Numbered from the stretch's first letter, positions 1-64,000 are shown. The stretch: DNA of 64,000 nt from an uncultured virus (IMG/VR IMGVR_UViG_3300037563_000115) (IMGVR_UViG_3300037563_000115); one strand, 5' to 3'. Translations and numbers: made by a program. The notes: a model not told the origin generated them from the letters alone.

Positions 1-1335
1 TTCCTGCTCTCTTTCCTGGGCATCAATATCCAAAGACTTATACCAGGAGATTTGAGGCAAAATAAGTTGCTTCTCACCAGTATCAGGATCAACTGTATAA
101 AATTCATTCTTTTCAGCGATAGGTCTGAAGAATTTATTAATCATCCAGTCTTCAAATTTATCACGTACAGCTTTATATTGCATAACAAGGGCTTGCAATG
201 CCATTGTTTTACTATTGCCAAAGTTTGGACCTTCACCCAAGATGATATTCTTATTTACACCAAGTCCGACTAGCAGCTGATCTTGAATATAGTCATACTC
301 AGCATTAAGAGGAAACTGCTTTCCCATAACTGACAAAGGCTCATAATGAACAATAGGAGGTGCAATAATTGTAAAAGGAGGGCTTTGAATAGACTGATTA
401 ATAAGCTGCTTCCAATTATTTAAGTCATTTGCCGAAGGCATCGTATTAGAAGCTAAATCGCCAATGGTCCATAATTCTTTTGGAAATACATAATTCTTAG
501 CATAAGCTGATTGAGCAAGACGAATCCAGTCCTGCAAAATAAGAGCTTTAAAGCATGATTGAATCCTGGAGGTTCCACGAGTTGCAGAAGGATCTGTAAT
601 ACGAGCAATCTGAGAGACACACTCTTCATCCAATTTAATATTTCTATGCTCCAATACGGCATTAACAAGCTCTGGAGAAGTTTTCTTAAGCTCATCAACT
701 CTCTCTTGGTCTTCAGGTCTCGTAGAAGAAACAAGAGATTTAATCTCCTCAGTAGGAACCATCTCAAACGTTTTCTTACCAGATAGCATATCTGTTTTAA
801 TTTCTACAAGCTCAGGCTCCAACAAAATAAAATTATGCCAACGAAAGAGTTTCTTACCTGCTTTATTAGGTGTTTCATCTTGAGCCAAGTTACCAAATGG
901 AATAGCCTCACCAAATTTTTCCCTAGATAACGAGGCTTGGAGAATAAAGTCAAAGAGATTGAAATCTCCATTAGAAGACATTTCCTCATAAAATTTCTTA
1001 ACGGTGGGATCAGCAACAACTAAATCAAATTTGGAAAATGGGTACAATGAATGCATCATTGTAATCTGTTGAATATATGGTTCAAGGTTAAAGAAAATAC
1101 GAATCCACTTCAAAATTTCTTGACGAGATTTAGGTAAAACCCACGAATCACTTGTTAGCTCAGGTGAGTAGAAAAATGATTGCGTCTGCGTTACAGCATA
1201 CTCTCCTGTAGCTGTTTTATCAATGGAAGCGGATTTTTCCATCCCTAATGTAAATGGAGTACTCCCATCTTTTAGCATGACACCTTTCTTCTCAATACTT
1301 TTTGATTTATTTTTTGAACCCTTTATTCGAGCCAT
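1..1335 (-). CDS. Probable portal protein (5' part; runs off the window start)
   Basis: Not in the ORF track because it has no stop in the window. Translated by hand from ATG 1335: MARIKGSKNK...LPKSRQEILKWIRIFFNLEPYIQQ...SLYPFSKF...FGEAIPFG...ILLEPELVEI...RGTSRIQSCFKAL...GLGVNKNIILGEGPNF...WMINKFFRPIAEKN, open to base 1. Portal-like motifs and located downstream of terL. Confidence 0.75.
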   Translation of the reverse strand, partial: MARIKGSKNKSKSIEKKGVMLKDGSTPFTLGMEKSASIDKTATGEYAVTQTQSFFYSPELTSDSWVLPKSRQEILKWIRIFFNLEPYIQQITMMHSLYPFSKFDLVVADPTVKKFYEEMSSNGDFNLFDFILQASLSREKFGEAIPFGNLAQDETPNKAGKKLFRWHNFILLEPELVEIKTDMLSGKKTFEMVPTEEIKSLVSSTRPEDQERVDELKKTSPELVNAVLEHRNIKLDEECVSQIARITDPSATRGTSRIQSCFKALILQDWIRLAQSAYAKNYVFPKELWTIGDLASNTMPSANDLNNWKQLINQSIQSPPFTIIAPPIVHYEPLSVMGKQFPLNAEYDYIQDQLLVGLGVNKNIILGEGPNFGNSKTMALQALVMQYKAVRDKFEDWMINKFFRPIAEKNEFYTVDPDTGEKQLILPQISWYKSLDIDAQEREQE

Positions 1336-1338
1336 AAA

Positions 1339-1572
1339 TTAACTCCTAGAATTTTCTTCGTCCAAATCTTTTCGTTTAAATTCATCTTTCGCTAACATAT
1401 TCTTCTTTACCTGCTCAATTCCCTTAGCATATTCAGCCAAATCATTTGCATATTTTTCCAATACCACTTTATCCTGTTTATCTATATGGAAAGTAGACCC
1501 CACATTATATAGAGCGTCTGCTATATACATTAGATATTTATGTGCTTCGTCAAGAGTTTGAATGGGTCTCAT
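1339..1572 (-). CDS. Hypothetical protein
   Basis: 77 aa ORF; start overlaps the upstream ORF; fills the terL-portal gap. Confidence 0.55.
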   Translation of the reverse strand: MRPIQTLDEAHKYLMYIADALYNVGSTFHIDKQDKVVLEKYANDLAEYAKGIEQVKKNMLAKDEFKRKDLDEENSRS

Positions 1573-1750
1573 AATATTCTGATAACCTTTCCAATGTAGC
1601 TAAATTATCCATTTTAAAATCCGTACAAACATGATAGACACCTAAGCATAAACTATCCCCATATTGACAAGGATGAGTTTTGCCAAGATTCCAATGAGAG
1701 GTTTTTGCATGGCCACATTTGCACCTTGGCTGAGGCTTGCGTCTTTTCAT
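1550..1750 (-). CDS. Cys/His finger microprotein, variant NLxYLE tag (DNLATLE)
   Basis: CKCGHAKTSH...C...C...CTDFKMDNLATLE. Confidence 0.7.
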   Translation of the reverse strand: MKRRKPQPRCKCGHAKTSHWNLGKTHPCQYGDSLCLGVYHVCTDFKMDNLATLERLSEYYETHSNS

Positions 1751-1964
1751 ATTTTCTCTAATACAAGTCTACCATAATAACTTGTTATTTCCAACCTGTA
1801 TTTATCCATTGTTATCTTCTACTCTAGTTTCCCATTAAGACAATAATTCAGACCATCTAAATAACTGTAAATTTCTTCAGTATGTAACCACTTAACATTC
1901 TTTTCAATTTTCTTAATGAATGCTTTAGTAATTTTAATCTCTTCTTTTAACTGTTTTTCGGAAA

Positions 1965-3614
1965 TCATGTTAATCTGTCCCGTAAGAATTTTCCAGCGTT
2001 CGGATCACCATTTTGACCTGGCATTGGAGTGTTGCTGCCACTGGTGTTGATCGGACCTGATATACCCATAGCAATGTTCCTCAAAGTAGTAGGAACCTTA
2101 CCTGCATATGATTTCTCTTGATCTGCACACCAAACAGCAAGTACATCAGCAGAAACATGGTCATCATGCCCTGCAGAAGCATCTACGAAAATTTTATCAT
2201 TGATACCTACTGAGGAACGATGCCTCTCCAAAAGCCCCCATTGGTCAAATCCCTCTTTAAAGAATTTATTTTTCTTAATTTTTTCTAAATTTGGGTATTG
2301 AACTCTTCCACTATCAAGTTCAAAAACGAATTGATCTACCATAGCGTTTTTGTAATTCTTCTTTGTAATAGGCTCAGTAGCTCCAAAAGTAACTCCTGCT
2401 ATTGGGATTCCTTCTTTTTTAAACATCTCAACAATACCAATGGCAATATTTGAATAATCAGCAAGACCCATGATACATTGGAATGTTCCCTCAATGGGAT
2501 GAATCAAATCTCTAATTTCCTGCATTTGAGTAACTACGTCACCCTGCCACATATACTTCGCTATAATGTCTTTGGTATTATCCTGATTTTTTCTTAAAAT
2601 TGTAAGAACAGTCCAGTCTAAATCTTTCTGCCCAGGCATTAAAGTTCCAGATGCTGTATCAAGACCAAAGTAATATTTCTCTGTCATTTCGGGACGGCCT
2701 TTTTCTAAAATACTAAAAAGACCAGAGGCAAGTTTTTTTTGCTGATCCCCTGATAGAACGAGGTTAATATCCTCCATCCATATCATAGCATATTGAGTAT
2801 TCCATTCAATTTCAGAATACCCTTCTACGGAGTCATAATGGAGAGAAGGATCATTTGGAAAAAGTTTCTCTTTTACACTCTTTGGCATCAAGTCTACAAT
2901 ACGTTTGGGATAGTCTTTCCCCTCATAACGAATTGATCCCTGCAGCCAATAAATATCACACTCTTCCCAAGACTTCTTTAAAACTTTATAGCGGGTGCCG
3001 TTATCATTACAACTATGCCAAAAATTATTTTTATAAAGAGAAATCCCAATCTTAATAGTTTTAGCCACACTAAAACTACCAAGCATTGGGACTAATTTTT
3101 CCTTTACTACGAAATCACTAGTTCGATGCGCCTCATCAAGAACTAGCACATGAAAGTGCTCAGACTCCTGTGTAGCTGTTGGAGAAGCTGACAATGCCTT
3201 TATAGTTGATCCATTTTTAAATTGAATAAACGAATTAGAAGTATGATTCCAATCTATCTGATCATGCACCTTAGAGGAAGGAGAAAGAATGCGACCAATA
3301 ATATCTTCTTTAACTAAACGTTTTGAAGTATCTGCTTTAGGTCCAAATACACCTACACGAAAGCCTGGATTATCTAGACACATTTTAACAATGGCAATAG
3401 CTACAGAATATGTTTTACCAGAACCACGACTTGCAAGGATACCAATATAAGGCAAACTTAAATCACATACGGAATCTAGAATTTGCACCTGATTGTCATA
3501 TAAATCAATGCCCAAGTTAAGCAATGCCCAATAACTAGGATTCATTGCAGCTTGGATTATATTAGCTATCCTTGCAGATAAATCAGTTTGTATCATTCCA
3601 TCGAAACGAGACAT
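1965..3614 (-). CDS. terL: Terminase large subunit
   Basis: Walker A ASRGSGKT, Walker B VLVLDEAH, RNase H-like nuclease motifs FGLDTA, DWTVLTI and GHDDHVSAD; 549 aa, next to the portal-like gene. Confidence 0.92.
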   Translation of the reverse strand: MSRFDGMIQTDLSARIANIIQAAMNPSYWALLNLGIDLYDNQVQILDSVCDLSLPYIGILASRGSGKTYSVAIAIVKMCLDNPGFRVGVFGPKADTSKRLVKEDIIGRILSPSSKVHDQIDWNHTSNSFIQFKNGSTIKALSASPTATQESEHFHVLVLDEAHRTSDFVVKEKLVPMLGSFSVAKTIKIGISLYKNNFWHSCNDNGTRYKVLKKSWEECDIYWLQGSIRYEGKDYPKRIVDLMPKSVKEKLFPNDPSLHYDSVEGYSEIEWNTQYAMIWMEDINLVLSGDQQKKLASGLFSILEKGRPEMTEKYYFGLDTASGTLMPGQKDLDWTVLTILRKNQDNTKDIIAKYMWQGDVVTQMQEIRDLIHPIEGTFQCIMGLADYSNIAIGIVEMFKKEGIPIAGVTFGATEPITKKNYKNAMVDQFVFELDSGRVQYPNLEKIKKNKFFKEGFDQWGLLERHRSSVGINDKIFVDASAGHDDHVSADVLAVWCADQEKSYAGKVPTTLRNIAMGISGPINTSGSNTPMPGQNGDPNAGKFLRDRLT

Positions 3615-3624
3615 TTCTTATCCT

Positions 3625-3807
3625 TTAATAACTTTGTTTACACTCACACTCTAACCATTTATCCTTATCAAATTCTATCGTCGCATGGCAACCACTTAAT
3701 GACTCTTTAAAACAATGGGAACTACTTTCTTTAGACATTACTTGTTTTTCTACTCCGTGATGAAACGCTTTCAAATGACCACAATCAGGACAGTTAATAA
3801 TTGGCAT
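3625..3807 (-). CDS. Cys/His finger microprotein (no tag)
   Basis: CPDCGHLKAFH...C...C...CECKQSY. Confidence 0.6.
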   Translation of the reverse strand: MPIINCPDCGHLKAFHHGVEKQVMSKESSSHCFKESLSGCHATIEFDKDKWLECECKQSY

Positions 3808-3978
3808 TATTACCCCTTATTTGTCAGACCATTTAGAATATATAAAATTTATTTTTCACTCGATACAAGTTTTAGATCACGACAAGAAGAGCAACGAAAA
3901 AGTTTCCAAAAAGCGATAAGAGAAGATTCTTTCCCCATCAAAAAGGAATAGATCTCTCCGTAATTATGGCTACATTTT

Positions 3979-4170
3979 TTATTTTGTAATGCCCTCGCTT
4001 TCGCCATTCTCTTCACCCAGAGTCCACTCAGTCATCTCCGTTCTCAAATCTTTCATTCGCTGACGGAGAATTAAACTACTCTTTTTTACTTGAGTATGGA
4101 TCTCTTTTACTTCATGATCGATCTTGCGCTGCTTATCTGCACCCATGTTATTTGTTGCCTCCATTACCAT
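3979..4170 (-). CDS. Hypothetical protein
   Basis: 63 aa coiled-coil-like ORF overlapping the upstream gene. Confidence 0.45.
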   Translation of the reverse strand: MVMEATNNMGADKQRKIDHEVKEIHTQVKKSSLILRQRMKDLRTEMTEWTLGEENGESEGITK

Positions 4171-4402
4171 TTTTGCTACCAGTCAATTTAATCAATAAAT
4201 CGAGTGTAGCATTCACATCTTTTGCCAATTGCTGATATTCCTCATTAAATTTCTTAATATCTGTAACTCTCTGTTCCTGAAGTCTATCATACTTTTGAAA
4301 AAGTCGATATAGAGCATATCCTAAAATAGCCATCACTAAACCAGCAGGTGTAATGATCGACCAGAGGTGCGGATTTGTAAGAAGATCTGCTAGAAGCTCC
4401 AT
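4148..4402 (-). CDS. Small membrane protein (holin-like, tentative)
   Basis: One hydrophobic segment (IITPAGLVMAILGYALY) followed by a coiled coil. Confidence 0.45.
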   Translation of the reverse strand: MELLADLLTNPHLWSIITPAGLVMAILGYALYRLFQKYDRLQEQRVTDIKKFNEEYQQLAKDVNATLDLLIKLTGSKNGNGGNK

Positions 4403-4411
4403 ATTTATTCC

Positions 4412-7400
4412 TTATAAAGGTGAGGATAGTTCTTTCAAAGCTTGTAAAAGCTCTTCATTCCATTGGTCAATAATTGATGCTTCTTTGTTAAGAGAAGATT
4501 TCTTTCCTGGGAATTGTACAAGGGTCTTCTCCAAAACTTTGACGGCCTGTGACTTCATGCCGTTAAGCACAGAAGTAACAAAAGCTTCTGCCTTTTCAAA
4601 GTTAGCAAATATTTTGGAAAGCATCTCTTTAGGCGTGATATTAGGCACGTAGCTGACCTCTTGGGTCTGCATTGTGTAAATTTTGTCCCGCCATGCCACA
4701 ACCTTATTCTCCAAGGCATCTATAAGCACACCAGATTTATTGATAGAATCCTGAAATTCTTTTTCCATTTGTACTCGTTCAGCAGCTTGCTCAACTTTTG
4801 CTACTTCCTCTTTTGCTTTAGCCATAATCTGCTTTACAGTAGTATCTAAGGTGGCTAGGTTCTGTTCTAAGGCATCCATTTTGGCTAAAACGGCATCTAG
4901 TTCAGGAGTTGCTGGAACAGCCTTCTCACGGTCTACTCCAGCTGGAGCTTTCTTTAATTCCTTATAAAAGGTCTTAGGCTCTACTGCTGGTTCATCTGCT
5001 GTCTTATTAACAGGAAGATCATCACGTAATTCCTCTCTACAAGGAGCACAAAACTCTTCCTCACCTTCGCCTAATTGTTTACCACAATTATTGCATTGCC
5101 CCACAACAGCTGTCTTATTCTGGGAAATTCCTTTCTCAAAATCAGATGCCTTTTTAGTTACTGGAAATTCTGATTTAACTATTTCCTTAGTGGTAGATCC
5201 CTCAATCTTTGAAGCTACCCATCTATCAAATTCTGCCTTATCAGCAAAATGAGTAGAATAGACCATAACTTCACCATCATAGTTATCCTTTACCCACACT
5301 TTACCAATTTGACGAGGACCTGCTTGCCCTCTCATTACATCTTCAACACCAGATGCTTGTTTCAATTCAGCTTTCTTAAAATATTTGCATGAACATCCTT
5401 CTCCCCCATCACATTTGGCTGGTTCTGTATCTTGCACATTATTAGGCAAATAGTGATCAAATCTAATATGTCCACATTTGCACTTCTCTGCAGAATTTTC
5501 TCTGTTAGCATCTGTTTTCAAGGAGGATTCAACCTCTTCCTGTTGAGGACTTGCCAAGGCAACCCAATCAATCCTGTCATGATCAGAAGGTGACAAGGAT
5601 TCAATATAATTCTGCACTCCAACCTTAGCTGCACTACTATCTGCTAAACTTAATGCCTCGTGAGCAATCTCTCGTGCAAGCTCTTTTAATGCTTCAATAC
5701 GAGCAGCCTCATCTGGCATTTTTAAAATTTCAGGATATTTAGAATTTGAAGCAACTTCATCTTCTTGGACCCATACTCGGACCCAACCATTACCTTCAAA
5801 GGCTGAATCATTAGCATGTTTCTCCAAACCCTTCTTAACGAATTGATAGGAAGTCTTTCCCATACCATTGACATCTTTCAAAAGTTGTTCTGCTTCAGCT
5901 TTAATAGATAAGAGATCATCTTGAGAAGCATCCTTATCTTCCTTGCAGTCTTGACAAACTCCTTTTTTAGAATCAGGATTTTTATCATTCATTGGACGAC
6001 TACAAACTTCGCATTTTTCAGCAACCTTTTTCAAGGAAGCATCCTTATTCCATTCTGCAGCATGTTCTTTACATAGATAACCAGCACCATGTTCATTACT
6101 AACCATTTTTTCTACTGGAAGTTCTTTATCACACTTTACACATTTGGTAACTTTAGCAGCTGTCTTTGGTTCTGGTGTATTATATTTAATATGGCTTGGT
6201 AAATGCTTATCACAATACATGGTAGAGTCAGTACCATGTTGATGTTTAACCACAGGTCCAGCATGTTCTGTACCAGATGTATCAGAACATTTAGCAGCAT
6301 ATAAATGTTTATTAGGATCTATTTCATTAGGAAACATTTGCTTCTTTAATGCTTCATAGGCAGCATCATATTCTTCTTGATGAATTTCTCCACGCATCAT
6401 CTTCTTATCAAGGATATTTACTGCTCGTTCAAATCTAATTTCATCAGAAGCTTCATCAGCTTCTTTCAAACTACTAGCACTATGCAAGCTATCCATAGAG
6501 GGAGTTACTGGAATATCAGATTCTTGTGGTTTTTCAATTTGTGGCTCAGCTATTGGATCAGCTGTTTGGGCACCTTCAGTTTCAGGAGTAATACGATGCA
6601 TCTCTACTTTCAACAGTTCCCCATCTTTATCTACAATACCCCATTTTGTTCCATCACTCTCAGTTTCTTCACTGACAAATTTAGCTCTAAATGCTGGAAG
6701 TTCGCTTTTTAGATCTGATTGAACTATTACCCAACTTTCTGGCTTTGGACTTCTATGGGAAGTGTCTTTACCAAATGGAATAACATCCTGTGAAGGAGTT
6801 TCCATTGTTGGGGTTTCAGAGATAGGTTCTTGCAAAGGGTTAACATCATCTGCAGCTGTCTTTTCAATAGGATCTGTTTCAGAGATATTCATGTAAGCAG
6901 CTGCTCGTTTTAATGAGGCAAAAGCAGTTGGTTTATAATTAGGATTCTCTTTATATTCTCCAGTTTCCATATTGTAAATAAATTGGTAAGGTCCAAACTC
7001 ATCTTCCCAACTATATTCACCACGATAAATTTTATCTCCACTAACACTAAATCTATACCATTTAGCTCCAGGAGCATTCATGCGATACATACTATTTGTA
7101 ACTTCCATAACATCCTGTTTAACTGTTTCAGAAAGAACAGAAGCTACTTTCAAGGAAGACTCTTTCTTACCATATTCCTCTTCAGCATAATGCTTTCCAC
7201 AAAGAGCATTCTTACCTTCATGGCAAGCTTCTCCCTTATGACATTCCCATACTTTATCACATTTAGAACAAGTATGCTCATGGGTATCAGCAGCTACCTT
7301 TCTAATATCTGAATTATCAGCTCTCGATATTTCTTCAATAGCTGATTCTACATGGCCTTGTTCACAATCACATCGTTTACAGCCAGGACATTCACCTTTA

Positions 7401-8491
7401 ATAGGCTTCATATGCCCACACGAAGGACATTTTTCATTCAGTGCTGATTCCTCAACAATAGGTTCATCAACTTTTTCTATTTCTGGCTCTTTATCCTTCT
7501 TAAGATCCTCAAGCAATTTATCATGGGTTTCAGGTGATACTAAATTCTCTGGGGGCTTCAAAGGAGAAGGCTCTTCTTTCTTAATTTCTATACCTTCATC
7601 TCCTGCTGCCTGTCTTTGTTGATCTACAAATATAGTGGTAGCATCTTTGTCATAATGAAAATCTTTCGTGAGCATTTTGGTGATTTCATCCCAATTGCGG
7701 CCATTCAGTCGAAGAACTTTAACAAGCTCAACTTGCTCAGGACCAAACACAGAAGCAGCTTTTTCCTGAAGAGCTGATTCAAGCTCTTTCTTAATAGTTT
7801 CATCAATATGATCTTTCATACTTTCATGCTCTTCTTCTTTCTGGTTTTCGACATCTTCATAGGAAAGTGATGGGGCAGAAAGTTCATCTTTAGATTCAGG
7901 AGCTTTACCTTTACCTTCTTGTTCCCATAGAGGAACTTCTTTACCCGCACCTTTTCCCTTACCCTGATAAGCAGCTAGATCTTCTTGGTTCTCAAACACT
8001 AAATTCTGCACAGTGCCTGAAGGGAAAATATTCTGCAATTTAACTTGACCTGCTTGTTTCCATAAATTTGCATCAATATCTAATTCGGCTTGTGTATTAT
8101 TAAGAACGGGCATATTTGTTGCAACAGGAGTATTTGAATCTTGCGAGTATTCTTTCAGCATATTTTTCATTACTTCTTTAGCTTCATCATACTTATTCTC
8201 GTCGGTAAGTTTAACAAGTTGAGCTAAGTCAGTAGAAATTAATTGGGCAACATGAGAGGCTTCTTCAGGAGAGGTTGTTTTTTCAAGAACCTTTTCTGCA
8301 GAATCTTTCCAAGCAAGAGTGATAATGGAGGAGGTTTCACTGACAGGAACTACATCAAGTGATAACTCTCGAACAGGTGAGGAACCTACGGCAGTTGGGT
8401 CACAAATTTTGAAAGATGAATGTGAAGAAGTAGCTTCTTCAGATTGTTTTATAATACTAGCAATAACGTCACGAAAAAAAGAAAAGCTCAT
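4412..8491 (-). CDS. Large modular protein (1359 aa), putative virion/head polyprotein
   Basis: Many KxA linkers (SSLKVAS, ASLKRAA, SSLKEAD, ASLKKVAE, ELKQAS, NKTAD, SSLNKEAS), several CxxC fingers, C-terminal coiled coil; AGGAG RBS; upstream of terL. Confidence 0.6.
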   Translation of the reverse strand: MSFSFFRDVIASIIKQSEEATSSHSSFKICDPTAVGSSPVRELSLDVVPVSETSSIITLAWKDSAEKVLEKTTSPEEASHVAQLISTDLAQLVKLTDENKYDEAKEVMKNMLKEYSQDSNTPVATNMPVLNNTQAELDIDANLWKQAGQVKLQNIFPSGTVQNLVFENQEDLAAYQGKGKGAGKEVPLWEQEGKGKAPESKDELSAPSLSYEDVENQKEEEHESMKDHIDETIKKELESALQEKAASVFGPEQVELVKVLRLNGRNWDEITKMLTKDFHYDKDATTIFVDQQRQAAGDEGIEIKKEEPSPLKPPENLVSPETHDKLLEDLKKDKEPEIEKVDEPIVEESALNEKCPSCGHMKPIKGECPGCKRCDCEQGHVESAIEEISRADNSDIRKVAADTHEHTCSKCDKVWECHKGEACHEGKNALCGKHYAEEEYGKKESSLKVASVLSETVKQDVMEVTNSMYRMNAPGAKWYRFSVSGDKIYRGEYSWEDEFGPYQFIYNMETGEYKENPNYKPTAFASLKRAAAYMNISETDPIEKTAADDVNPLQEPISETPTMETPSQDVIPFGKDTSHRSPKPESWVIVQSDLKSELPAFRAKFVSEETESDGTKWGIVDKDGELLKVEMHRITPETEGAQTADPIAEPQIEKPQESDIPVTPSMDSLHSASSLKEADEASDEIRFERAVNILDKKMMRGEIHQEEYDAAYEALKKQMFPNEIDPNKHLYAAKCSDTSGTEHAGPVVKHQHGTDSTMYCDKHLPSHIKYNTPEPKTAAKVTKCVKCDKELPVEKMVSNEHGAGYLCKEHAAEWNKDASLKKVAEKCEVCSRPMNDKNPDSKKGVCQDCKEDKDASQDDLLSIKAEAEQLLKDVNGMGKTSYQFVKKGLEKHANDSAFEGNGWVRVWVQEDEVASNSKYPEILKMPDEAARIEALKELAREIAHEALSLADSSAAKVGVQNYIESLSPSDHDRIDWVALASPQQEEVESSLKTDANRENSAEKCKCGHIRFDHYLPNNVQDTEPAKCDGGEGCSCKYFKKAELKQASGVEDVMRGQAGPRQIGKVWVKDNYDGEVMVYSTHFADKAEFDRWVASKIEGSTTKEIVKSEFPVTKKASDFEKGISQNKTAVVGQCNNCGKQLGEGEEEFCAPCREELRDDLPVNKTADEPAVEPKTFYKELKKAPAGVDREKAVPATPELDAVLAKMDALEQNLATLDTTVKQIMAKAKEEVAKVEQAAERVQMEKEFQDSINKSGVLIDALENKVVAWRDKIYTMQTQEVSYVPNITPKEMLSKIFANFEKAEAFVTSVLNGMKSQAVKVLEKTLVQFPGKKSSLNKEASIIDQWNEELLQALKELSSPL

Positions 8492-8522
8492 TGTGGGCTC
8501 CTAAGCGGGTCTTAAATTTTTA

Positions 8523-9962
8523 TTACTTAGATATTGGAGTAACTTTTTCAAAGGTCCACTGAGAGCCATCATCCTCTGCACCTTTGCTAAGAACATCTTT
8601 GGTCTTCGAGACTAGTTTATAACTTATGCCATCGATATGAACAACATCTCCGATAGAGAGGTCTGAAACGTCAGCGGGAATCAAATGTTTATTAAGAATT
8701 ACCTGTTCATTAGTTCCTTCAAATTGGGTCTTAGGTTCGTCACCAGCTGTCTTAGTAAGTCGTTCAGCAATAATCTGATTAGCTTCTGCTTCTTTATAAT
8801 TTTCCAATTCTTCAATGGCTGCAATTTTCTCTAGTACTTCCTGTGAAAATGTCTCAGTAAGTGCTGCTTGAATATTTAGACCCTTGGAAATTAACTCGCT
8901 AACAAGGGATTTCTTGGGGAGAACAACTTTACCCTCTTTGACTGTTACTGGGATGCTAACTGCACGTAGGGCACCATCGGAGTCAATGGTAGCCATTACA
9001 TCATATCCTGTAGAAGATTCTGACACTTCAGCGATTTTGCTAGAGCCATGCCCCATTGATTGAAGCATTGCAACTAGAGCATTAACGGCTTCAGTTTTAA
9101 TCTTATCATTGGCTGCAGTAATAACCTGTTCTTCAGCCTGAATAGATTGCGCTAAATGATCTGTCATATGAGATTTGCCTGATTCATCCTGTTTAATTGC
9201 TACTGAAGCTTCTTCAACCATTTCAAGACCTTCACCTGTTGCCATAGCATTCCTTGCTTCTTCTTCAGTATTAAAAGTAGCTAATTCGAATCCTTCTTTA
9301 TCTGAAACCCAATAAGATGTATGATCTGCATACGGAGTTGACCAGAGAACATATTTTTCATTTTCATCAATCTGTTCACTATCAGCATATGGCTCTGGAT
9401 CTTCAGACATTAGATCGGAACCAAGCCAAGAGTCTTCAGCTTCTACTTTAGAACTTTCCATCTCTATATCTTCTTGCTCATGTTGCTTACGGGAATTTGG
9501 GCAACCATGCTCATGACAGAATACACCATTAATCATAGTAGCTTCACATTGATCACAACCACGAGCAACTTTCTCAATAACTGGTTCAACGAAACAGCCT
9601 TCGAATTTAATGGTGGTTTCATTAGCCACTCGTAACATAGAATCTTTTATAATAGTAGACAGCAATTCAGCCTTATTTTTAGATGTATTATACTCATTCT
9701 TGCCCACAATTCCCAATTCAGAATCCTGCAAAGCTGAGTGACCTACTGATAGGTAGTTTGACCCGTCATCAATAAGTTTAAATCCATCTAATGAGGCTAC
9801 TACTGTTTCAGGATGATTTTCAGCAGCATTCAATGAGGTCTCAATCTTAGACTGAACACTTTCCTCACCGTCTACTTCAATATTGTTATCGTTTACAGTC
9901 ATATTAACCCCCACTTGATTTAAAAAATCGCCTGAAGCTGCATTAATTTTGTTCATGTTCAT
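8523..9962 (-). CDS. Acidic modular protein (479 aa), putative virion protein
   Basis: Intact ORF with GGAG RBS; contains CDQCEATMINGVFCHEHGCPN Cys module and KVA/KTA linkers. Confidence 0.55.
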   Translation of the reverse strand: MNMNKINAASGDFLNQVGVNMTVNDNNIEVDGEESVQSKIETSLNAAENHPETVVASLDGFKLIDDGSNYLSVGHSALQDSELGIVGKNEYNTSKNKAELLSTIIKDSMLRVANETTIKFEGCFVEPVIEKVARGCDQCEATMINGVFCHEHGCPNSRKQHEQEDIEMESSKVEAEDSWLGSDLMSEDPEPYADSEQIDENEKYVLWSTPYADHTSYWVSDKEGFELATFNTEEEARNAMATGEGLEMVEEASVAIKQDESGKSHMTDHLAQSIQAEEQVITAANDKIKTEAVNALVAMLQSMGHGSSKIAEVSESSTGYDVMATIDSDGALRAVSIPVTVKEGKVVLPKKSLVSELISKGLNIQAALTETFSQEVLEKIAAIEELENYKEAEANQIIAERLTKTAGDEPKTQFEGTNEQVILNKHLIPADVSDLSIGDVVHIDGISYKLVSKTKDVLSKGAEDDGSQWTFEKVTPISK

Positions 9963-9965
9963 CTC

Positions 9966-10820
9966 CTAAAATCTAGTCCTAATTTGTTCCCTATTATTCT
10001 TTAATGAATCATAAGGTCTTAAATTTTTAAAATTCCAACATTCTAAACGTTGTTTTTCAATTGATAAATCAAACTGGTTGCATGAAATTATATGATCAAG
10101 ATTCCATTTTCCAATACCACTACCATAATTGCTCCAATTCATCCATGGTTCCCAAAGGGATTCAATATAAATTTTAAATTCTTCTGGTGTACATCCAATA
10201 TAAGCATGAAAATAGCAAGAATTTTTTATTTTTCCACGCAACGTTTCGCTAACAATTGTAGTTAACTTCTTTCTCCAGTATTTGTGCAATGGACGATTGT
10301 TTGTTTTAGCACATAAACGGGTATTATTATTTTGTTCTTTTCGTGTTGCCCATCTACAATTAGCTTTAGAATAACTATCAATTAATAAATCATTTTCAAT
10401 ACGATCTAAAAAAGTGTCTTCCTCTCCAAATTCTGCTATATGCTTGAGATAAGACTCATACATATCATCTCTAAAATTCTCGAATACAAGCCATCTCTCC
10501 CAAAGAGTAATTCCTCTACCACCATAATTTTTATAAGCAACATTTTTTAAATTTAAGCAACGTGCTTTCATGTTACACCAAACACCATAAAAACTACTAC
10601 GTCTCATTCCATGGGATAAATTACGCTCCAAAAGACATAGTGTTAATAAACACCCACAGGATTTTGTATGCCCTGAAACTAAATTCCATCTATACACTAA
10701 CTTCTTAGTTCCACAATCACATACACAATTACATAAAGTCTCCTCTCTTTCATAATCCCAATAAGAAGACTCAACAAACAAATTTCCAAATTTTTTATGT
10801 GTAATATCCTTTTTATTCAT
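9966..10820 (-). CDS. Free-standing HNH-type homing endonuclease
   Basis: KFGNL...CVCDCG...TKSCGC, NYGGRGI, LDRIEND...NCRWAT, and C-terminal MNWSNYG...WNLDHII...KNLRP. Confidence 0.85.
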   Translation of the reverse strand: MNKKDITHKKFGNLFVESSYWDYEREETLCNCVCDCGTKKLVYRWNLVSGHTKSCGCLLTLCLLERNLSHGMRRSSFYGVWCNMKARCLNLKNVAYKNYGGRGITLWERWLVFENFRDDMYESYLKHIAEFGEEDTFLDRIENDLLIDSYSKANCRWATRKEQNNNTRLCAKTNNRPLHKYWRKKLTTIVSETLRGKIKNSCYFHAYIGCTPEEFKIYIESLWEPWMNWSNYGSGIGKWNLDHIISCNQFDLSIEKQRLECWNFKNLRPYDSLKNNREQIRTRF

Positions 10821-10825
10821 TTTAA

Positions 10826-10877
10826 CTCCTCGGAAGTGGTAATCCCCAGATAGAGAGCTTCCGAGTTCTCTCTATCT
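10826..10877 (-). promoter_or_regulatory. Predicted H-type RNA pseudoknot over the HNH gene RBS
   Basis: 10-bp perfect stem 10848-10857/10868-10877; loop CUCGGAAG is complementary to CUUCCGAG (10829-10836), which overlaps the GAGGAG SD. Confidence 0.6.
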
Positions 10878-10917
10878 AGTTCATACCAAAATTAAGATAT
10901 ATAAAATTCAATTTTAA

Positions 10918-10968
10918 AATTAAAAGTATAGGATCTCTATATATACCCTAAAATATTATACTTTATTG
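10918..10968 (-). repeat. Conserved about 50-bp intergenic element, copy 1 (candidate late promoter/regulatory site)
   Basis: aattaaaa--gtataggatctctatatatac-N7-tattatactttattg; matches 32249-32301. Confidence 0.7.
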
Positions 10969-10994
10969 TCTACTAAGCAAACTTATCTACTACT

Positions 10995-13900
10995 CTAATC
11001 GGGATTAGTGGCTTCTAAAGAATCCGACATCGGAAGGCTTTCATAGAACACGATTGAATAATCAGGCATCCCTGGTGGATAGTTCCTATCCGCAGGATTC
11101 TGGAGCTGGTCTAGCAAACAAACAGAAGGGGTGATATCCTTGGCCCAGGGGGTATTTTGACCTGTATTAGTAGCTGCATCCCAATAACCTCCATCGTAGT
11201 CGCGTTCTGAATGGTCTACATAAGGCTCCTCATCCACATTATCATGATGCTGCTCATTAAAGAATTGTTCACCTTGTTCATCTGTATAAGTACTTGAATA
11301 TGAACCTGCTTGCTTTTTTAATGAAGAAGACCTTGGTATTTTCCCTTGTTTTACCTCTTGCTGTCTTTCCAAAGCATCATTAATAGAAAGAGGACTTGGT
11401 GTAAAGTATAAACAATAAGGAGATTCTTCACTATATTCTATATCAAGTCCTAATGCTGCAATCATATCCTGGTGGATATATGTATAAGCATCCCACACAA
11501 AGAGATCACCTGTATGAGGATCAATAAGTCCTCTAAACATATGCCCACCCCTTAATTTACGAGAGGAATTTGCCAGTTCATTCCAGGATGGATTAACAAA
11601 AACTTTAATACCTTCAACATCTTCAATTGATGCTTGCTTAGCCATTACTGGCTGCTTCAATGATCTTATTATAGCTTTATTAATTCCATATTTAATTGCA
11701 TCTTCATAAGAAACATTGGCCGATCCTGTTCCATATTTGTCATCTACAATAATGACTCCTGCTGTGTGTCCTGCTATAAAATCATCAACACTTGAAGGCA
11801 CACTATGCATATCATCTAATTGAATATACATTGACCCAAGCATTCTAATACGTATCCAACCTTTCCCAAAAGCTTCATGAGAAGTTAAATGATATTTATT
11901 AAATATCCACTCATCATGCTCCATCATAGAGGGTACTTCGAATAACTTACCTTCAGGAGAAATCCAATATCCTTCCCAAGAGGCAGTAATGTCTCGTGTT
12001 AAAGAATTAATAGCTGCTTCTCTATTCTTAAACATATTCTCTAACGCTTCAATAGCTTCTCCAGATGTGCTGCTCCATTCACCCTTGGGCTTACCCATAA
12101 ATCTACGTGGTGCTCCTCCAGGAGAATTCTGATCTAGATTGTCCTCATTAGACTCAGGAGAATAAGTTACAGATGTTGGTTTACTTGGCTCTCCATCTTG
12201 CGTCAAAGAATCCCATGTTGTGTTATGAGGAAAATCATGCTTCTTAGGATCATAAAATCCCTTCTGATATTCTATCAATGGTTCTTCACCCATTTCTTTA
12301 GATTCAGCTTCTTCCATTTCAGGATCATAAGCACTATCAACAGTCATCTCATCCTTCTTGCTTAGGGGCTTCGAGAACATGGAAATGAACTGTCTCCAAA
12401 CTTCAGGTGAACGATATTTTCCATCTGTACATGGTTCATATTCTGTAGTATCGTCACTAACACTATCTGGATTCAAAGCTATTTCCTTATCCGATTCTGG
12501 TGTCCAATGATTATCTGGTGCATTAAATAATGATGGAAGAAATTCAGCTTTCTTCATCATACCTTTAGAATATTCTTCCCTATCAAATGAAATATCATTG
12601 TCATTTAAATCCTCTACAATAACCATTTCAGGTTTGTATTTCCAAACAAATTGTTCTGCTGATTGTGGAATATTATTGAGATCCTGAATTAATAGATCAA
12701 GCTCAGTAGGTAGTACTCCTGACACTCTTACCCATCCTTTAGATAGTAACCAGGCAATCAAATTATCATCTTCTGGAGATCCTTCTGCAGGTAGAGTAAG
12801 TCCATATTCTTGTTTAAGCAAATTAGCTTCATCGACTATCCATGCTGTATGAGATCTTGTGGCACTGTATTCCTTTCCATCAGGGGCAAGCCAACAATCC
12901 ATATTACCACGATAGGCTGCTTCTTTCTTATTACCCAATTCAATTGTAGATTTATCCCCTTCAACAGGACTAAATACTGCACTATTAATTGTAATCTCTT
13001 TCCCTACAAACTCTTTATTTCCATAAAGATCCTTGCATGTTCCTTTCTTAATATAGGAAATCGTGATATGGGGATGATATTCATCTGAAGGAAGCCCTGT
13101 AGCACACTTAAGCTCTTTAGTAATCTTCTCATTCATATCAGATAAATCCTTGCTCTCTACTGAAACAGTGAGAACGTCAAACTCTCGCCCCTCTGGAGAA
13201 AAATGTTTCACTTCTCCAAGAGTTGCTTTAAATTGTTTCATTCCTTCAAACAGTTTCTCTACTTCTTTTGGGTTGTCTGAAATAATTCCATACTTAATAG
13301 TGATATGGCTATCAAGCTCTCTGCCTAGTAAGCCGTCCTTCATATAGATATCTTCATCTTTGACGTTACGAACGCCCCATTCGACAATCTCTTGCGAAAT
13401 CTCTTTAGGAATATTAGCCATAATACAAGCATACTCAATCATTGGACTCTTTTGTTCTGCTGTAATCTCTTTCTTTGAGAAAGCTTTCGAAGCCATAACA
13501 GGCTGCTGCCTTCTAGCCTGATTAACAGCTAATTGAACAGAGTTAACTGGCCATTCAATTTGAACATGATTTTGCCAACTGGTATCTTCTTCAATTGTAA
13601 TCTTAGCTCCTTCAGGAACAAACTGAGCAAGAAGATTATCTACCGATTGAGGAATATAATTTAAATCCTTAAGTGTTACCCCCCACTCAGATCCACCACT
13701 AGAATCCCCAATACGAATCCATCCTTCCGCTATGAGATTATTAGAATTTAAAGGCATATCAAATAGACCTGTACTCTTGGCAGGTTTAGGTTTAAATCCA
13801 TACTCGTTAACCAACATATCTATATTTGCTCTAACCCAATCACTGTGAGTATTAAGATCTCCTCGATTCATATCTTCAGAAGTAACACCTTCACCTCTTA

Positions 13901-16900
13901 CTTGAAAGATCTTACCTTTTGGGTCTATCCAATAAGCATGAGCATAAGCTGCTTCTTTCTTGAGAGAAGCTTCCATTTCTAAGGCAACTACATTATTCTG
14001 GGAAATAGTTCCTCTAGGTGAGTTTGTATCAACATCAAATCCACGGTAATGTAACTCCTGTGCAACTTCTGCATGGGTACTTCGATAAGCATCCCAAACA
14101 TAGGTAACACCATTATACCCATCTAAATAGCGTAATTCATTATATTGAGATTTTTGAATTAGCTTTGATTCTTCATCTTCTGTTGGATCAATTAAAACTG
14201 GGAATTCACCACGGCTATATGTTGTAGAAATTTCTACAACATCTGCTTTCTTATCTAAAATAGCCCGTTTATATAAACCAGAAATATCCTGTGAAGGCTG
14301 CTTATCTCCTGCACGAGGTTCTTTACCAATAACAGGAATATTCTTATCTACAAGAGTTTGTAATCCCACTGTAGGTACACCATTATCTGCGTTAGTCATT
14401 GGGTAAATATTATATAAATCCAATCCAACAGTATGCTTAGCATTCCATTGTGTTCCAATGAATAAAGCATAAGGTTCTTTACGTCCTAAAGTTTTAGGAT
14501 CAATAACAGGAAGATCAAAAGAACTACGTCTAGATAGCATCTTCTCTTGCTGTAAGGCCCTATTGATAGCTTCCTGACCATCAGCTACCAATTCCTCAAC
14601 TGAAAGTTCAACAACTCGTCTCTGTAAATCTTCTATTTGGAAATATTTATCCTTACCCCAATTGGCAACGAAGTCAATCAGAGTAGATGGGATATTACTT
14701 AAATTACCTATCTCGATGCCAGTGCCTATAGATTTTCGTCCTGCGGCAAACAAATCTCCGACCCTGAGCCAACCATCCTCAAGAAGTTGATTAAGAAGAT
14801 TACCAGTCTTAATATCCCACCAATCCTGACCTAGCTCATCCTGTCCATATTGATATTGAGTACGAAGTAAGTCTTCCTGTTCAAAGAACCAATCTTCGTG
14901 AGTAGTTTTAACAGGGTATACCTTGCCATTAGGGTCAACCCAATATGCTGCTTGGGCACGATCATATGCTACAATACGCAAAGAAGCTGTCTTATCAGAT
15001 TTCTCAACCTGTTTTAATACATTTTTCCAAGAATCAAAGTGAATAGCCTTGTCATCAATGAAATATTTAGAGAATGGCTTTTCCCCCTCAAAAATAGAAT
15101 CATAAGGAATTTCATGCTTATCAAGCCATTCACGAACAAGCTCAAGTCCTTCTTCTGAGTCTGCTCTACAGGAGTATATGACAACGTTATAACCCATCTC
15201 CTGCAATTTAGCTAATGACTCCTTAGCTCCTTCTATAGGATCACCAATGGCGGGGAAAGTGGCATCCTGTGCGATTGTTTTGTCTAAATCGATACAGATA
15301 TCAGTTTCAGCTTCTTTAGGCTCTTCAAAGGCTTCTTTTAGGAAAGCTTGCTTTAATGAAGATACTGGTTGTAATCGCTTCTGTTGAAGTGCCTTATTAA
15401 TAGCCTTTCGCAATCCTAAAGATAAATCTTCCTCCGACAAAACAACATCACGCCCAAGGTCCTCAACTCTTACCATAGTTGGTTGTTCTTTTAGAATAAT
15501 ATCTTCGATAATATTTGGAATATCCATCATATCATAGCAATCAACTATAAATTCATTAAAGTCATCTGATATTCGAACCCAACCATTCCTAAGCATTTGA
15601 TCCCATAAATCTTCATTACGTTCAACACCACTAGCATCGTTAACTCCACTTTCAATACCATATTGTTTTAAAATATCTGAATGGGATTGAATCCATCCCA
15701 TATGGCTACCTTCAACAGGAAATACTTTAGAATTGGGAGCAACCCAAACTATATTCTCGGCACGAGCTACAACATGTAATGAAGCTTTCTTTGGTGTAAC
15801 CCACCAGATCTGACTATTATCAAATACAAATCCATTATAGGTTCCATCACCCTGTGAAAGGAGTGCTCCATCATATCCCTGGGACTTAAGCTGCACTAAC
15901 AGAAGATTCTCATACTCTTTCCAACCAGCAGGATTCTTCATAGAGACATAGAAATCTTTAACCATCCCATGACCTGCAGCACCTGTCTCACCACGATCAA
16001 TAGAACCTCTATCGGTAGTGAACCAGAAGATACCTTGGGTTGTTTTCTTAGGATTTACTTTCTTAAAATTTACATTAGTCTCATGATGACAAAGCAAGGG
16101 TTTACCATTGCTATCTACTACTTTAGATCCATTGAACCAAGAATCAAAATCTAATGAAGCTGTTTGAAGTCTTTTATGGGATAAAGCTTTATTTACTGCT
16201 TTTTGAACACCCTGTTCAATAACATCTTTCCTCAATACGTTAATATAATTCCTATTCAAATCTTCAATAAAAATACTTTTGTCATTCAATTTTAAAATAA
16301 AATCAGTAATAAAATCAGGTATATTCTGCAGGGACTCTAGATGAATAGAAGCTTTATCACCATATTTACATGCTCTTATCCAACCCTTTTTGATAGCATC
16401 ATCAATATTACCTATCCCCACATTTTGTTGAATCCATTCAGTATGATTATGGGTAGGTAATTCAACTGAGTAAAATTTCCCATTAGGATCAAACCACCAT
16501 TGCCCCGATGGGCCTAAAGAGCCCTCACTAATAATCTTCTCAATCAATGGAAGTTCAGTAGTAGTAACTTCCCCACCAGTTTGTTCGAGGAGTTTCTTTA
16601 ATTGAGACAATATACCAAAGAACCCATATCGCTGCAAATACTTAAAAGTAAGTTCATTATCTGAAGTAGCGTCTTGTTTGAGGTGCCTTTCATCAACTAA
16701 ATCCTGTTTAATTTTAAGATCTTTAATAATTTCTTCTTCAATATTGTTAAGTTTTGTTTCTATCTTATTATAAAATAGTTGTTGTTTCTCTTTATCCCAA
16801 GCCTTAATGACAGTCTCCAATTCATCTACACGCTGAATATCCCTCTTTATAGTTCCCAAGCTGCTATCTAGCTCTTCTGCAAGGGCCTCAGCAGCCTCTA

Positions 16901-17411
16901 CAACAGACTTTTTACTCTCTTCTAGGTCCAAGGAGGCATCAAACAAAATTGGCTCTTTTAACCACTTATCCTGCATTAAAGAGTAAACGCCTACCATCTC
17001 TTCATTACTCGATTTAATATCGGCACTTTCGAAGTAAAATTCTGCGGGGTGTTGCGTCATAGGAAGAAGAATCTTAGCTCTATCGAATTCTTTCCTGACT
17101 TCATCGAGCTTTGCGAATGCCTCTTCTTTAGAAACTCCTGGCATATTCGTTGTTATAAATGCGTCTAAATTAACACGAATATGAACATCCAAATCTGATG
17201 ACAAAAGCCATTTTGTAGTGGTGAGAGATCCTAGAATAACTACCTCAGTTACCCATTTCTCATGTTCTTTTAGTCCGTAAGTTTCGTACATCTTATCTAT
17301 GAGACGAAGAATAAAATCTCGTTGGTAAGAGTACAATTTTAAATCTAAATCCCATACAGCGGAATCAAGAAATGGGTATGAATAATCTAAAATAGAGGCA
17401 CTTTTTTTCAT
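10995..17411 (-). CDS. Polyvalent protein (2138 aa): NTase, ART-like, HAD phosphatase, 2H phosphoesterase, 6x WxxPxG domain, 2x VWDAY domain
   Basis: GSLTT..SDLDVH (Pol-beta-type NTase); FDSWFNGSKVVD..HHET..GIFWFT..MKNP..GYDG..VFDNSQI (ART-like of polyvalent proteins); IDLDKT..SCR..KP..IDDK (HAD); HITIKYG and HPHITISY (2H). Confidence 0.75.
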   Translation of the reverse strand: MKKSASILDYSYPFLDSAVWDLDLKLYSYQRDFILRLIDKMYETYGLKEHEKWVTEVVILGSLTTTKWLLSSDLDVHIRVNLDAFITTNMPGVSKEEAFAKLDEVRKEFDRAKILLPMTQHPAEFYFESADIKSSNEEMVGVYSLMQDKWLKEPILFDASLDLEESKKSVVEAAEALAEELDSSLGTIKRDIQRVDELETVIKAWDKEKQQLFYNKIETKLNNIEEEIIKDLKIKQDLVDERHLKQDATSDNELTFKYLQRYGFFGILSQLKKLLEQTGGEVTTTELPLIEKIISEGSLGPSGQWWFDPNGKFYSVELPTHNHTEWIQQNVGIGNIDDAIKKGWIRACKYGDKASIHLESLQNIPDFITDFILKLNDKSIFIEDLNRNYINVLRKDVIEQGVQKAVNKALSHKRLQTASLDFDSWFNGSKVVDSNGKPLLCHHETNVNFKKVNPKKTTQGIFWFTTDRGSIDRGETGAAGHGMVKDFYVSMKNPAGWKEYENLLLVQLKSQGYDGALLSQGDGTYNGFVFDNSQIWWVTPKKASLHVVARAENIVWVAPNSKVFPVEGSHMGWIQSHSDILKQYGIESGVNDASGVERNEDLWDQMLRNGWVRISDDFNEFIVDCYDMMDIPNIIEDIILKEQPTMVRVEDLGRDVVLSEEDLSLGLRKAINKALQQKRLQPVSSLKQAFLKEAFEEPKEAETDICIDLDKTIAQDATFPAIGDPIEGAKESLAKLQEMGYNVVIYSCRADSEEGLELVREWLDKHEIPYDSIFEGEKPFSKYFIDDKAIHFDSWKNVLKQVEKSDKTASLRIVAYDRAQAAYWVDPNGKVYPVKTTHEDWFFEQEDLLRTQYQYGQDELGQDWWDIKTGNLLNQLLEDGWLRVGDLFAAGRKSIGTGIEIGNLSNIPSTLIDFVANWGKDKYFQIEDLQRRVVELSVEELVADGQEAINRALQQEKMLSRRSSFDLPVIDPKTLGRKEPYALFIGTQWNAKHTVGLDLYNIYPMTNADNGVPTVGLQTLVDKNIPVIGKEPRAGDKQPSQDISGLYKRAILDKKADVVEISTTYSRGEFPVLIDPTEDEESKLIQKSQYNELRYLDGYNGVTYVWDAYRSTHAEVAQELHYRGFDVDTNSPRGTISQNNVVALEMEASLKKEAAYAHAYWIDPKGKIFQVRGEGVTSEDMNRGDLNTHSDWVRANIDMLVNEYGFKPKPAKSTGLFDMPLNSNNLIAEGWIRIGDSSGGSEWGVTLKDLNYIPQSVDNLLAQFVPEGAKITIEEDTSWQNHVQIEWPVNSVQLAVNQARRQQPVMASKAFSKKEITAEQKSPMIEYACIMANIPKEISQEIVEWGVRNVKDEDIYMKDGLLGRELDSHITIKYGIISDNPKEVEKLFEGMKQFKATLGEVKHFSPEGREFDVLTVSVESKDLSDMNEKITKELKCATGLPSDEYHPHITISYIKKGTCKDLYGNKEFVGKEITINSAVFSPVEGDKSTIELGNKKEAAYRGNMDCWLAPDGKEYSATRSHTAWIVDEANLLKQEYGLTLPAEGSPEDDNLIAWLLSKGWVRVSGVLPTELDLLIQDLNNIPQSAEQFVWKYKPEMVIVEDLNDNDISFDREEYSKGMMKKAEFLPSLFNAPDNHWTPESDKEIALNPDSVSDDTTEYEPCTDGKYRSPEVWRQFISMFSKPLSKKDEMTVDSAYDPEMEEAESKEMGEEPLIEYQKGFYDPKKHDFPHNTTWDSLTQDGEPSKPTSVTYSPESNEDNLDQNSPGGAPRRFMGKPKGEWSSTSGEAIEALENMFKNREAAINSLTRDITASWEGYWISPEGKLFEVPSMMEHDEWIFNKYHLTSHEAFGKGWIRIRMLGSMYIQLDDMHSVPSSVDDFIAGHTAGVIIVDDKYGTGSANVSYEDAIKYGINKAIIRSLKQPVMAKQASIEDVEGIKVFVNPSWNELANSSRKLRGGHMFRGLIDPHTGDLFVWDAYTYIHQDMIAALGLDIEYSEESPYCLYFTPSPLSINDALERQQEVKQGKIPRSSSLKKQAGSYSSTYTDEQGEQFFNEQHHDNVDEEPYVDHSERDYDGGYWDAATNTGQNTPWAKDITPSVCLLDQLQNPADRNYPPGMPDYSIVFYESLPMSDSLEATNPD

Positions 17412-17412
17412 T

Positions 17413-18069
17413 TTATTTTAATCCTGCTTCTTCTAAAATTTTACCATACCAGGCTGATGCTTCTAAAAGATTGCATTTATTGTGCTTTTTGCTATTTTCT
17501 ACACCAGTTAAATATTGAAGATTCCAACTAACATGCAATCCAGAAACTTTCTTACCACACAAAGGAATAATGTGATCAACAGCCATTCCATTAGGGCAAT
17601 TGGCATAAAATTCCAATGTCCCATCTTGCCCCCACGATACAATACGAAGTTTACGTTTAGCATTAATTCTAAGACTAGCTAATCTTCCTACTTCAGGATG
17701 TTCTTTAACATATTGAATAAAATAATCTTTATGTTCTTCTCTCCATTTTATAATTACTTCTGGATGTTCTTCCCTATAAATTTGTTTCTTCTCTAAAATT
17801 AATTTTACATTTATCTCGTAATATTTTTCACCCTTAATTCGAACACATTCTACACATTCTCCATTTGTATATCTTCCTACTACAAATGTATCATGATTTC
17901 TTATACAAAATTGTTTCTTACCACTAATAGTAATATCATAATTTCTATAATACTTCTCTTTACATAGTAAACATGCTCTATCTGTACCTCTTCCACAAAT
18001 AAAAGTATCATGGCCCCGTTTACAAAATTGCTTTTTTATTTTAAAATGATCATAAACACCAGTTGGCAT
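17413..18069 (-). CDS. HNH endonuclease with two N-terminal KQFCxRxHDTF Zn-ribbon repeats
   Basis: [34 protein letters not shown]. Confidence 0.85.
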
Positions 18070-18110
18070 AATACTTTTCCTTAGATTTATTTACAGGTAA
18101 CAACTAAGAT

Positions 18111-18326
18111 TTACTTCTGAGGGGCTGGATAGTCGGCAGCTTGCCTTGATGGTATATTTTTAAAATCGTCGTAGTGGTCACAATGAGAGCATTTTGTACC
18201 CAAATAATATTTATCCCCATCCTTCTTAACCACATTAAGAAAGTTAGAATTTCTATTACAAATTGGACAGTGCAAAATTTCAGAGGTATATAAACGCACT
18301 TTAGTGGCCTCACTAGTAGTAATCAT
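18111..18326 (-). CDS. Zn-ribbon protein
   Basis: CPIC...CSHC; ATGA overlap with the upstream ORF. Confidence 0.55.
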   Translation of the reverse strand: MITTSEATKVRLYTSEILHCPICNRNSNFLNVVKKDGDKYYLGTKCSHCDHYDDFKNIPSRQAADYPAPQK

Positions 18327-18544
18327 TTTAGGTTTCCTCTTTTCTTTTTAGCCATCTGTTCTAAATACTTTAAATTATCTGGTGTATACTCATAACACTG
18401 ACATGTATTCTTAAATCCTACATCCTTTGGCATTCCTTTACCATTACACCATTCCTCACCAATAGGAGGTCCGACATAGCCATGCAATCTTTTACTATGA
18501 CCACACTTACAAGGAAACTTATCAGATAGCTTGGGTCTTTTCAT
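18323..18544 (-). CDS. Cys/His finger microprotein with NLxYLE tag
   Basis: FPCKCGHSKRLH...CQCYEYTPDNLKYLE. Confidence 0.8.
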   Translation of the reverse strand: MKRPKLSDKFPCKCGHSKRLHGYVGPPIGEEWCNGKGMPKDVGFKNTCQCYEYTPDNLKYLEQMAKKKRGNLK

Positions 18545-18689
18545 ATTGATATTCTAAATATTCGAGATTGGTCATTGGCTGATAAATCTCCATAATCTCT
18601 ACTGGAGTATCTACTTGATGTGGACAGAATCTATAATCAAAATACCCTTCGTGAACATCATAGACATTTAAACATTTCTTACAAGGCAT
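18522..18689 (-). CDS. Microprotein with NLxYLE tag (55 aa, below the ORF-track cutoff)
   Basis: Hand translation: MPCKKCLNVYDVHEGYFDYRFCPHQVDTPVEIMEIYQPMTNLEYLEYQYEKTQAI. Confidence 0.75.
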   Translation of the reverse strand: MPCKKCLNVYDVHEGYFDYRFCPHQVDTPVEIMEIYQPMTNLEYLEYQYEKTQAI

Positions 18690-18690
18690 T

Positions 18691-19038
18691 TTATCTCTTA
18701 TTAGGATTCTTCAATAACTTAGCCATCTTTTCATTAGCTGCAACGTCATTAAATCCCAAAGCTTTTTGACAATTTGGGCAGAAGATAGCAAATCTTTCAT
18801 CTCCTGCACCCATCTTCATAACAGTTAAATCATCATATTTCTCTCGGCAAGTAGAGCAATAATACTCTCTAATTGCTGCAGCCTTCTTAGGACGGCCACG
18901 TTTCTTTTTCTCAACTACGGGAACCTCTTTCTCAGGTTCAGCAATCACTGGATCTTTACTATGATCCTTTAATGTAACTGGAACCAATTGTGCTGCATCT
19001 CCATTATTCACAATACCAAATTGTTCTTCACTCATCAT
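18691..19038 (-). CDS. AT-hook plus Zn-ribbon protein
   Basis: KKRGRPKK, CSTC...CPNC. Confidence 0.6.
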   Translation of the reverse strand: MMSEEQFGIVNNGDAAQLVPVTLKDHSKDPVIAEPEKEVPVVEKKKRGRPKKAAAIREYYCSTCREKYDDLTVMKMGAGDERFAIFCPNCQKALGFNDVAANEKMAKLLKNPNKR

Positions 19039-19225
19039 ATCTCTCCTTATATTTCTTCTCTAAATAAACTAAATTACTTTTCTTAAATCCGTCACATCTG
19101 CAACCATTTTCTTTAGGTTGATCTTCTAACCAACCTTCCCAACATAAATTTCTAATTGTATTCAGTTTTTCCCATACATCATGATAGTGTCCACATTGGC
19201 AAGGAAACTCAGTTTTATTATTCAT
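19028..19225 (-). CDS. Cys/His finger microprotein with NLxYLE tag
   Basis: FPCQCGH...CRCDGFKKSNLVYLE. Confidence 0.8.
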   Translation of the reverse strand: MNNKTEFPCQCGHYHDVWEKLNTIRNLCWEGWLEDQPKENGCRCDGFKKSNLVYLEKKYKERYDE

Positions 19226-19895
19226 TTCTCAATTCAGCCATTATACTCAAACTTTTTGATGTGCCAATTCTCTTTACTCCAATATCTATAAGCCTCTTAC
19301 ACTGCTCAAGTGTGGAAATACCACCTGAAGCTTTAACATCTGTATGAGTACCATTACTAATTTCAACTAGCATCTTAGAATATCTGAATGTATCTTCAAA
19401 TGGTAATTTTATATTCACACCCGTCGAGGTTTTTAAAAAGTTATATCCTAGTTTAATCGCTATCTCACTAGCTTTTTTGATTTCCAAATCCGTCAAGAGT
19501 CCTACTTCTAATATCAATTTGAGAATATGGCCCTGAGATTCCTCACGAACAGCTTGAAGCTCATCTTCATATCGCTTAAAATCTCCCGACTTAATCGAAG
19601 AAAGGTTGGCCACTAAATCCAACTCAGTTGCCCCATGAACAATGGCATGGTCTACCTCACCACACTTAGAAAGTATATCTTCAAGTCCTAGAGGAAAAGA
19701 AATAACACTCACAACGGAAGTTTTACAAAAAGGATCAGTACGAAGTAAATTGCTGACTAGTTTTACAAAGAAGGGATTGACACATAACCCTCTAAATTTA
19801 AATTCCTTGCAATCCCTTACTGCAGCACTATAGTCTCCGAATGGTGCAGAAGCATTCAAAAGGGTATGATCAATATAATTTGGTAGAGTATTCAT
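19218..19895 (-). CDS. deoC: Deoxyribose-phosphate aldolase
   Basis: IDHTLL, VISFPLG, GATELDLV, LKLILE, FLKTSTG (Schiff-base Lys), VKASGGI, RIGTS. Confidence 0.93.
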   Translation of the reverse strand: MNTLPNYIDHTLLNASAPFGDYSAAVRDCKEFKFRGLCVNPFFVKLVSNLLRTDPFCKTSVVSVISFPLGLEDILSKCGEVDHAIVHGATELDLVANLSSIKSGDFKRYEDELQAVREESQGHILKLILEVGLLTDLEIKKASEIAIKLGYNFLKTSTGVNIKLPFEDTFRYSKMLVEISNGTHTDVKASGGISTLEQCKRLIDIGVKRIGTSKSLSIMAELRNE

Positions 19896-19902
19896 TTGCT
19901 AT

Positions 19903-19931
19903 AGTATATCACAATTAGTCTCAGTTGTCAA
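19903..19931 (-). promoter_or_regulatory. Sigma70-type promoter, probably leaderless deoC mRNA
   Basis: TTGACA-N17-TATACT, 7 nt before the deoC ATG. Confidence 0.8.
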
Positions 19932-19934
19932 GTC

Positions 19935-22900
19935 CTACTTTACAGGTCCAAGATAAGTATTTATAAACTCAACAAGTCTCTTCTCATCTATCTGTTCTAA
20001 ATTCTTAGTAGAAAAGATAGCATAATCGATGGATTTCTGCTTGTCATGGCCTCGTTTAACTGCTTCATAATAATTATTTATAGCAATCACATAGGCAGGA
20101 CAAGAAGCTGCACTGATCTGGTTAGCCTGTTCTTCTGTCAAAGGGGATTCTTCAGCTTTCTTAACAATATCCTGTTTACTAAAAGCTCTTACAATCCCTG
20201 TGGGAATTTCTTTTCCTTGTGCCAAATCGTAAATAGCCAATTGATTATGAGTTCTAGCCAAATTTAATGCCTTCTGTTTATCTGGAATTGTGACAACAAT
20301 ATCAAGATACACTTGACTCCCGTTCACCCATGCTCCAAAGGAATTATTGGGATCACTTAACAAATCTTCATTAGAATCAATATAATTCTCAATTTCCTCA
20401 AAGTCAACTAGAGATACGATCTTCTCTTTCTCAGGATAGACGCTAACTGAATAATTGTTGGTTCCAGCTAAGTTTCCTTTAGAAAGGTTATATGTTACTC
20501 CACCAGTTGATTCAATACTCTTTAAAATATCATTGATGAAATGACCATTAATATCAGCTTGCTTTAAGGAAGCATTAACTGGATTTCTTAATGCTTTACT
20601 AACTGCTTTTTGAATAGAGGGGAAGGGATCAGTTATTTTAAGTAGATTACCATTTTGATCACCCATCTCAATTACATCACCATCCTTAAAATTTCTTGCT
20701 ATAAAATCATCTACAAAGCCAGGGATAGCCTTCAGATCTTGTACTTGAATCTGAAATCCAGCCCCAGCTTTTTCATTGGAAACTCTTACCCAACCTGATT
20801 GAATCATCTTAGCCCAAACCATTCCAAGGGTAGTAAAAGGTATGTCATATTGTTTTAAAATTTGTTTATTCTGTTTAATCCAAGCACCATGATGAGTACC
20901 AGCATCAAATTCTGTCCCATCTGGAGCAATCCAATAACGAGTAGAGGGATTAGCTTCTTTCTTACAAAATGCTTTCTTACTTGAAGCAATATTAGAATAA
21001 GGCTGAGATTCATCTTCATCATCGGTTGCAACGTCCCACATCGTATTTGGAAAGGGTTTCTTCTGCTTCCCAGCCCCCTGGTCTTGAGGACTCGAAAATG
21101 GACCGCTGTCCATTGACGGATTAACTCCAACAGCATCTGTACTGAATTCTGCACCTGTGAATTCACCTTCAGCTGTCTTATCCAACTCTACTGCTCGTTT
21201 TGTTGCTTCATCGAAGGAAATCCTTTCACCAGATAACAGCTCTACCTCATTGGTTGTGAAGTCAATATGATCTACTTTATTAGAATCTTTAGAATCCAAT
21301 ATCTTAATTACTTGATCCATATTGAGATGATGCTTTGCTTGCTTTAAAGATGCATTAACTGGTTGATTTGAATTTTCTTTTACTGCTTGCTGAATTCCTT
21401 TTTCAATTACTTCATTATAATCTATTCTTAGATACTCCCCACTCATGCCTTCTTCAAGGCTCACAATTTTTGCTGGATGCTCTATAATAAAATCATTAAC
21501 TGCATCTGGAATATTCTGCAAATCATTTAGCTGGACAACAATCTCATTTGATGTTCTACGCAGTCTAACCCAACCTTTTTCAAATAATTGATTAAACAAA
21601 GAATCCCATACTTCACCTACATTTTCATCTGTTATTTTTTCAGGGATATTTTGGAGTCCTAGTTCCTTAGCATTGTCAAAGGCATAATCAGGATGACTAG
21701 CAACATCAATCATTTCACCTTGAGGATTCATCCACAAACCATATCCTAATGCAGCTATCTTCTTTGAAGCCATAACACTTTCGGGCATCATTTCTTCATA
21801 AATCCCATTGAGCAGTTCAAGCTCATTAGTGAGTCCCTGTCTTTCATATTCACCATAACCATAACGTTTCATCCAATAATTTGTAATCTCTACTAAACCC
21901 ATACCACGCTGTCTTAAAGCATTGAATTGTTGCTGCTTTGCTCCCAACTCAAAAGTTCTTTCCTCATAAGGTGTTTGTCTAACCTTATAAATATCTTCAG
22001 GAGTATGCACAGGCAATTCTCCTATAGAATCTTGAATTGCATGTTCAATCTCATGGATAATAGTGATACGTTTAGCATCTAAAGAAATTCTAGGATTTAT
22101 ATATAATGTACCAGAGGTATAATCATAAAATCCTTTAGTTGTATCTTTTAAACTAGGATCTTTTTGTTCAAGTTCTCTAGGCGTATGTTCTATTTTAAAA
22201 TTAGGAAGGGAAGCTATTACATCTTCAACAGTAGTTCCTCTATTCTTAAAATGCTGACGGATCTCTTTATCATCTAAAGCAAATTGAGTCAAATCATTAA
22301 TTGCATGATAGGCTACCTTTTTGCTCCCAACCATACCCATCTGAGTATCAAGAGATTTCCTCACTCGATCTTTAAGTGACAAAATTACTGAATCGGTAAC
22401 TTCAGAGTGTGCTAATCGAATAGCCTTAACCACATCTGACCATCTCTTATGTGCTGTGAGGAATTCATTCACTACAATATCCCATAGAGCATCTTCATTA
22501 GCTACATCATTGGGATTAGGACCACAAACAGTAGTATCTTTAGGGTTATTGAAAGCTATAGCTCCAGGAGATTGAGTCAACATATTTTCAGTCTCTTCCT
22601 GTGCTGGCCATAGATCTGCTGTCTTGAAACTAGATGGAATATCATAGCCTTTACTTTGGGCGAAGCGTTTGAATATTGTAGAAAAATATCTTTTATATAC
22701 AAATATTTCAGAAGTATGAACATTAAATTTTCGTGCTAAGTCAGACCCACTCATCACAGGATTTAGCATATTATCTAAGACAGCTAATCTTATAGCAGCG
22801 GTACGTGGAAACTGTTTTCTTGCTCCTTCCTTAGCTTGCTCTATAATCTGACTAAACTCTTCTTCAGTCATCTCTGGCTTAGCTGGTTCTGGAATATCGT

Positions 22901-23651
22901 AAGCGTCTGAAACATCAGGAGATTCATTAAGATCATAAGCTTCTTTCAAACTACCTTTCTTTTCAGGTAATTGTTTAATCAGCCAATTTCGTGGAATATT
23001 ATATTTAGTTGTAGCAAGAGTCCAAATTTTAGCAGTTAAATCACCAACATCATCAATCGTATGAAAGGGACGAGATAAGGCTTTAATTTCGGGGATAGCT
23101 TCAGGAGAGGCTTTAGAGATAAGCTTAATGAGTTTAACTAAGAACTCATATTCGGGATCAAAAAGAGATACTTCCCGTTGTCCTCTATCTATTGCTGGCT
23201 GAATAGGGAAAATGGGATCACCAAGCACATCTGCCTTAAGCAGTTTAGCTCGTTTAATCCGTTCAATATGCTGTTTGATTTGTTCTTTTTTGGCAGGATT
23301 AGTCTCAATAGAGAGCTGTTCTAATAGCTCATCTATCTTTTTAGGTTTGTCTAAGGTAGGTAGTTGTTCAATAATATCTGTGGAAGTAGGTTCTGTTGTT
23401 TCACGATTTACAGTATTAAACCAAGCCCAACCCAATTCTTCCCATTTAACTTCTTTTCTAACTCCCTCTTCCATTCCCTCTCCCGTCAAAGCTTCTTGCA
23501 ACCAATCCGTAAAACTTTTCTCATCTGTAGCTCTTTTAGCGGCATCAATCACCACTGACATTACTTTTGGATGTTGTATAATAAAATCATTAATGCCTTT
23601 TGTGGCCTCATTAGAATATTCTTTCAAGTCAGCTTTCTTAGAAAATTTCAT
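19935..23651 (-). CDS. Polyvalent protein (1238 aa): HTH-like, HExxH metallopeptidase-like, 2x WxxPxG domain
   Basis: TIIHEIEHAIQ; SGSDLARKFNVHTSEI; LWMNPQG..GWVR and YWIAPDG..GWVR; linkers FSKKAD, ASLKQA (twice), DKTAE. Confidence 0.7.
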   Translation of the reverse strand: MKFSKKADLKEYSNEATKGINDFIIQHPKVMSVVIDAAKRATDEKSFTDWLQEALTGEGMEEGVRKEVKWEELGWAWFNTVNRETTEPTSTDIIEQLPTLDKPKKIDELLEQLSIETNPAKKEQIKQHIERIKRAKLLKADVLGDPIFPIQPAIDRGQREVSLFDPEYEFLVKLIKLISKASPEAIPEIKALSRPFHTIDDVGDLTAKIWTLATTKYNIPRNWLIKQLPEKKGSLKEAYDLNESPDVSDAYDIPEPAKPEMTEEEFSQIIEQAKEGARKQFPRTAAIRLAVLDNMLNPVMSGSDLARKFNVHTSEIFVYKRYFSTIFKRFAQSKGYDIPSSFKTADLWPAQEETENMLTQSPGAIAFNNPKDTTVCGPNPNDVANEDALWDIVVNEFLTAHKRWSDVVKAIRLAHSEVTDSVILSLKDRVRKSLDTQMGMVGSKKVAYHAINDLTQFALDDKEIRQHFKNRGTTVEDVIASLPNFKIEHTPRELEQKDPSLKDTTKGFYDYTSGTLYINPRISLDAKRITIIHEIEHAIQDSIGELPVHTPEDIYKVRQTPYEERTFELGAKQQQFNALRQRGMGLVEITNYWMKRYGYGEYERQGLTNELELLNGIYEEMMPESVMASKKIAALGYGLWMNPQGEMIDVASHPDYAFDNAKELGLQNIPEKITDENVGEVWDSLFNQLFEKGWVRLRRTSNEIVVQLNDLQNIPDAVNDFIIEHPAKIVSLEEGMSGEYLRIDYNEVIEKGIQQAVKENSNQPVNASLKQAKHHLNMDQVIKILDSKDSNKVDHIDFTTNEVELLSGERISFDEATKRAVELDKTAEGEFTGAEFSTDAVGVNPSMDSGPFSSPQDQGAGKQKKPFPNTMWDVATDDEDESQPYSNIASSKKAFCKKEANPSTRYWIAPDGTEFDAGTHHGAWIKQNKQILKQYDIPFTTLGMVWAKMIQSGWVRVSNEKAGAGFQIQVQDLKAIPGFVDDFIARNFKDGDVIEMGDQNGNLLKITDPFPSIQKAVSKALRNPVNASLKQADINGHFINDILKSIESTGGVTYNLSKGNLAGTNNYSVSVYPEKEKIVSLVDFEEIENYIDSNEDLLSDPNNSFGAWVNGSQVYLDIVVTIPDKQKALNLARTHNQLAIYDLAQGKEIPTGIVRAFSKQDIVKKAEESPLTEEQANQISAASCPAYVIAINNYYEAVKRGHDKQKSIDYAIFSTKNLEQIDEKRLVEFINTYLGPVK

Positions 23652-23655
23652 TGAT

Positions 23656-23829
23656 TTACCTTATTACTAAAAATTTAGTACATCGACATTGTTTAATGTA
23701 ACAACCTTCTCTAATATGATTACATGTTCTAAGATATTGGGACCAATTTAAATGTATTCTACCATTATCTCTAATTACATGCTGACCTAAAAAATGATCA
23801 CAATTGCTACATTTCTTAATATCGTTCAT
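23656..23829 (-). CDS. Cys/His finger microprotein (no tag)
   Basis: CSNCDHFLGQH...CRCTKF; start moved to ATG 23829. Confidence 0.6.
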   Translation of the reverse strand: MNDIKKCSNCDHFLGQHVIRDNGRIHLNWSQYLRTCNHIREGCYIKQCRCTKFLVIR

Positions 23830-23983
23830 TTTAGATTGGGATTTTCTATACAAGTTTCTCCATTATAATTATAAGAAAGACATTCTTCTTGTGTATTATA
23901 ATTACATTGGATAGTTTGTTCAACCTTATCAACCATACACCAATTAGCTACTCCAATGATATGCCAAGCTAAAAAGATTGGAA

Positions 23984-25081
23984 TCATATTGTTTTATTTG
24001 GTGCAGAAGGATCTGGCATTAGAACGTAGGCCATAACATCAGGATTATAAATCCATTTTTGGCCTTGAGGTGCAGGAGATGTTGGGGCAGCTACAGGCAC
24101 TTCTAGATTATCCTGATCTGTTGGCTGAACATTCTGGATAACTGGAGCAGGTGTTACAGCAGGAGTGGCTGGAGGAATCCCAGTCCCTTCTTCAATTGTT
24201 TCATCTGTCACCTGGACCGCTGCAGTAGTTGGTAGCTTCTTCTGTGCAGGAGTCGTTGGCATTGTATCACCAGCATGAGTATATTCCATATGTTGCTGAT
24301 AAGCAGTAAAATCAGGAAATGTCATACCACCACAAAGAGCACAAGATGTTTTCTTATCATCTGGTGTAACTGCAGGAGTAGCGTTAGCTGCTGGAGCTGG
24401 ATTGCTTAATGTTGGAGTAATTGCTACTGGTAGAGCAGCTTCTTTTAGATTCTCTTTACCCCAACTATGTTTATAGCAATAGCGTTTCCCTTCAGCAACA
24501 CTATCAGCTTTGTTATTGCAACCTTCAACTGAACATAGAGGCCATTCATTTGCAGCAGCTTCTTTCTCTACAGGTTCATCTTCTAATTCATCCTTAGTAA
24601 GTTCCTCTTTGTATTCTTTATGAACTAAGCTACGAGGTTTTCTGCCTTTCTCTGAGGATTCTTTCTCTACTTCTTCCACGATATCTTTATGCTCTGGCTC
24701 TTCACGTTCCTCTTCAGATAGCTTAGGAGTAATACCTGCTTTCTGCTCTGTTTCCCATAAGAGATTTTCAAGCTCTTCTAAACCCCTATGAAGTTCTTCT
24801 GATTCTGGTTCATCTTTAAGTTTAGATTCTAATAAATCTAGTCCCATAGCCACATCTTCAAATACTTGTTCAATACTAAGTTCTGATGAATCATTCTCAT
24901 CCTTACCAGCTACTTTGGGCAAAGGATTAGATTCAAGTCTTTGCTGGACTTGTTCCATACGAGATCTCATATCTGTAATATGATCTGTAAGGGCCTGATA
25001 AGGATCTATCATTGCTTCAGCTTTCTTACTGAAAGGCTTTAAAATTGGTAACTTCATTAGTTCTGCTAATTTAATTTGCAT
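23984..25081 (-). CDS. Modular acidic/Pro-rich protein (365 aa) with C2H2 finger, putative virion protein
   Basis: FSKKAE and KEAA linkers; CALC...YQQHMEYTH. Confidence 0.55.
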   Translation of the reverse strand: MQIKLAELMKLPILKPFSKKAEAMIDPYQALTDHITDMRSRMEQVQQRLESNPLPKVAGKDENDSSELSIEQVFEDVAMGLDLLESKLKDEPESEELHRGLEELENLLWETEQKAGITPKLSEEEREEPEHKDIVEEVEKESSEKGRKPRSLVHKEYKEELTKDELEDEPVEKEAAANEWPLCSVEGCNNKADSVAEGKRYCYKHSWGKENLKEAALPVAITPTLSNPAPAANATPAVTPDDKKTSCALCGGMTFPDFTAYQQHMEYTHAGDTMPTTPAQKKLPTTAAVQVTDETIEEGTGIPPATPAVTPAPVIQNVQPTDQDNLEVPVAAPTSPAPQGQKWIYNPDVMAYVLMPDPSAPNKTI

Positions 25082-25805
25082 TTAATTTCACCTTTAAACC
25101 TTTATTCCAAGGAGCTTTTCCTTTCATAGCATCCCATTGGCATTTTCTGGAACAAAATTGTCTAACTCTTGCTAAGTGTGGCTGACGCTTAAATTCATTC
25201 TTACATTGAATACAAATAACTATAATCCATTCAATCCTATGGCCATCTGGATGTTCTAAATGAAATTTATCTAATAAGGTTTGAATACCAATTTTACCTT
25301 TTTCAGATTGCAGTTTTTTACCTTCTTCAGAATTATAATACACCTTGAGAGCTTCACTTTTCTTTTGCTTACTCTCTTCAGATTGTTTTAATCCAATATG
25401 GGATTCTCTTATTCTTTCTATTTGTTCTTTAGTTCTTTTCCTCCCAGTTAATTTCTGTCTAACAGTTTCTCGTCTCTCAGCATCGGGAGTAGGAAGTACT
25501 AAAGGACCTGTTGGCTTCTCATTAAAATTATACTTATCAGATGTTATGGAAATATAATATTCTTCTCTTTCATGAAGTTTATCTAAAGAGCAAACTTCTA
25601 AAATTCTAACCTCAAAAGCTTCTTCACCATACTTATTATAAGCATTTTGAAGATGCTCATTAGTATGTCTATTTCCACGTAATGAACTAAAATGATGGGC
25701 AATTCTTAAATAAATTACTTTACTAGATCCAATGTAAGAAAATCCATTGATCTTATTAAAGATATTATAAATACCACAAACTTTCAAAGATGAATCTAAT
25801 TTCAT
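25071..25805 (-). CDS. GIY-YIG homing endonuclease with NUMOD3 repeats
   Basis: CGIYNIFN...SYIGSS...R...HLQNAYNKYG...EREEYYI; KQSEESKQKKSEA. Confidence 0.88.
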   Translation of the reverse strand: MKLDSSLKVCGIYNIFNKINGFSYIGSSKVIYLRIAHHFSSLRGNRHTNEHLQNAYNKYGEEAFEVRILEVCSLDKLHEREEYYISITSDKYNFNEKPTGPLVLPTPDAERRETVRQKLTGRKRTKEQIERIRESHIGLKQSEESKQKKSEALKVYYNSEEGKKLQSEKGKIGIQTLLDKFHLEHPDGHRIEWIIVICIQCKNEFKRQPHLARVRQFCSRKCQWDAMKGKAPWNKGLKVKLNAN

Positions 25806-28324
25806 TTTACCTCATCTAAATTTACCATATCTGTATCAAAATTGCAATCACCAATTTTATAAACCTTTCCATCAGTGCCTTTAACTAAAGAACCTTTGTG
25901 GGATTTAAAATATTCCACGGCGCGGAGGCGTTTAACTGCCTCACCCTTGGTTTTATAAGGTCCACCTAGGTTCTTCCCTTTCTCACTAAGCACATGCCAT
26001 CCATCTTTCTGATGGACAACACGAGCAACTTTATTCAAACTGCTATTCATTGATAGTCGTTTATATTTCTGCTCCAATACCTTCTTTCTTTCTGGGTCCG
26101 TCTCTTTAGCTAATTGATTCAATAAGTCATCTTTAGCTTGTTCAACATCCATAGTGGGCAACTTATCGATTACTCCACCTGCTCCTTGTGAACGTTCATA
26201 TTCTTTGTTTTCTGCAGCTTCATTTAAAAGATCTTGAGCTATTTCAGTCCAATTAACTTCATTGGGGTCCATATCCTCTTCTTGCTTTTCAACTAGAAGA
26301 TTACCATAAGCATCTTTTAAAACTTGGGCAAGTTCATTAACATTAGAAGCTTCCTGTGCAAACTGTCTTGATTGATCATAAAGTGCTTGATCATTATCTA
26401 ACCAAAGAGAAAGACCCCAAGTTGATCTATTAGTATAACCTGAATAATCTGTACCATAACCTGCATCTTTTTCAACAGGTGGATTATCTAAATATCCTCG
26501 TTGATTAGGTATTGTTGGAGGAAGGGCTGTCTTCAATGCTGTTACACTAAATCTACCACATGTAGGACATTTCTCATTCTCTTTACCTGCAAAGGTTCCA
26601 TGACAATCTGGGCAATCTTTTGCTGCCTCTTCTTCAATAGGTTGCTCATTAAGGGCTTCTGGTGTAGCAGGAGGACGATTTGCATCTAGAAGTTCAGTTG
26701 AATTAACCCAAATAGGTCCTTCTGTTGGACTATCTACTAAGGTTTGTGTACTTGTAGCACCGAGAACCTTACATGGTTGGCCATTATACTGCACTGTTTG
26801 ACTTTCTAGGGCCTCAATCTTTAGTTTGGCTTCAGGTACCCAAGCTCTGACATTATGTTCCAAGGAGGCTATTTTAACCCTCTTCCTTGCCTTATCAGAA
26901 GCAAGAACGAACACCTTTGTTCCAGCATTTAGAAAGGAGACCTTTTCAGTTAGTGTAGCCTTTTTATAATTCTTAACTAGCTCTCGTTCTGCAGCCCACT
27001 TTAAATGTTCTGCATTCATCTCTTTACCATTAAGTGGTGATAGGTGCAATACCTTGGTCCCTTTTTCATCAGATATATCATAGCCTAATTTATTGGCTTT
27101 CTTTACAGGGGTTGCTGTCCAACTTTTATTAAATACATTAATTTTTAGAGATGATTCTTTTTCTGTCCCAGCAGGTCCAGCCCAGAGGTCCTGAAATTCG
27201 TCCACCCCGTCACGACCACCCTCATCCTTAGTTTTATTAGCCCTTGGAGGCAGATGGTCCATGACCACCAAGCCCTCTGAATCATTTTGTGCCCCACTTG
27301 TTTTCTCATTACCAAATTTTTCTTGAATCTTTTCCTCTAAATTTTTAATCTTCTCATCTAATTTAGCAACCCATGGATGATTGGACTGTTGATAATGGTC
27401 TTCTCGTTCTTTTTTCAAATCTTTAAGCATATCCTCATAATTACTCTTTAAATCAGATGTTTTCTTAGTTTTGCACTTAGGACAATAAACGCTCATATCC
27501 TCATAACAAGGACAATTTTCTTCTTTAGGCAAAATACTTGTATCTGGAGGGGGAGGATTTCCTTCTGCATTAATTTCTTTAGGTTCTTCATGACGCTGCA
27601 AATCTTTATTATAATACCCACCAAAATGATCTTTTTCAGCTAATGGTCCCTCATCCCAATAAACATAAACGAGAGTAGCTGGATTATTATCATCATGCCT
27701 CATTACTCGACCAACTGATTTTCCACCTCGAATAGGTTCAACTTTTTCATCAACACTATATTTATGCAATTCAGCACTATCTTCTTTCTCACTAATAATA
27801 GCTGGACCAAGTTTATGTTCAACATTTTTAACTACATCTCGTTTAACTGCTGGGTCCATTGGTTGATAATCCCTATGCCCATGAGCGTCTTCTTTATGCT
27901 GCTGATATTCTGACTGGGATTTAAAGGACACACCACAAATAGCACACTTAGGAGAAACAGATGATGGAGCTGCTTCTTTTACTTCTTTAAGCTCTGCTCC
28001 CTGTTCTTTATGCTCTTCTACCATTGGCTCAAGCTCTTTGACAAGCTTCTCATGCTCATCAACAAACTCTTTCTTGGGCATAGAGACAGTGCCATCTTCT
28101 ACTTTAGGAGTGGCTTCTTTAGCTAATTCGTCCTTAGCCTTCTGCTTTTCGACTCGTTTAGCTTGAGATTTTTCCTTTTCTTCATTAAAAAGAGTTTTCA
28201 AAGATTGTAAATCGCTATGCCATTGAGCAATCTCACCTGGTTTAGCTTTTTTATTTTCAATCTTATCAATTAGTTCTTTGATCTTAAGTCGCAAAGCTTT
28301 AATTCCAGCTAGTTTGCCAATCAT
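25802..28324 (-). CDS. Modular protein (about 840 aa), putative virion polyprotein
   Basis: C2H2 finger, YTNRSTWGLSLWLDND...VNWTEIA module, GKNLGGPYKTKGEAVKRLRAVEYFK module, KxA linkers; start set at ATG 28324 after a GAGGA RBS. Confidence 0.6.
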   Translation of the reverse strand: MIGKLAGIKALRLKIKELIDKIENKKAKPGEIAQWHSDLQSLKTLFNEEKEKSQAKRVEKQKAKDELAKEATPKVEDGTVSMPKKEFVDEHEKLVKELEPMVEEHKEQGAELKEVKEAAPSSVSPKCAICGVSFKSQSEYQQHKEDAHGHRDYQPMDPAVKRDVVKNVEHKLGPAIISEKEDSAELHKYSVDEKVEPIRGGKSVGRVMRHDDNNPATLVYVYWDEGPLAEKDHFGGYYNKDLQRHEEPKEINAEGNPPPPDTSILPKEENCPCYEDMSVYCPKCKTKKTSDLKSNYEDMLKDLKKEREDHYQQSNHPWVAKLDEKIKNLEEKIQEKFGNEKTSGAQNDSEGLVVMDHLPPRANKTKDEGGRDGVDEFQDLWAGPAGTEKESSLKINVFNKSWTATPVKKANKLGYDISDEKGTKVLHLSPLNGKEMNAEHLKWAAERELVKNYKKATLTEKVSFLNAGTKVFVLASDKARKRVKIASLEHNVRAWVPEAKLKIEALESQTVQYNGQPCKVLGATSTQTLVDSPTEGPIWVNSTELLDANRPPATPEALNEQPIEEEAAKDCPDCHGTFAGKENEKCPTCGRFSVTALKTALPPTIPNQRGYLDNPPVEKDAGYGTDYSGYTNRSTWGLSLWLDNDQALYDQSRQFAQEASNVNELAQVLKDAYGNLLVEKQEEDMDPNEVNWTEIAQDLLNEAAENKEYERSQGAGGVIDKLPTMDVEQAKDDLLNQLAKETDPERKKVLEQKYKRLSMNSSLNKVARVVHQKDGWHVLSEKGKNLGGPYKTKGEAVKRLRAVEYFKSHKGSLVKGTDGKVYKIGDCNFDTDMVNLDEVK

Positions 28325-28337
28325 ATTATTTATCCTC

Positions 28338-28541
28338 TTAGTACATTCTCTCAACATCACGTTGATTAAAAATTCGTATTTCATTACTTATATAATGCTG
28401 CAAAACAAAATCTTTAGTACATCCTAGAAAATCAAGCACCATCCAAGAGTCTGAAATAAAGACTTCGGGATGGTGCAGAACAAAAACTAATTCCCCCTCA
28501 TGGAGGATATGGTCATTATGATCTCTCATGCGCTCGTTCAT
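28338..28541 (-). CDS. Hypothetical protein
   Basis: Packed ORF with ATGA overlap. Confidence 0.45.
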   Translation of the reverse strand: MNERMRDHNDHILHEGELVFVLHHPEVFISDSWMVLDFLGCTKDFVLQHYISNEIRIFNQRDVERMY

Positions 28542-28741
28542 ATCTTTTTTATATCTCTAAGTAGAAGTGTTTCAACTTTATGTGTCTTCAAATTCTCGGC
28601 TATAATTTCTGTAGCCATGTCATATTCTTCTATGACCTTAATTAAATATTTTTTACCTTTATGCTCTACCTCATCACCAATTGATACAGGGATATTGCAG
28701 CGATCTTTAAAGCACATTGTAGGAACCTCCGTAAGTAACAA
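28538..28741 (-). CDS. Hypothetical SH3-like small protein
   Basis: VSIGDEVEHKGKKYLI pattern. Confidence 0.45.
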   Translation of the reverse strand: MLLTEVPTMCFKDRCNIPVSIGDEVEHKGKKYLIKVIEEYDMATEIIAENLKTHKVETLLLRDIKKI

Positions 28742-28764
28742 TTTCCTAACAACTAGCTTATCTT

Positions 28765-30837
28765 TTACTTAAGCAAATCTCTTATCCAATCAGATCCAGA
28801 ATTAATAGGGTCCAAGGTAGATTCTTTTTCTTCTGGTTTTTCTTCTGGTTTTGCTGCTGGTTCTGAGTCACCTGCTTCAGAAATATCCTTTGAAAACATG
28901 GAGGGATCAGATTCATCTTTCTTCTCATCCTTACTAGAGGTACTAAAATTTCTTGGTTCATCAGGAGCTGCGCCACCACCACCACCGCCAGATCCATCAC
29001 CTTTACCACCTGCACCAGCAGCACCAGGACCATCACCACTAGCGACATTACCAGCATCTGTATTTCCACCAACGTTACTTATATTAATAGTGACTGGAGC
29101 TGATTTACCACCATCTTCATTAGTTCCACTACCACCAGAAACATTAACTGTTACTGTACCTGCACCACCAGTAGATGCCCCACCAGTTGCAGCACCACCA
29201 GTACCAGCTCCACCAATTCCACTACCAACTCCACCAGTAGAAGCTCCACCTGGACTTGATCCACCAGTCTCTGTATTAGTTCTCGTAGGAGAGGTTGTAT
29301 CTCCACCAGTTGAAGCAGATGCTGAAGGGGCAGCTGGAACGGCAACAGCAGGAGTGACAGGGGCAACAGGAGCTACGGCAGGGGCTGGGGCAGCAGCTGC
29401 GGGTTTAGCTTCGGGCTTTGCCTCTGGTTTTTCTTCTGGCTTAGCTTCTGGTTTTTCTTCATCCTCAATCTCTTTTTCAACAGGGAGTTTTTCATCTTTA
29501 GGTGCAGGAGCATGTATATGATCAGCAGACTTAATTGAACCCTTTCCAATAATCTCTTCTGATTCTTTAATATTTTTATCTGCAATACCAACTCGTGCAA
29601 TTACTTCATTTCCTTTTTCATCTTTAATAACTTTCCAAGGTGACTCCACTTCTGCAATTTTCTTAATGGTCTCAGCCTTAGATGCACATGCTTTGATCTC
29701 ACTTGGAGCGTATGTTATGCCACAGGCTTGACAAGCTATTGAGTCAGCTTGACCATTCATAAGATCTTGGCCTTCTGATCCACAAACTGGACAATTATCA
29801 CTAGCACTGGGGCCATCAGCTGTCTTCTGTTCTGGCATTGGTTTGCATTTTGGGCAATATACCCAATCTTCTTTTTGAGCTTGACCTTTACAAAGATCAC
29901 AAACTTCTGCTGTCTTTACCCCTGGATCACCTGGGCAACTACCACAATGAGCTTCTTTATTAACAGACTCAATATCTTTTGCCTTGTCACCTTTCTCAGG
30001 AGAATTTCCTTCCATAGCTTGATCATCCTTATCTCCAATCTCTTTAGGGGATGGGAGAAGAGTAGATTCTTCAACTGATTCTACTGGCTTATCACCAGCG
30101 GATTTCTTTCCTTCTGGCATGGCAAGATTACCCTTGTCATCTGCGGGATTATCCTTTACTTTTTCAGCTACTTTTTGTGAGGCTTCTTTCGTTACTTCCT
30201 TGCATTTATCAGCCTCACGTCCATTACCTTCTGGAACCATTTCTTCTTTGGTAGGCATCTTAAACTTATTCTCTGCAGGAGAATCCATATCGTATGCTTT
30301 CTCTGGTACTTCTGGCTTATAGAGATCCTTTTCGGAGGGTTGCTCTATTTTGGATTCTTTCTCAAATCGTTCAAAAGATTTGCGCCAATCGAGAACGGTA
30401 TGATCCGCTGTGAGTTCAAGTAGAGCTTTCTCCGCTTTTTCTCTTGAAGAGGCCACTTGCTTTTTTGCATCTTCTTTGTACTCACCATACTTCTCTTGTG
30501 TTATATTATCTTTATGGGCTTTGGCTTCTGCAATTAGCTCAGCAAGCACATAATCACTCAAGATAGAAACATCTCTCTTAAAATCTTTCTCAATCGTTTC
30601 TTTAACTGTTTCTCCTTGCTCATAAGCAGCCGTTTTCCCTAAAAGTTTAGCTTCAGCGGCCTGAGCAGCTAAGAATTCAGAGTCCACTTTATCTGCGTCA
30701 AGGGCGAGAGTATCTGCAATCCAGTTAGAGGCTTCCACTTTTCTTTCAAAATGATCCTCACGATTCTCACCTTGGGGAATAAGGTTTGCTTCCTTCCCAA
30801 TATTTTTACCAGTCAACATGTCATCAATAAAACTCAT
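28765..30837 (-). CDS. Modular protein (about 690 aa) with Zn ribbons and Pro/Ala- and Gly-rich tail
   Basis: KTA/KEA linkers, CxxC pairs, EKPEAKP repeats, GGA(S/G/A)T repeats; AGGAG RBS before ATG 30837. Confidence 0.6.
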   Translation of the reverse strand: MSFIDDMLTGKNIGKEANLIPQGENREDHFERKVEASNWIADTLALDADKVDSEFLAAQAAEAKLLGKTAAYEQGETVKETIEKDFKRDVSILSDYVLAELIAEAKAHKDNITQEKYGEYKEDAKKQVASSREKAEKALLELTADHTVLDWRKSFERFEKESKIEQPSEKDLYKPEVPEKAYDMDSPAENKFKMPTKEEMVPEGNGREADKCKEVTKEASQKVAEKVKDNPADDKGNLAMPEGKKSAGDKPVESVEESTLLPSPKEIGDKDDQAMEGNSPEKGDKAKDIESVNKEAHCGSCPGDPGVKTAEVCDLCKGQAQKEDWVYCPKCKPMPEQKTADGPSASDNCPVCGSEGQDLMNGQADSIACQACGITYAPSEIKACASKAETIKKIAEVESPWKVIKDEKGNEVIARVGIADKNIKESEEIIGKGSIKSADHIHAPAPKDEKLPVEKEIEDEEKPEAKPEEKPEAKPEAKPAAAAPAPAVAPVAPVTPAVAVPAAPSASASTGGDTTSPTRTNTETGGSSPGGASTGGVGSGIGGAGTGGAATGGASTGGAGTVTVNVSGGSGTNEDGGKSAPVTINISNVGGNTDAGNVASGDGPGAAGAGGKGDGSGGGGGGAAPDEPRNFSTSSKDEKKDESDPSMFSKDISEAGDSEPAAKPEEKPEEKESTLDPINSGSDWIRDLLK

Positions 30838-30848
30838 TTTAATTCTCC

Positions 30849-31673
30849 TTAGCGAAATTCGCAAGTATTTTCAGTATTCCATCTAGGTCTTAAATTTGTA
30901 TAAAAGAAACATTTATACAATTGCTCTTCAATAGATAAATCAAATTTATACTTAGGAATAATATGGTCAAAACTCCATTTATCTTTTCCAGCCCCATAAT
31001 TAATCCATGACATCCCATCAACAAATAAGGATTCTATGTACACCTTAAATTTTGAAAGTGGTATACCAATTCTCTCTCCAAATAATGGTGAATCTTTCTT
31101 AACTTTGCTAACTGAACTGCTTAGAAAAATAGAAAATCTATTTCCCAACTTGACATGCTTATTATAATCTTCCGAGATTACGCTAGTTCTTTTACCTCTG
31201 GCTTGCTGGCTATCTGTTGCCCAACGACAATTAGAGGAATCATAGTTACCATTAACATCAAGGAATCTATCTAGGGAAGTATTTTTTTCTCCAAATTCTT
31301 TAGAATGTTCTAAATAAGACTCATACATATCTACCATGAAATGAATAAATCCTTCTTTGCCTAGCCATCTACCACAAACTTTAATACCACGACCACCATA
31401 ATCTTTATAATGAACATGATTCTTATTGTAGCAACGCTTTAACATATCATAATAAATCATATAAAAACGAGTCTTTGATAATCCATGGTTAGTTCGAAAT
31501 AAACAACCACAGGACTTAGATATTTTATTAACTAGGTTAGTTCCTAAAACAAGTTTTTCTGTTCCACAAAGGCATTTGCACAACCACAATGATTGGTGCA
31601 ATTTATCCATATTACCAAATTGTAGAACAGTCCAGCTATAAAAAATTTTATCTTTTAAATCCAGTCTTATCAT
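30849..31673 (-). CDS. Free-standing HNH-type homing endonuclease (paralogue of 9966-10820)
   Basis: WLCKCLCG..SKSCGC, DYGGRGI, SLDR..GNYDSSNCRWAT, WSFDHIIP..TNLRP. Confidence 0.85.
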   Translation of the reverse strand: MIRLDLKDKIFYSWTVLQFGNMDKLHQSLWLCKCLCGTEKLVLGTNLVNKISKSCGCLFRTNHGLSKTRFYMIYYDMLKRCYNKNHVHYKDYGGRGIKVCGRWLGKEGFIHFMVDMYESYLEHSKEFGEKNTSLDRFLDVNGNYDSSNCRWATDSQQARGKRTSVISEDYNKHVKLGNRFSIFLSSSVSKVKKDSPLFGERIGIPLSKFKVYIESLFVDGMSWINYGAGKDKWSFDHIIPKYKFDLSIEEQLYKCFFYTNLRPRWNTENTCEFR

Positions 31674-31675
31674 AT

Positions 31676-31828
31676 CTATTCCTTAATTAAATCTGGTGAT
31701 CCAAAGTCATTGCATTTGTTACACTTAGTACAACTATAGCCTGTATATGCTACATATTTTAAATGAAAAGATCTATCACAGCCACACCAACACAAATCAA
31801 AATTTTGTTCTTTGGGGGATAGCTTCAT
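31676..31828 (-). CDS. Cys/His finger microprotein (50 aa, no tag)
   Basis: Hand translation: MKLSPKEQNFDLCWCGCDRSFHLKYVAYTGYSCTKCNKCNDFGSPDLIKE. Confidence 0.55.
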   Translation of the reverse strand: MKLSPKEQNFDLCWCGCDRSFHLKYVAYTGYSCTKCNKCNDFGSPDLIKE

Positions 31829-32028
31829 GGGAGCCAATCCAGGTTATCAGGTCCAGAATTCTCTAGCTCTTCTTGCTCCAAAGTTTCTTCAATCTCTTTC
31901 TTATTAGAGCTTCGTTTATAATTGGTCTTTGGCTTTTCAATCTTAGTTTCAGGATTAAAAGAATCAGGCCAAGACTTCCTAATCTTTATACTCTTACGAT
32001 CTATTTTTATTCTTTCTTGTTCTTCCAC
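31825..32028 (-). CDS. Hypothetical charged protein
   Basis: Packed ORF. Confidence 0.45.
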   Translation of the reverse strand: MEEQERIKIDRKSIKIRKSWPDSFNPETKIEKPKTNYKRSSNKKEIEETLEQEELENSGPDNLDWLP

Positions 32029-32242
32029 GTCTAATCTCCTTACTTTTATATTCTAAAAATACTAAATTGTCTTTTGGGTGATACTCCGTACATTTACAAT
32101 CATTATCCAAATTAGGTCCTGCTAAACCAAGACAAACATCATATTCATGAGCCCCTTCAGAGTGAAAACAGACACAAACTTCATCACCCCAACAAAGCAA
32201 TTCTCTACCTGTTTTTCCAATGGCTCTGTCCATCTTAGTCAT
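31994..32242 (-). CDS. Cys/His finger microprotein with NLxFLE tag
   Basis: CVCFHSEGAH...CKCTEYHPKDNLVFLE. Confidence 0.75.
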   Translation of the reverse strand: MTKMDRAIGKTGRELLCWGDEVCVCFHSEGAHEYDVCLGLAGPNLDNDCKCTEYHPKDNLVFLEYKSKEIRRGRTRKNKNRS

Positions 32243-32248
32243 AATTAT

Positions 32249-32301
32249 AATTAAAAATGTATACGATCTCTATATATACTGCATTTTATTATACTTTATT
32301 G
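32249..32301 (-). repeat. Conserved about 50-bp intergenic element, copy 2
   Basis: aattaaaaatgtatacgatctctatatatac-N7-tattatactttattg; matches 10918-10968. Confidence 0.7.
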
Positions 32302-32592
32302 AGTCTTTTGATTCTTATCTACCTGTTGTTCATACATGTATTCTAAATACTCCAACTTAGGTAGGGATTTATATAAAACCACATAGCACAAACCATCTCC
32401 TAAATAGCCATCCCATAAATAATCAAATATAATAGGCTCTCCAATTAGAATATGGCCATGCTTATTTAAATTAGCAAAAAAGAGATCTAAACCTTCTCTA
32501 ATTGAATTCACTGTTCCAATGTACCAAATAGCTTGGCCAGGGGAAAGGGGAGTAAGCCAAGAACGATCAGGATCAAAATCTTGTATATTCAT
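32296..32592 (-). CDS. Hypothetical protein with variant tag (KLEYLEYMYE)
   Basis: C-terminal LEYLEYMYE. Confidence 0.6.
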   Translation of the reverse strand: MNIQDFDPDRSWLTPLSPGQAIWYIGTVNSIREGLDLFFANLNKHGHILIGEPIIFDYLWDGYLGDGLCYVVLYKSLPKLEYLEYMYEQQVDKNQKTQ

Positions 32593-33218
32593 TAAATTTT
32601 AAACTTAGCTAAATTCTTTATGGGCTTATTAACTATTGGAAGTACTTCTTGGCACAAACCTTTAGCTAAACTTTCTTCTGGGAAGAAATACCGATTCAGC
32701 CCAGTTGAGAGAAGATCGAACCACTCCTTCTCACTAATCTTTGTACGGGAACTATAAAACTTACTCCATCTAGAAAAATATAATTTATGAAGATCTGCTT
32801 CTTGATTAATCTGAGGGAGGGTCAAAGATCCCATACTTGTTGATCCAGCATGGCACATTAAAACTGTATTGGGATAAACTATTCTGTAAGAACCGCTGAT
32901 GAATATGTCAAACGCTGCCGACATTGCTTTACCCATAGCAACAGTAATAACTGGAGCCTTAGAAGTCAAAATTGCGTCACATACCATCTGCCCATCCTCT
33001 ACAGATCCTCCGGGACTGTTAATTAAAAGTTTAATTGGCTTAATACTCTTCTGTGATAAAGTTGTAAGAGGCAATACAATTCGTTCAATCACACTCTTAT
33101 CCACGTCACCATTAAAAAGGATCACCCTATCTTTAAGTAAAGCTTTATAAGATTCAATCTCAAATTCAGCAAACGGATCAAAAGGTGGTGTATCACCATC
33201 ATCTTTTCGCAGTGTCAT
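32592..33218 (-). CDS. clpP: ClpP-like serine protease (divergent)
   Basis: DRVILFNG, LLINSPGGSV, GKAMSAA (Ser), LMCHAG (His). Confidence 0.85.
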   Translation of the reverse strand: MTLRKDDGDTPPFDPFAEFEIESYKALLKDRVILFNGDVDKSVIERIVLPLTTLSQKSIKPIKLLINSPGGSVEDGQMVCDAILTSKAPVITVAMGKAMSAAFDIFISGSYRIVYPNTVLMCHAGSTSMGSLTLPQINQEADLHKLYFSRWSKFYSSRTKISEKEWFDLLSTGLNRYFFPEESLAKGLCQEVLPIVNKPIKNLAKFKI

Positions 33219-33384
33219 ATTGACTCCTTTTTTCTACACACCATTCTAAATATTCTAAATTGTCTGAAGGAATGTATTCACCACAAAAATTGCAGGAAAA
33301 GCATCTTCCATAATTTTGGCCACAATCTCTATGCCATCCCCTATTATCGTCACAATTTCTACATCGACTATTATAATTTATCAA
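33199..33384 (-). CDS. Cys/His finger microprotein with NLxYLE tag
   Basis: CRNC...H...CFSCNFCGEYIPSDNLEYLE. Confidence 0.8.
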   Translation of the reverse strand: MINYNSRCRNCDDNRGWHRDCGQNYGRCFSCNFCGEYIPSDNLEYLEWCVEKRSQYDTAKR

Positions 33385-33529
33385 GTTTCTCTTTCTTCTC
33401 CAATATAAATTCTAAATACTCTAAATTGTCAGATGGTTTACAATCTTCCACATTCAATGTGCCATTAATTACATGCCTATTGTGTTCAATAAAAGGCCAA
33501 CCACATTTGCACTTACTTTTGAATTTCAT
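33371..33529 (-). CDS. Microprotein with NLxYLE tag (52 aa, below cutoff)
   Basis: Hand translation: MKFKSKCKCGWPFIEHNRHVINGTLNVEDCKPSDNLEYLEFILEKKEKLDKL. Confidence 0.75.
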   Translation of the reverse strand: MKFKSKCKCGWPFIEHNRHVINGTLNVEDCKPSDNLEYLEFILEKKEKLDKL

Positions 33530-33757
33530 TTACCACTTCTATAATTTAGGGCATTACATTCGATACAGCGGTAACTATGTTCATCTATTTGTATTGTTTG
33601 CCCATTACACAACTGACATCTCGCTTCGTAGCTATAGTTCAATTATTCTCCTCCATCCTAACATTCTCTCGAAAATGAAACTCACACATAGGGATCTCTG
33701 TTCTATTCATCTGTTCTAAAAATACTGTAGCTCTCTTATTACAATAAATACATTTTT

Positions 33758-33994
33758 TCATACCTTCATCCAAGTAGTTAATAGATCAATACAATAATGG
33801 CAAATCCTATAGCGAAGTTTTGTTTTATTGTTAATAGCTGTAAATGTTATATCAGCATATCCTAATGACATATTTTTAATAGTCTTGCACTTAGCACATA
33901 TAAATGTAGGATCACTATTGTTAGGTAATGCTGACACAATAGGCTGTACCACTACTGGCTTACTTACTCTTCCATAATGCTTTCTGCCATACAT
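33758..33994 (-). CDS. Zn-finger hypothetical protein
   Basis: CAKC...CHYC. Confidence 0.5.
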   Translation of the reverse strand: MYGRKHYGRVSKPVVVQPIVSALPNNSDPTFICAKCKTIKNMSLGYADITFTAINNKTKLRYRICHYCIDLLTTWMKV

Positions 33995-34269
33995 TAGAAA
34001 CCCCTTTTAGACACCCATTCCAAATAAGCTAAATTATCTCCAGGAACATATTCCATACATGGACAACAATCTAATTGATAATTATTTGGAACAATGATGG
34101 TATGTTGACTAACTGCTTTAATCCCAAATCTACCTTCAGTGCAAGGACGTAATCCCTTTTCATTTGGGCTATGATTCCATTCAGTATGTTTACAATATCT
34201 GCAATTCCCAGTTCTAGGAGGAGTTGGAATCTCTATTTCATGCCATTTATTCCAATTAATCTTTAACAC
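33994..34269 (-). CDS. Cys/His finger protein with NLxYLE tag
   Basis: CRYCKHTEWNH...CPCMEYVPGDNLAYLE. Confidence 0.8.
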   Translation of the reverse strand: MLKINWNKWHEIEIPTPPRTGNCRYCKHTEWNHSPNEKGLRPCTEGRFGIKAVSQHTIIVPNNYQLDCCPCMEYVPGDNLAYLEWVSKRGF

Positions 34270-34441
34270 TTTTTTGCTCCAAGTATTCTAGGTTGGTCAT
34301 AGGTTCATATCCACAACAATCATACATTTCATGACGGTCACAGAATAAAATAGTAAGTCCATCAGGTCCCATCCAGCTACCGAATTTATTGTGCTCATCA
34401 TCTTGGCAACCACAATGTTTACAAAGCCAATCGTTTTTCAT
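34256..34441 (-). CDS. Cys/His finger microprotein with NLxYLE tag
   Basis: CKHCGC...H...CCGYEPMTNLEYLE. Confidence 0.8.
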   Translation of the reverse strand: MKNDWLCKHCGCQDDEHNKFGSWMGPDGLTILFCDRHEMYDCCGYEPMTNLEYLEQKSVKD

Positions 34442-34589
34442 AACACCATTCTAAATATTCTAGATTATTGAGAATATGAACTGCCCTATCAGTGAGATGT
34501 GACAAGTTACTATGATCTCGCGTAGTGCAACCAGCACACCAAACCACTACTTTGGAATCAACGGCTAAGAGTACCTTGCTATAACTCAC
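34419..34589 (-). CDS. Microprotein with NLxYLE tag (56 aa, below cutoff)
   Basis: Hand translation from GTG: MSYSKVLLAVDSKVVVWCAGCTTRDHSNLSHLTDRAVHILNNLEYLEWCYEKRLAL. Confidence 0.7.
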   Translation of the reverse strand: MSYSKVLLAVDSKVVVWCAGCTTRDHSNLSHLTDRAVHILNNLEYLEWCYEKRLAL

Positions 34590-35005
34590 TCAAACAATCC
34601 TGGATTGATCTTCTTTGCACTATCTAATGACCCATCATATTTTTTATAGAAAGAGTAGTCACCATCACGAGCGATTTGCTCCATGCCTAGGCATTCTCTG
34701 CCACGTTCTGTAATCTGCAAATCATACTCGCGTAATGAAATTAGATAAGTATCCTTTGTTCTAGAATGCTTAATAGCTTCAGTCTCTACTCGTTGAATCA
34801 ATCCATCCTCTAAAAGACTCTTAAACATATTTTCAATTACATCAGTCATATAAACATTCTTAGCAAGCCTTTCACTGCCCCATATAGAAGATCTATTCAA
34901 TGGATTAGCAAAGTGAAGCGTAGCAAGCTGCAATGCTAAAAAATACTGCTTTGGCTTCATGTCACCAAACAATGACAACAAATTATACCTGTGGATTCTT
35001 TTCAT
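34586..35005 (-). CDS. Winged-helix-like protein (tentative)
   Basis: LLEDGLIQR...LQITERGRECL, typical of a wHTH wing. Confidence 0.45.
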   Translation of the reverse strand: MKRIHRYNLLSLFGDMKPKQYFLALQLATLHFANPLNRSSIWGSERLAKNVYMTDVIENMFKSLLEDGLIQRVETEAIKHSRTKDTYLISLREYDLQITERGRECLGMEQIARDGDYSFYKKYDGSLDSAKKINPGLFE

Positions 35006-35008
35006 TTC

Positions 35009-35242
35009 TTACTCCTTATCAAGTTCTTCTTTATATTCTAAATATTCGAGATTGTCAATTACTCCATTTAGATGTACAAAATCTAAATAAACTCTAATGT
35101 ACTGTTTAGTAAATTTACCTGTATGAAACTCTTTAATCTTTTGCTTTAGAATATATTTAGAAAAGGATTCTCTTTCTTCTTTTTCATACTCAACTTCTTC
35201 ACCACAATTCTTATCGCCTTGACTAGGATAAGTTGCACTCAT
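35009..35242 (-). CDS. Hypothetical protein with NLxYLE tag (no finger)
   Basis: IDNLEYLEY. Confidence 0.7.
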   Translation of the reverse strand: MSATYPSQGDKNCGEEVEYEKEERESFSKYILKQKIKEFHTGKFTKQYIRVYLDFVHLNGVIDNLEYLEYKEELDKE

Positions 35243-35424
35243 GCCTTACTCCTTTTCTCATTGACCCATTCTAAATACTCTAGATTATCCATTGGAACAT
35301 AGCCAATGCAAGGTTCATCCGAATACTTTATAGTAACACAATAGCATTTTACTGGATATATTTCCTCTGTAGAACCAAAGTAATGCAAACAAAGACAATT
35401 TCTACAAGTACTGAGATATCTCAT
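35239..35424 (-). CDS. Cys/His finger microprotein with NLxYLE tag
   Basis: CRNCLCLH...CIGYVPMDNLEYLE. Confidence 0.8.
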   Translation of the reverse strand: MRYLSTCRNCLCLHYFGSTEEIYPVKCYCVTIKYSDEPCIGYVPMDNLEYLEWVNEKRSKA

Positions 35425-36098
35425 CCGTTATATAACTCCAGGTCCTCTGTGTCAAACGTTGTCACAAGCTTCTTATTAATATAACCACGTTCCAACTTGC
35501 CAGTCTTTTTATTCAAACGAACCTTTGGGATCTTCTGGCCCTTGAACTCGACTTCATATACCTTTGCCTTCTCATTACCAATAATCCTAATAACCTTGCC
35601 AATCTTTCCAGTCCATTTAATCCTTGAGCCTGGAACACTGTAAGTAATTCTCACTTTGGAACCTTCACGGATCTTGCCATCCCAATTGTTCTCTTCTTCA
35701 GGAAATAGCTCATCTAATTCCTTCTCTGTGGCCTGTTCAGCATCTACTGATTCCGTTACTACGAATCCAGACTCATCAGCAGCTACTTTTGCCTTTGGTT
35801 CTGTAGCCTTAACTTTATTTTCTTGCTTAGGCTGTTCAATTACTACATCTTCATCTGTTGGCAAAAATACCTTAGCATCTTGCAATGCAGGAGGTAACTC
35901 TGGGGCAGATTGTGGAACTACTGTCTGAGCAGGAACTGCTTGAGGAACTGGAACCATTGAAGCAGCACCCATAAACGCCAATACCTCTTCTACACTCTTA
36001 CCTAATTGCTGTGCCAATGCTACTGCTTGCAACATCTTACCTACATCTGCTGAAGCCCCCTTACTATCTTGATGAGGACTTGGAATAAATTCGCCCAT
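35421..36098 (-). CDS. Hypothetical protein with C-terminal SH3/KOW-like domain
   Basis: GSKVRIT...GKIGKVIRI...VYEVEF; AGGAGG RBS. Confidence 0.55.
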   Translation of the reverse strand: MGEFIPSPHQDSKGASADVGKMLQAVALAQQLGKSVEEVLAFMGAASMVPVPQAVPAQTVVPQSAPELPPALQDAKVFLPTDEDVVIEQPKQENKVKATEPKAKVAADESGFVVTESVDAEQATEKELDELFPEEENNWDGKIREGSKVRITYSVPGSRIKWTGKIGKVIRIIGNEKAKVYEVEFKGQKIPKVRLNKKTGKLERGYINKKLVTTFDTEDLELYNG

Positions 36099-36152
36099 AC
36101 ACTACCTCCTATGTCTAAGTTTACATCAATTGCATCGAAATTGCAAGTCTTA

Positions 36153-36497
36153 TTATGCCTGTGGTGGAACTACTGGTTCTGGTGCAACTGGTGCTTCAAC
36201 CTTTGTAGCCTCCACCTGTGCTGTTTGTTCAGGTGTAGCTGCAACAATCTTAGCTTTAGCTGCTTGCTCTTCGGCCTCTTTCTGCATCTGCTTAATCACT
36301 TCTCCAGATGCTTCCGTCATCTCTGCTTCAGTAATAATACCCTTCTTAATTAGAAGCTGCTGCAAACTTAACAGGCGAATTTCTTTACCTGTTGAATCTA
36401 GACGAATAGCTTGTTGCAGATTCTGAATAAACTGAACAATCTGATTAATCTCACCTTTCAACTGTTGTGCAATTCCATAAACTGTCTCATCACGCAT
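36153..36497 (-). CDS. Hypothetical protein
   Basis: LLIKKGIITEAE helix motif; GGAG RBS. Confidence 0.55.
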   Translation of the reverse strand: MRDETVYGIAQQLKGEINQIVQFIQNLQQAIRLDSTGKEIRLLSLQQLLIKKGIITEAEMTEASGEVIKQMQKEAEEQAAKAKIVAATPEQTAQVEATKVEAPVAPEPVVPPQA

Positions 36498-36741
36498 TAT
36501 CTTTCTCCTTTATTGTAAGTTCCAAATTCTTTGCTACATACTCTGCAACATACTTCTCTATATTCTCCGTCTTAAGTTCAGCCAGGATTTTATCCATGTT
36601 ATCTTTCACAAATTGCTCTCCTGCTGCTTTCATTGCTTCCTGAATTTGATCAAGCAATAATTCATCCCCAACACGACTTAAGTGAAGTGTAAGAAGATAA
36701 CCTTGAGTAGCAGGATCAAATATAAACTCTGACGTAGCCAT
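36490..36741 (-). CDS. Hypothetical protein
   Basis: Packed ORF. Confidence 0.5.
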   Translation of the reverse strand: MATSEFIFDPATQGYLLTLHLSRVGDELLLDQIQEAMKAAGEQFVKDNMDKILAELKTENIEKYVAEYVAKNLELTIKEKDNA

Positions 36742-36756
36742 ACACTATCTTTGTAA

Positions 36757-36933
36757 TTACGCTGCTGGCGTTTCTGGAACTACTTCGACTACCTTTGCCT
36801 TTTTTAGCCAATTGTAAATACTTGGAAGTGAAACTCCTGCCCTACGCGCTACCTCAACCAAGTTAGCTCCTTCTACCTGTGCCTCTGCTAATGCTGTTGC
36901 TTTTACTGTTGGGTCTATCGTTCGTCTTGCCAT
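36757..36933 (-). CDS. Small helix-turn-helix protein (58 aa, below cutoff)
   Basis: Hand translation: MARRTIDPTVKATALAEAQVEGANLVEVARRAGVSLPSIYNWLKKAK...; AGGAG upstream. Confidence 0.7.
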   Translation of the reverse strand: MARRTIDPTVKATALAEAQVEGANLVEVARRAGVSLPSIYNWLKKAKVVEVVPETPAA

Positions 36934-36939
36934 GGTTAT

Positions 36940-37419
36940 TTATTTCTCCTTAGTTTTATTTTCTTTCTTCTCATAAGCATCTTCAACTATTTCTAAATTG
37001 TCTTTGTCTTCATCCTTTGCACACTTATAACATGAGGTATAGAGCCATCCTCCTCCACGTAGCTTCCCTTCTTTACCACAAGTCTCACATGTTTCTGCTG
37101 ATAGCCTTTCAGCTTCATCCGATATTGCATACATTTCATCTGTGGCACTCGCCCAATAAATAGATAGTGTACCATATTTCTCTTTCACTTGACTAAATCT
37201 TGGAATCCAATCCTCATTATAATCTTTCTCATTCTTGTGTTCTTCAATCCATTTTTGAATGAGAGGTTCAAGTTTTTCACAAGCTTCTTTTATAATCTTA
37301 TACCATCCTCGGTTACAGGAGAGACCCCAGCACATGCAGGTCTCTTGCATACTCTTTCCATAATCTCCAAAGCACAATGGAAATTTCTTAACTAAATATT
37401 TTTCTAAATCTCGTCTCAT
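36940..37419 (-). CDS. Conserved phage protein (QVKEKYGTL type) with variant tag DNLEIVE
   Basis: GWYKII...QVKEKYGTLSIY...TCETCG...GWLYTSC. Confidence 0.65.
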   Translation of the reverse strand: MRRDLEKYLVKKFPLCFGDYGKSMQETCMCWGLSCNRGWYKIIKEACEKLEPLIQKWIEEHKNEKDYNEDWIPRFSQVKEKYGTLSIYWASATDEMYAISDEAERLSAETCETCGKEGKLRGGGWLYTSCYKCAKDEDKDNLEIVEDAYEKKENKTKEK

Positions 37420-37579
37420 CTTGTTATACCATATTTATAATAATTTAACATATTTAACATTCGAGAATATTGTGCAACACTTTCTAATTTATCCATATAA
37501 TCTAAGCATTCATCACAAACTCTGTGATCATATTTTAAATAAAATAATCGCGTACAATTCTGGCATCTAGTTTTCTTTT

Positions 37580-38038
37580 TCATAATTTATAAATAGAATC
37601 TGTAATCATTCGTCCGAAAATGTGATCTGCCTCATGAAAAAAGACCCTGGCATCAAAATTCTCTAGTCTCATTTTATCCTTTTCCCCATTTAATTTCTGA
37701 TATTCGAATTCAACCCAGGTAGGTCTTTTTATCTTAACAGAAATATTTGGCGCGGATAAGCAGCCCTCATACTCTTCTGTCCCTACCTCTTTATTATAAC
37801 ACAATACCTTCGGATTTGCAACCATTATAATTCGAGACTTATCTTCTATGTTGGCTACGAACAATTGTTTAGCTAATCCAATCTGTGGAGCTGCAAGTCC
37901 TATTCCTTTCAGTGCAAACATCGTCTCTATCATATCTTGTGATAATTTGAAAAGCTCTTCACTATTAAAATTAGTAATCAATTCTGTTGGCTTATGCAAT
38001 ACCTTATCGGTGAATAAACGTACTGATAAGACACTCAT
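37580..38038 (-). CDS. def: Peptide deformylase
   Basis: GIGLAAPQIG, EGCLS, HEADH. Confidence 0.95.
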   Translation of the reverse strand: MSVLSVRLFTDKVLHKPTELITNFNSEELFKLSQDMIETMFALKGIGLAAPQIGLAKQLFVANIEDKSRIIMVANPKVLCYNKEVGTEEYEGCLSAPNISVKIKRPTWVEFEYQKLNGEKDKMRLENFDARVFFHEADHIFGRMITDSIYKL

Positions 38039-38184
38039 ATCTTTGACTCCAAGTATTTTAAATTATCAGCTATAAAGTCACAACAAAGACACTCCCTTTT
38101 TAGACACATATGATAAATAAAATTAAGTTCCATATTATGACATCCTTGAACATGACCACATTTACAAGGAAAATCTTTATTCAT
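38035..38184 (-). CDS. Cys/His finger microprotein with NLxYLE tag
   Basis: MNKDFPCKCGHVQGCH...CLCCDFIADNLKYLE; start moved to ATG 38184. Confidence 0.8.
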   Translation of the reverse strand: MNKDFPCKCGHVQGCHNMELNFIYHMCLKRECLCCDFIADNLKYLESKI

Positions 38185-38527
38185 TACTACGATACCAGCC
38201 TTCCCATTCACCCCCCCACGGCTTAATTCCACCAATTGCATAAAATAATTTTAACCACCTATCTGTATGTCCCTCTTGCTCATGGGTTCTATCTAAACCA
38301 TGGGCAACCTCATGTAACACTAAATCTTTTATATTATCTGTTTCAATAGACAGCAAACAATATTCAGAAAATGCAAAATACAAAAGATTGTGATCCCAAT
38401 CCATCTGAGTTAAACCATTAGCCCAGTCTTCAATATATTCATCAAAATATATTGGTGTTGTAGGAAACCACTCCCTTATTAGTTTGATTATATAACGTTT
38501 CTTTTCAAATAAGGTCATATCTTTCAT
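38177..38527 (-). CDS. SprT-like HExxH metalloprotein
   Basis: VLHEVAHGL...GHTDRW. Confidence 0.65.
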   Translation of the reverse strand: MKDMTLFEKKRYIIKLIREWFPTTPIYFDEYIEDWANGLTQMDWDHNLLYFAFSEYCLLSIETDNIKDLVLHEVAHGLDRTHEQEGHTDRWLKLFYAIGGIKPWGGEWEGWYRSNE

Positions 38528-38685
38528 ATTTCACCTGTTGCTTTCATTTCTAAATACTTTAGATTGTCTAATTGAAATCCCCTACACTCACAATTATGCC
38601 GATATCCAATATGATCTATATCAAATCTTTTACAACAACCATCGGGACCATGCTTCATTCTTGCGTGGCCACAAATGCAAATCAT
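38524..38685 (-). CDS. Cys/His finger microprotein with NLxYLE tag (53 aa, below cutoff)
   Basis: MICICGHARMKHGPDGCCKRFDIDHIGYRHNCECRGFQLDNLKYLEMKATGEI. Confidence 0.8.
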   Translation of the reverse strand: MICICGHARMKHGPDGCCKRFDIDHIGYRHNCECRGFQLDNLKYLEMKATGEI

Positions 38686-38849
38686 ATCTCTCCCATCGAT
38701 TTCATTTCTAAATATTTAAGGTTGTCTGTAAAATCATGAACAGTTTTATATTTCGGGGGCCACTGCTTATTGCATTCCCAACAATACGGAATATGCATCT
38801 TATTCATATCATGCTCTGATTCTTCATGTTTACATAACATACAAATCAT
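38682..38849 (-). CDS. Cys/His finger microprotein with NLxYLE tag (55 aa, below cutoff)
   Basis: MICMLCKHEESEHDMNKMHIPYCWECNKQWPPKYKTVHDFTDNLKYLEMKSMGEI. Confidence 0.8.
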   Translation of the reverse strand: MICMLCKHEESEHDMNKMHIPYCWECNKQWPPKYKTVHDFTDNLKYLEMKSMGEI

Positions 38850-39025
38850 TTAACCAACCATTCCAAATATTCTAGATTTCCAATCTCTCGATAATTATAG
38901 CACCATTTATCAGGAGTTTGCCCACATTTCTCACAATATAAACCTGCCCAACCTTCATATATTAATGCAAGGTTGACATGATCCGCATATCTGCAGCCAC
39001 ATTCACAAGGTCTTTTGATATTCAT
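38846..39025 (-). CDS. Cys/His finger microprotein with NLxYLE tag (59 aa, below cutoff)
   Basis: MNIKRPCECGCRYADHVNLALIYEGWAGLYCEKCGQTPDKWCYNYREIGNLEYLEWLVK. Confidence 0.8.
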   Translation of the reverse strand: MNIKRPCECGCRYADHVNLALIYEGWAGLYCEKCGQTPDKWCYNYREIGNLEYLEWLVK

Positions 39026-39194
39026 ATTCTAGATATTCGAGATTGGTCATTGCTTTAAAATCAATGCAAGAGCATACTGGCTGACCATATATGAATCTAC
39101 TAATATGCCAACAAGTTTTTACTATCTTTTGCAACCCATGGGCAGTATCTCTATGATCTTTAACTGGATGTTTACATTTACAAAGATTGTTCAT
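39003..39194 (-). CDS. Cys/His finger microprotein with NLxYLE tag
   Basis: CKCKHPVKDH...CSCIDFKAMTNLEYLE. Confidence 0.8.
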   Translation of the reverse strand: MNNLCKCKHPVKDHRDTAHGLQKIVKTCWHISRFIYGQPVCSCIDFKAMTNLEYLEYEYQKTL

Positions 39195-39363
39195 ATGCCT
39201 TCTCTAGGTATCTTAGATTATCCAATTTAAATTTGGCACATCTACACCACTCGTGTGATACCGAATAACCTGAACATGCGACAGGACTCTTTGCATTAAA
39301 AGAATATCCTACATGCTCATACATAGGATGACTACAAATACAAAAATTGTCTGAATCTAGCAT
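39178..39363 (-). CDS. Cys/His finger microprotein with NLxYLE tag
   Basis: CICSHPMYEH...CRCAKFKLDNLRYLE. Confidence 0.8.
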   Translation of the reverse strand: MLDSDNFCICSHPMYEHVGYSFNAKSPVACSGYSVSHEWCRCAKFKLDNLRYLEKAYEQSL

Positions 39364-39761
39364 AAATGGTCTTCTTTATATGTGGCAAGATTCTCTAAAT
39401 ATTCAAGCCCATCCAATATCTCGAAGGTTACTGGATCAAGGGTAATATTCCAATCATCATTATTCTTATATCCACCAATAGTCTCTATCTTAATAAATCT
39501 CTTCTCTATTCCAAAATCTACAGAAGCAACCAATCCTTGCAATCGTAAGGGAGATGCTTCAGCTAATTTAAACAAAGGATTATCATACCCATCTATTTTA
39601 ATTTTACCCTGGGCTCGATGCTGAGTAACTGTGGCTCCATATGCTGTCTCATATTCGTCAAATATCATATAAGCATGTTCAATTGTAAATGTGCCTTTAG
39701 TTATAGGATCTGTACCTATAACTTTTGATTTAAAACTATTATTTGTTATTATGCTGTTCAT
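39357..39761 (-). CDS. Hypothetical protein with variant tag (DGLEYLE)
   Basis: 134 aa, C-terminal LDGLEYLEN. Confidence 0.6.
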   Translation of the reverse strand: MNSIITNNSFKSKVIGTDPITKGTFTIEHAYMIFDEYETAYGATVTQHRAQGKIKIDGYDNPLFKLAEASPLRLQGLVASVDFGIEKRFIKIETIGGYKNNDDWNITLDPVTFEILDGLEYLENLATYKEDHLC

Positions 39762-39972
39762 ACATATATTCTAAATAATCAAGATTCGTCTCACAATACT
39801 TCTTACAAGCAAATCTGCATGTTCCCATATAGAAAGATTTCTTATCTTCTTTTTCAGTAAATACTCCAATACATCCTACATCGTCTCGATGATGACTTGC
39901 TAAATGTCTACACACTTTACATGGAGTTTGTGAAAACCACAAATCGTAAGGAATTATATTATTCAAACTCAT
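39739..39972 (-). CDS. Cys/His finger microprotein with NLxYLE tag
   Basis: PCKVCRHLASHH...CKKYCETNLDYLE; start moved to ATG 39972. Confidence 0.8.
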   Translation of the reverse strand: MSLNNIIPYDLWFSQTPCKVCRHLASHHRDDVGCIGVFTEKEDKKSFYMGTCRFACKKYCETNLDYLEYMYEQHNNK

Positions 39973-40265
39973 TATTTTCCAAAGGAGAACAGCCGCCATC
40001 CATTGGGCTTAAAGTGTGCTATCACTGTTAAAGCACTAATACAAATAAGCAATGCCGCCGTCTCCATAGAAAAGCCCATCCAATTGGAGAAGATAGCTAG
40101 GTTAATCAAATTAAATAATATCTTTGCTATCTTAAATAGATAGGACGAAGAGGATACCTGATTAGAATGCTTTTGCTTAAGGGTCTTTCTAATTTGCCTA
40201 TAGTAACTAAAGAATTCAAACGTTATTGCTATTGTTGCACAAGCAATACCAATTAGTTTAAGCAC
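39972..40265 (-). CDS. PQ-loop/SemiSWEET-like three-helix membrane protein
   Basis: Three hydrophobic segments; YRQIRKTLKQKHSNQVS resembles the PQ-loop consensus PQxxKxxKxKxxxxxS. Confidence 0.55.
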   Translation of the reverse strand: MLKLIGIACATIAITFEFFSYYRQIRKTLKQKHSNQVSSSSYLFKIAKILFNLINLAIFSNWMGFSMETAALLICISALTVIAHFKPNGWRLFSFGK

Positions 40266-40443
40266 TCTGGGATTCCTTTTCTAATTTTTCCAGATACAAG
40301 AGATTATCAGGTATCCAACAATGTTGCACGTTGGGCATATAAACACATTTAAGATTTTCATCTTCTCTATAACTACAATGCATTCCATTATTATACATTC
40401 TTCCACACTTACAAGGAATTTTATAGAGAAGATCTGGAGTCAT
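40258..40443 (-). CDS. Cys/His finger microprotein with NLxYLE tag
   Basis: PCKCGR...H...WIPDNLLYLE. Confidence 0.8.
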   Translation of the reverse strand: MTPDLLYKIPCKCGRMYNNGMHCSYREDENLKCVYMPNVQHCWIPDNLLYLEKLEKESQSA

Positions 40444-40612
40444 AACACTCTTCTAAATACTTTAAATTATCCAATTTGAATTCATGATCACTATCAATTA
40501 TTGGTTGACAGTCAGCACAAACCATTATGTGGGGCCATTTATCCATTATTTGATCCATATAAAGATGTTTGCTGCCCATATGCCCACATGTCCTACAAGA
40601 ATAGCTTATCAT
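40421..40612 (-). CDS. Cys/His finger microprotein with NLxYLE tag
   Basis: CRTCGHMGSKH...CADC...HEFKLDNLKYLE. Confidence 0.8.
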   Translation of the reverse strand: MISYSCRTCGHMGSKHLYMDQIMDKWPHIMVCADCQPIIDSDHEFKLDNLKYLEECYDSRSSL

Positions 40613-40614
40613 AT

Positions 40615-40809
40615 TTATTTTAAATCTGCAATTTCTTTTTCTTTAGAAAGCATTTCGAGATATTTTAAATTGTCCAACTTAAAATTATGTCTACCCTTAT
40701 CATAACGTGAAAGATCTTTGGCAAGTCCCTCATAACACACAAAGCAACCAGATATTCCATGGTCTTTAATAAGATGCCCACACCTGCAATCTAAATCAAA
40801 TCTTTCCAC
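40615..40809 (-). CDS. Cys/His finger microprotein with NLxYLE tag
   Basis: CRCGHLIKDH...CFVC...HNFKLDNLKYLE. Confidence 0.8.
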   Translation of the reverse strand: MERFDLDCRCGHLIKDHGISGCFVCYEGLAKDLSRYDKGRHNFKLDNLKYLEMLSKEKEIADLK

Positions 40810-41402
40810 TGGTTCCTTTTCAAATAAGCTGTCACATTAGGTAAATGATCTTCCATGTATAGGACTAAAGTACTACAATATCCTCGTAACTCTGGACTCT
40901 GCCCATGATTCTGCTCTATAAATGATATCAAATCCTTTGCATTCACTTCCCATAGGTAGTTCTTAAATAGTCCTTGGGGTAATACCAACTCAGCTTGAGC
41001 AGGATTCATCCCTCCTTCAATCAGTTTATTATAGAAGTTAAATGCCCAATTGTAAAAGTTATTAAGCTTAGTATTATAGTCGTTACAGGCTTTAGAGTCC
41101 ATTATATTAGTCCCTAAAGGGCTCTCTTTGAAGTATTGCTGCGGGAGATAGGCAATAGGATGATCAGGGCCTCCTTGGACCGTTAAAGTGCCTAATTTAT
41201 CATTGTAGAAGGTCTGGGCAACCAACACAGGCATCTTAATCTCAAAGGTGAATTTAATCTTATCCAATAGCTTCTCTGCAACATAATTCTCCATCCAAGC
41301 ATCACTTAGTTCATTGACCTTATATCCATCCTTTTCTAGATCCTTTTCAGATCCTGTTATATATGGAAGCTTTATGCTGCCCGAATTCAAAACTCTCTTC
41401 AC
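40791..41402 (-). CDS. ThyX-fold protein lacking the catalytic RHR...S motif
   Basis: FTFEIKMPVLVAQ, YNKLIEGGMNPAQAELVLPQG, VNAKDLISFI, ELRGY match the ThyX scaffold. Confidence 0.6.
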   Translation of the reverse strand: MKRVLNSGSIKLPYITGSEKDLEKDGYKVNELSDAWMENYVAEKLLDKIKFTFEIKMPVLVAQTFYNDKLGTLTVQGGPDHPIAYLPQQYFKESPLGTNIMDSKACNDYNTKLNNFYNWAFNFYNKLIEGGMNPAQAELVLPQGLFKNYLWEVNAKDLISFIEQNHGQSPELRGYCSTLVLYMEDHLPNVTAYLKRNQWKDLI

Positions 41403-41532
41403 TTAAATGACCTCACAATGCAGCCAATCAAAAGAGCTATAGCCACCACACTAAAAATACCTACTCCAATAAGCTTATATGAAATAAACACATGCTCTAA
41501 TCCGTTTGAATAAATAACGCTATACCAAGGAA

Positions 41533-41781
41533 TCATACCTTCTCCTGTATCAATCTTTCTGAGCATTCCTTGCAAATACCAAATGGGCTCTTCTTATCCT
41601 GTTTACAAATCAAACAAAAATTTAATTTCTTATGTTTATCTTCTCGTTCCCTCTTCTTTAATTGATTCTCTATCCAAAGAAGGTTATCCATTTCATATTC
41701 ATGAGTAGGTTTAGCCCAATCCATCCAATTAGAATTAAGGTGAATACTCTTTGGCCGTTGGCAAATCTTACAGGGTTTCAT
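41533..41781 (-). CDS. Double Zn-finger microprotein with internal variant tag DNLLWIE
   Basis: PCKIC...H...HEYEMDNLLWIE...CLIC...CKEC. Confidence 0.65.
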   Translation of the reverse strand: MKPCKICQRPKSIHLNSNWMDWAKPTHEYEMDNLLWIENQLKKREREDKHKKLNFCLICKQDKKSPFGICKECSERLIQEKV

Positions 41782-41922
41782 TCTTCTGTATCTCCTTCTT
41801 CTTTTCTTCCTTGGGAAATGCCTTACCCTCTAAGAAATCTTCACATCTCCTGCATCTCGCTACTATTAGAACAAAATGCTCCAAATCAAACTGTTTCTGA
41901 TATGCAGCATGATTGCAATTGT

Positions 41923-42300
41923 TCATAGTGCTGAGTCATTGGCATCCAAATTATAATGTCCTTCAATATACTCTGAATCAATTCCTACGTCACTTAAAAT
42001 TCCCTGCATTCTAAGGGAAGCTGGATAATTAGATGAATGAATCGTAATCTTTTTCGGCCTATCTTCTGGCTTCATAAGCACAATGTAATACACGACAGGC
42101 TCAAACGTTTCTTCACCAATAGCGAGTCTCTTACGGACCTCTTCTTTGACGAACTCTACTCTAGGAATACAGATATCGTGATCAATGGAAATTTCTTCCA
42201 CATGGAGAGTAGCAAGAAGTCTGATAGCTTCTGTATTAGTTCGAGCAAGTGTCCAGGTGTTATCTGGCACTTTTCTCAAGTCGTCAACGTATAATTTCAA
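41923..42300 (-). CDS. Cyclic-phosphate-processing receiver-like domain protein
   Basis: KLYVDDLR, ISIDHD, ITIHSSN motifs. Confidence 0.75.
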   Translation of the reverse strand: MKLYVDDLRKVPDNTWTLARTNTEAIRLLATLHVEEISIDHDICIPRVEFVKEEVRKRLAIGEETFEPVVYYIVLMKPEDRPKKITIHSSNYPASLRMQGILSDVGIDSEYIEGHYNLDANDSAL

Positions 42301-42474
42301 CTCGCTGCCTCCTCAGATCCAAATGACACTGCCCTCATTATACAATCTGTTGTTACATTAAGCAACTTAAAATGCTCCTCTTCAGTAAGTCTCCCTGACC
42401 TATGAAGCCAATCAATATAAGTATACAATATTTCTTGTGCATCTCCAAATGCTTCTACATGATTAGTGTTCATG

Positions 42475-42861
42475 TCATACCTTCCTTTTATTTTGTTTAA
42501 TAACTTTCTTAACCAGTGCTTCTCTAGCTTTTAAATATTCCTCTTTACTAATAGGAATATAACTAGAATTCCCACAATAAGTATTATAATATCTTTCACA
42601 ATTGTAATTAAATTCTATTTGCCCGTTTGAATTTTCTTCAAACTCATCTGTAGTCACTTCTGTATCCTCTGCACTTAGAACTCGAATATATATCCACCAT
42701 TTGCTATTACAGCCAAAGCTATTCGGGTATTTAAAGCATTTACCTACTAATGCCTGTGCTTTAGGGACATCTTCAATACTATTGATTTTATCCCTTATCT
42801 TAGAAAGCTCAATAGAATATTGTTGAGCAAGCTTCTTAAGATTATCTACCAAATCATCCAT
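42475..42861 (-). CDS. Hypothetical protein
   Basis: 128 aa ORF in the packed minus-strand array. Confidence 0.55.
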   Translation of the reverse strand: MDDLVDNLKKLAQQYSIELSKIRDKINSIEDVPKAQALVGKCFKYPNSFGCNSKWWIYIRVLSAEDTEVTTDEFEENSNGQIEFNYNCERYYNTYCGNSSYIPISKEEYLKAREALVKKVIKQNKRKV

Positions 42862-42971
42862 TAGTTTTTTCCTGAACTACATTAATAGGTTTAATATCAC
42901 ATAGCTTACAGTGATCACACCAAGGGCATTCTCCACCATTGGGGATTTTGCATTTATGAATCCATACGTGT

Positions 42972-43139
42972 TCACACATTTAATTTATCCTTTTTATTTA
43001 AACACCATTCTAAATACTCAAGGTTATTCATCCTCTCATACCACTTACATTTACACTTTAGCAAAAAGTGAGCATTAACCCAATCATCACGATGTTGGTC
43101 TGGAGTATGCTCACAATACCTGCAAGGTCTTACAAACAT
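42972..43139 (-). CDS. Cys/His finger microprotein with NLxYLE tag (55 aa, below cutoff)
   Basis: MFVRPCRYCEHTPDQHRDDWVNAHFLLKCKCKWYERMNNLEYLEWCLNKKDKLNV. Confidence 0.8.
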   Translation of the reverse strand: MFVRPCRYCEHTPDQHRDDWVNAHFLLKCKCKWYERMNNLEYLEWCLNKKDKLNV

Positions 43140-43272
43140 TATCGTGCAGCAATTCGAGTATGCTTACGACGAGCTTCTTCAACTTTACGAAGCAACACAG
43201 CCTGAGCCAATGTAACAGCCAACAGAACTACAACTCCCAATAGAAACAATGTATTCATTTTATCCTCCTTTC

Positions 43273-43500
43273 TTATCCTTTCTTTTCAATCTTTGACCAA
43301 TTAAAAGCTACTTTAAGAGTTTTAGCGAAATGACTACCTTTACTCTTAGAAGCCATAAAAGTATCAAAGTCTGCTTGAGTAGCTGTAGCATCATACGTTG
43401 CACCGCTGGTAAAAGTTACACGCATGGTTCCAGTAGCTTTATCAAAACCTATAGCCTTAATATTACTAGAAATCACTGCTTGCATTTCAATATCAGCCAT
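43273..43500 (-). CDS. KTSC domain protein
   Basis: VISSNIKAIGFD...MRVTFTSGATY...ASKSKGSHF; AGGAG before ATG 43500. Confidence 0.85.
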   Translation of the reverse strand: MADIEMQAVISSNIKAIGFDKATGTMRVTFTSGATYDATATQADFDTFMASKSKGSHFAKTLKVAFNWSKIEKKG

Positions 43501-43619
43501 GTTATTCTCCTTGGTTACGATCAAGCCATCTAGCGAATTTAGCAATTGCCCAAACAGCAGCAGCATACAATAAAATTCCTACAAGAACCAATCCAGTGAT
43601 TTCTAAGCTATTCATTGCA

Positions 43620-43797
43620 TCCTCCAAATTGGGGCTTGAACTATCTTTGAACGTTTGGCTCAAAGAGCAGGTTCGACCCGCTGCATCTTCCCCTAATTGT
43701 GGGGCTGTTCTCGAATCTTTTACTTCAAATTGTGAGGAGTTTTTATTGAACTATCCCGCTGGATATTTATCTCCTCTAAACACATTGCGGGTCTCAT
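43620..43797 (-). ncRNA. Candidate structured leader/ncRNA
   Basis: GC-richer tract after promoter 43803-43831 with GACCCGC/GCGGGUC, GAGGAG/CUCCUC, UAUCC/GGAUA, CCCC/GGGG and CUUUGAGC/GUUCAAAG stems. Confidence 0.4.
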
Positions 43798-43802
43798 ATT
43801 TA

Positions 43803-43831
43803 ATTATAACACATTTACTACTTTTTTGCAA
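43803..43831 (-). promoter_or_regulatory. Sigma70-type promoter
   Basis: TTGCAA-N17-TATAAT with extended TG. Confidence 0.65.
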
Positions 43832-43905
43832 TAGCTATTTTTCGTCTGAGACTCTATACTTATTTACTATGATAGCTATCTACTACCAGGAATTAATTTT
43901 AATAC

Positions 43906-44556
43906 TTATTCCTTAGCCGATCCATCCCAATAGCCGCTTCTACCATCAGCGTCTGAAGGGTAAATAACCTTATCAATAAGTCCATACTTCTGAGCTTCAT
44001 CAGCTGATAAGTAAAAGTTGCGTTCACAATCACGCAAGACATCTTCGTACTTCTTCCCACAGTTATCTGCTAGGATCTTAGTGAGAGATTCTTTATAGAA
44101 CTGCATCTCTTTAGCCTCAATCACAATGTCTGTAGCCTGACCACTGATACCACCACCGCTGATCAAGGGCTGGTGAATCATGATACGAGCGTTAGGCAAG
44201 GCAAAGCGTTTGCCCCTAGCTCCTGCACTAAGCAGCACTGCTCCAAAACTCATAGCCATTCCATAGCAAATAGTTGAAATTGGACTATTGATATGATTCA
44301 TGGCATCAAGGATAGCAAGACCTGCAGAGACTTCTCCACCTGGGGAGTTAATATATAAATTAATATTCTTTCCAGGATCAATCGAATCTAAGTATAGAAG
44401 CTGTGCAACTAATACGTTAGCATCATCCAAGCTAATAGCTCCATGATTACCACCTACGAATAGAATCCTATCCTGCATAAGACGAGACAGCAGATCATAA
44501 CTGACCATGCTCCCCGCCCCCTGGGTTTTTTCTATGACTGTTGGAATTATGTTCAT
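43906..44556 (-). CDS. clpP: ClpP protease proteolytic subunit (host-like)
   Basis: IIPTVIE, YDLLSRLMQDRILF, AQLLYL, YINSPGGEVSAGLAILD, AMSFGA, ARIMIHQP; start set at ATG 44556 after GGGAG. Confidence 0.95.
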   Translation of the reverse strand: MNIIPTVIEKTQGAGSMVSYDLLSRLMQDRILFVGGNHGAISLDDANVLVAQLLYLDSIDPGKNINLYINSPGGEVSAGLAILDAMNHINSPISTICYGMAMSFGAVLLSAGARGKRFALPNARIMIHQPLISGGGISGQATDIVIEAKEMQFYKESLTKILADNCGKKYEDVLRDCERNFYLSADEAQKYGLIDKVIYPSDADGRSGYWDGSAKE

Positions 44557-44622
44557 TGTTATTATCTCCCTTATTTTATTTAGTGAACCAGCTAGTAACT
44601 CTATTGTGAAGTATCTTATATA

Positions 44623-44650
44623 AGTGTAACACAAATTCGTCAAAAGTCAA
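44623..44650 (-). promoter_or_regulatory. Sigma70-type promoter upstream of clpP
   Basis: TTGACT-N16-TACACT with extended TG. Confidence 0.55.
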
Positions 44651-44726
44651 GCCCTTTTTCATCCAATTACATAAACCACAACAAGGTAAAAGATTATCAT
44701 AAATATAACCTCTTGCATTATCCATT

Positions 44727-45002
44727 CTATTCCAATTCATGCTCTTTTCTCTTACTTAGGTACTCAAGGTACTCTAAGTTATTTAAGTAGACTTTGTGCT
44801 TACCTGCTTCTGGCTTAACCTTCTTAATGCTGCGCCTGTCATTAACAAAAAGCATATAGATACCTTTAAGAAATTCCATATCACAGAAAGCTTTCTCCGT
44901 CTGAATGATATCATAGTCACTAGGATATCCCTTAAGAGTCACAACTAGGATATCTCCAACTTTAGCTTTGATCTTTCTAACGCTTCTTACGAGATTCTTC
45001 AT
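44727..45002 (-). CDS. Hypothetical protein with NLxYLE tag (no finger)
   Basis: YLNNLEYLEYL. Confidence 0.7.
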   Translation of the reverse strand: MKNLVRSVRKIKAKVGDILVVTLKGYPSDYDIIQTEKAFCDMEFLKGIYMLFVNDRRSIKKVKPEAGKHKVYLNNLEYLEYLSKRKEHELE

Positions 45003-45165
45003 ACCGTTGCTCCAAGTATTTTAAGTTATCCAGCACAAATTTATTGCAATGCTTCCTGCAATTAGGATCTACCAGTCCGTAAGACCAACACATCGGGTTA
45101 TGAACACCTTCAGGATGTCCACAAGTCCTATATGAATCTTTCTTGAATCCCGTTGGCTTACTCAT
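44977..45165 (-). CDS. Cys/His finger microprotein with NLxYLE tag
   Basis: TCGHPEGVH...CNKFVLDNLKYLE. Confidence 0.8.
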   Translation of the reverse strand: MSKPTGFKKDSYRTCGHPEGVHNPMCWSYGLVDPNCRKHCNKFVLDNLKYLEQRYEESRKKR

Positions 45166-46231
45166 TGTACTTTAGCAAGAAATCAGGATTGATACACTTG
45201 AAGGATAGACGACCTCGAAGGTCTTCATCATACTCCTCAACGATAGGACGCAGCACCACTCCCTCACGATGGGAATCTTTATTCAAGACACTCTTGCCTT
45301 TGGAGTATTCAACCATCTCGTCAACAGTTCCTGGCAGCACAAAGGCATCATCCAAGAGAGGCACAGTCTTAAGGCCAAGCTGATTAACAATTCTCACAAA
45401 CTCATTATACCCTACATGCTGCTGCTTGTCAATATCAAAGACATTGAATACTCGGAACTCTAAGCCTGATAGTTTGTACTTGTTGCCTTGAATACCTTGA
45501 CCAATCAGTTCACCTTGAAGGCAGATATTCCTCTCCAATGACCGCAACTTGTTCTCAAGATCAAGCTCTCTGGCTACCTTCCAGAACGATGTACCACCTT
45601 CTTCTTTTATATCTAGATTACGAGAGCAAACGCCAAACTCCCCAACCCAACACTCAGGGCTACGACGGAAATAGACAGTCATGCTGGAGCCATCAACCTT
45701 CTCTGTAACATAAAACTTTTTATTTTGGTGCCGATACAGAACAGCTGGCACAGCCTGGATACGAGTTTCATCTGTCTTATGGAGGAATTCAGGGAAGTTA
45801 CCTTTCACCAAACCAGCCAACTGAGCTGGAACATAGGGCTCATACTTAGTTACTCCAAGCAACTCAGTGACATCATCACCTTCACGATAGTCAAGCCTTA
45901 AACTGCAATCAGAGATAATACTAGGATTGGGAATCGCTGGATGAATCTGCGGTGGAATAGGAAGAATATGCAAAGGAAAGGCAATACCCTGACTTACCTG
46001 ACCACGCAGCTTGATTGTCTTGATACGATAGTGAACTTTCTCTAGAAATGCAAATTCAGGTTTCGCTGGTAGGATGGAGTCAACCTCACAATACACAACC
46101 AGATCCCCAACCTTAAACTCACCTTTCTTTGCAACGACCTTCCATCCAAGGATAGTAAGGACCTCAATAGCTTCAGCTCCAGGAATGGGCTGAACATCAA
46201 GGACCTTCTGAATAGAAGCTAATTTTCTCAT
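45158..46231 (-). CDS. RNA ligase, Rnl2-like DRB0094 family
   Basis: MRKLASIQ N-terminal OB domain, LRGQVSQG, KTDETRIQ, TEKVDGSS (motif I), QGELIG, FNVF, REGVV, SFKCIN. Confidence 0.92.
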   Translation of the reverse strand: MRKLASIQKVLDVQPIPGAEAIEVLTILGWKVVAKKGEFKVGDLVVYCEVDSILPAKPEFAFLEKVHYRIKTIKLRGQVSQGIAFPLHILPIPPQIHPAIPNPSIISDCSLRLDYREGDDVTELLGVTKYEPYVPAQLAGLVKGNFPEFLHKTDETRIQAVPAVLYRHQNKKFYVTEKVDGSSMTVYFRRSPECWVGEFGVCSRNLDIKEEGGTSFWKVARELDLENKLRSLERNICLQGELIGQGIQGNKYKLSGLEFRVFNVFDIDKQQHVGYNEFVRIVNQLGLKTVPLLDDAFVLPGTVDEMVEYSKGKSVLNKDSHREGVVLRPIVEEYDEDLRGRLSFKCINPDFLLKYNE

Positions 46232-46452
46232 GCTAACCCCAATCCATCCATTTCTTCTGCTATGCGCTGCTTTTCTAAAGCCTCAAAATACATAATTCGT
46301 CTTTCTGTCTCTACATTCAACCTACATGCAAGTTCTTCACAATAAAACTTAGCTGCCATAAAACTCGGTTGACAATATGGGCAATCATATGATAAACCAT
46401 GAAACATATGATCCCATGCTGTCTCTATACTTTTAGATGCAAGCTTTCTCAT
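46228..46452 (-). CDS. Hypothetical protein
   Basis: Packed ORF beginning MRKLAS; CPYC. Confidence 0.5.
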   Translation of the reverse strand: MRKLASKSIETAWDHMFHGLSYDCPYCQPSFMAAKFYCEELACRLNVETERRIMYFEALEKQRIAEEMDGLGLA

Positions 46453-46557
46453 TTACTTGCTCCCTGTTCTATGATATTCAGCCCAACAGAAATCACACAA
46501 ACCATCCTGGCTAGACGGTTCCCCACATACCTCACAAGGGAAATCAAAATTAATCAT
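46453..46557 (-). CDS. 34-aa Zn-finger microprotein
   Basis: MINFDFPCEVCGEPSSQDGLCDFCW; GAGGA RBS; start moved to 46557. Confidence 0.6.
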   Translation of the reverse strand: MINFDFPCEVCGEPSSQDGLCDFCWAEYHRTGSK

Positions 46558-46570
46558 ATTACTTTCCTCC

Positions 46571-46675
46571 TCAAGAATGCCAAACCATCTTACTCCAACA
46601 AGTGTCACACAATCCATATTCCTCTTCAATAGGGTGCCCACATATATCACATTTGAAATCTAATAGTTTACCCAT
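46571..46675 (-). CDS. 34-aa Zn-finger microprotein (paralogue of 46453-46557)
   Basis: Hand translation: MGKLLDFKCDICGHPIEEEYGLCDTCWSKMVWHS. Confidence 0.6.
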   Translation of the reverse strand: MGKLLDFKCDICGHPIEEEYGLCDTCWSKMVWHS

Positions 46676-46680
46676 AATTA

Positions 46681-46709
46681 AGTATACCTCATTATTACTT
46701 ACTTGTCAA
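46681..46709 (-). promoter_or_regulatory. Sigma70-type promoter (leaderless)
   Basis: TTGACA-N17-TATACT, 5 nt before ATG 46675. Confidence 0.8.
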
Positions 46710-46894
46710 GGGCTTTCTTGTAATCATCATAAATAGTTAACAATGTTTGATTAGTTACCGTGAGCCCAAAGTTAACCAGCAATGCTGCCTCTAGGCCAAT
46801 CAGATTCATTTGGAACTCAATATGTGTTGCCAGGAATCTAGCAAGCTTCTTACAATATGCTCTATGCTGTCTCTTAGTCATAACAGGGTATTTC

Positions 46895-47083
46895 TTATCC
46901 ATTTTTAAGTTCCTCTCTTTTCTCAATCAATTCTAAATATTTAAGATTGTCTGGCTTATAAGTATGGAAAGATATTTTATGGATTCCACTATGACAAGCT
47001 TGACAAGCATCCCATATTCTTGAACTACTTATTGTATGAAAAGCCATTCCGTGACCACATTTACAAGGAAATTCTTTATTCAT
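46895..47083 (-). CDS. Cys/His finger microprotein with NLxYLE tag
   Basis: MNKEFPCKCGHGMAFH...CQAC...HTYKPDNLKYLE; start moved to 47083. Confidence 0.8.
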   Translation of the reverse strand: MNKEFPCKCGHGMAFHTISSSRIWDACQACHSGIHKISFHTYKPDNLKYLELIEKREELKNG

Positions 47084-47331
47084 AGTGATTGACACTCTCT
47101 TACCCAAGGGAATACATCTTCAATTTCTGCTCCTGCTTTAATCTTCTTAAGTCCTTCAAGATTCTCTAAGTATTTAAGATTTTCTCCTCTGCTCTTAAAG
47201 CCAAGCTCTGTAATACGTTCTAAGGTAGTTATGAACTCATCTCTATCATCTGTCACAATATATCTTTTCTTAGGGGGTTTAGGGCCATTTAAAATCTCGG
47301 TCAAAGTATCTATATCCCAACCTATTGCCAT
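47080..47331 (-). CDS. Hypothetical protein with NLxYLE tag (no finger)
   Basis: GENLKYLEN. Confidence 0.65.
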   Translation of the reverse strand: MAIGWDIDTLTEILNGPKPPKKRYIVTDDRDEFITTLERITELGFKSRGENLKYLENLEGLKKIKAGAEIEDVFPWVRECQSL

Positions 47332-47443
47332 TATTCTACCCTCATTGCACAGCAGGATGCTTTACAGAAAGTAACATGCAGCCATCCAAAAAAGTTATTA
47401 TTAACCCATTTGTGACAATCATAACAATACCTAGGCCAACACA

Positions 47444-48103
47444 TTATTCATTCTCCTTATTAGAAAGCTCTTCTTTCAATTGTTCTGTAATCAAAGGACG
47501 CACATCTGGCCCTGTAAAGTTAACTGGGGTAGCTTTATAGGCTATCCTAGTGTATAATGACGATCCAACAAGTTTCTCTAATACCTTCAAATTCTCACAA
47601 TTAGAAGTATAAATAGTAGGCAAATTATGCCTAACTCGATAGTCAACCAAGCTTCCAAGCTCTTCCTGTCCTGCTGCAAGGTTATTTCTAAATGCCCCAG
47701 GAGACAACTCATCTAATAGTAGGAATGGAGAAGTCTTAATCTCTTGCACCATATTTACAAAATGATCTGCAAAGTTTCCACAATACTTTAAATAATCAAA
47801 ACAACGAATAGAAACAATTTTAGTATACCCAACAGTTTCTCTTTGACCTACTCTATCCCACTTAACCCTGCCTTCTTGAGCCTTACCAAGCACATAGTAA
47901 GATACATAAGTCTTGCCAGTCCCATTAGATATTCCATAGAATAGTAGACCTGCTCCATTCTTCTCATTAGCAAATAAATTCTTCAAATACTCATTAACTG
48001 TCTGTTTAATTGGTTCAATAACAACAGGATCACCAATCATATCAACAATATCAAAATTCTTATACTCAGCAGGTATTTGTCGTTCAATTTCGCATAGACT
48101 CAT
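47444..48103 (-). CDS. DnaC/IstB-like AAA+ ATPase (helicase loader-like)
   Basis: GLLFYGISNGTGKT, FLLLDEL, VDYR...LPTIYTSN, YTRI. Confidence 0.8.
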   Translation of the reverse strand: MSLCEIERQIPAEYKNFDIVDMIGDPVVIEPIKQTVNEYLKNLFANEKNGAGLLFYGISNGTGKTYVSYYVLGKAQEGRVKWDRVGQRETVGYTKIVSIRCFDYLKYCGNFADHFVNMVQEIKTSPFLLLDELSPGAFRNNLAAGQEELGSLVDYRVRHNLPTIYTSNCENLKVLEKLVGSSLYTRIAYKATPVNFTGPDVRPLITEQLKEELSNKENE

Positions 48104-48627
48104 TTCTTAAATCTCCTTCCCTTCATAGATTTCCTAACAACATCTTTCTGTCCTTCCTTTCCTTCATTCTCAATGGGTTGTTTATTAGAAACATCATCCT
48201 GTAAATCCTTAAGCACTTCATATTCTTCACCCCACCAGGAATATTCACCCTTCCTTTTCCAAGTAAGATTATCAACTACAAAGCCATGTTTCTTTATACC
48301 CCTCATTAAAACAGGGATATCAAACTTATTAAAACCATTCTCTTTCCACGTATCAAACAAGGCTTCATACACAGGATCTTTATAGGACCAATCTCTAATC
48401 TCACCTATGTCTGATATAGGAATTTTCCAAAAATGAGCATACTTCTCAATTGATTTATAAATAGAATACACATGACCTGCAAAGGATCTATAGCTGCCTT
48501 GATCCTTCTTTTGCTTCTTCGATAGTGTCTCTGATGTTTTAATCTTCGTCTCCTTAGATTTCTTCTTACCTGTCATTGCCTTGCTAATCTTTTCTTTAGA
48601 CTCTTCTGAATGTTTTTTGTTATGCAC
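48100..48627 (-). CDS. NUMOD3-motif DNA-binding protein
   Basis: KKHSEESKEKISKAMTGKKKSKETKIK; GTG 48627 after GGAG. Confidence 0.6.
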   Translation of the reverse strand: MHNKKHSEESKEKISKAMTGKKKSKETKIKTSETLSKKQKKDQGSYRSFAGHVYSIYKSIEKYAHFWKIPISDIGEIRDWSYKDPVYEALFDTWKENGFNKFDIPVLMRGIKKHGFVVDNLTWKRKGEYSWWGEEYEVLKDLQDDVSNKQPIENEGKEGQKDVVRKSMKGRRFKK

Positions 48628-48643
48628 ATCTACTCCTATAATA

Positions 48644-48672
48644 AGTATACATCGAAAACTAACCATTGTCAA
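48644..48672 (-). promoter_or_regulatory. Sigma70-type promoter
   Basis: TTGACA-N17-TATACT. Confidence 0.8.
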
Positions 48673-48748
48673 GTGTTATATATGTATATCTTATTAGTCT
48701 TATATAAATAAGAAATAATATAGATGTATATGGTTAGTTTTGCTTTTG

Positions 48749-48928
48749 TTAACTACTCTTAACTTCCTTCAGCATCTCTATCCCTTCTAAATATTCTAAA
48801 TTGGTTATATACTTCTTATTAAGAAAATTATCAAGCCACTTCTTATTCCAAGTCCAATAAGTAACTGCAGGATTAACTTGCATATAAATGCTATTCTTCC
48901 TATATGGGTTGATCTTCCATTCTCTCAT
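48749..48928 (-). CDS. Microprotein with NLxYLE tag (59 aa, below cutoff, no finger)
   Basis: MREWKINPYRKNSIYMQVNPAVTYWTWNKKWLDNFLNKKYITNLEYLEGIEMLKEVKSS. Confidence 0.7.
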   Translation of the reverse strand: MREWKINPYRKNSIYMQVNPAVTYWTWNKKWLDNFLNKKYITNLEYLEGIEMLKEVKSS

Positions 48929-49254
48929 ATCTTCTTAACCTTATCCTTATATGGTTTCAAATTAGATACAATCTCCAAGTAAAAAAGGTTGCTCCTAGTA
49001 TCAGGTGGATTAGCATTTCTCATACAATCTAGATGACTTTCTGCAAATTTGATATCTTCTACGGTGGGATCTTCCATACGTCTGCAGTTTAAATGTTTGA
49101 CAAATTTCCAAACGTTCTCTCCTTCCCACCATACTGTTAACCGTACACCATTCTTATTAGTGACAAGAGCACTGTAAACTACTACACCTCGTTTATCTTT
49201 ATAAGTAACAAGCTCTCCTACTCCTAATGTATTAAGCTTTTTTGTATACTTCAT
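48925..49254 (-). CDS. SH3-like protein with NLxYLE tag
   Basis: VGELVTYKDKRGVV...RSNLFYLE. Confidence 0.65.
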   Translation of the reverse strand: MKYTKKLNTLGVGELVTYKDKRGVVVYSALVTNKNGVRLTVWWEGENVWKFVKHLNCRRMEDPTVEDIKFAESHLDCMRNANPPDTRSNLFYLEIVSNLKPYKDKVKKI

Positions 49255-49397
49255 CTCTAAATTTCTCTGGTACTAAAATTGCATCACAATCTAAACAAAT
49301 CTCAATAGACTCATGATTTTGCTCTTGCTCAAAATTAGCTGAATAAAAGAAAAGTTTACCCTGTTTCTGTGCTTCTATGATTGCTGCTTTAATATGT

Positions 49398-49586
49398 TCA
49401 TTCATTGCATTTCATCTCCAAGTACTCCAGATTATCAAGAGGCTCATATCCATCACAATGACATTCAGGATTTGCAAGTGTTCCATCAAAATTAAGCAAC
49501 CACCCAGAATTACACTGTGAACCATCAGCATCATCTAAATGAATGCCCTTAACATGATAACAATGTCGGCATCTATCTACTTTCAT
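49398..49586 (-). CDS. Cys/His finger microprotein with NLxYLE tag
   Basis: CRHCYHVKGIH...CHCDGYEPLDNLEYLE. Confidence 0.8.
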   Translation of the reverse strand: MKVDRCRHCYHVKGIHLDDADGSQCNSGWLLNFDGTLANPECHCDGYEPLDNLEYLEMKCNE

Positions 49587-49773
49587 TTAATTGCTCCAGG
49601 TAACGAAGGTTATCTGCTTTATACCCTAAACAAAATGAATTATCAATACATCCCTCACAGTAACAACCAACAACCATTCTTACACTTTCCCCAGTCCAAC
49701 TATGCATAGTCTGATAAACATCAATGTGGCTAATCTTGTTATGACCACAAGTACAAGGGAAATCTATTTGCAT
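49573..49773 (-). CDS. Cys/His finger microprotein with NLxYLE tag
   Basis: FPCTCGHNKISH...CLGYKADNLRYLE. Confidence 0.8.
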   Translation of the reverse strand: MQIDFPCTCGHNKISHIDVYQTMHSWTGESVRMVVGCYCEGCIDNSFCLGYKADNLRYLEQLNESR

Positions 49774-50006
49774 AATCCAGTCTCTCGCAGCCGTTCATCC
49801 TCTTCTAATTTGCTTATTCTCTTGTCATGATCTGTAAGAATATCCTCATGATCTGTAACCCAGGAATTCAAATTAGTAATAGTAGTCTCAGCTGTAGCGA
49901 TTCGATGCACTACATAAAAGGCCCCTGTAGCAAGAGAGCTTAATATTGTAAACACTATTGAGATAATAGTCCAGTATGTTGTTAGGAACTTAATTATTTT
50001 ACTCAT
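49764..50006 (-). CDS. Small membrane protein with coiled coil
   Basis: N-terminal hydrophobic helix, DHDKRISKLE. Confidence 0.55.
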   Translation of the reverse strand: MSKIIKFLTTYWTIISIVFTILSSLATGAFYVVHRIATAETTITNLNSWVTDHEDILTDHDKRISKLEEDERLRETGLCK

Positions 50007-50136
50007 ATCTTCTCCAAGTCTATTGTACCATATCCATCACATTCCCTACAAACATCATGAATTATGTTAGTTATTTTAATCACTCCTGTACCAAGACAAT
50101 ATGGGCAAGGTTTCATTTTGTTACCCACATTACTAA

Positions 50137-50165
50137 AATATATACCAAGTAAACAAATTTGTCAA
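50137..50165 (-). promoter_or_regulatory. Sigma70-type promoter
   Basis: TTGACA-N17-TATATT. Confidence 0.6.
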
Positions 50166-50242
50166 TTAGGTTCATTATTTAACTCCTGTCAATAAATAAT
50201 GTATCCAATTAGCTAATCTGTCAATCCAGCATAATTTGCTAT

Positions 50243-50389
50243 TCATCCTATCTCTTCTCCTTCAAAATGATCTTTATATTCTCGGCACAGACAACCTTCT
50301 GGATATTCACATATCTTCTTACCTGGAGCACAGGGGCATTCTCCCGTATGCACTTCATAAGGATGCTTGCAGCGTCTGCAGTCTTTCAT
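50243..50389 (-). CDS. Cys/His finger microprotein (48 aa, no tag)
   Basis: MKDCRRCKHPYEVHTGECPC...CLCREYKDHFEGEEIG. Confidence 0.6.
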   Translation of the reverse strand: MKDCRRCKHPYEVHTGECPCAPGKKICEYPEGCLCREYKDHFEGEEIG

Positions 50390-50640
50390 TAGAATTGATC
50401 CCCCCAATCTATTAAATCCATCTCATCATCTTCATAATCCAACTCATCTCGTAAATTTGACCAACTCACTTTAATTGGAGATGGATTCTTCCCACCTCTC
50501 TTAGTATATTTACAATCAGGCCATTCGGAGCAGCCAAGGAAAGTATTTGTTGTCTTGCTATTTATTCGTTCAACTAGATAGCCATCAGTGCAATCTGGAC
50601 ACCCTTCTCCTGTATTTTTATTGGCATTGTTTAGCTTCAT
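50389..50640 (-). CDS. Topoisomerase-type C4 Zn-ribbon protein
   Basis: CPDCTDGYLVER...FLGCSEWPDCKYT. Confidence 0.75.
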   Translation of the reverse strand: MKLNNANKNTGEGCPDCTDGYLVERINSKTTNTFLGCSEWPDCKYTKRGGKNPSPIKVSWSNLRDELDYEDDEMDLIDWGDQF

Positions 50641-50821
50641 ATTGCTGCTCCAAATAAACTAAGTTACTCTTTTTATATTCTTGACATCCCTTAACAGCCC
50701 TAATTGGATTACACGCACAGCAGTTACCCCAAACAGTAGCTCCATTTCTTCCTACCCACCAATGTTCTGAAGCTTCATGTCCACATTCACAAGGAAAAAA
50801 GAAAATGTTATCTTGTTCCAT
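50618..50821 (-). CDS. Cys/His finger microprotein with NLxYLE tag
   Basis: FPCECGHEASEH...CQEYKKSNLVYLE. Confidence 0.8.
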   Translation of the reverse strand: MEQDNIFFFPCECGHEASEHWWVGRNGATVWGNCCACNPIRAVKGCQEYKKSNLVYLEQQYEAKQCQ

Positions 50822-51059
50822 TCTCTTCCTCCTCTTTCATCATAGCTAAATATTCTAAATACTCCAAACTATCTGTTGGAACATACCTACCACATTCACC
50901 CCTACGTCCAGCGGGATTACAGATGCAGCCCTTTAGGAAGCCTCTTATCTTACTATCCAATGGATGCATACAGGTACATTTCCTGCAGCTACTCTTAAAT
51001 GGTGGAATCCTCACATCTTTTATAATATGAGAGACTGATACACTTTTAGCCCAACTCAT
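50808..51059 (-). CDS. Cys/His finger protein with variant tag DSLEYLE
   Basis: CRKCTCMH...CGRYVPTDSLEYLEYL. Confidence 0.75.
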   Translation of the reverse strand: MSWAKSVSVSHIIKDVRIPPFKSSCRKCTCMHPLDSKIRGFLKGCICNPAGRRGECGRYVPTDSLEYLEYLAMMKEEEENGTR

Positions 51060-51239
51060 TTCCGTTCACATGCACTAAAGCAACCGTAGTCTCTCCAATT
51101 TGCATGATGTTTATGCCTATCACAAAGATAATAAGTTCTAAAAAATGCATTTCGAAGAGGAACAAAGATCTCATTACAATCTCTATGTTCACACATTCTA
51201 ATTAACTTACGAAACCAAATGGGAAACTTATTAATCAAC

Positions 51240-51575
51240 TTAGCAACCTTCATTCTCAATCTCTTCGAAGTCAGCTCCTGCACATCTTACTTCAGGTGTT
51301 TCACTTTCCAGAACATAAGCATAAGTATCAACACCGTGATTACCATTATCTACAAACTTCTCAACCAACTTAGGAACAAACACTCGGCCATCCGAAAGAA
51401 TTACTTTAACTCCCATTGCGAGACCACCATCCAAGATAGCGATTTCCGTCTTCTCAATTTTAATTCCCTGCGTTAATAGTAGCTCATCCTCCAAGAGATC
51501 AACAGGCTGCTTACTAGTAAGTTTGCTAAGCAACTCCACAACAGATGGAACATTATACTCTTGCTCCCAACTCAT
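51240..51575 (-). CDS. Hypothetical protein
   Basis: 111 aa; AGGAG RBS. Confidence 0.55.
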   Translation of the reverse strand: MSWEQEYNVPSVVELLSKLTSKQPVDLLEDELLLTQGIKIEKTEIAILDGGLAMGVKVILSDGRVFVPKLVEKFVDNGNHGVDTYAYVLESETPEVRCAGADFEEIENEGC

Positions 51576-51975
51576 AATTAACTCCTTTTAAGTTTCTTTT
51601 TGTAAGGACTCTTCAATCCAGATAGTTTATATACTAAAGGCTCATCTTGTGGTTCATTCAATGCAGTTTGTTCTATTTGACATGTATCTGAGCAATAATC
51701 AGTCGGAGATGCTGCATCAGAACACTCAGCACAAAAATGCTGATTACAGTTTAAACATTCATAAATAGATTTAGAATTCATATTATCCCCAATTTTGGAA
51801 TGGCCTATGCCAAGTCAACAATTCTTTCTCAGAAATGGTATGTGTGCCTTTATTTAAAGTATCTTGAATAATCCAAACAGAATCATCACTACAATATCTT
51901 CCCATTACCATATAAACAATATCATGATATGAATAGCATTGCCCAATTTGAATCTTATTCTTTTTCATGATCTTA

Positions 51976-52004
51976 AGTATATCACCTTTCTAATTATTTG
52001 TCAA
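51976..52004 (-). promoter_or_regulatory. Sigma70-type promoter (leaderless)
   Basis: TTGACA-N17-TATACT, 7 nt before ATG 51968. Confidence 0.8.
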
Positions 52005-52265
52005 GTCTTTTATGTTTAAGATACCTAATCTTTTTATTCTGCTTATCACACATCTGTTTACCATAAATTAAGCCCTCGTAATACCCAAGAGCTTCCCCAT
52101 CCTGTAAGCCATAAGAATAGGCACAATCCAACGTGAGTTGCAGATTATGACTATGCTGATACTTGTACTTTCCATCAACCAATCCTCTATTATAAACATA
52201 AAGGTAAGATGATAGAAGAACTAAAGTAAGGCCAACAAAAGCAATTGTTGTTTTCATTTTATTGT

Positions 52266-52691
52266 TCATAGATCTGCTCCTGCCTTCCCCTCTCCTAATG
52301 CCTGGATCTGATCTCTAAGCCCTTCAATAATCCCTAGCAGCTTCATATTAGTCTCTTCCAAGTTCTTATTCTTTGCCCGTAATATCTCAGCCTCATTAGA
52401 AAGATCTTTATTTGTAGGCTTATATACAGCCGCTTCAGCTACGGCAACTACCGTTCCATCATTAAACTTCCACACATTGACTGTCTTACGTGTTAAAGGA
52501 GATACCTGCCTCCGTACCACAAAGAGAAGGCCCTTCTTGGCCAACCTGGAGATAGTGGTATGAATTGAATTAGAACGTGAAGTATCCCCATGAGCTTCTT
52601 CATACAAAGGGAACACTTCTTCAGCCATCAGTTCAGGATGGGCCTGAAAGATATCTAGAACTCGTTCTTCGATGACTTGTTCGGTAGCCAT
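52266..52691 (-). CDS. Winged-HTH protein with coiled-coil tail
   Basis: SIHTTISRLAKKGLL...VNVWKF; GGAGG RBS. Confidence 0.6.
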   Translation of the reverse strand: MATEQVIEERVLDIFQAHPELMAEEVFPLYEEAHGDTSRSNSIHTTISRLAKKGLLFVVRRQVSPLTRKTVNVWKFNDGTVVAVAEAAVYKPTNKDLSNEAEILRAKNKNLEETNMKLLGIIEGLRDQIQALGEGKAGADL

Positions 52692-52693
52692 GG

Positions 52694-53002
52694 TTATTTA
52701 CCCTCCACTTTGTTAGTAGGGAAAAGCTGCTTAACGATTGCAATAACCTTCTGATCAGCTCCACCGATATGCCATTCATATTTGAACGTTGGAGTCTCAT
52801 CCTGCTTGTAATCATAGATCGTGAACACAATCCCATCCTCCGTTATGAAATCCCATTCAGCCGTTGTCTTATCTCCACCAGTGTAATGAGGATCACCCAA
52901 GGCTGCAACCAACTCAGCATAGGTTATTAGCATATCACCTTGGAAGCTCGTGTTGCCGATGTCTTCGGTAGCGGTTATTTTATTCATACTTAAGTCTAAC
53001 AT
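52694..53002 (-). CDS. Conserved phage protein
   Basis: TSFQG..TYAELVAALGDP..DKTTAEW..FTIYDYK..WHIGG. Confidence 0.65.
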   Translation of the reverse strand: MLDLSMNKITATEDIGNTSFQGDMLITYAELVAALGDPHYTGGDKTTAEWDFITEDGIVFTIYDYKQDETPTFKYEWHIGGADQKVIAIVKQLFPTNKVEGK

Positions 53003-53790
53003 ACTTACCTACTATTTGCAATGGGCCATTGGACCCTATTTTACTTTGCGTACCATAACCTTATCTCCATGCTTCTTCTTAGCCATAGCGACAGCTTGCT
53101 TCTCATCCTCTGCTTCTATAATGTCAACCCTGGTCCAACCGCCAGCGATTGTAGGAGAATCAGGTACATATACCTTGTATTTCATTTAATCCTCAGTATA
53201 ATTAAAGCCTTTTTTAAATCCATTTTTTAAAGGAATAGCATATCCCTCATATGCAGAATCCCAAGGATCTGCATGTACTCTGGCTAACCTTTCAAACTCA
53301 GCATCTCGAAGGCAAGCTACACATTGCTTTTCTTTCTTATTATGGATAGGCAATCCACAGGAACACTTACGATAGGTATTCATTTTAAGCAGCCCTCCCA
53401 AAAGCCTCTGCAACAGCCACAGGGATTGGTTTCACGACCTCTTCAACCGTCTGGGTCCTCGTGACTACCTTCCATAGGTTCATAGGCTTAAACGCTGCAA
53501 CAGTCAAATGACTCACTAAGGTTAACGCTAATAGGTTCATTATTTAACTCCTTTTGTGGTTTCTTCCACAAACTTATCAAACAGCCAAGTAACAAATTGA
53601 TTAGTCACATATTCTTTATGTTGTTCATATGAAAGATATGGATCTTCATCATGTCTTTTCGCAGCCATGCAATCAATCTTCCATTCTACTTCATCGGATA
53701 ATTTAATAGTAGTCATATTAATTCTCCTATCTAGGATTATTATACCAAAACCACAAGTCAGCTAGGAAGTTCCATATAGTTTTCATATAA

Positions 53791-53822
53791 TAAGTATAAC
53801 AGGACATTGTTATCTTGTCAAG
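53791..53822 (-). repeat. 32-bp exact repeat containing a sigma70 promoter, copy 1
   Basis: taagtataacaggacattgttatcttgtcaag, identical to 56518-56549; TTGACA-N17-TATACT. Confidence 0.85.
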
Positions 53823-54046
53823 ACCTAAATTACATCTCATTAATTTCTGCAGCCATTCCTCTCACTATAGCATATTTAGTAATTAAAGAGGGTTTCCCAA
53901 GTAATAGCCTAGCATATTCAATGCTAGAAATCAATTCCTTTTGATATAAAGTATTACTTTCTTCTTTTAAATAGTCAATCTCAACCTGCTGCTCATCAAT
54001 GGATTGTTCCAATAGATGAATATAATCGTGCATTCTATTAAACTCT

Positions 54047-54265
54047 TTAATTATCTGCGTTTGATCTGCTCTCATATTGCTCCTCCAAGTATTCAAGGTT
54101 ATCTGGTTTAAATAGATGCCAAGGATAATAAGCATAAACTCTAGTTTCAATACTATTATATTGAACATGCTGACACATGGAACATCTAGGTATATCATGT
54201 GGTTCATTAAGATAATGATAAGCTTTCATATGTCCACATTCACAAGTAAACTTACTCTCCACCAT
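54047..54265 (-). CDS. Cys/His finger microprotein with NLxYLE tag
   Basis: FTCECGHMKAYH...CSMC...HLFKPDNLEYLE. Confidence 0.8.
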   Translation of the reverse strand: MVESKFTCECGHMKAYHYLNEPHDIPRCSMCQHVQYNSIETRVYAYYPWHLFKPDNLEYLEEQYESRSNADN

Positions 54266-54583
54266 AAGATCTCTCCTTCCACACTTCCCCAGGATCTAAA
54301 ATTATAGTAACCGTCCCAAGGCACATCAAGCATTCATAGGTTATAGCATTACTACTTTCCTGTACTTTTCTTACTGGGCTGCTCTTTCTACACCAACAAT
54401 TATAAACCTTCATAGCTATCGACCCCCATAGAACATCTAAGGACCTTTAAAAATCTAATTAGAAATAATGAATATAATCTATCTATTCTGTCATCACTCT
54501 ATAATAGACTCATCTCTAGCATACTTACTTACTTGTCTCTTCTCTTATAACCCAGTAAACTTTACTTTCATTGATCTATAATA

Positions 54584-54781
54584 TTATGCCCTTCTAAACC
54601 CATTTGCCCTATCCTGTTCCAATTCTTCTAAATATCTTAGGTTATCAGCTTTAAATTCATGTAAATGTTCTAATGATTTCTGAGGTTTATTAGAAAAACA
54701 AGATATACAATACCCATGCATACTATGATGGACCTCAGTATGACCACAAATACAAATATTATTAGACCCTATAGATAACAT
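54584..54781 (-). CDS. Cys/His finger microprotein with NLxYLE tag
   Basis: CICGHTEVHH...CISC...HEFKADNLRYLE. Confidence 0.8.
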   Translation of the reverse strand: MLSIGSNNICICGHTEVHHSMHGYCISCFSNKPQKSLEHLHEFKADNLRYLEELEQDRANGFRRA

Positions 54782-55084
54782 TTAATTCCCAAAATAAATT
54801 ATAAGCCTCTTCTTCTGTAAGGTGGAATTTTTTCTTTCCTATCTGCAGCAATACTCTATCTCTCTTTCTATCCCGTTTCCTAAGCTCTTTAGCTTTCATT
54901 ATTTTAATCATACTCCACATCCATCTCTGTTAATTGTCTTTCAATCTTCTCAATCTCTTTATGAAGGTATCTAGCCATGCTGCGAAGCTCTATTTGCTCT
55001 GATTCATTGCTATCTAGTTCATACTTAAGACATTCCAGCTCATTCTGTAGCTGCTCAATATTATCTTGTTTAACTGCCTTTGAC

Positions 55085-55666
55085 TTACCCATTACTAGTT
55101 ACCTCCATAATCAGTGCTTTAGCTTCCTTCAGCGATATATGACTTTGCTTGATCCAATCATAGATGAGCTTAATAGGATCTTGTGCAGCCTTCAGCTTCT
55201 GTTGTCTATCTGTCAGCTGTTCCTTTTCAATAGACTTCTGCTCCAGCATCTCTAAATTAGTTTGCTTTTTATCAGCGTCTTCAGAAGCCTGGAGTGCCCG
55301 TAAGATTGCTTTCTTATAATCCCTGGAGCTGAATATTTCATAATCTACATCCCATTTGGATGCCTTACGGCCCCAGCCCATCTCACGTTCAAAGTCTGGT
55401 TCCATCGGGAAGATCTCACCCTGCCTGAAGAGGGGCCTCTCAAGGACAAGCATCCCAGCTGTTCCCCCCAGCTTCTTAATACCATTCTTATCTACAATCT
55501 CTGCATCCGTTATCATCAAATCTGACACCTCATCATAGAGATTACCATCCTCAGTATCAGAGGCACGAGTAATGACACACCATTTGAATCTTCCATCCTT
55601 CACATGGCAGCGATTACATTTAAACTTCTTATCATATGAGGGATCTCCACACTTCTTACACGCCAT
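55085..55666 (-). CDS. Hypothetical protein with internal variant tag TNLEMLE
   Basis: N-terminal CKKC..CNRC; GGAG RBS. Confidence 0.6.
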   Translation of the reverse strand: MACKKCGDPSYDKKFKCNRCHVKDGRFKWCVITRASDTEDGNLYDEVSDLMITDAEIVDKNGIKKLGGTAGMLVLERPLFRQGEIFPMEPDFEREMGWGRKASKWDVDYEIFSSRDYKKAILRALQASEDADKKQTNLEMLEQKSIEKEQLTDRQQKLKAAQDPIKLIYDWIKQSHISLKEAKALIMEVTSNG

Positions 55667-56123
55667 TGTTAGTTGTCTCCATTAATGACATCAATTAAAA
55701 TTGATATCACTATACCTACAATCAAACACCAAAGAAATACAGTAACCTGCTCTTGGGTGAACCTAATTAACATTGTTACTTATTCTCCCTTTACCCAGCC
55801 TCTATTAACCAAAATCTCAAGCGTAGATTTTGTATAATTGTCAGCATTAGAAATAATTTTAGAGCCATCCCACCATACAGTATATCCCAAATCTTTAAGA
55901 CCTTGCATCAAAGTGGTTTCATATCCATTAGGTTCATACATTGGATGGTCCTCCCTTATTTTTCTTTTCCTCAGCAAGTATCTCTTCAGCTATATCACCA
56001 ACAATCTGCAAGGAACGACTCAATTCCCCCATTATATAACAAATTCCAATTAATCCTTCATGCTTGTAAGCTGCTCTAACAGACAGTCTTAATGTAATCT
56101 CATCTTCCAGACTTATAAAAGGA

Positions 56124-56495
56124 TTAGACATTCTTATCTTCCTTTCTAATATAAGGATCAACAATCTCTCTAATCTGTTTAAGCTTATCTAAAGGAACAT
56201 CAGCCCATGATAGCTTATTTAATTTACTAGAAAATACTGCACGATATCTTTCCTCCTCAAACTTGGCTAAAGCTTCAGGAGTTGCTTCCCTAAGCATATG
56301 GGAATTCCATCCCCTACCACCTGCACCTGGAACAAAGCCGTCTTTCTTATACCGTGATTCATATCCACGAGGAGATTTAACAATAATCATGGTCTTGGTG
56401 AAACGTACTACCGTAGAGATAGTTTTGCCATCAAAATGCAAATCCTCAATAACTCGATCTCCAACCTTTAAATTCTCAAGCCATTGATCACTCAT
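56124..56495 (-). CDS. Beta-barrel (SH3-like) phage protein
   Basis: LENLKVGDRVI...VVRFTKTMIIV; GGAGG RBS. Confidence 0.6.
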   Translation of the reverse strand: MSDQWLENLKVGDRVIEDLHFDGKTISTVVRFTKTMIIVKSPRGYESRYKKDGFVPGAGGRGWNSHMLREATPEALAKFEEERYRAVFSSKLNKLSWADVPLDKLKQIREIVDPYIRKEDKNV

Positions 56496-56517
56496 GTTTA
56501 AATCCTCCCTTTCCCTT

Positions 56518-56549
56518 TAAGTATAACAGGACATTGTTATCTTGTCAAG
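56518..56549 (-). repeat. 32-bp exact repeat containing a sigma70 promoter, copy 2
   Basis: Identical to 53791-53822. Confidence 0.85.
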
Positions 56550-56769
56550 GTCTATTTTTCACAGTATCACCAGAAATATGCATATCGAAGTCAGGAGACG
56601 TTTTAGAAGGTTGATAATCATGCCAGTGAAAGGTAGGAGATTTCCAGTCTCGCTTATCGTCTGGTTGAATAAAGGAACAGGCAGATAAAAATAGGGCTAA
56701 AATAGATAGCAAAAGAAATGTATCATGGCCACGAGGACAAAATTGTTTTATGGGGGATTTAGGAACCAT
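56545..56769 (-). CDS. Putative lipoprotein with an HNH-derived N-terminus
   Basis: KQFCPRGHDTF followed by a hydrophobic stretch and LSAC lipobox. Confidence 0.5.
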   Translation of the reverse strand: MVPKSPIKQFCPRGHDTFLLLSILALFLSACSFIQPDDKRDWKSPTFHWHDYQPSKTSPDFDMHISGDTVKNRP

Positions 56770-56770
56770 G

Positions 56771-57970
56771 TTATGACTCTATAATCCTCACACTATCAGC
56801 TTCTACAGGATGAATATATTCCAAAGCTTTGTAGAAACGTTCTACAACTGTTTCAGGAACTTTCTTCTCTCTGTTTGCATTTCTTTCTAACAAAGTCTTT
56901 AAAGGGAGATCCCAAAAAATAGCGGAACACAAAGCCCCATGCTCTCTAGCAATTCTAAATAGTATTTTACGCAATTTAAAAGTAGGATTTGTACAATCCA
57001 CTATACAACTCTGTCTATTTTTCATAGCTTCTCTAAGTGTATGTTCTTGCCAACCAAATATTTCATTATTTCTAGACTGATCATTTATATCACCGCATAA
57101 CTTTTTTCTTTGGTCATCCATTGATATAACCTTAGCTTGGGGATACTGTTTCTCTAATTGATTTCTAACCGTAGTTTTTCCGCTTGCAGGAGCCCCAATT
57201 AGCAAAAGTATTTGAAAGGGGGGAATAGGCTTCCCCATAATTTCTTTAGCTTCGTCTAGTGTTTCAATTGTTTCAGGAGCATCTTCAACTAAAATATTCC
57301 ACCTAGCCAAAGAATAAGAAGCATTATCAAGATGGGTAGCTAGAGGTATTCTGTAATTCTTATTCCAGCATCCTGAATCAAGGCAATTTTGACGAAAAAG
57401 TTCCAAGGCAAACATCCCCGTTCTCATATCTGCTGCCTTACGACCTAATGTATCAGCTTGAGAGAGAAGATAAAGAAGTTTGGTATTCACAACTAATGAG
57501 AGCATCTTGAGTTTATTTATTGTAATTCCATCTGTGACATTCTTTCGGGCATCCATATGATATCTTATCAAATTCAATATTTGAAGTCTCATTGGATATT
57601 TAAACTCTGGAAAGTATTTAAATAAAAATTCTTTAGCTAACCACACACCATCTTTTTCATGCCCGTAAGCAGTGACAGTACCTTTTTTAGGATGGATTGA
57701 ATAGGTTGCTGGCTTGCCAATATCGTGAAGAATTGCACTTAAATATAGAGCAATTTGATTTTCCTTCTTTTCAATATGTTCTGCTTCCATAAGTTGTAGA
57801 ACTACACTAGAGGCCATTTGGCTATGCACAAGAACGCTGCCCTCTAGATGGTGAGGAGGGCTCTGCTGGCAATCAGCCATTAATTTGAACTCAGGTATCT
57901 CTTCTACATACTGAAAAAGATCTACTGGCTGTAAAGCAATTACCTTATCATGGAACTCTTGCAGACTCAT
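56771..57970 (-). CDS. HD-domain plus P-loop kinase (polynucleotide kinase-like RNA repair protein)
   Basis: HHLEGSVLVHS, LHDIGK, YGHE, RYHM, ADTLGR; GAPASGKT, IVDCTN, LLERNANR. Confidence 0.85.
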   Translation of the reverse strand: MSLQEFHDKVIALQPVDLFQYVEEIPEFKLMADCQQSPPHHLEGSVLVHSQMASSVVLQLMEAEHIEKKENQIALYLSAILHDIGKPATYSIHPKKGTVTAYGHEKDGVWLAKEFLFKYFPEFKYPMRLQILNLIRYHMDARKNVTDGITINKLKMLSLVVNTKLLYLLSQADTLGRKAADMRTGMFALELFRQNCLDSGCWNKNYRIPLATHLDNASYSLARWNILVEDAPETIETLDEAKEIMGKPIPPFQILLLIGAPASGKTTVRNQLEKQYPQAKVISMDDQRKKLCGDINDQSRNNEIFGWQEHTLREAMKNRQSCIVDCTNPTFKLRKILFRIAREHGALCSAIFWDLPLKTLLERNANREKKVPETVVERFYKALEYIHPVEADSVRIIES

Positions 57971-58425
57971 TGCACAAGTCCTTTCAATTCCTCTGTAAGC
58001 TTCTTAATCTTTTTGCCCAGTTCAGCATACTCCTCACGAAAGGGCTGCACCTTTCTCCAATCCAATATCATATGCCAACTATGTCTAATTATCTCAAGGA
58101 ATACTCCAGCTATACCCGCATACCAAAATTTCCATACCCATACGAGAGGAAATATCTTATGCATACCAAGCATCAAGACTGAAACACTCACTCCTGCAAT
58201 TATACTTAATCCAATACTTAGCAATTCATTCTTACGAAGCTTTGCATATTCATCAAAGACCATATCCACAATTTCAGGTGGAACCATCTTTGAAAGATAC
58301 TTAAGCTCTGACAACTTAGAAGCGTATAGAAAATCTTTTCGCTCCTGTGAACCTTCAGGATAAGACAAGTAGATCAAACGCTTACAACGTAAAAGATCTA
58401 TTCTTACAAGATCAGGATCAAGCAC
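57967..58425 (-). CDS. Two-TM membrane protein
   Basis: Two hydrophobic segments. Confidence 0.55.
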   Translation of the reverse strand: MLDPDLVRIDLLRCKRLIYLSYPEGSQERKDFLYASKLSELKYLSKMVPPEIVDMVFDEYAKLRKNELLSIGLSIIAGVSVSVLMLGMHKIFPLVWVWKFWYAGIAGVFLEIIRHSWHMILDWRKVQPFREEYAELGKKIKKLTEELKGLVQ

Positions 58426-58567
58426 GTAAAACTCCTTACTTATTCTTTAGTATTAAAAACTATATAGAGAACAGCAGCCAATACAACAGTAACAGCCACA
58501 TATCCCAATACAATACTCGTTATTACAAAAGAGACATCGATAGGATTCATTTTAAACCTCCTAATTC

Positions 58568-58596
58568 AGTATAACAGATTATCAGCTATCTGTCAA
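58568..58596 (-). promoter_or_regulatory. Sigma70-type promoter
   Basis: TTGACA-N17-TATACT followed by AGGAGG. Confidence 0.8.
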
Positions 58597-59135
58597 GTCC
58601 TTTTCTTTTTATTTGCTCCTTTATTAACTGCATCAGTTGCATTTTTAATAGCTGCATCAAAATAGGCTTTATTTTTAATATGCTGCTTAACATATCTCTT
58701 AAAAATAAATTTCGCAGCTAATTTAATATCAGGAAATGTATGATCCGCAGGAACAAGTATGTTCACCCATCCCATAAAATCACCAGCAAGTCTTTGGGGC
58801 GCGATCATGATAACAGGTATCCCGATAATCTGAGCATATCTCCATTCAAGTAATGTCCCCTCAGAAACTACGTCACCAGTAAGAACCAAGATTGCATCTG
58901 ATCTGCGAATCAAAAACAAATCATGATCCACCATCGAAGACATTACGCGCCTCGTGAACTTTGCACTTATCTTTGCCCGTTTATTTCTATCCCACAACAA
59001 TTCTTCACTAGCTGCTGGGTCCACAGCCCTAATCCCGTAACGAGCTAATTCAGTGGTAGCGCGTTTACGTTCAGACTTTACATCTTCAACGTATCTGTTG
59101 CTCATCTTGCCACTCAAATATACTCTGAGAGACAT
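58593..59135 (-). CDS. Nucleoside 2-deoxyribosyltransferase-like protein
   Basis: VYLSGKM, DLFLIRRSDAILV, SEGTLLE, GIPVI. Confidence 0.8.
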   Translation of the reverse strand: MSLRVYLSGKMSNRYVEDVKSERKRATTELARYGIRAVDPAASEELLWDRNKRAKISAKFTRRVMSSMVDHDLFLIRRSDAILVLTGDVVSEGTLLEWRYAQIIGIPVIMIAPQRLAGDFMGWVNILVPADHTFPDIKLAAKFIFKRYVKQHIKNKAYFDAAIKNATDAVNKGANKKKRT

Positions 59136-59169
59136 AGAATTTACCTCCTATATAAAAATTCCCCCAAAT

Positions 59170-59397
59170 TTACTTTACTACTGGAGGTGGAGTAGCTGTA
59201 ACTGGTGCTGCAGGTGCTGGAGCTGGTGTTACTACTGGTTTCTCTGCAACTGGCTCTACTGGTTTATCTACAACTGGTGGAACCACTGGAGCTACAGGCT
59301 TCACTACTGGCTTTTCTGTCACCATATCTCGAAGCCATGGGGCAACTCTCTGGAACGGTGGTGGTGGTGTCTGGGGTGGTAGCGGATTTTCTGGCAT
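59170..59397 (-). CDS. Pro/Val-rich low-complexity protein
   Basis: KPVV/PVAP repeats; AGGAG RBS. Confidence 0.5.
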   Translation of the reverse strand: MPENPLPPQTPPPPFQRVAPWLRDMVTEKPVVKPVAPVVPPVVDKPVEPVAEKPVVTPAPAPAAPVTATPPPVVK

Positions 59398-59932
59398 TGT
59401 ATTTCTCCTTTATTTAGTAACTTTAGAACGAAAATTTCCATCAACAAATAAACCGTCTGGGTATCTATGAATGGACCAATAGCCTCTCATAGCTTTTGAT
59501 TCTGTTGTACCTATAAGCCAAAGTTGAGAATAATCAGAATTATACAATACTTTTACAATATGGCCATCCTCATCTTGGATAGACATGACAAATAAACTAT
59601 TCTTCTGTTTCGGTGACTGATTTTCGAATAGAGTCATCTTCAATCTCCTTATTCATTTCAGCGACATAATAATTGAATATTGCAAAAAATGCTCCTGCAC
59701 CCAACACCCATAAAATATGAAATGTAGCTCCCAATACTGCTACCATAATATTTATACCACACATCACATAGCTCCACTTAGAATTTAAGATAGGTTTCAT
59801 ATGCACTCTTCGAATCTTCAACGCCTTGCTTATAATATCCCATATGCCATTCTAAGGTATCAAAAAATGCTGTAGCAGCAAAGAAAGCAACAACAAAAGT
59901 AACTAGTAAAATAACTCCAGTAGTTAATGCTC

Positions 59933-61063
59933 TCATATTTTAGTCCTTCCATCTACATGCTCTATCTCACCTAACACTTTAAACATCTGTTTCCTATCTA
60001 CTTGCTTTCCATCTAACAAGCTAAATAGAAACCCCTTTAAATGAGCTGGAACATTTTTTATGACCCACGCTGCATACTCTTTCCTGGGTCCCTCTTTAGG
60101 AGCTTTCTCAAACCAAGTATAGCATTCTTTTTCTAATTGTGCAACCCTTTTCTGAAAATAAGTAATTTTATCTAATACTTCTCGGCGATACTCTTCTGGA
60201 GCTAAAGTAGCCAAATTAGGTGCTGTACCATCAGATACAGCTTCTAAGATGTTCCTATCGCTTAAATGGCTTATAAAGCGGTGGGCGGCCAAATAAGCAC
60301 TACCCTTGACCTTGACCATTATATCCGCTGGAAACCTTAAAACGAACCCTTCATCGAGGACTGGCAGACCCTTGGCAGTCTCAATAAGCTGATCTAATGA
60401 ACTAAATGAATAAGTCTTAAATGTAGGCATTTTAAGCTTCTCAGCCATTATAGCCAATTCATGGAACGAGGCCAATTTATTAGAAACATGATGTTTATAC
60501 CCGATAGGGTATAATCCTTCAGGATAACCCTTTTTAGCGTAGTCAATAACGATCTGAAAGCGTTTTGTAACTAATTCAAACATAAGTGTACCCTTTAGGG
60601 TATAATCTCGCAATAGCTCTTCCTGCTCAAAAGTAAGAGGTAACTCATTAGCATACTTTCCATGCTCCGAATCAAAGGAACCTTTAGTAGTGAAAGTAAC
60701 TGTATCCGTATTGGGGTCAAGGAAGGTAATAATTAGGGACCCGTCAAGCTTCTCACTTGTCTGAAACTCACCAAGAGAAACAAGATTATCATAAGAGGTT
60801 TCAGGCATCTGTCCAAGATTAAAGAACTTATCAAAAGGATAAGCAAGGACCTTTCTATTCTTCATATCCAGGATAAGTCCACGAGACATACGAGCAAAAG
60901 TATTCCAAGTATTATCCCAGGTGCAAGAGTCCTGATAGTGAAGCATTACGACATTTGGAAATCTAACAGATTCAATCACATAGACAGAATTAGTTTGAGC
61001 ATGTTCCTTAAGCCCAGCTAAGTCCCATAATTTATTGCTCGTGATATACTGCTCTGGTGTCAC
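59933..61063 (-). CDS. RNA ligase, T4 Rnl1-like
   Basis: SRGLIL..PFDKFFN, EKLDGSL (motif I), TKGSF, LMFEL, EGFVL, VKVK..YL. Confidence 0.9.
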   Translation of the reverse strand: MTPEQYITSNKLWDLAGLKEHAQTNSVYVIESVRFPNVVMLHYQDSCTWDNTWNTFARMSRGLILDMKNRKVLAYPFDKFFNLGQMPETSYDNLVSLGEFQTSEKLDGSLIITFLDPNTDTVTFTTKGSFDSEHGKYANELPLTFEQEELLRDYTLKGTLMFELVTKRFQIVIDYAKKGYPEGLYPIGYKHHVSNKLASFHELAIMAEKLKMPTFKTYSFSSLDQLIETAKGLPVLDEGFVLRFPADIMVKVKGSAYLAAHRFISHLSDRNILEAVSDGTAPNLATLAPEEYRREVLDKITYFQKRVAQLEKECYTWFEKAPKEGPRKEYAAWVIKNVPAHLKGFLFSLLDGKQVDRKQMFKVLGEIEHVDGRTKI

Positions 61064-61377
61064 TTGTTATTCACCCAATACTTAACTTCTAATGCTGTCT
61101 TTTTCTTATGATCAGGAATAGTTAATGGCTGAATATTTTTATAATTAACTGCCTTAAGAAATTGTTTCCTATTAGTTAAATCAAATTTCCACAAGGAAAC
61201 TACATGGTCAAGTTGCCAATATTTCCCATAATTATTCCAAGTCATTCCTCCATAGAACTTTTTCTCGATGTATCTCTTAAAATATTTGATAGAACATCTC
61301 CCAAATTTATTTCGTCCTTTAGGGAGAAAAGTATCATGCCCTCTTTTACAAAATTGTTTTTTCCACCCTTTAGCCAT
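61060..61377 (-). pseudogene. Internally deleted HNH endonuclease
   Basis: [11 protein letters not shown]...GRC joined directly to SIKYFKRYIE...MTWNNYG..WQLDHV..NIQPL; the central part seen in the window's other HNH genes is absent. Confidence 0.55.
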
Positions 61378-61867
61378 GTTTCTTTTCCTTTTTCAGTAAT
61401 TCTTTTTTATCATAAATTAATTGCAAATAATCGACATTATTTATTGTCTCAAGCTGAATTGAGCACGTCACTCTTCCTTTTCGTACAACTCGATCCTGAA
61501 TCCTTTTGATTAAATATGGGCAACGATATGTACCAACCTGGATAATAATTGGATAATCAATCCATTCAAGACCCGTCAATTTGAAAAATGTTGATCTTTT
61601 CTTAAGCAGCATATCAGTAAACTCAGCTCGAACATTCCTAAGTTTTAGCCATTTCTTAAGCTTAGGAGCACTTTCCTCAAATGCTTTCGCCGTGGTCTTC
61701 TCACCTGTCACAGCATTAATGATTCCAACAGTCACTTTGTTAGGTTGCCATTTTTTATTATAAACATATACTCGTCTTTTAGTTTTATGCCTTCCCAATT
61801 GAGACCAAAAGCTTTGTTGATTGGTAGCAAGCCTTACAAATGTTTTCTGAATTCGATTGAGGCTCAT
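61370..61867 (-). CDS. Basic hypothetical protein with weak variant tag NNVDYLQ
   Basis: 165 aa, ATGA overlap. Confidence 0.55.
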   Translation of the reverse strand: MSLNRIQKTFVRLATNQQSFWSQLGRHKTKRRVYVYNKKWQPNKVTVGIINAVTGEKTTAKAFEESAPKLKKWLKLRNVRAEFTDMLLKKRSTFFKLTGLEWIDYPIIIQVGTYRCPYLIKRIQDRVVRKGRVTCSIQLETINNVDYLQLIYDKKELLKKEKKHG

Positions 61868-62412
61868 TTACCTTCCCCCTGATTCAAAATTTCATCAACC
61901 TTGTCATTAATTTTCTGAGTAACATTTTCAGCCACCTGCTGCTTAATCTGTTCTCGCAAATCCTCTGTCTCGACAGGATCAAGCAATGTCTCTGTAGACA
62001 TCTTTGTAACAGCATCATCTACCATTTTATTATATTTCTTCTTAGATCGTCTCTTACCCTTCTTATCAGTCTTGGAAATAAGCTTTAAAGTATTTGTATG
62101 ATCTTTATGCTTTTTGATTCGGGTATAAATAATTAGTGCTGTTGCAGTTCCAGTAACAGTGCCTAACGTGTAGGTTATATAAGGACTTAGCAACCAAAAA
62201 TCATGAGTACCATGCAAAAACTTTTCCCAAAATACTACTATTGTCCCAAAAATATACAGGTTGACCCCCATCTCGAACGTTTTATTCACCAATTGGAACA
62301 TAATTGTAGAGAAAAGCTTTAGCCTCGACAAAAGAATTTTTTGATATTGGTCTATCACATACTCAACAAGCCCAATAAAGAACAGTCCGATTGAAAGCCA
62401 TAGGAGATTCAT
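61864..62412 (-). CDS. Membrane protein
   Basis: Several hydrophobic segments and a charged C-terminal tail. Confidence 0.55.
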   Translation of the reverse strand: MNLLWLSIGLFFIGLVEYVIDQYQKILLSRLKLFSTIMFQLVNKTFEMGVNLYIFGTIVVFWEKFLHGTHDFWLLSPYITYTLGTVTGTATALIIYTRIKKHKDHTNTLKLISKTDKKGKRRSKKKYNKMVDDAVTKMSTETLLDPVETEDLREQIKQQVAENVTQKINDKVDEILNQGEGK

Positions 62413-62421
62413 AACACCCTC

Positions 62422-63009
62422 TTATTTGTCATTCAAAACTAAATCCACAGCAATCTTTCGCTTCATAAATGCCTTCCAATATTTTTGAGAATACTTGCCA
62501 CTCTTAAATCTAATTAATCCATTATAGGCCATAATAGCTTTTTTATAATCAGGATATTTCTTATACTTGCCATCTAACACTCTAAAGGCCATGTGAGTAT
62601 TAATATTTACGTCATAATAGTTCTTATGGATATTAAAATCCCCAAACTCATCTGGCATAATTTGAAAGATCCCACGTTCTCCATGCGTTCCACCCTCATA
62701 CTGATGAAAACCTGATTCAATCCAAGCTAAAGCAATGAAATCATTCCTAGTGAAAGGACCATTAGGATAGTACTTTATTAAATTCTTATCAATTTCTTTA
62801 AGCATTGAAACTACAACAGCCATATGAACTGGCAATCCCTCTCGAAATAACAAATCATTTAAATCTGCTGCTTGTTTATAATAAACCAATTCCGTTTGAA
62901 CTTTAGCTGGGGCACTTGCATGACTAGCAAGCACAAGTCCACTATCTAATGGAATAGAGAATAGACATATAGACAAACCAACTAAGGATATCTTATGATG
63001 CACTCTCAT
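62422..63009 (-). CDS. Lytic transglycosylase (SLT/lysozyme-like) with signal peptide
   Basis: AWIESGF (catalytic Glu), GIFQIMP, AIMAYNG. Confidence 0.85.
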   Translation of the reverse strand: MRVHHKISLVGLSICLFSIPLDSGLVLASHASAPAKVQTELVYYKQAADLNDLLFREGLPVHMAVVVSMLKEIDKNLIKYYPNGPFTRNDFIALAWIESGFHQYEGGTHGERGIFQIMPDEFGDFNIHKNYYDVNINTHMAFRVLDGKYKKYPDYKKAIMAYNGLIRFKSGKYSQKYWKAFMKRKIAVDLVLNDK

Positions 63010-63219
63010 AATTTCCTCCCTTTACTTCAATGGCTCCTGGCAATAACATTTAGAATGTCTTACTAATTTACTGTCTATTCCTCCAACTCGTTTCCAATTA
63101 CTTTTTGAATCTTTAATAAAATCAATCATTTTGCCACAATAATAGCATAACTGATACCAAGGTGCACCTTTACTTGTTAATGCTGGTCCCAATTGCCATT
63201 TAGATTTTTCCATACAATA

Positions 63220-63248
63220 AGTATATCAGATAGTTAGCAATATGTCAA
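63220..63248 (-). promoter_or_regulatory. Sigma70-type promoter (leaderless)
   Basis: TTGACA-N17-TATACT, 6 nt before ATG 63213. Confidence 0.8.
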
Positions 63249-63554
63249 GGCCCAATTTTACTCTATTTTAATAGCCAAATTGATAGATTACAGATACCCC
63301 AAATCCTAACACCATCAAATGTCCTTCCCATGAAATATCACTACAATGGCTTAATTGAAGCAACGTAGGAGCAGAAATAGAAAATAAACGTTCCCATTCA
63401 CCATAGTCATTCCTTTCTTGAGTAGGAAGAGTAATAGAAGGAACTCTTAAAGCTAATGTGATCCAAGGAAATTCTTTTCTAGGAAAATTAGAACTTCTAT
63501 TATTAAAAAGCTTAATCGTCCAAGTGTTTAATTTAAGTTCAAATCGTCCAATAG

Positions 63555-63998
63555 TCATATAATTCCCTTATCTAGATCTCGTAGTTTCTTTAACACTTCA
63601 ATTGTAGCCCAGGTATCACCAAAAGCCGTATGCAACCCACGCATAGGTACATCAAAATATTCTCCCAATTCTTTCAATGAGCCTCCCAAATCTCTAGGTA
63701 CTTTTCCAGTAAGTTTAAGAAATTGAACAATACATCCTGTATCCAGATATCGGTAGGATACAAATTTATTCCAATTCTTTGTGAGATGTTCTTTGATAAA
63801 TTCAATATCATGTTCTATACCGTGTCCCACTGGCATTAATTTCACAGATCCCTGGGGAGAATGCTCTTCTAAAAATTCATACAATAAAGTAGCAGCTTTA
63901 CTCTCTGTAACAGCTTCTTTATCATGCTGCACTAAGTCAATACCATTTACTTCCAAAGCTTCTCCTCTAACAAGATAATTACCATCATTGGGCTTACT
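63555..63998 (-). CDS. DEDDh 3'-5' exonuclease (5' end outside the window)
   Basis: Frame open to the window end; ALEVNGI, VGHGIEHDIEF, YLDT, LHTAFGD. Confidence 0.85.
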   Translation of the reverse strand, partial: SKPNDGNYLVRGEALEVNGIDLVQHDKEAVTESKAATLLYEFLEEHSPQGSVKLMPVGHGIEHDIEFIKEHLTKNWNKFVSYRYLDTGCIVQFLKLTGKVPRDLGGSLKELGEYFDVPMRGLHTAFGDTWATIEVLKKLRDLDKGII

Positions 63999-64000
63999 CT

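Follow-up and report, generated by a model that had tools for sequence, protein, structure and literature searches.

The window (the whole 64,000-nucleotide stretch that we analysed) comes from a contractile-tailed phage of roughly 190 kb that occurs in peat and permafrost soils, and about one quarter of the genes in the window encode a shared helix. The core of this helix is a peptide tag, NL.[YF]LE. The original prediction counted 33 minus-strand ORFs with this motif at or near the C-terminus, and that count was exact: the three minus-strand (coding) frames have 33 matches, and the three plus-strand frames have none. The eight ORFs of under 60 amino acids that had been named as missing from the ORF track are all there and have the motif. 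The 33 strict matches lie in ORFs of 52–109 amino acids and end 3–27 residues before the stop. By chance we would expect almost none (mean 0.05, maximum 2 in 2000 within-protein residue shuffles; 0.046 from composition). The codons vary: the 33 copies use five Leu codons at the first Leu and all six at the second, and both codons of Asn (AAT 23, AAC 10), Tyr (TAT 22, TAC 10), and Glu (GAA 21, GAG 12). Therefore the constraint acts on the peptide, as had been proposed, and this is not a DNA repeat.

Carriers were identified with two independent profiles, an HMM for the tag (cut-off 8 bits) and an HMM for the body with the tag left out (cut-off 10 bits). The tag HMM is matched by 36 window ORFs, all on the minus strand, and 26 of these also match the body HMM. 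These 26 are as follows, with the body and tag scores in bits in parentheses:

1550..1750, minus, finger with tag, NLATLE variant (22.4, 21.3), directly downstream of terminase
18323..18544, minus, finger with tag (43.3, 30.8), modelled with AF2
18522..18689, minus, finger with tag (14.8, 27.1)
19028..19225, minus, finger with tag (36.3, 19.1)
31994..32242, minus, finger with tag, NLVFLE (20.8, 16.6)
33371..33529, minus, finger with tag (19.9, 20.8)
34256..34441, minus, finger with tag (22.7, 20.5)
35239..35424, minus, finger with tag (11.8, 28.2)
38035..38241, minus, finger with tag (30.3, 19.8)
38524..38685, minus, finger with tag (19.2, 24.3), modelled with AF2
38682..38849, minus, finger with tag (28.3, 23.2)
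38846..39025, minus, finger with tag (30.4, 16.0)
39003..39194, minus, finger with tag (30.8, 18.8)
39178..39363, minus, finger with tag (27.7, 26.3)
39739..39999, minus, finger with tag (16.7, 18.4)
40258..40443, minus, finger with tag (10.1, 19.8)
40421..40612, minus, finger with tag (24.2, 30.4)
40615..40809, minus, finger with tag (26.9, 31.3)
42972..43139, minus, finger with tag (15.2, 19.8)
44977..45165, minus, finger with tag (16.9, 30.1)
46895..47107, minus, finger with tag (37.9, 21.0)
49398..49586, minus, finger with tag (19.8, 21.3)
49573..49773, minus, finger with tag (37.6, 26.6)
50618..50821, minus, finger with tag (41.3, 23.7)
54047..54265, minus, finger with tag (37.6, 31.4)
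54584..54781, minus, finger with tag (39.5, 21.8)

RNA-library contigs cover the fingers at 44977 and 49398 and part of the one at 31994. Four further tag-positive ORFs are Cys-rich or degenerate variants of the finger family:

33199..33384, minus, Cys-rich second subtype (CxxC..., P-S-D-NLEYLE-W) with tag, 6 Cys (7.6, 27.8)
33994..34269, minus, Cys-rich second subtype with tag, 6 Cys (6.6, 19.0)
50808..51059, minus, Cys-rich second subtype with tag (SLEYLE), 6 Cys (8.5, 20.9)
34419..34589, minus, degenerate finger (2 Cys, 3 His) with tag (3.7, 27.6)

The carriers had been described as about 40 unrelated genes, and this does not hold. By their sequences, about 30 of the 36 ORFs that match the tag HMM are paralogs from a single diverged family, with Cys/His ligands conserved at both ends, and most copies simply inherited the tag by descent, as the C-terminal helix of this family. 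Similarly, 30 of 53 tagged ORFs in the related genome G002 and 25 of 46 in G003 match the body HMM at 10 bits or more. Many Cys-rich copies escape this HMM, and where the line between "family" and "foreign" falls is therefore a matter of thresholds. The members are about 55–75 amino acids long: conserved metal ligands at either end flank a hypervariable middle, and the helix of about 13 residues comes last (C-x-C-G-H-x4-H...C-x2-C...C-x2-[FY]-x2-D-N-L-x-Y-L-E). C12, C14, and H21 never vary in 141 sequences, and H16 and C33 are conserved in at least 90% of them; given these Cys/His patterns, the family presumably binds zinc. Searches of Pfam, PHROGs, and the PDB did not find the family: at most 3 of the 141 members match any single Pfam family (E about 0.04), and no Ogr/Delta or other Pfam zinc-finger model recurs. 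A literature search found no description of the family or the tag in print, in agreement with the original prediction, whose author knew of no described phage system of this kind. The finger family, undescribed as far as these searches reach, is massively expanded in this phage.

The tag is also found on bodies that are not fingers. Six Cys-poor window proteins have it, and it is kept in their orthologs:

32296..32592, minus, Cys-poor 98-aa body with tag (KLEYLE), no body HMM match, tag 11.0 bits
35009..35242, minus, Cys-poor 77-aa body with tag, no body match, tag 17.0 bits
39357..39761, minus, Cys-free 134-aa body with tag (GLEYLE), tag 8.8 bits
44727..45002, minus, Cys-poor 91-aa body with tag, no body match, tag 17.2 bits
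47080..47331, minus, Cys-free 83-aa body, tag 27 aa before the C-terminus, tag 10.7 bits
48749..48928, minus, Cys-free 59-aa body with tag, tag 10.8 bits

For example, the ortholog of 32296 (G002_51844) is 53% identical and keeps KLEYLEY, and those of 35009 read NNLEYLEF (G002_48257) and DNLTYLEH (G003_162571). The ortholog of 47080 (G002_33045) has DNLRYLEH at the same internal position, and 48749 aligns to G003_4887 over the C-terminal half, where the latter has TNLEYLEG. Across the three genomes, there are 18 Cys-poor tagged proteins in 12 groups that BLAST does not link to each other, and with the tag removed, none of the 18 matches a finger body by BLAST. At least 10 unrelated small Cys-poor bodies in these genomes have acquired the helix and keep it, and in this sense the tag does extend to unrelated bodies, as originally noted. 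Conversely, all three genomes encode fingers without the tag. The one in the window is similar to G002_53092, which also lacks the tag, and the best G002 match of the 44977 finger has lost it:

31676..31837, minus, finger body without tag, body 18.3 bits

The helix is thus a separable module, in both directions. It can also be internal, as in the tandem fusions P0002 and P0003 (from databases), P0014, and the 47080 family, so it acts as a surface element rather than as a free chain end. As had also been noted, the tag is absent from recognisable enzymes: no window protein with a confident Pfam assignment carries it. The largest tagged ORFs in any of the three genomes have 157–234 amino acids.

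A few other ORFs have a marginal tag or none:

48925..49254, minus, 109-aa ORF with strict NLFYLE, status uncertain, tag HMM 2.4 bits
36940..37419, minus, 159-aa protein of a different type, with 9 Cys and a decayed tag (NLEIVE), tag HMM −0.1 bits
41533..41781, minus, possible diverged finger, internal tag (NLLWIE), then a zinc ribbon, tag 6.0 bits
55085..55666, minus, 193-aa ORF with NLEMLE 51 aa before the C-terminus, uncertain, tag 4.3 bits
61370..61867, minus, NVDYLQ ORF, outside the feature, no tag HMM match

The 48925 ORF has no ortholog in G002 or G003. The G003 ortholog of 36940 (52% identical) reads DNLEYLENEYDKK, which contains DNLEYLE, and the G002 ortholog reads GNLGIVEK. The score of 41533 is above the maximum for the window's non-coding strand (3.0 bits) and below the 8-bit cut, and it is plausible that NLLWIE is a diverged internal copy of the tag. 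About eight variant tags had been proposed. NLATLE, KLEYLE, GLEYLE, and SLEYLE stand (tag HMM of at least 8 bits), but we rejected NVDYLQ because its orthologs read NIDYLG and NIDYLS.

The full consensus is D-N-L-x-Y-L-E-[YW]-[LK]-Y-[ED]-x-[KR], an N-capped, amphipathic helix of about 13 residues. In two AF2 models of medium confidence (pLDDT 65 and 76), the tag is the sole predicted helix, which supports the suggestion that it is helical: residues 41–50 of the 38524 protein, and residues 57–70 of the 18323 protein (pLDDT 75.6), both of them starting with the Asn of the tag (the 51–70 blocks have a pLDDT of about 85). In 135 tags, the two Leu positions are Leu in 135 and 131, Glu is found in 134, Asn in 128, and the aromatic position is Tyr in 114 and Phe in 11; changes of Leu to Ile, Val, or Met or of Glu to Asp are nearly absent. 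In best-hit pairs, identity is 95.5% for the fixed tag residues (253 of 265 positions) versus 38.9% for the bodies (999 of 2568), a contrast that is inflated because the pairing was partly seeded by the tag itself. All 21 homologs of 44727 in the database (38–100% identical) keep the strict tag. The constraint is not uniform, as the tag is looser in the 39357 family: 36 of 59 homologs have the strict tag, 11 have GLEYLE, and most others have conservative variants, including several changes of Leu to Met, Val, or Ile.

The tag family is restricted to one phage clade. Its profile has 29–65 matches in each of four related phage records and 0 in G004, and the consensus DNA pattern has 17 matches on 11 viral contigs versus 2 chance matches in 596 Gb of cellular genomes. 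In metagenomes, the finger family forms 1,414 clusters. Array content varies between strains. In G002, 39 of the 53 tagged genes lie in a small-gene region at 10–60 kb that also holds genes for nucleotide metabolism and RNA repair; the tail module at 90–140 kb has none. A few tagged genes (window 1550; G002 84663, 87430, and 87599) lie next to the genes for terminase and a trypsin-like peptidase and to a 579-aa ORF that has no Pfam match and may be the portal.

Several known systems have something in common with this family. P2 Ogr, P4 Delta, and Mu Com are small phage zinc-finger regulators of about 60–70 amino acids with Cys ligands, but they are single-copy. F-box and poxvirus PRANC-type adaptors, which are expanded in large viruses, join many different bodies to one machine by a short, conserved C-terminal helical module; these modules have about 40–50 amino acids, bind Skp1, and act in ubiquitin ligation, whereas the phage helix has 13 residues, and F-box models in Pfam do not match it. 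The T4 capsid targeting sequence and ssrA-type degrons are short peptide addresses on otherwise unrelated proteins, but they sit at the extreme N- or C-terminus, while the phage tag is 0–27 residues from the C-terminus and can be internal. Many Cys-knuckle proteins of under 70 amino acids, with C(P)XCG motifs, are described from the Haloferax genome (PMC10716476); by that description, these are archaeal chromosomal genes with two knuckles, and a shared C-terminal helix is not part of it. The KRAB zinc-finger proteins would follow the logic that we infer here: this very large family of paralogs combines a variable portion with one conserved module, which is said to dock to a single common cofactor, KAP1 (PMC3579818). 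KRAB proteins are eukaryotic multi-finger C2H2 DNA binders with an N-terminal KRAB domain of about 75 amino acids. The phage proteins have a single Cys/His domain of about 45 amino acids and a 13-residue C-terminal helix, and no Pfam match relates them to KRAB.

The explanation that we favor, with a probability of about one half, is that each carrier joins a variable head to an invariant helix and that these helices all dock on one shared partner. The helix would serve as a handle for one invariant surface common to all carriers. Since this surface would have to accommodate over 50 different proteins per genome, the contact residues could not drift.

A second possibility is that the helix does no more than complete the zinc-finger fold at its C-terminus, as a structural element with no shared partner, and that the non-finger carriers are chimeras from recombination or deletion within the dense tandem arrays that kept it for stability or solubility. 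Descent accounts for about 30 of the 36 window carriers, array content is strain-variable, and fusion products are found in databases (P0002, P0003, and P0014). Also, the tag subtype tracks the body subtype (x is Lys or Arg in 30 of 54 CxC-H bodies and Glu or Asp in 37 of 63 other Cys-rich bodies), which fits vertical descent. The distance between the last ligand and the helix is constant in the fingers; the helix could therefore rest against the finger core, and part of its conservation could be structural. Nevertheless, this explanation seems unlikely because helix-free fingers in all three genomes imply that the fold does not need the helix. Furthermore, packing on 12 or more unrelated bodies should not preserve the same five residues, as the 44727 homologs do, and the near absence of conservative changes in the tags would be unusual for a purely structural helix when the bodies are 39% identical.

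Third, the tags could bind each other in homotypic or heterotypic contacts, which would assemble the repertoire into mixed oligomers or into some larger body. If every tag had to fit every other, the sequence would be frozen as strongly as by a hub; hydrophobic residues (L1, Y3, L4, Y/W6, L7, and Y8) are not confined to one face of the helix, and tandem two-domain proteins exist. However, 13 residues is short for a stable coiled coil, and we consider this quite improbable.

Fourth, the tag might be an address for proteolysis, by which the carrier, or a host protein bound to its head, is passed to phage Clp machinery, or it might mark a cleavage site after the invariant Glu. Two ClpP genes lie within the tagged arrays:

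32592..33218, minus, divergent ClpP paralog (context, candidate partner only), Pfam CLP_protease 1.3e-25
43906..44643, minus, canonical ClpP (context), Pfam CLP_protease 3.6e-65

The canonical ClpP, which retains the Ser and His motifs and matches a solved ClpP at 1.4e-59, occurs in the window and G002 and was not found in G003 or G004. In the divergent ClpP, Ser and His align and the Asp position aligns to a non-acidic residue. It is flanked by tagged genes, with the 32296 carrier immediately downstream, and it is present in the window, G002, and G003 and absent from the tag-free G004, but three against one, in four genomes that are related, counts as one phylogenetic contrast. A Cdc48-like AAA ATPase and a trypsin-like peptidase are encoded in G002 as well, but the ATPase occurs in G004 too. 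The link between ClpP and the tag, one of the options originally proposed, is circumstantial. ssrA-type degrons sit at the extreme C-terminus; the tag does not lie at the chain end and in some proteins is internal, which makes a degron of the C-terminal-end type unlikely. The loops by which unfoldases dock on ClpP are [LIV]-G-[FL] tripeptides rather than helices. There is an adaptor-like precedent for ClpCP in SPO1 Gp53, a small phage early protein (PMC6873191), but it is a single protein that acts on host ClpC, while the tag family is multi-copy with a shared tag. Overall, we doubt that the tag is an address for proteolysis.

Finally, it is very improbable that the tag is a signal for virion incorporation, by which a set of small proteins would enter the capsid and be injected together with the DNA, because, despite the few carriers beside terminase, putative portal, and peptidase genes and the short targeting peptides on otherwise unrelated packaged proteins of T4, the G002 carriers are concentrated in the small-gene region and absent from the tail module, and the T4 signal is N-terminal and is cleaved off, unlike the tag.

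If the docking explanation is correct, the finger family would amount to a set of heads that vary while the handle stays the same. The presence of the same helix on both finger and unrelated proteins suggests that all of them plug into one partner.

The window (64 kb, 36.6% G+C) is tiled by 137 ORFs that cover 98% of it, and all of the plausible genes are on the minus strand. A six-frame search for the peptide N-L-x-[YF]-L-E gave 33 matches on the minus strand and none on the plus strand, just as the original prediction had counted, and its list of tagged ORFs of under 60 amino acids was also correct. All 33 copies are in ORFs of 52-109 amino acids, with 3-27 residues between the end of the motif and the stop codon. 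This is not a background frequency: 2000 shuffles of the residues within each protein gave a mean of 0.05 matches and a maximum of 2, and the expectation from composition is 0.046. The first Leu of the motif is encoded by five different codons, the second by all six, and Asn, Tyr, and Glu each by both of theirs (roughly 2:1), in agreement with the codon variety first reported. Because the codons vary so much across copies, the constraint is on the peptide, and we can rule out a DNA repeat as the origin of the motif. We also set aside a role in the nascent peptide or in translational coupling, as the distance from the tag to the stop codon varies from 0 to 27 residues and internal tags occur.

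The carriers had been described as unrelated small genes, which is wrong for most of them. In an alignment of 30 carriers, the features that the copies have in common extend far from the tag (the motif and the helix that follows it). The layout is an N-terminal C-x-C-G-H-x4-H, a central C-x2-C, and a last C (or H)-x2-[FY]-x2-3-D that runs directly into N-L-x-Y-L-E, with a hypervariable, indel-rich stretch between the ligand pairs. When database relatives are included (141 sequences), C12, C14, H21, N57, and L58 are invariant, and conservation is 90% or more at H16, C33, D56, Y60, L61, and E62. From 175 sequences, we built two independent HMMs: an 18-position model of the tag, with a cutoff of 8 bits (the top scores on non-coding strands were 3.0-6.9 bits), and a 52-position model of the body, which ends before the tag, with a cutoff of 10 bits.

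Tagged ORFs, and those that also match the body model, in three genomes
Genome; ORFs with tag (at least 8 bits); of these, with body (at least 10 bits)
Window; 36; 26
G002 (complete 192 kb relative); 53; 30
G003 (180 kb relative); 46; 25

The tagged ORFs amount to 26% of the ORFs of the window (36/139) and 16% of those of G002 (53/324). In all three genomes, many of the tagged ORFs below the body cutoff keep 5-7 Cys and seem to form a second subtype (C-x2-C..., P-[MS]-[DT]-NLEYLE-[WY]). In the window, the following ORFs (given by start coordinate) are of this kind or are degenerate:

33199, minus strand, second-subtype copy
33994, minus strand, second-subtype copy
50808, minus strand, second-subtype copy
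34419, minus strand, degenerate copy of the family

Judging by the shared body model and the Cys/His ligands, about 30 of the 36 tagged ORFs in the window are one diverged family of paralogs. Most of the bodies contain 4-6 Cys plus 2-4 His, which would be compatible with two metal sites, and the family probably binds zinc. One proposed variant, NVDYLQ in 61370, did not survive scoring with the tag HMM and comparison to orthologs, and we no longer count it as a tag.

The family appears to be new. Among 138 proteins from the window that were compared to Pfam, no tagged ORF matched any family at E ≤ 0.01. Even at E ≤ 1, no Pfam family matched more than 3 of the 141 members (the best E value for the commonest was 0.043), and membership in zinc-finger or ribbon families such as Ogr_Delta, SWIM, RING, zf-CDGSH, or DUF1660 was not supported. 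SWIM zinc fingers have the signature C-x-C-xn-C-x-H followed by a helix. In our family, an N-terminal C-x-C is invariant and a helix comes after the last ligand, the remaining pattern is different (G-H-x4-H and the central C-x2-C), and no SWIM profile was among the Pfam matches listed. In PHROGs, 37 of 39 tagged or variant ORFs had no match, the other two weakly matched families without a known function (E = 0.0045 and 0.0071), and we assign none of them to a phage protein family. A profile search of PDB sequences gave only chance look-alike helices (GNLKYLEWL in CutA, E = 0.57; the CH domain of Bim1, E = 1.1; and TNLTYLE in a leucine-rich-repeat repebody, E = 5.8). Leucine-rich repeats are tandem units of the type L-x-x-L-x-L-x-x-N. 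The tag is not one of these: there is one motif copy per domain, the repebody match spans the motif alone, and no leucine-rich-repeat family was among the Pfam matches listed for the window proteins or the 141 members.

Relatives are nonetheless numerous. Among 1.84 billion representatives, the family profile matched 1,414 clusters (50% identity) at E ≤ 0.001, nearly all of 55-75 amino acids; among the best 150 of these, 144 have the strict tag (an exact match to the motif) and 148 have the N-terminal knuckle. A word-indexed search found 281 relatives from metagenomic sources. The 120 source names listed are all "hypothetical protein" except for one evident mislabel, and no Pfam domains were found in the relatives among the matches listed. 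In the ESM Atlas, the finger clusters are likewise "hypothetical protein" and are mostly from Uroviricota. Full-text literature searches, with subscription journals and supplements outside their scope, found the motif and the family in no paper, which bears out the statement that no such phage system had been described; the peptide strings matched unrelated text only. Overall, sequence comparison points to a new, very large, virus-specific family of small, putatively zinc-binding proteins, whose C-terminal helix seems to be a portable and strongly frozen module.

We used the terminase of the window to find related phages. Among phage records, its best match is the terminase of Bacillus phage G (28% identity), and its relatives in IMG/VR are 41-100% identical.

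Related IMG/VR phage records
Record; description; matches to the family profile
G002; 192 kb, direct terminal repeats, complete; 52
G003; 180 kb, 94% complete; 42
G005; 120 kb fragment; 65
G006; 70 kb fragment; 29
G004; 193 kb, terminase 48% identical; 0

The record nearest to the window, G001, is a 25 kb fragment of the structural end. The strict motif is absent from all six frames of G004. A degenerate DNA pattern for F-K-x-D-N-L-K-Y-L-E, which represents the consensus form only, matched 17 stretches on 11 viral contigs and had just two matches in 596 Gb of genomes from bacteria and archaea (Cytobacillus and Mangrovimonas records). We attribute these two to chance, as neither is in an in-frame tagged ORF and neither has a finger body. 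The family is restricted to one phage clade. G002 is a contractile-tailed phage that encodes a family A polymerase, DnaB, primase, RecA, NusG-like and sigma-like proteins, two ClpPs, a Cdc48-like AAA ATPase, a deformylase, a methionine aminopeptidase (MetAP), and RNA-repair enzymes. Metagenomes of peat and permafrost from 20 studies contain the array region. Three large G002 proteins (96237-97163, 130133-132292, and 135466-137571) have ice-binding-like domains of a fibre type, and two of the three are in the tail module, which is notable for a phage of peat and permafrost.

The tag and the finger can be separated. Finger bodies that match the body HMM and lack a tag are present in all three genomes, and several of them stop right after the last ligand; examples are:

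31676, window, minus strand, finger body without tag
23656, window, minus strand, finger body without tag
18750, 53092, 29845, and 18146, G002, finger bodies without tag

Also, the best G002 match of 44977 lacks the tag and its body is still 57% identical. Conversely, some tagged bodies are poor in Cys:

32296, 35009, 39357, 44727, 47080, and 48749, window, minus strand, Cys-poor tagged bodies

The three genomes encode 18 such proteins, in 12 groups that are not linked by BLAST, and once the tag was removed, none of the 18 matched a finger body (BLAST within the three genomes). Their orthologs retain the tag while the bodies are 40-56% identical. In the wider database, all 21 homologs of 44727 have the strict tag, down to 38% identity, and the tag is part of the most conserved block of that family. 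(The body of 44727 gave weak STAS/MinC_N-like structural leads in the ESM Atlas, with a TM score of about 0.55 from a model with pLDDT of 0.56, and we assign it no fold.) The tag is kept less strictly in the 39357 family: it has the strict form in 36 of 59 homologs, 11 have GLEYLE, and most of the others are conservative variants or fragments. In the 47080 family, the tag is internal, 27 residues from the end. Finally, among database relatives, P0014 (159 amino acids) consists of a finger, a tag, an unrelated body, and a second tag, and P0002 and P0003 (114 and 117 amino acids) are tandem copies of finger and tag, with the first tag between domains. These represent true fusions or else read-through between neighbouring genes of the arrays, and they show a route by which the tag could move onto new bodies. 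Hence, what stands from the original interpretation is a portable helical tag that is constrained as a peptide and is retained on foreign bodies; what falls is the independence of most of its carriers.

The tag helix spans 13 residues, five of which are nearly invariant. Across 135 carriers, the profile is D at −1 (94), N (128), L (135), Y (114) or F (11), L (131), and E (134), so that conservative replacements of the first Leu (135/135) and the Glu (134/135) are nearly absent. The x position is usually E (63), K (34), or R (12), and the tag continues with Y/W at +6 (50), L/K at +7, Y at +8 (66), E/D at +9, and K/R at +11 (77). When ORFs of the window were paired with their best hits in G002 or G003 (54 pairs), the five fixed residues agreed at 253 of 265 positions (95.5%) versus 999 of 2568 body positions (38.9%), a contrast to be read knowing that BLAST seeds partly on the tag itself. 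In AlphaFold2 models, the sole helix begins at the Asn of the tag, both in a 53-residue member (residues 41-50, pLDDT 65) and in a 73-residue member (residues 57-70, pLDDT 75.6, pTM 0.54, with pLDDT of about 85 over the core and the helix). The D-N-L-E start presumably forms the helix N-cap. The RING, U-box, and RBR cross-brace has eight ligands that hold two zinc ions in interleaved order. With the model of the 73-residue member, the best Foldseek hits were RING/U-box-type but weak (best E = 3.1, with RNF216 and TRAF6 among the rows), as was the best hit from a wide VIA-align search (LubX U-box, Z = 2.2, rmsd 6.0 over 53 residues). No solved fold matched beyond these scores, and we leave the fold unassigned.

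We propose, at roughly even odds (a probability of about 0.5), that the family consists of variable heads on a common docking handle. All of the carriers would present the tag helix to one surface, and the hypervariable stretch between the ligand pairs would form the head. If at least 50 proteins per genome share that surface, then neither side can drift. We infer docking, and a single partner, from the finding that a dozen unrelated bodies all carry these five side chains unchanged. F-box and PRANC adaptors are families that join a variable part to a docking module, and the F-box binds Skp1. They are like our family in logic only, and no F-box profile matched the window proteins or the 141 members (Pfam). 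KRAB zinc-finger proteins, which are said to dock on KAP1 (PMC3579818), share the same logic of a variable part plus one docking module, and in this respect these two are the closest known systems. No profile matches place our family in the KRAB or F-box/PRANC systems, or with the phage adaptor Gp53, which is discussed below.

A second possibility is that the helix is purely structural and was spread by recombination within the arrays. In contigs from other runs on peat and permafrost, 37909-38523 and 50187-50777 are skipped or replaced, which suggests gain, loss, or replacement of tagged genes at the strain level, and the fused relatives offer a path onto new bodies. (32300-35269 is also skipped or replaced, but the joint is weak, with 27 letters on one side in one low-depth contig.) However, a helix that packs against its own body could co-vary with it, and the five side chains stay the same across unrelated bodies, so we consider this explanation unlikely. 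Third, the tags could bind each other. This would also keep the helix alike on every carrier, and we think it quite unlikely. Two predictions of a homodimer of the 18323 protein (from the A2 alignment, with four zinc ions) each scored 0.00, a result that counts neither for nor against, as it comes with an uncertain fold for the partner itself and no controls.

Fourth, the tag could be an address for proteolysis. Two ClpP genes lie within the arrays of the window:

43906-44643, minus strand, canonical ClpP (E = 1.4e-59 to a solved ClpP)
32592-33218, minus strand, divergent ClpP (E = 4.8e-14; Ser and His align, and a non-acidic residue is at the position of the catalytic Asp)

Presence of candidate partners
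Protein; present; absent
Divergent ClpP; window, G002, G003; G004 (no tags)
Canonical ClpP; window, G002; not found in G003 or G004
Cdc48-like AAA ATPase; G002, G003, G004; gene not covered by the window

The co-occurrence of divergent ClpP with the tag is one phylogenetic contrast and no more than a lead. There are 67 untagged G002 proteins with a homolog in G003 and none in G004, so 66 others match the pattern of the divergent ClpP, which is too many to name a partner by presence and absence. The closest known system is Gp53 of phage SPO1, a ClpCP adaptor-like protein (PMC6873191). The position of the tag does not fit a degron of the ssrA type: in the window, 3-27 residues separate the motif from the stop codon, and the motif is internal in the fusions and in the 47080 family. 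Such degrons are signals at the free C-terminal end. We consider a proteolysis address very unlikely. A more specific version, and a longer shot, is a phage repertoire for targeted proteolysis, in which the heads would bind different host proteins (such as a defence factor) and the helix would deliver head and cargo to a phage Clp machinery around the divergent ClpP. If true, this would be a bacterial-virus counterpart of the F-box/PRANC adaptors, with one handle and at least 50 interchangeable heads per genome. Finally, loading into the virion is hardly plausible. A few tagged genes in G002 adjoin terminase and peptidase genes; none are in its tail module (90-140 kb), and the tag is C-terminal in 135 of 135 carriers, unlike the capsid targeting sequence of T4, which is N-terminal and is removed by the prohead protease.

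In G002, 39 of the 53 tagged genes are at 10-60 kb, amid small ORFs and genes for nucleotide and RNA metabolism. Two RNA libraries, of a type that can contain DNA, include contigs identical to the window over 44977, 49398, and part of 31994. The arrays have their largest gap directly upstream of the canonical ClpP, a 340-nt stretch (43567-43905) without an ORF in the tiling, and contigs from RNA libraries cover 43403-43617 and 43705-43897; scans for tRNAs and Rfam families found none in the window, including this stretch. The window is dense in RNA repair (41923-42300, 45158-46231, 56771-57970, and 59933-61063), with two RNA ligases of different families, an HD plus AAA_33 (kinase-like) protein, and a cyclic-phosphate-processing receiver domain, and G002 adds Thg1, RlaP, and a HAD "Swiss Army Knife" RNA-repair domain. 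The window also encodes a 2138-residue protein (10995-17411; 2087 residues in G002) with a "polyvalent protein"-type ADP-ribosyltransferase domain (residues 433-497) and a 2H phosphoesterase or Acb1-like domain (residues 1368-1487). Peptide deformylase is at 37580-38038 of the window, and the complete relative has MetAP as well (141381-142142), so that both N-terminal processing enzymes share a genome with two ClpPs.

Even on a conservative reading, this is a large, undescribed, virus-specific family, putatively zinc-binding, without a relative in Pfam, PHROGs, or the PDB. A model of the family would make thousands of "hypothetical" small ORFs in soil viromes recognizable, many of them under 60 amino acids and easily overlooked by gene callers. 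If the helix is a shared docking handle, then this clade would take over its hosts in a modular way that is undescribed for phages, in which a single unchanging connector serves dozens of small heads that evolve fast.
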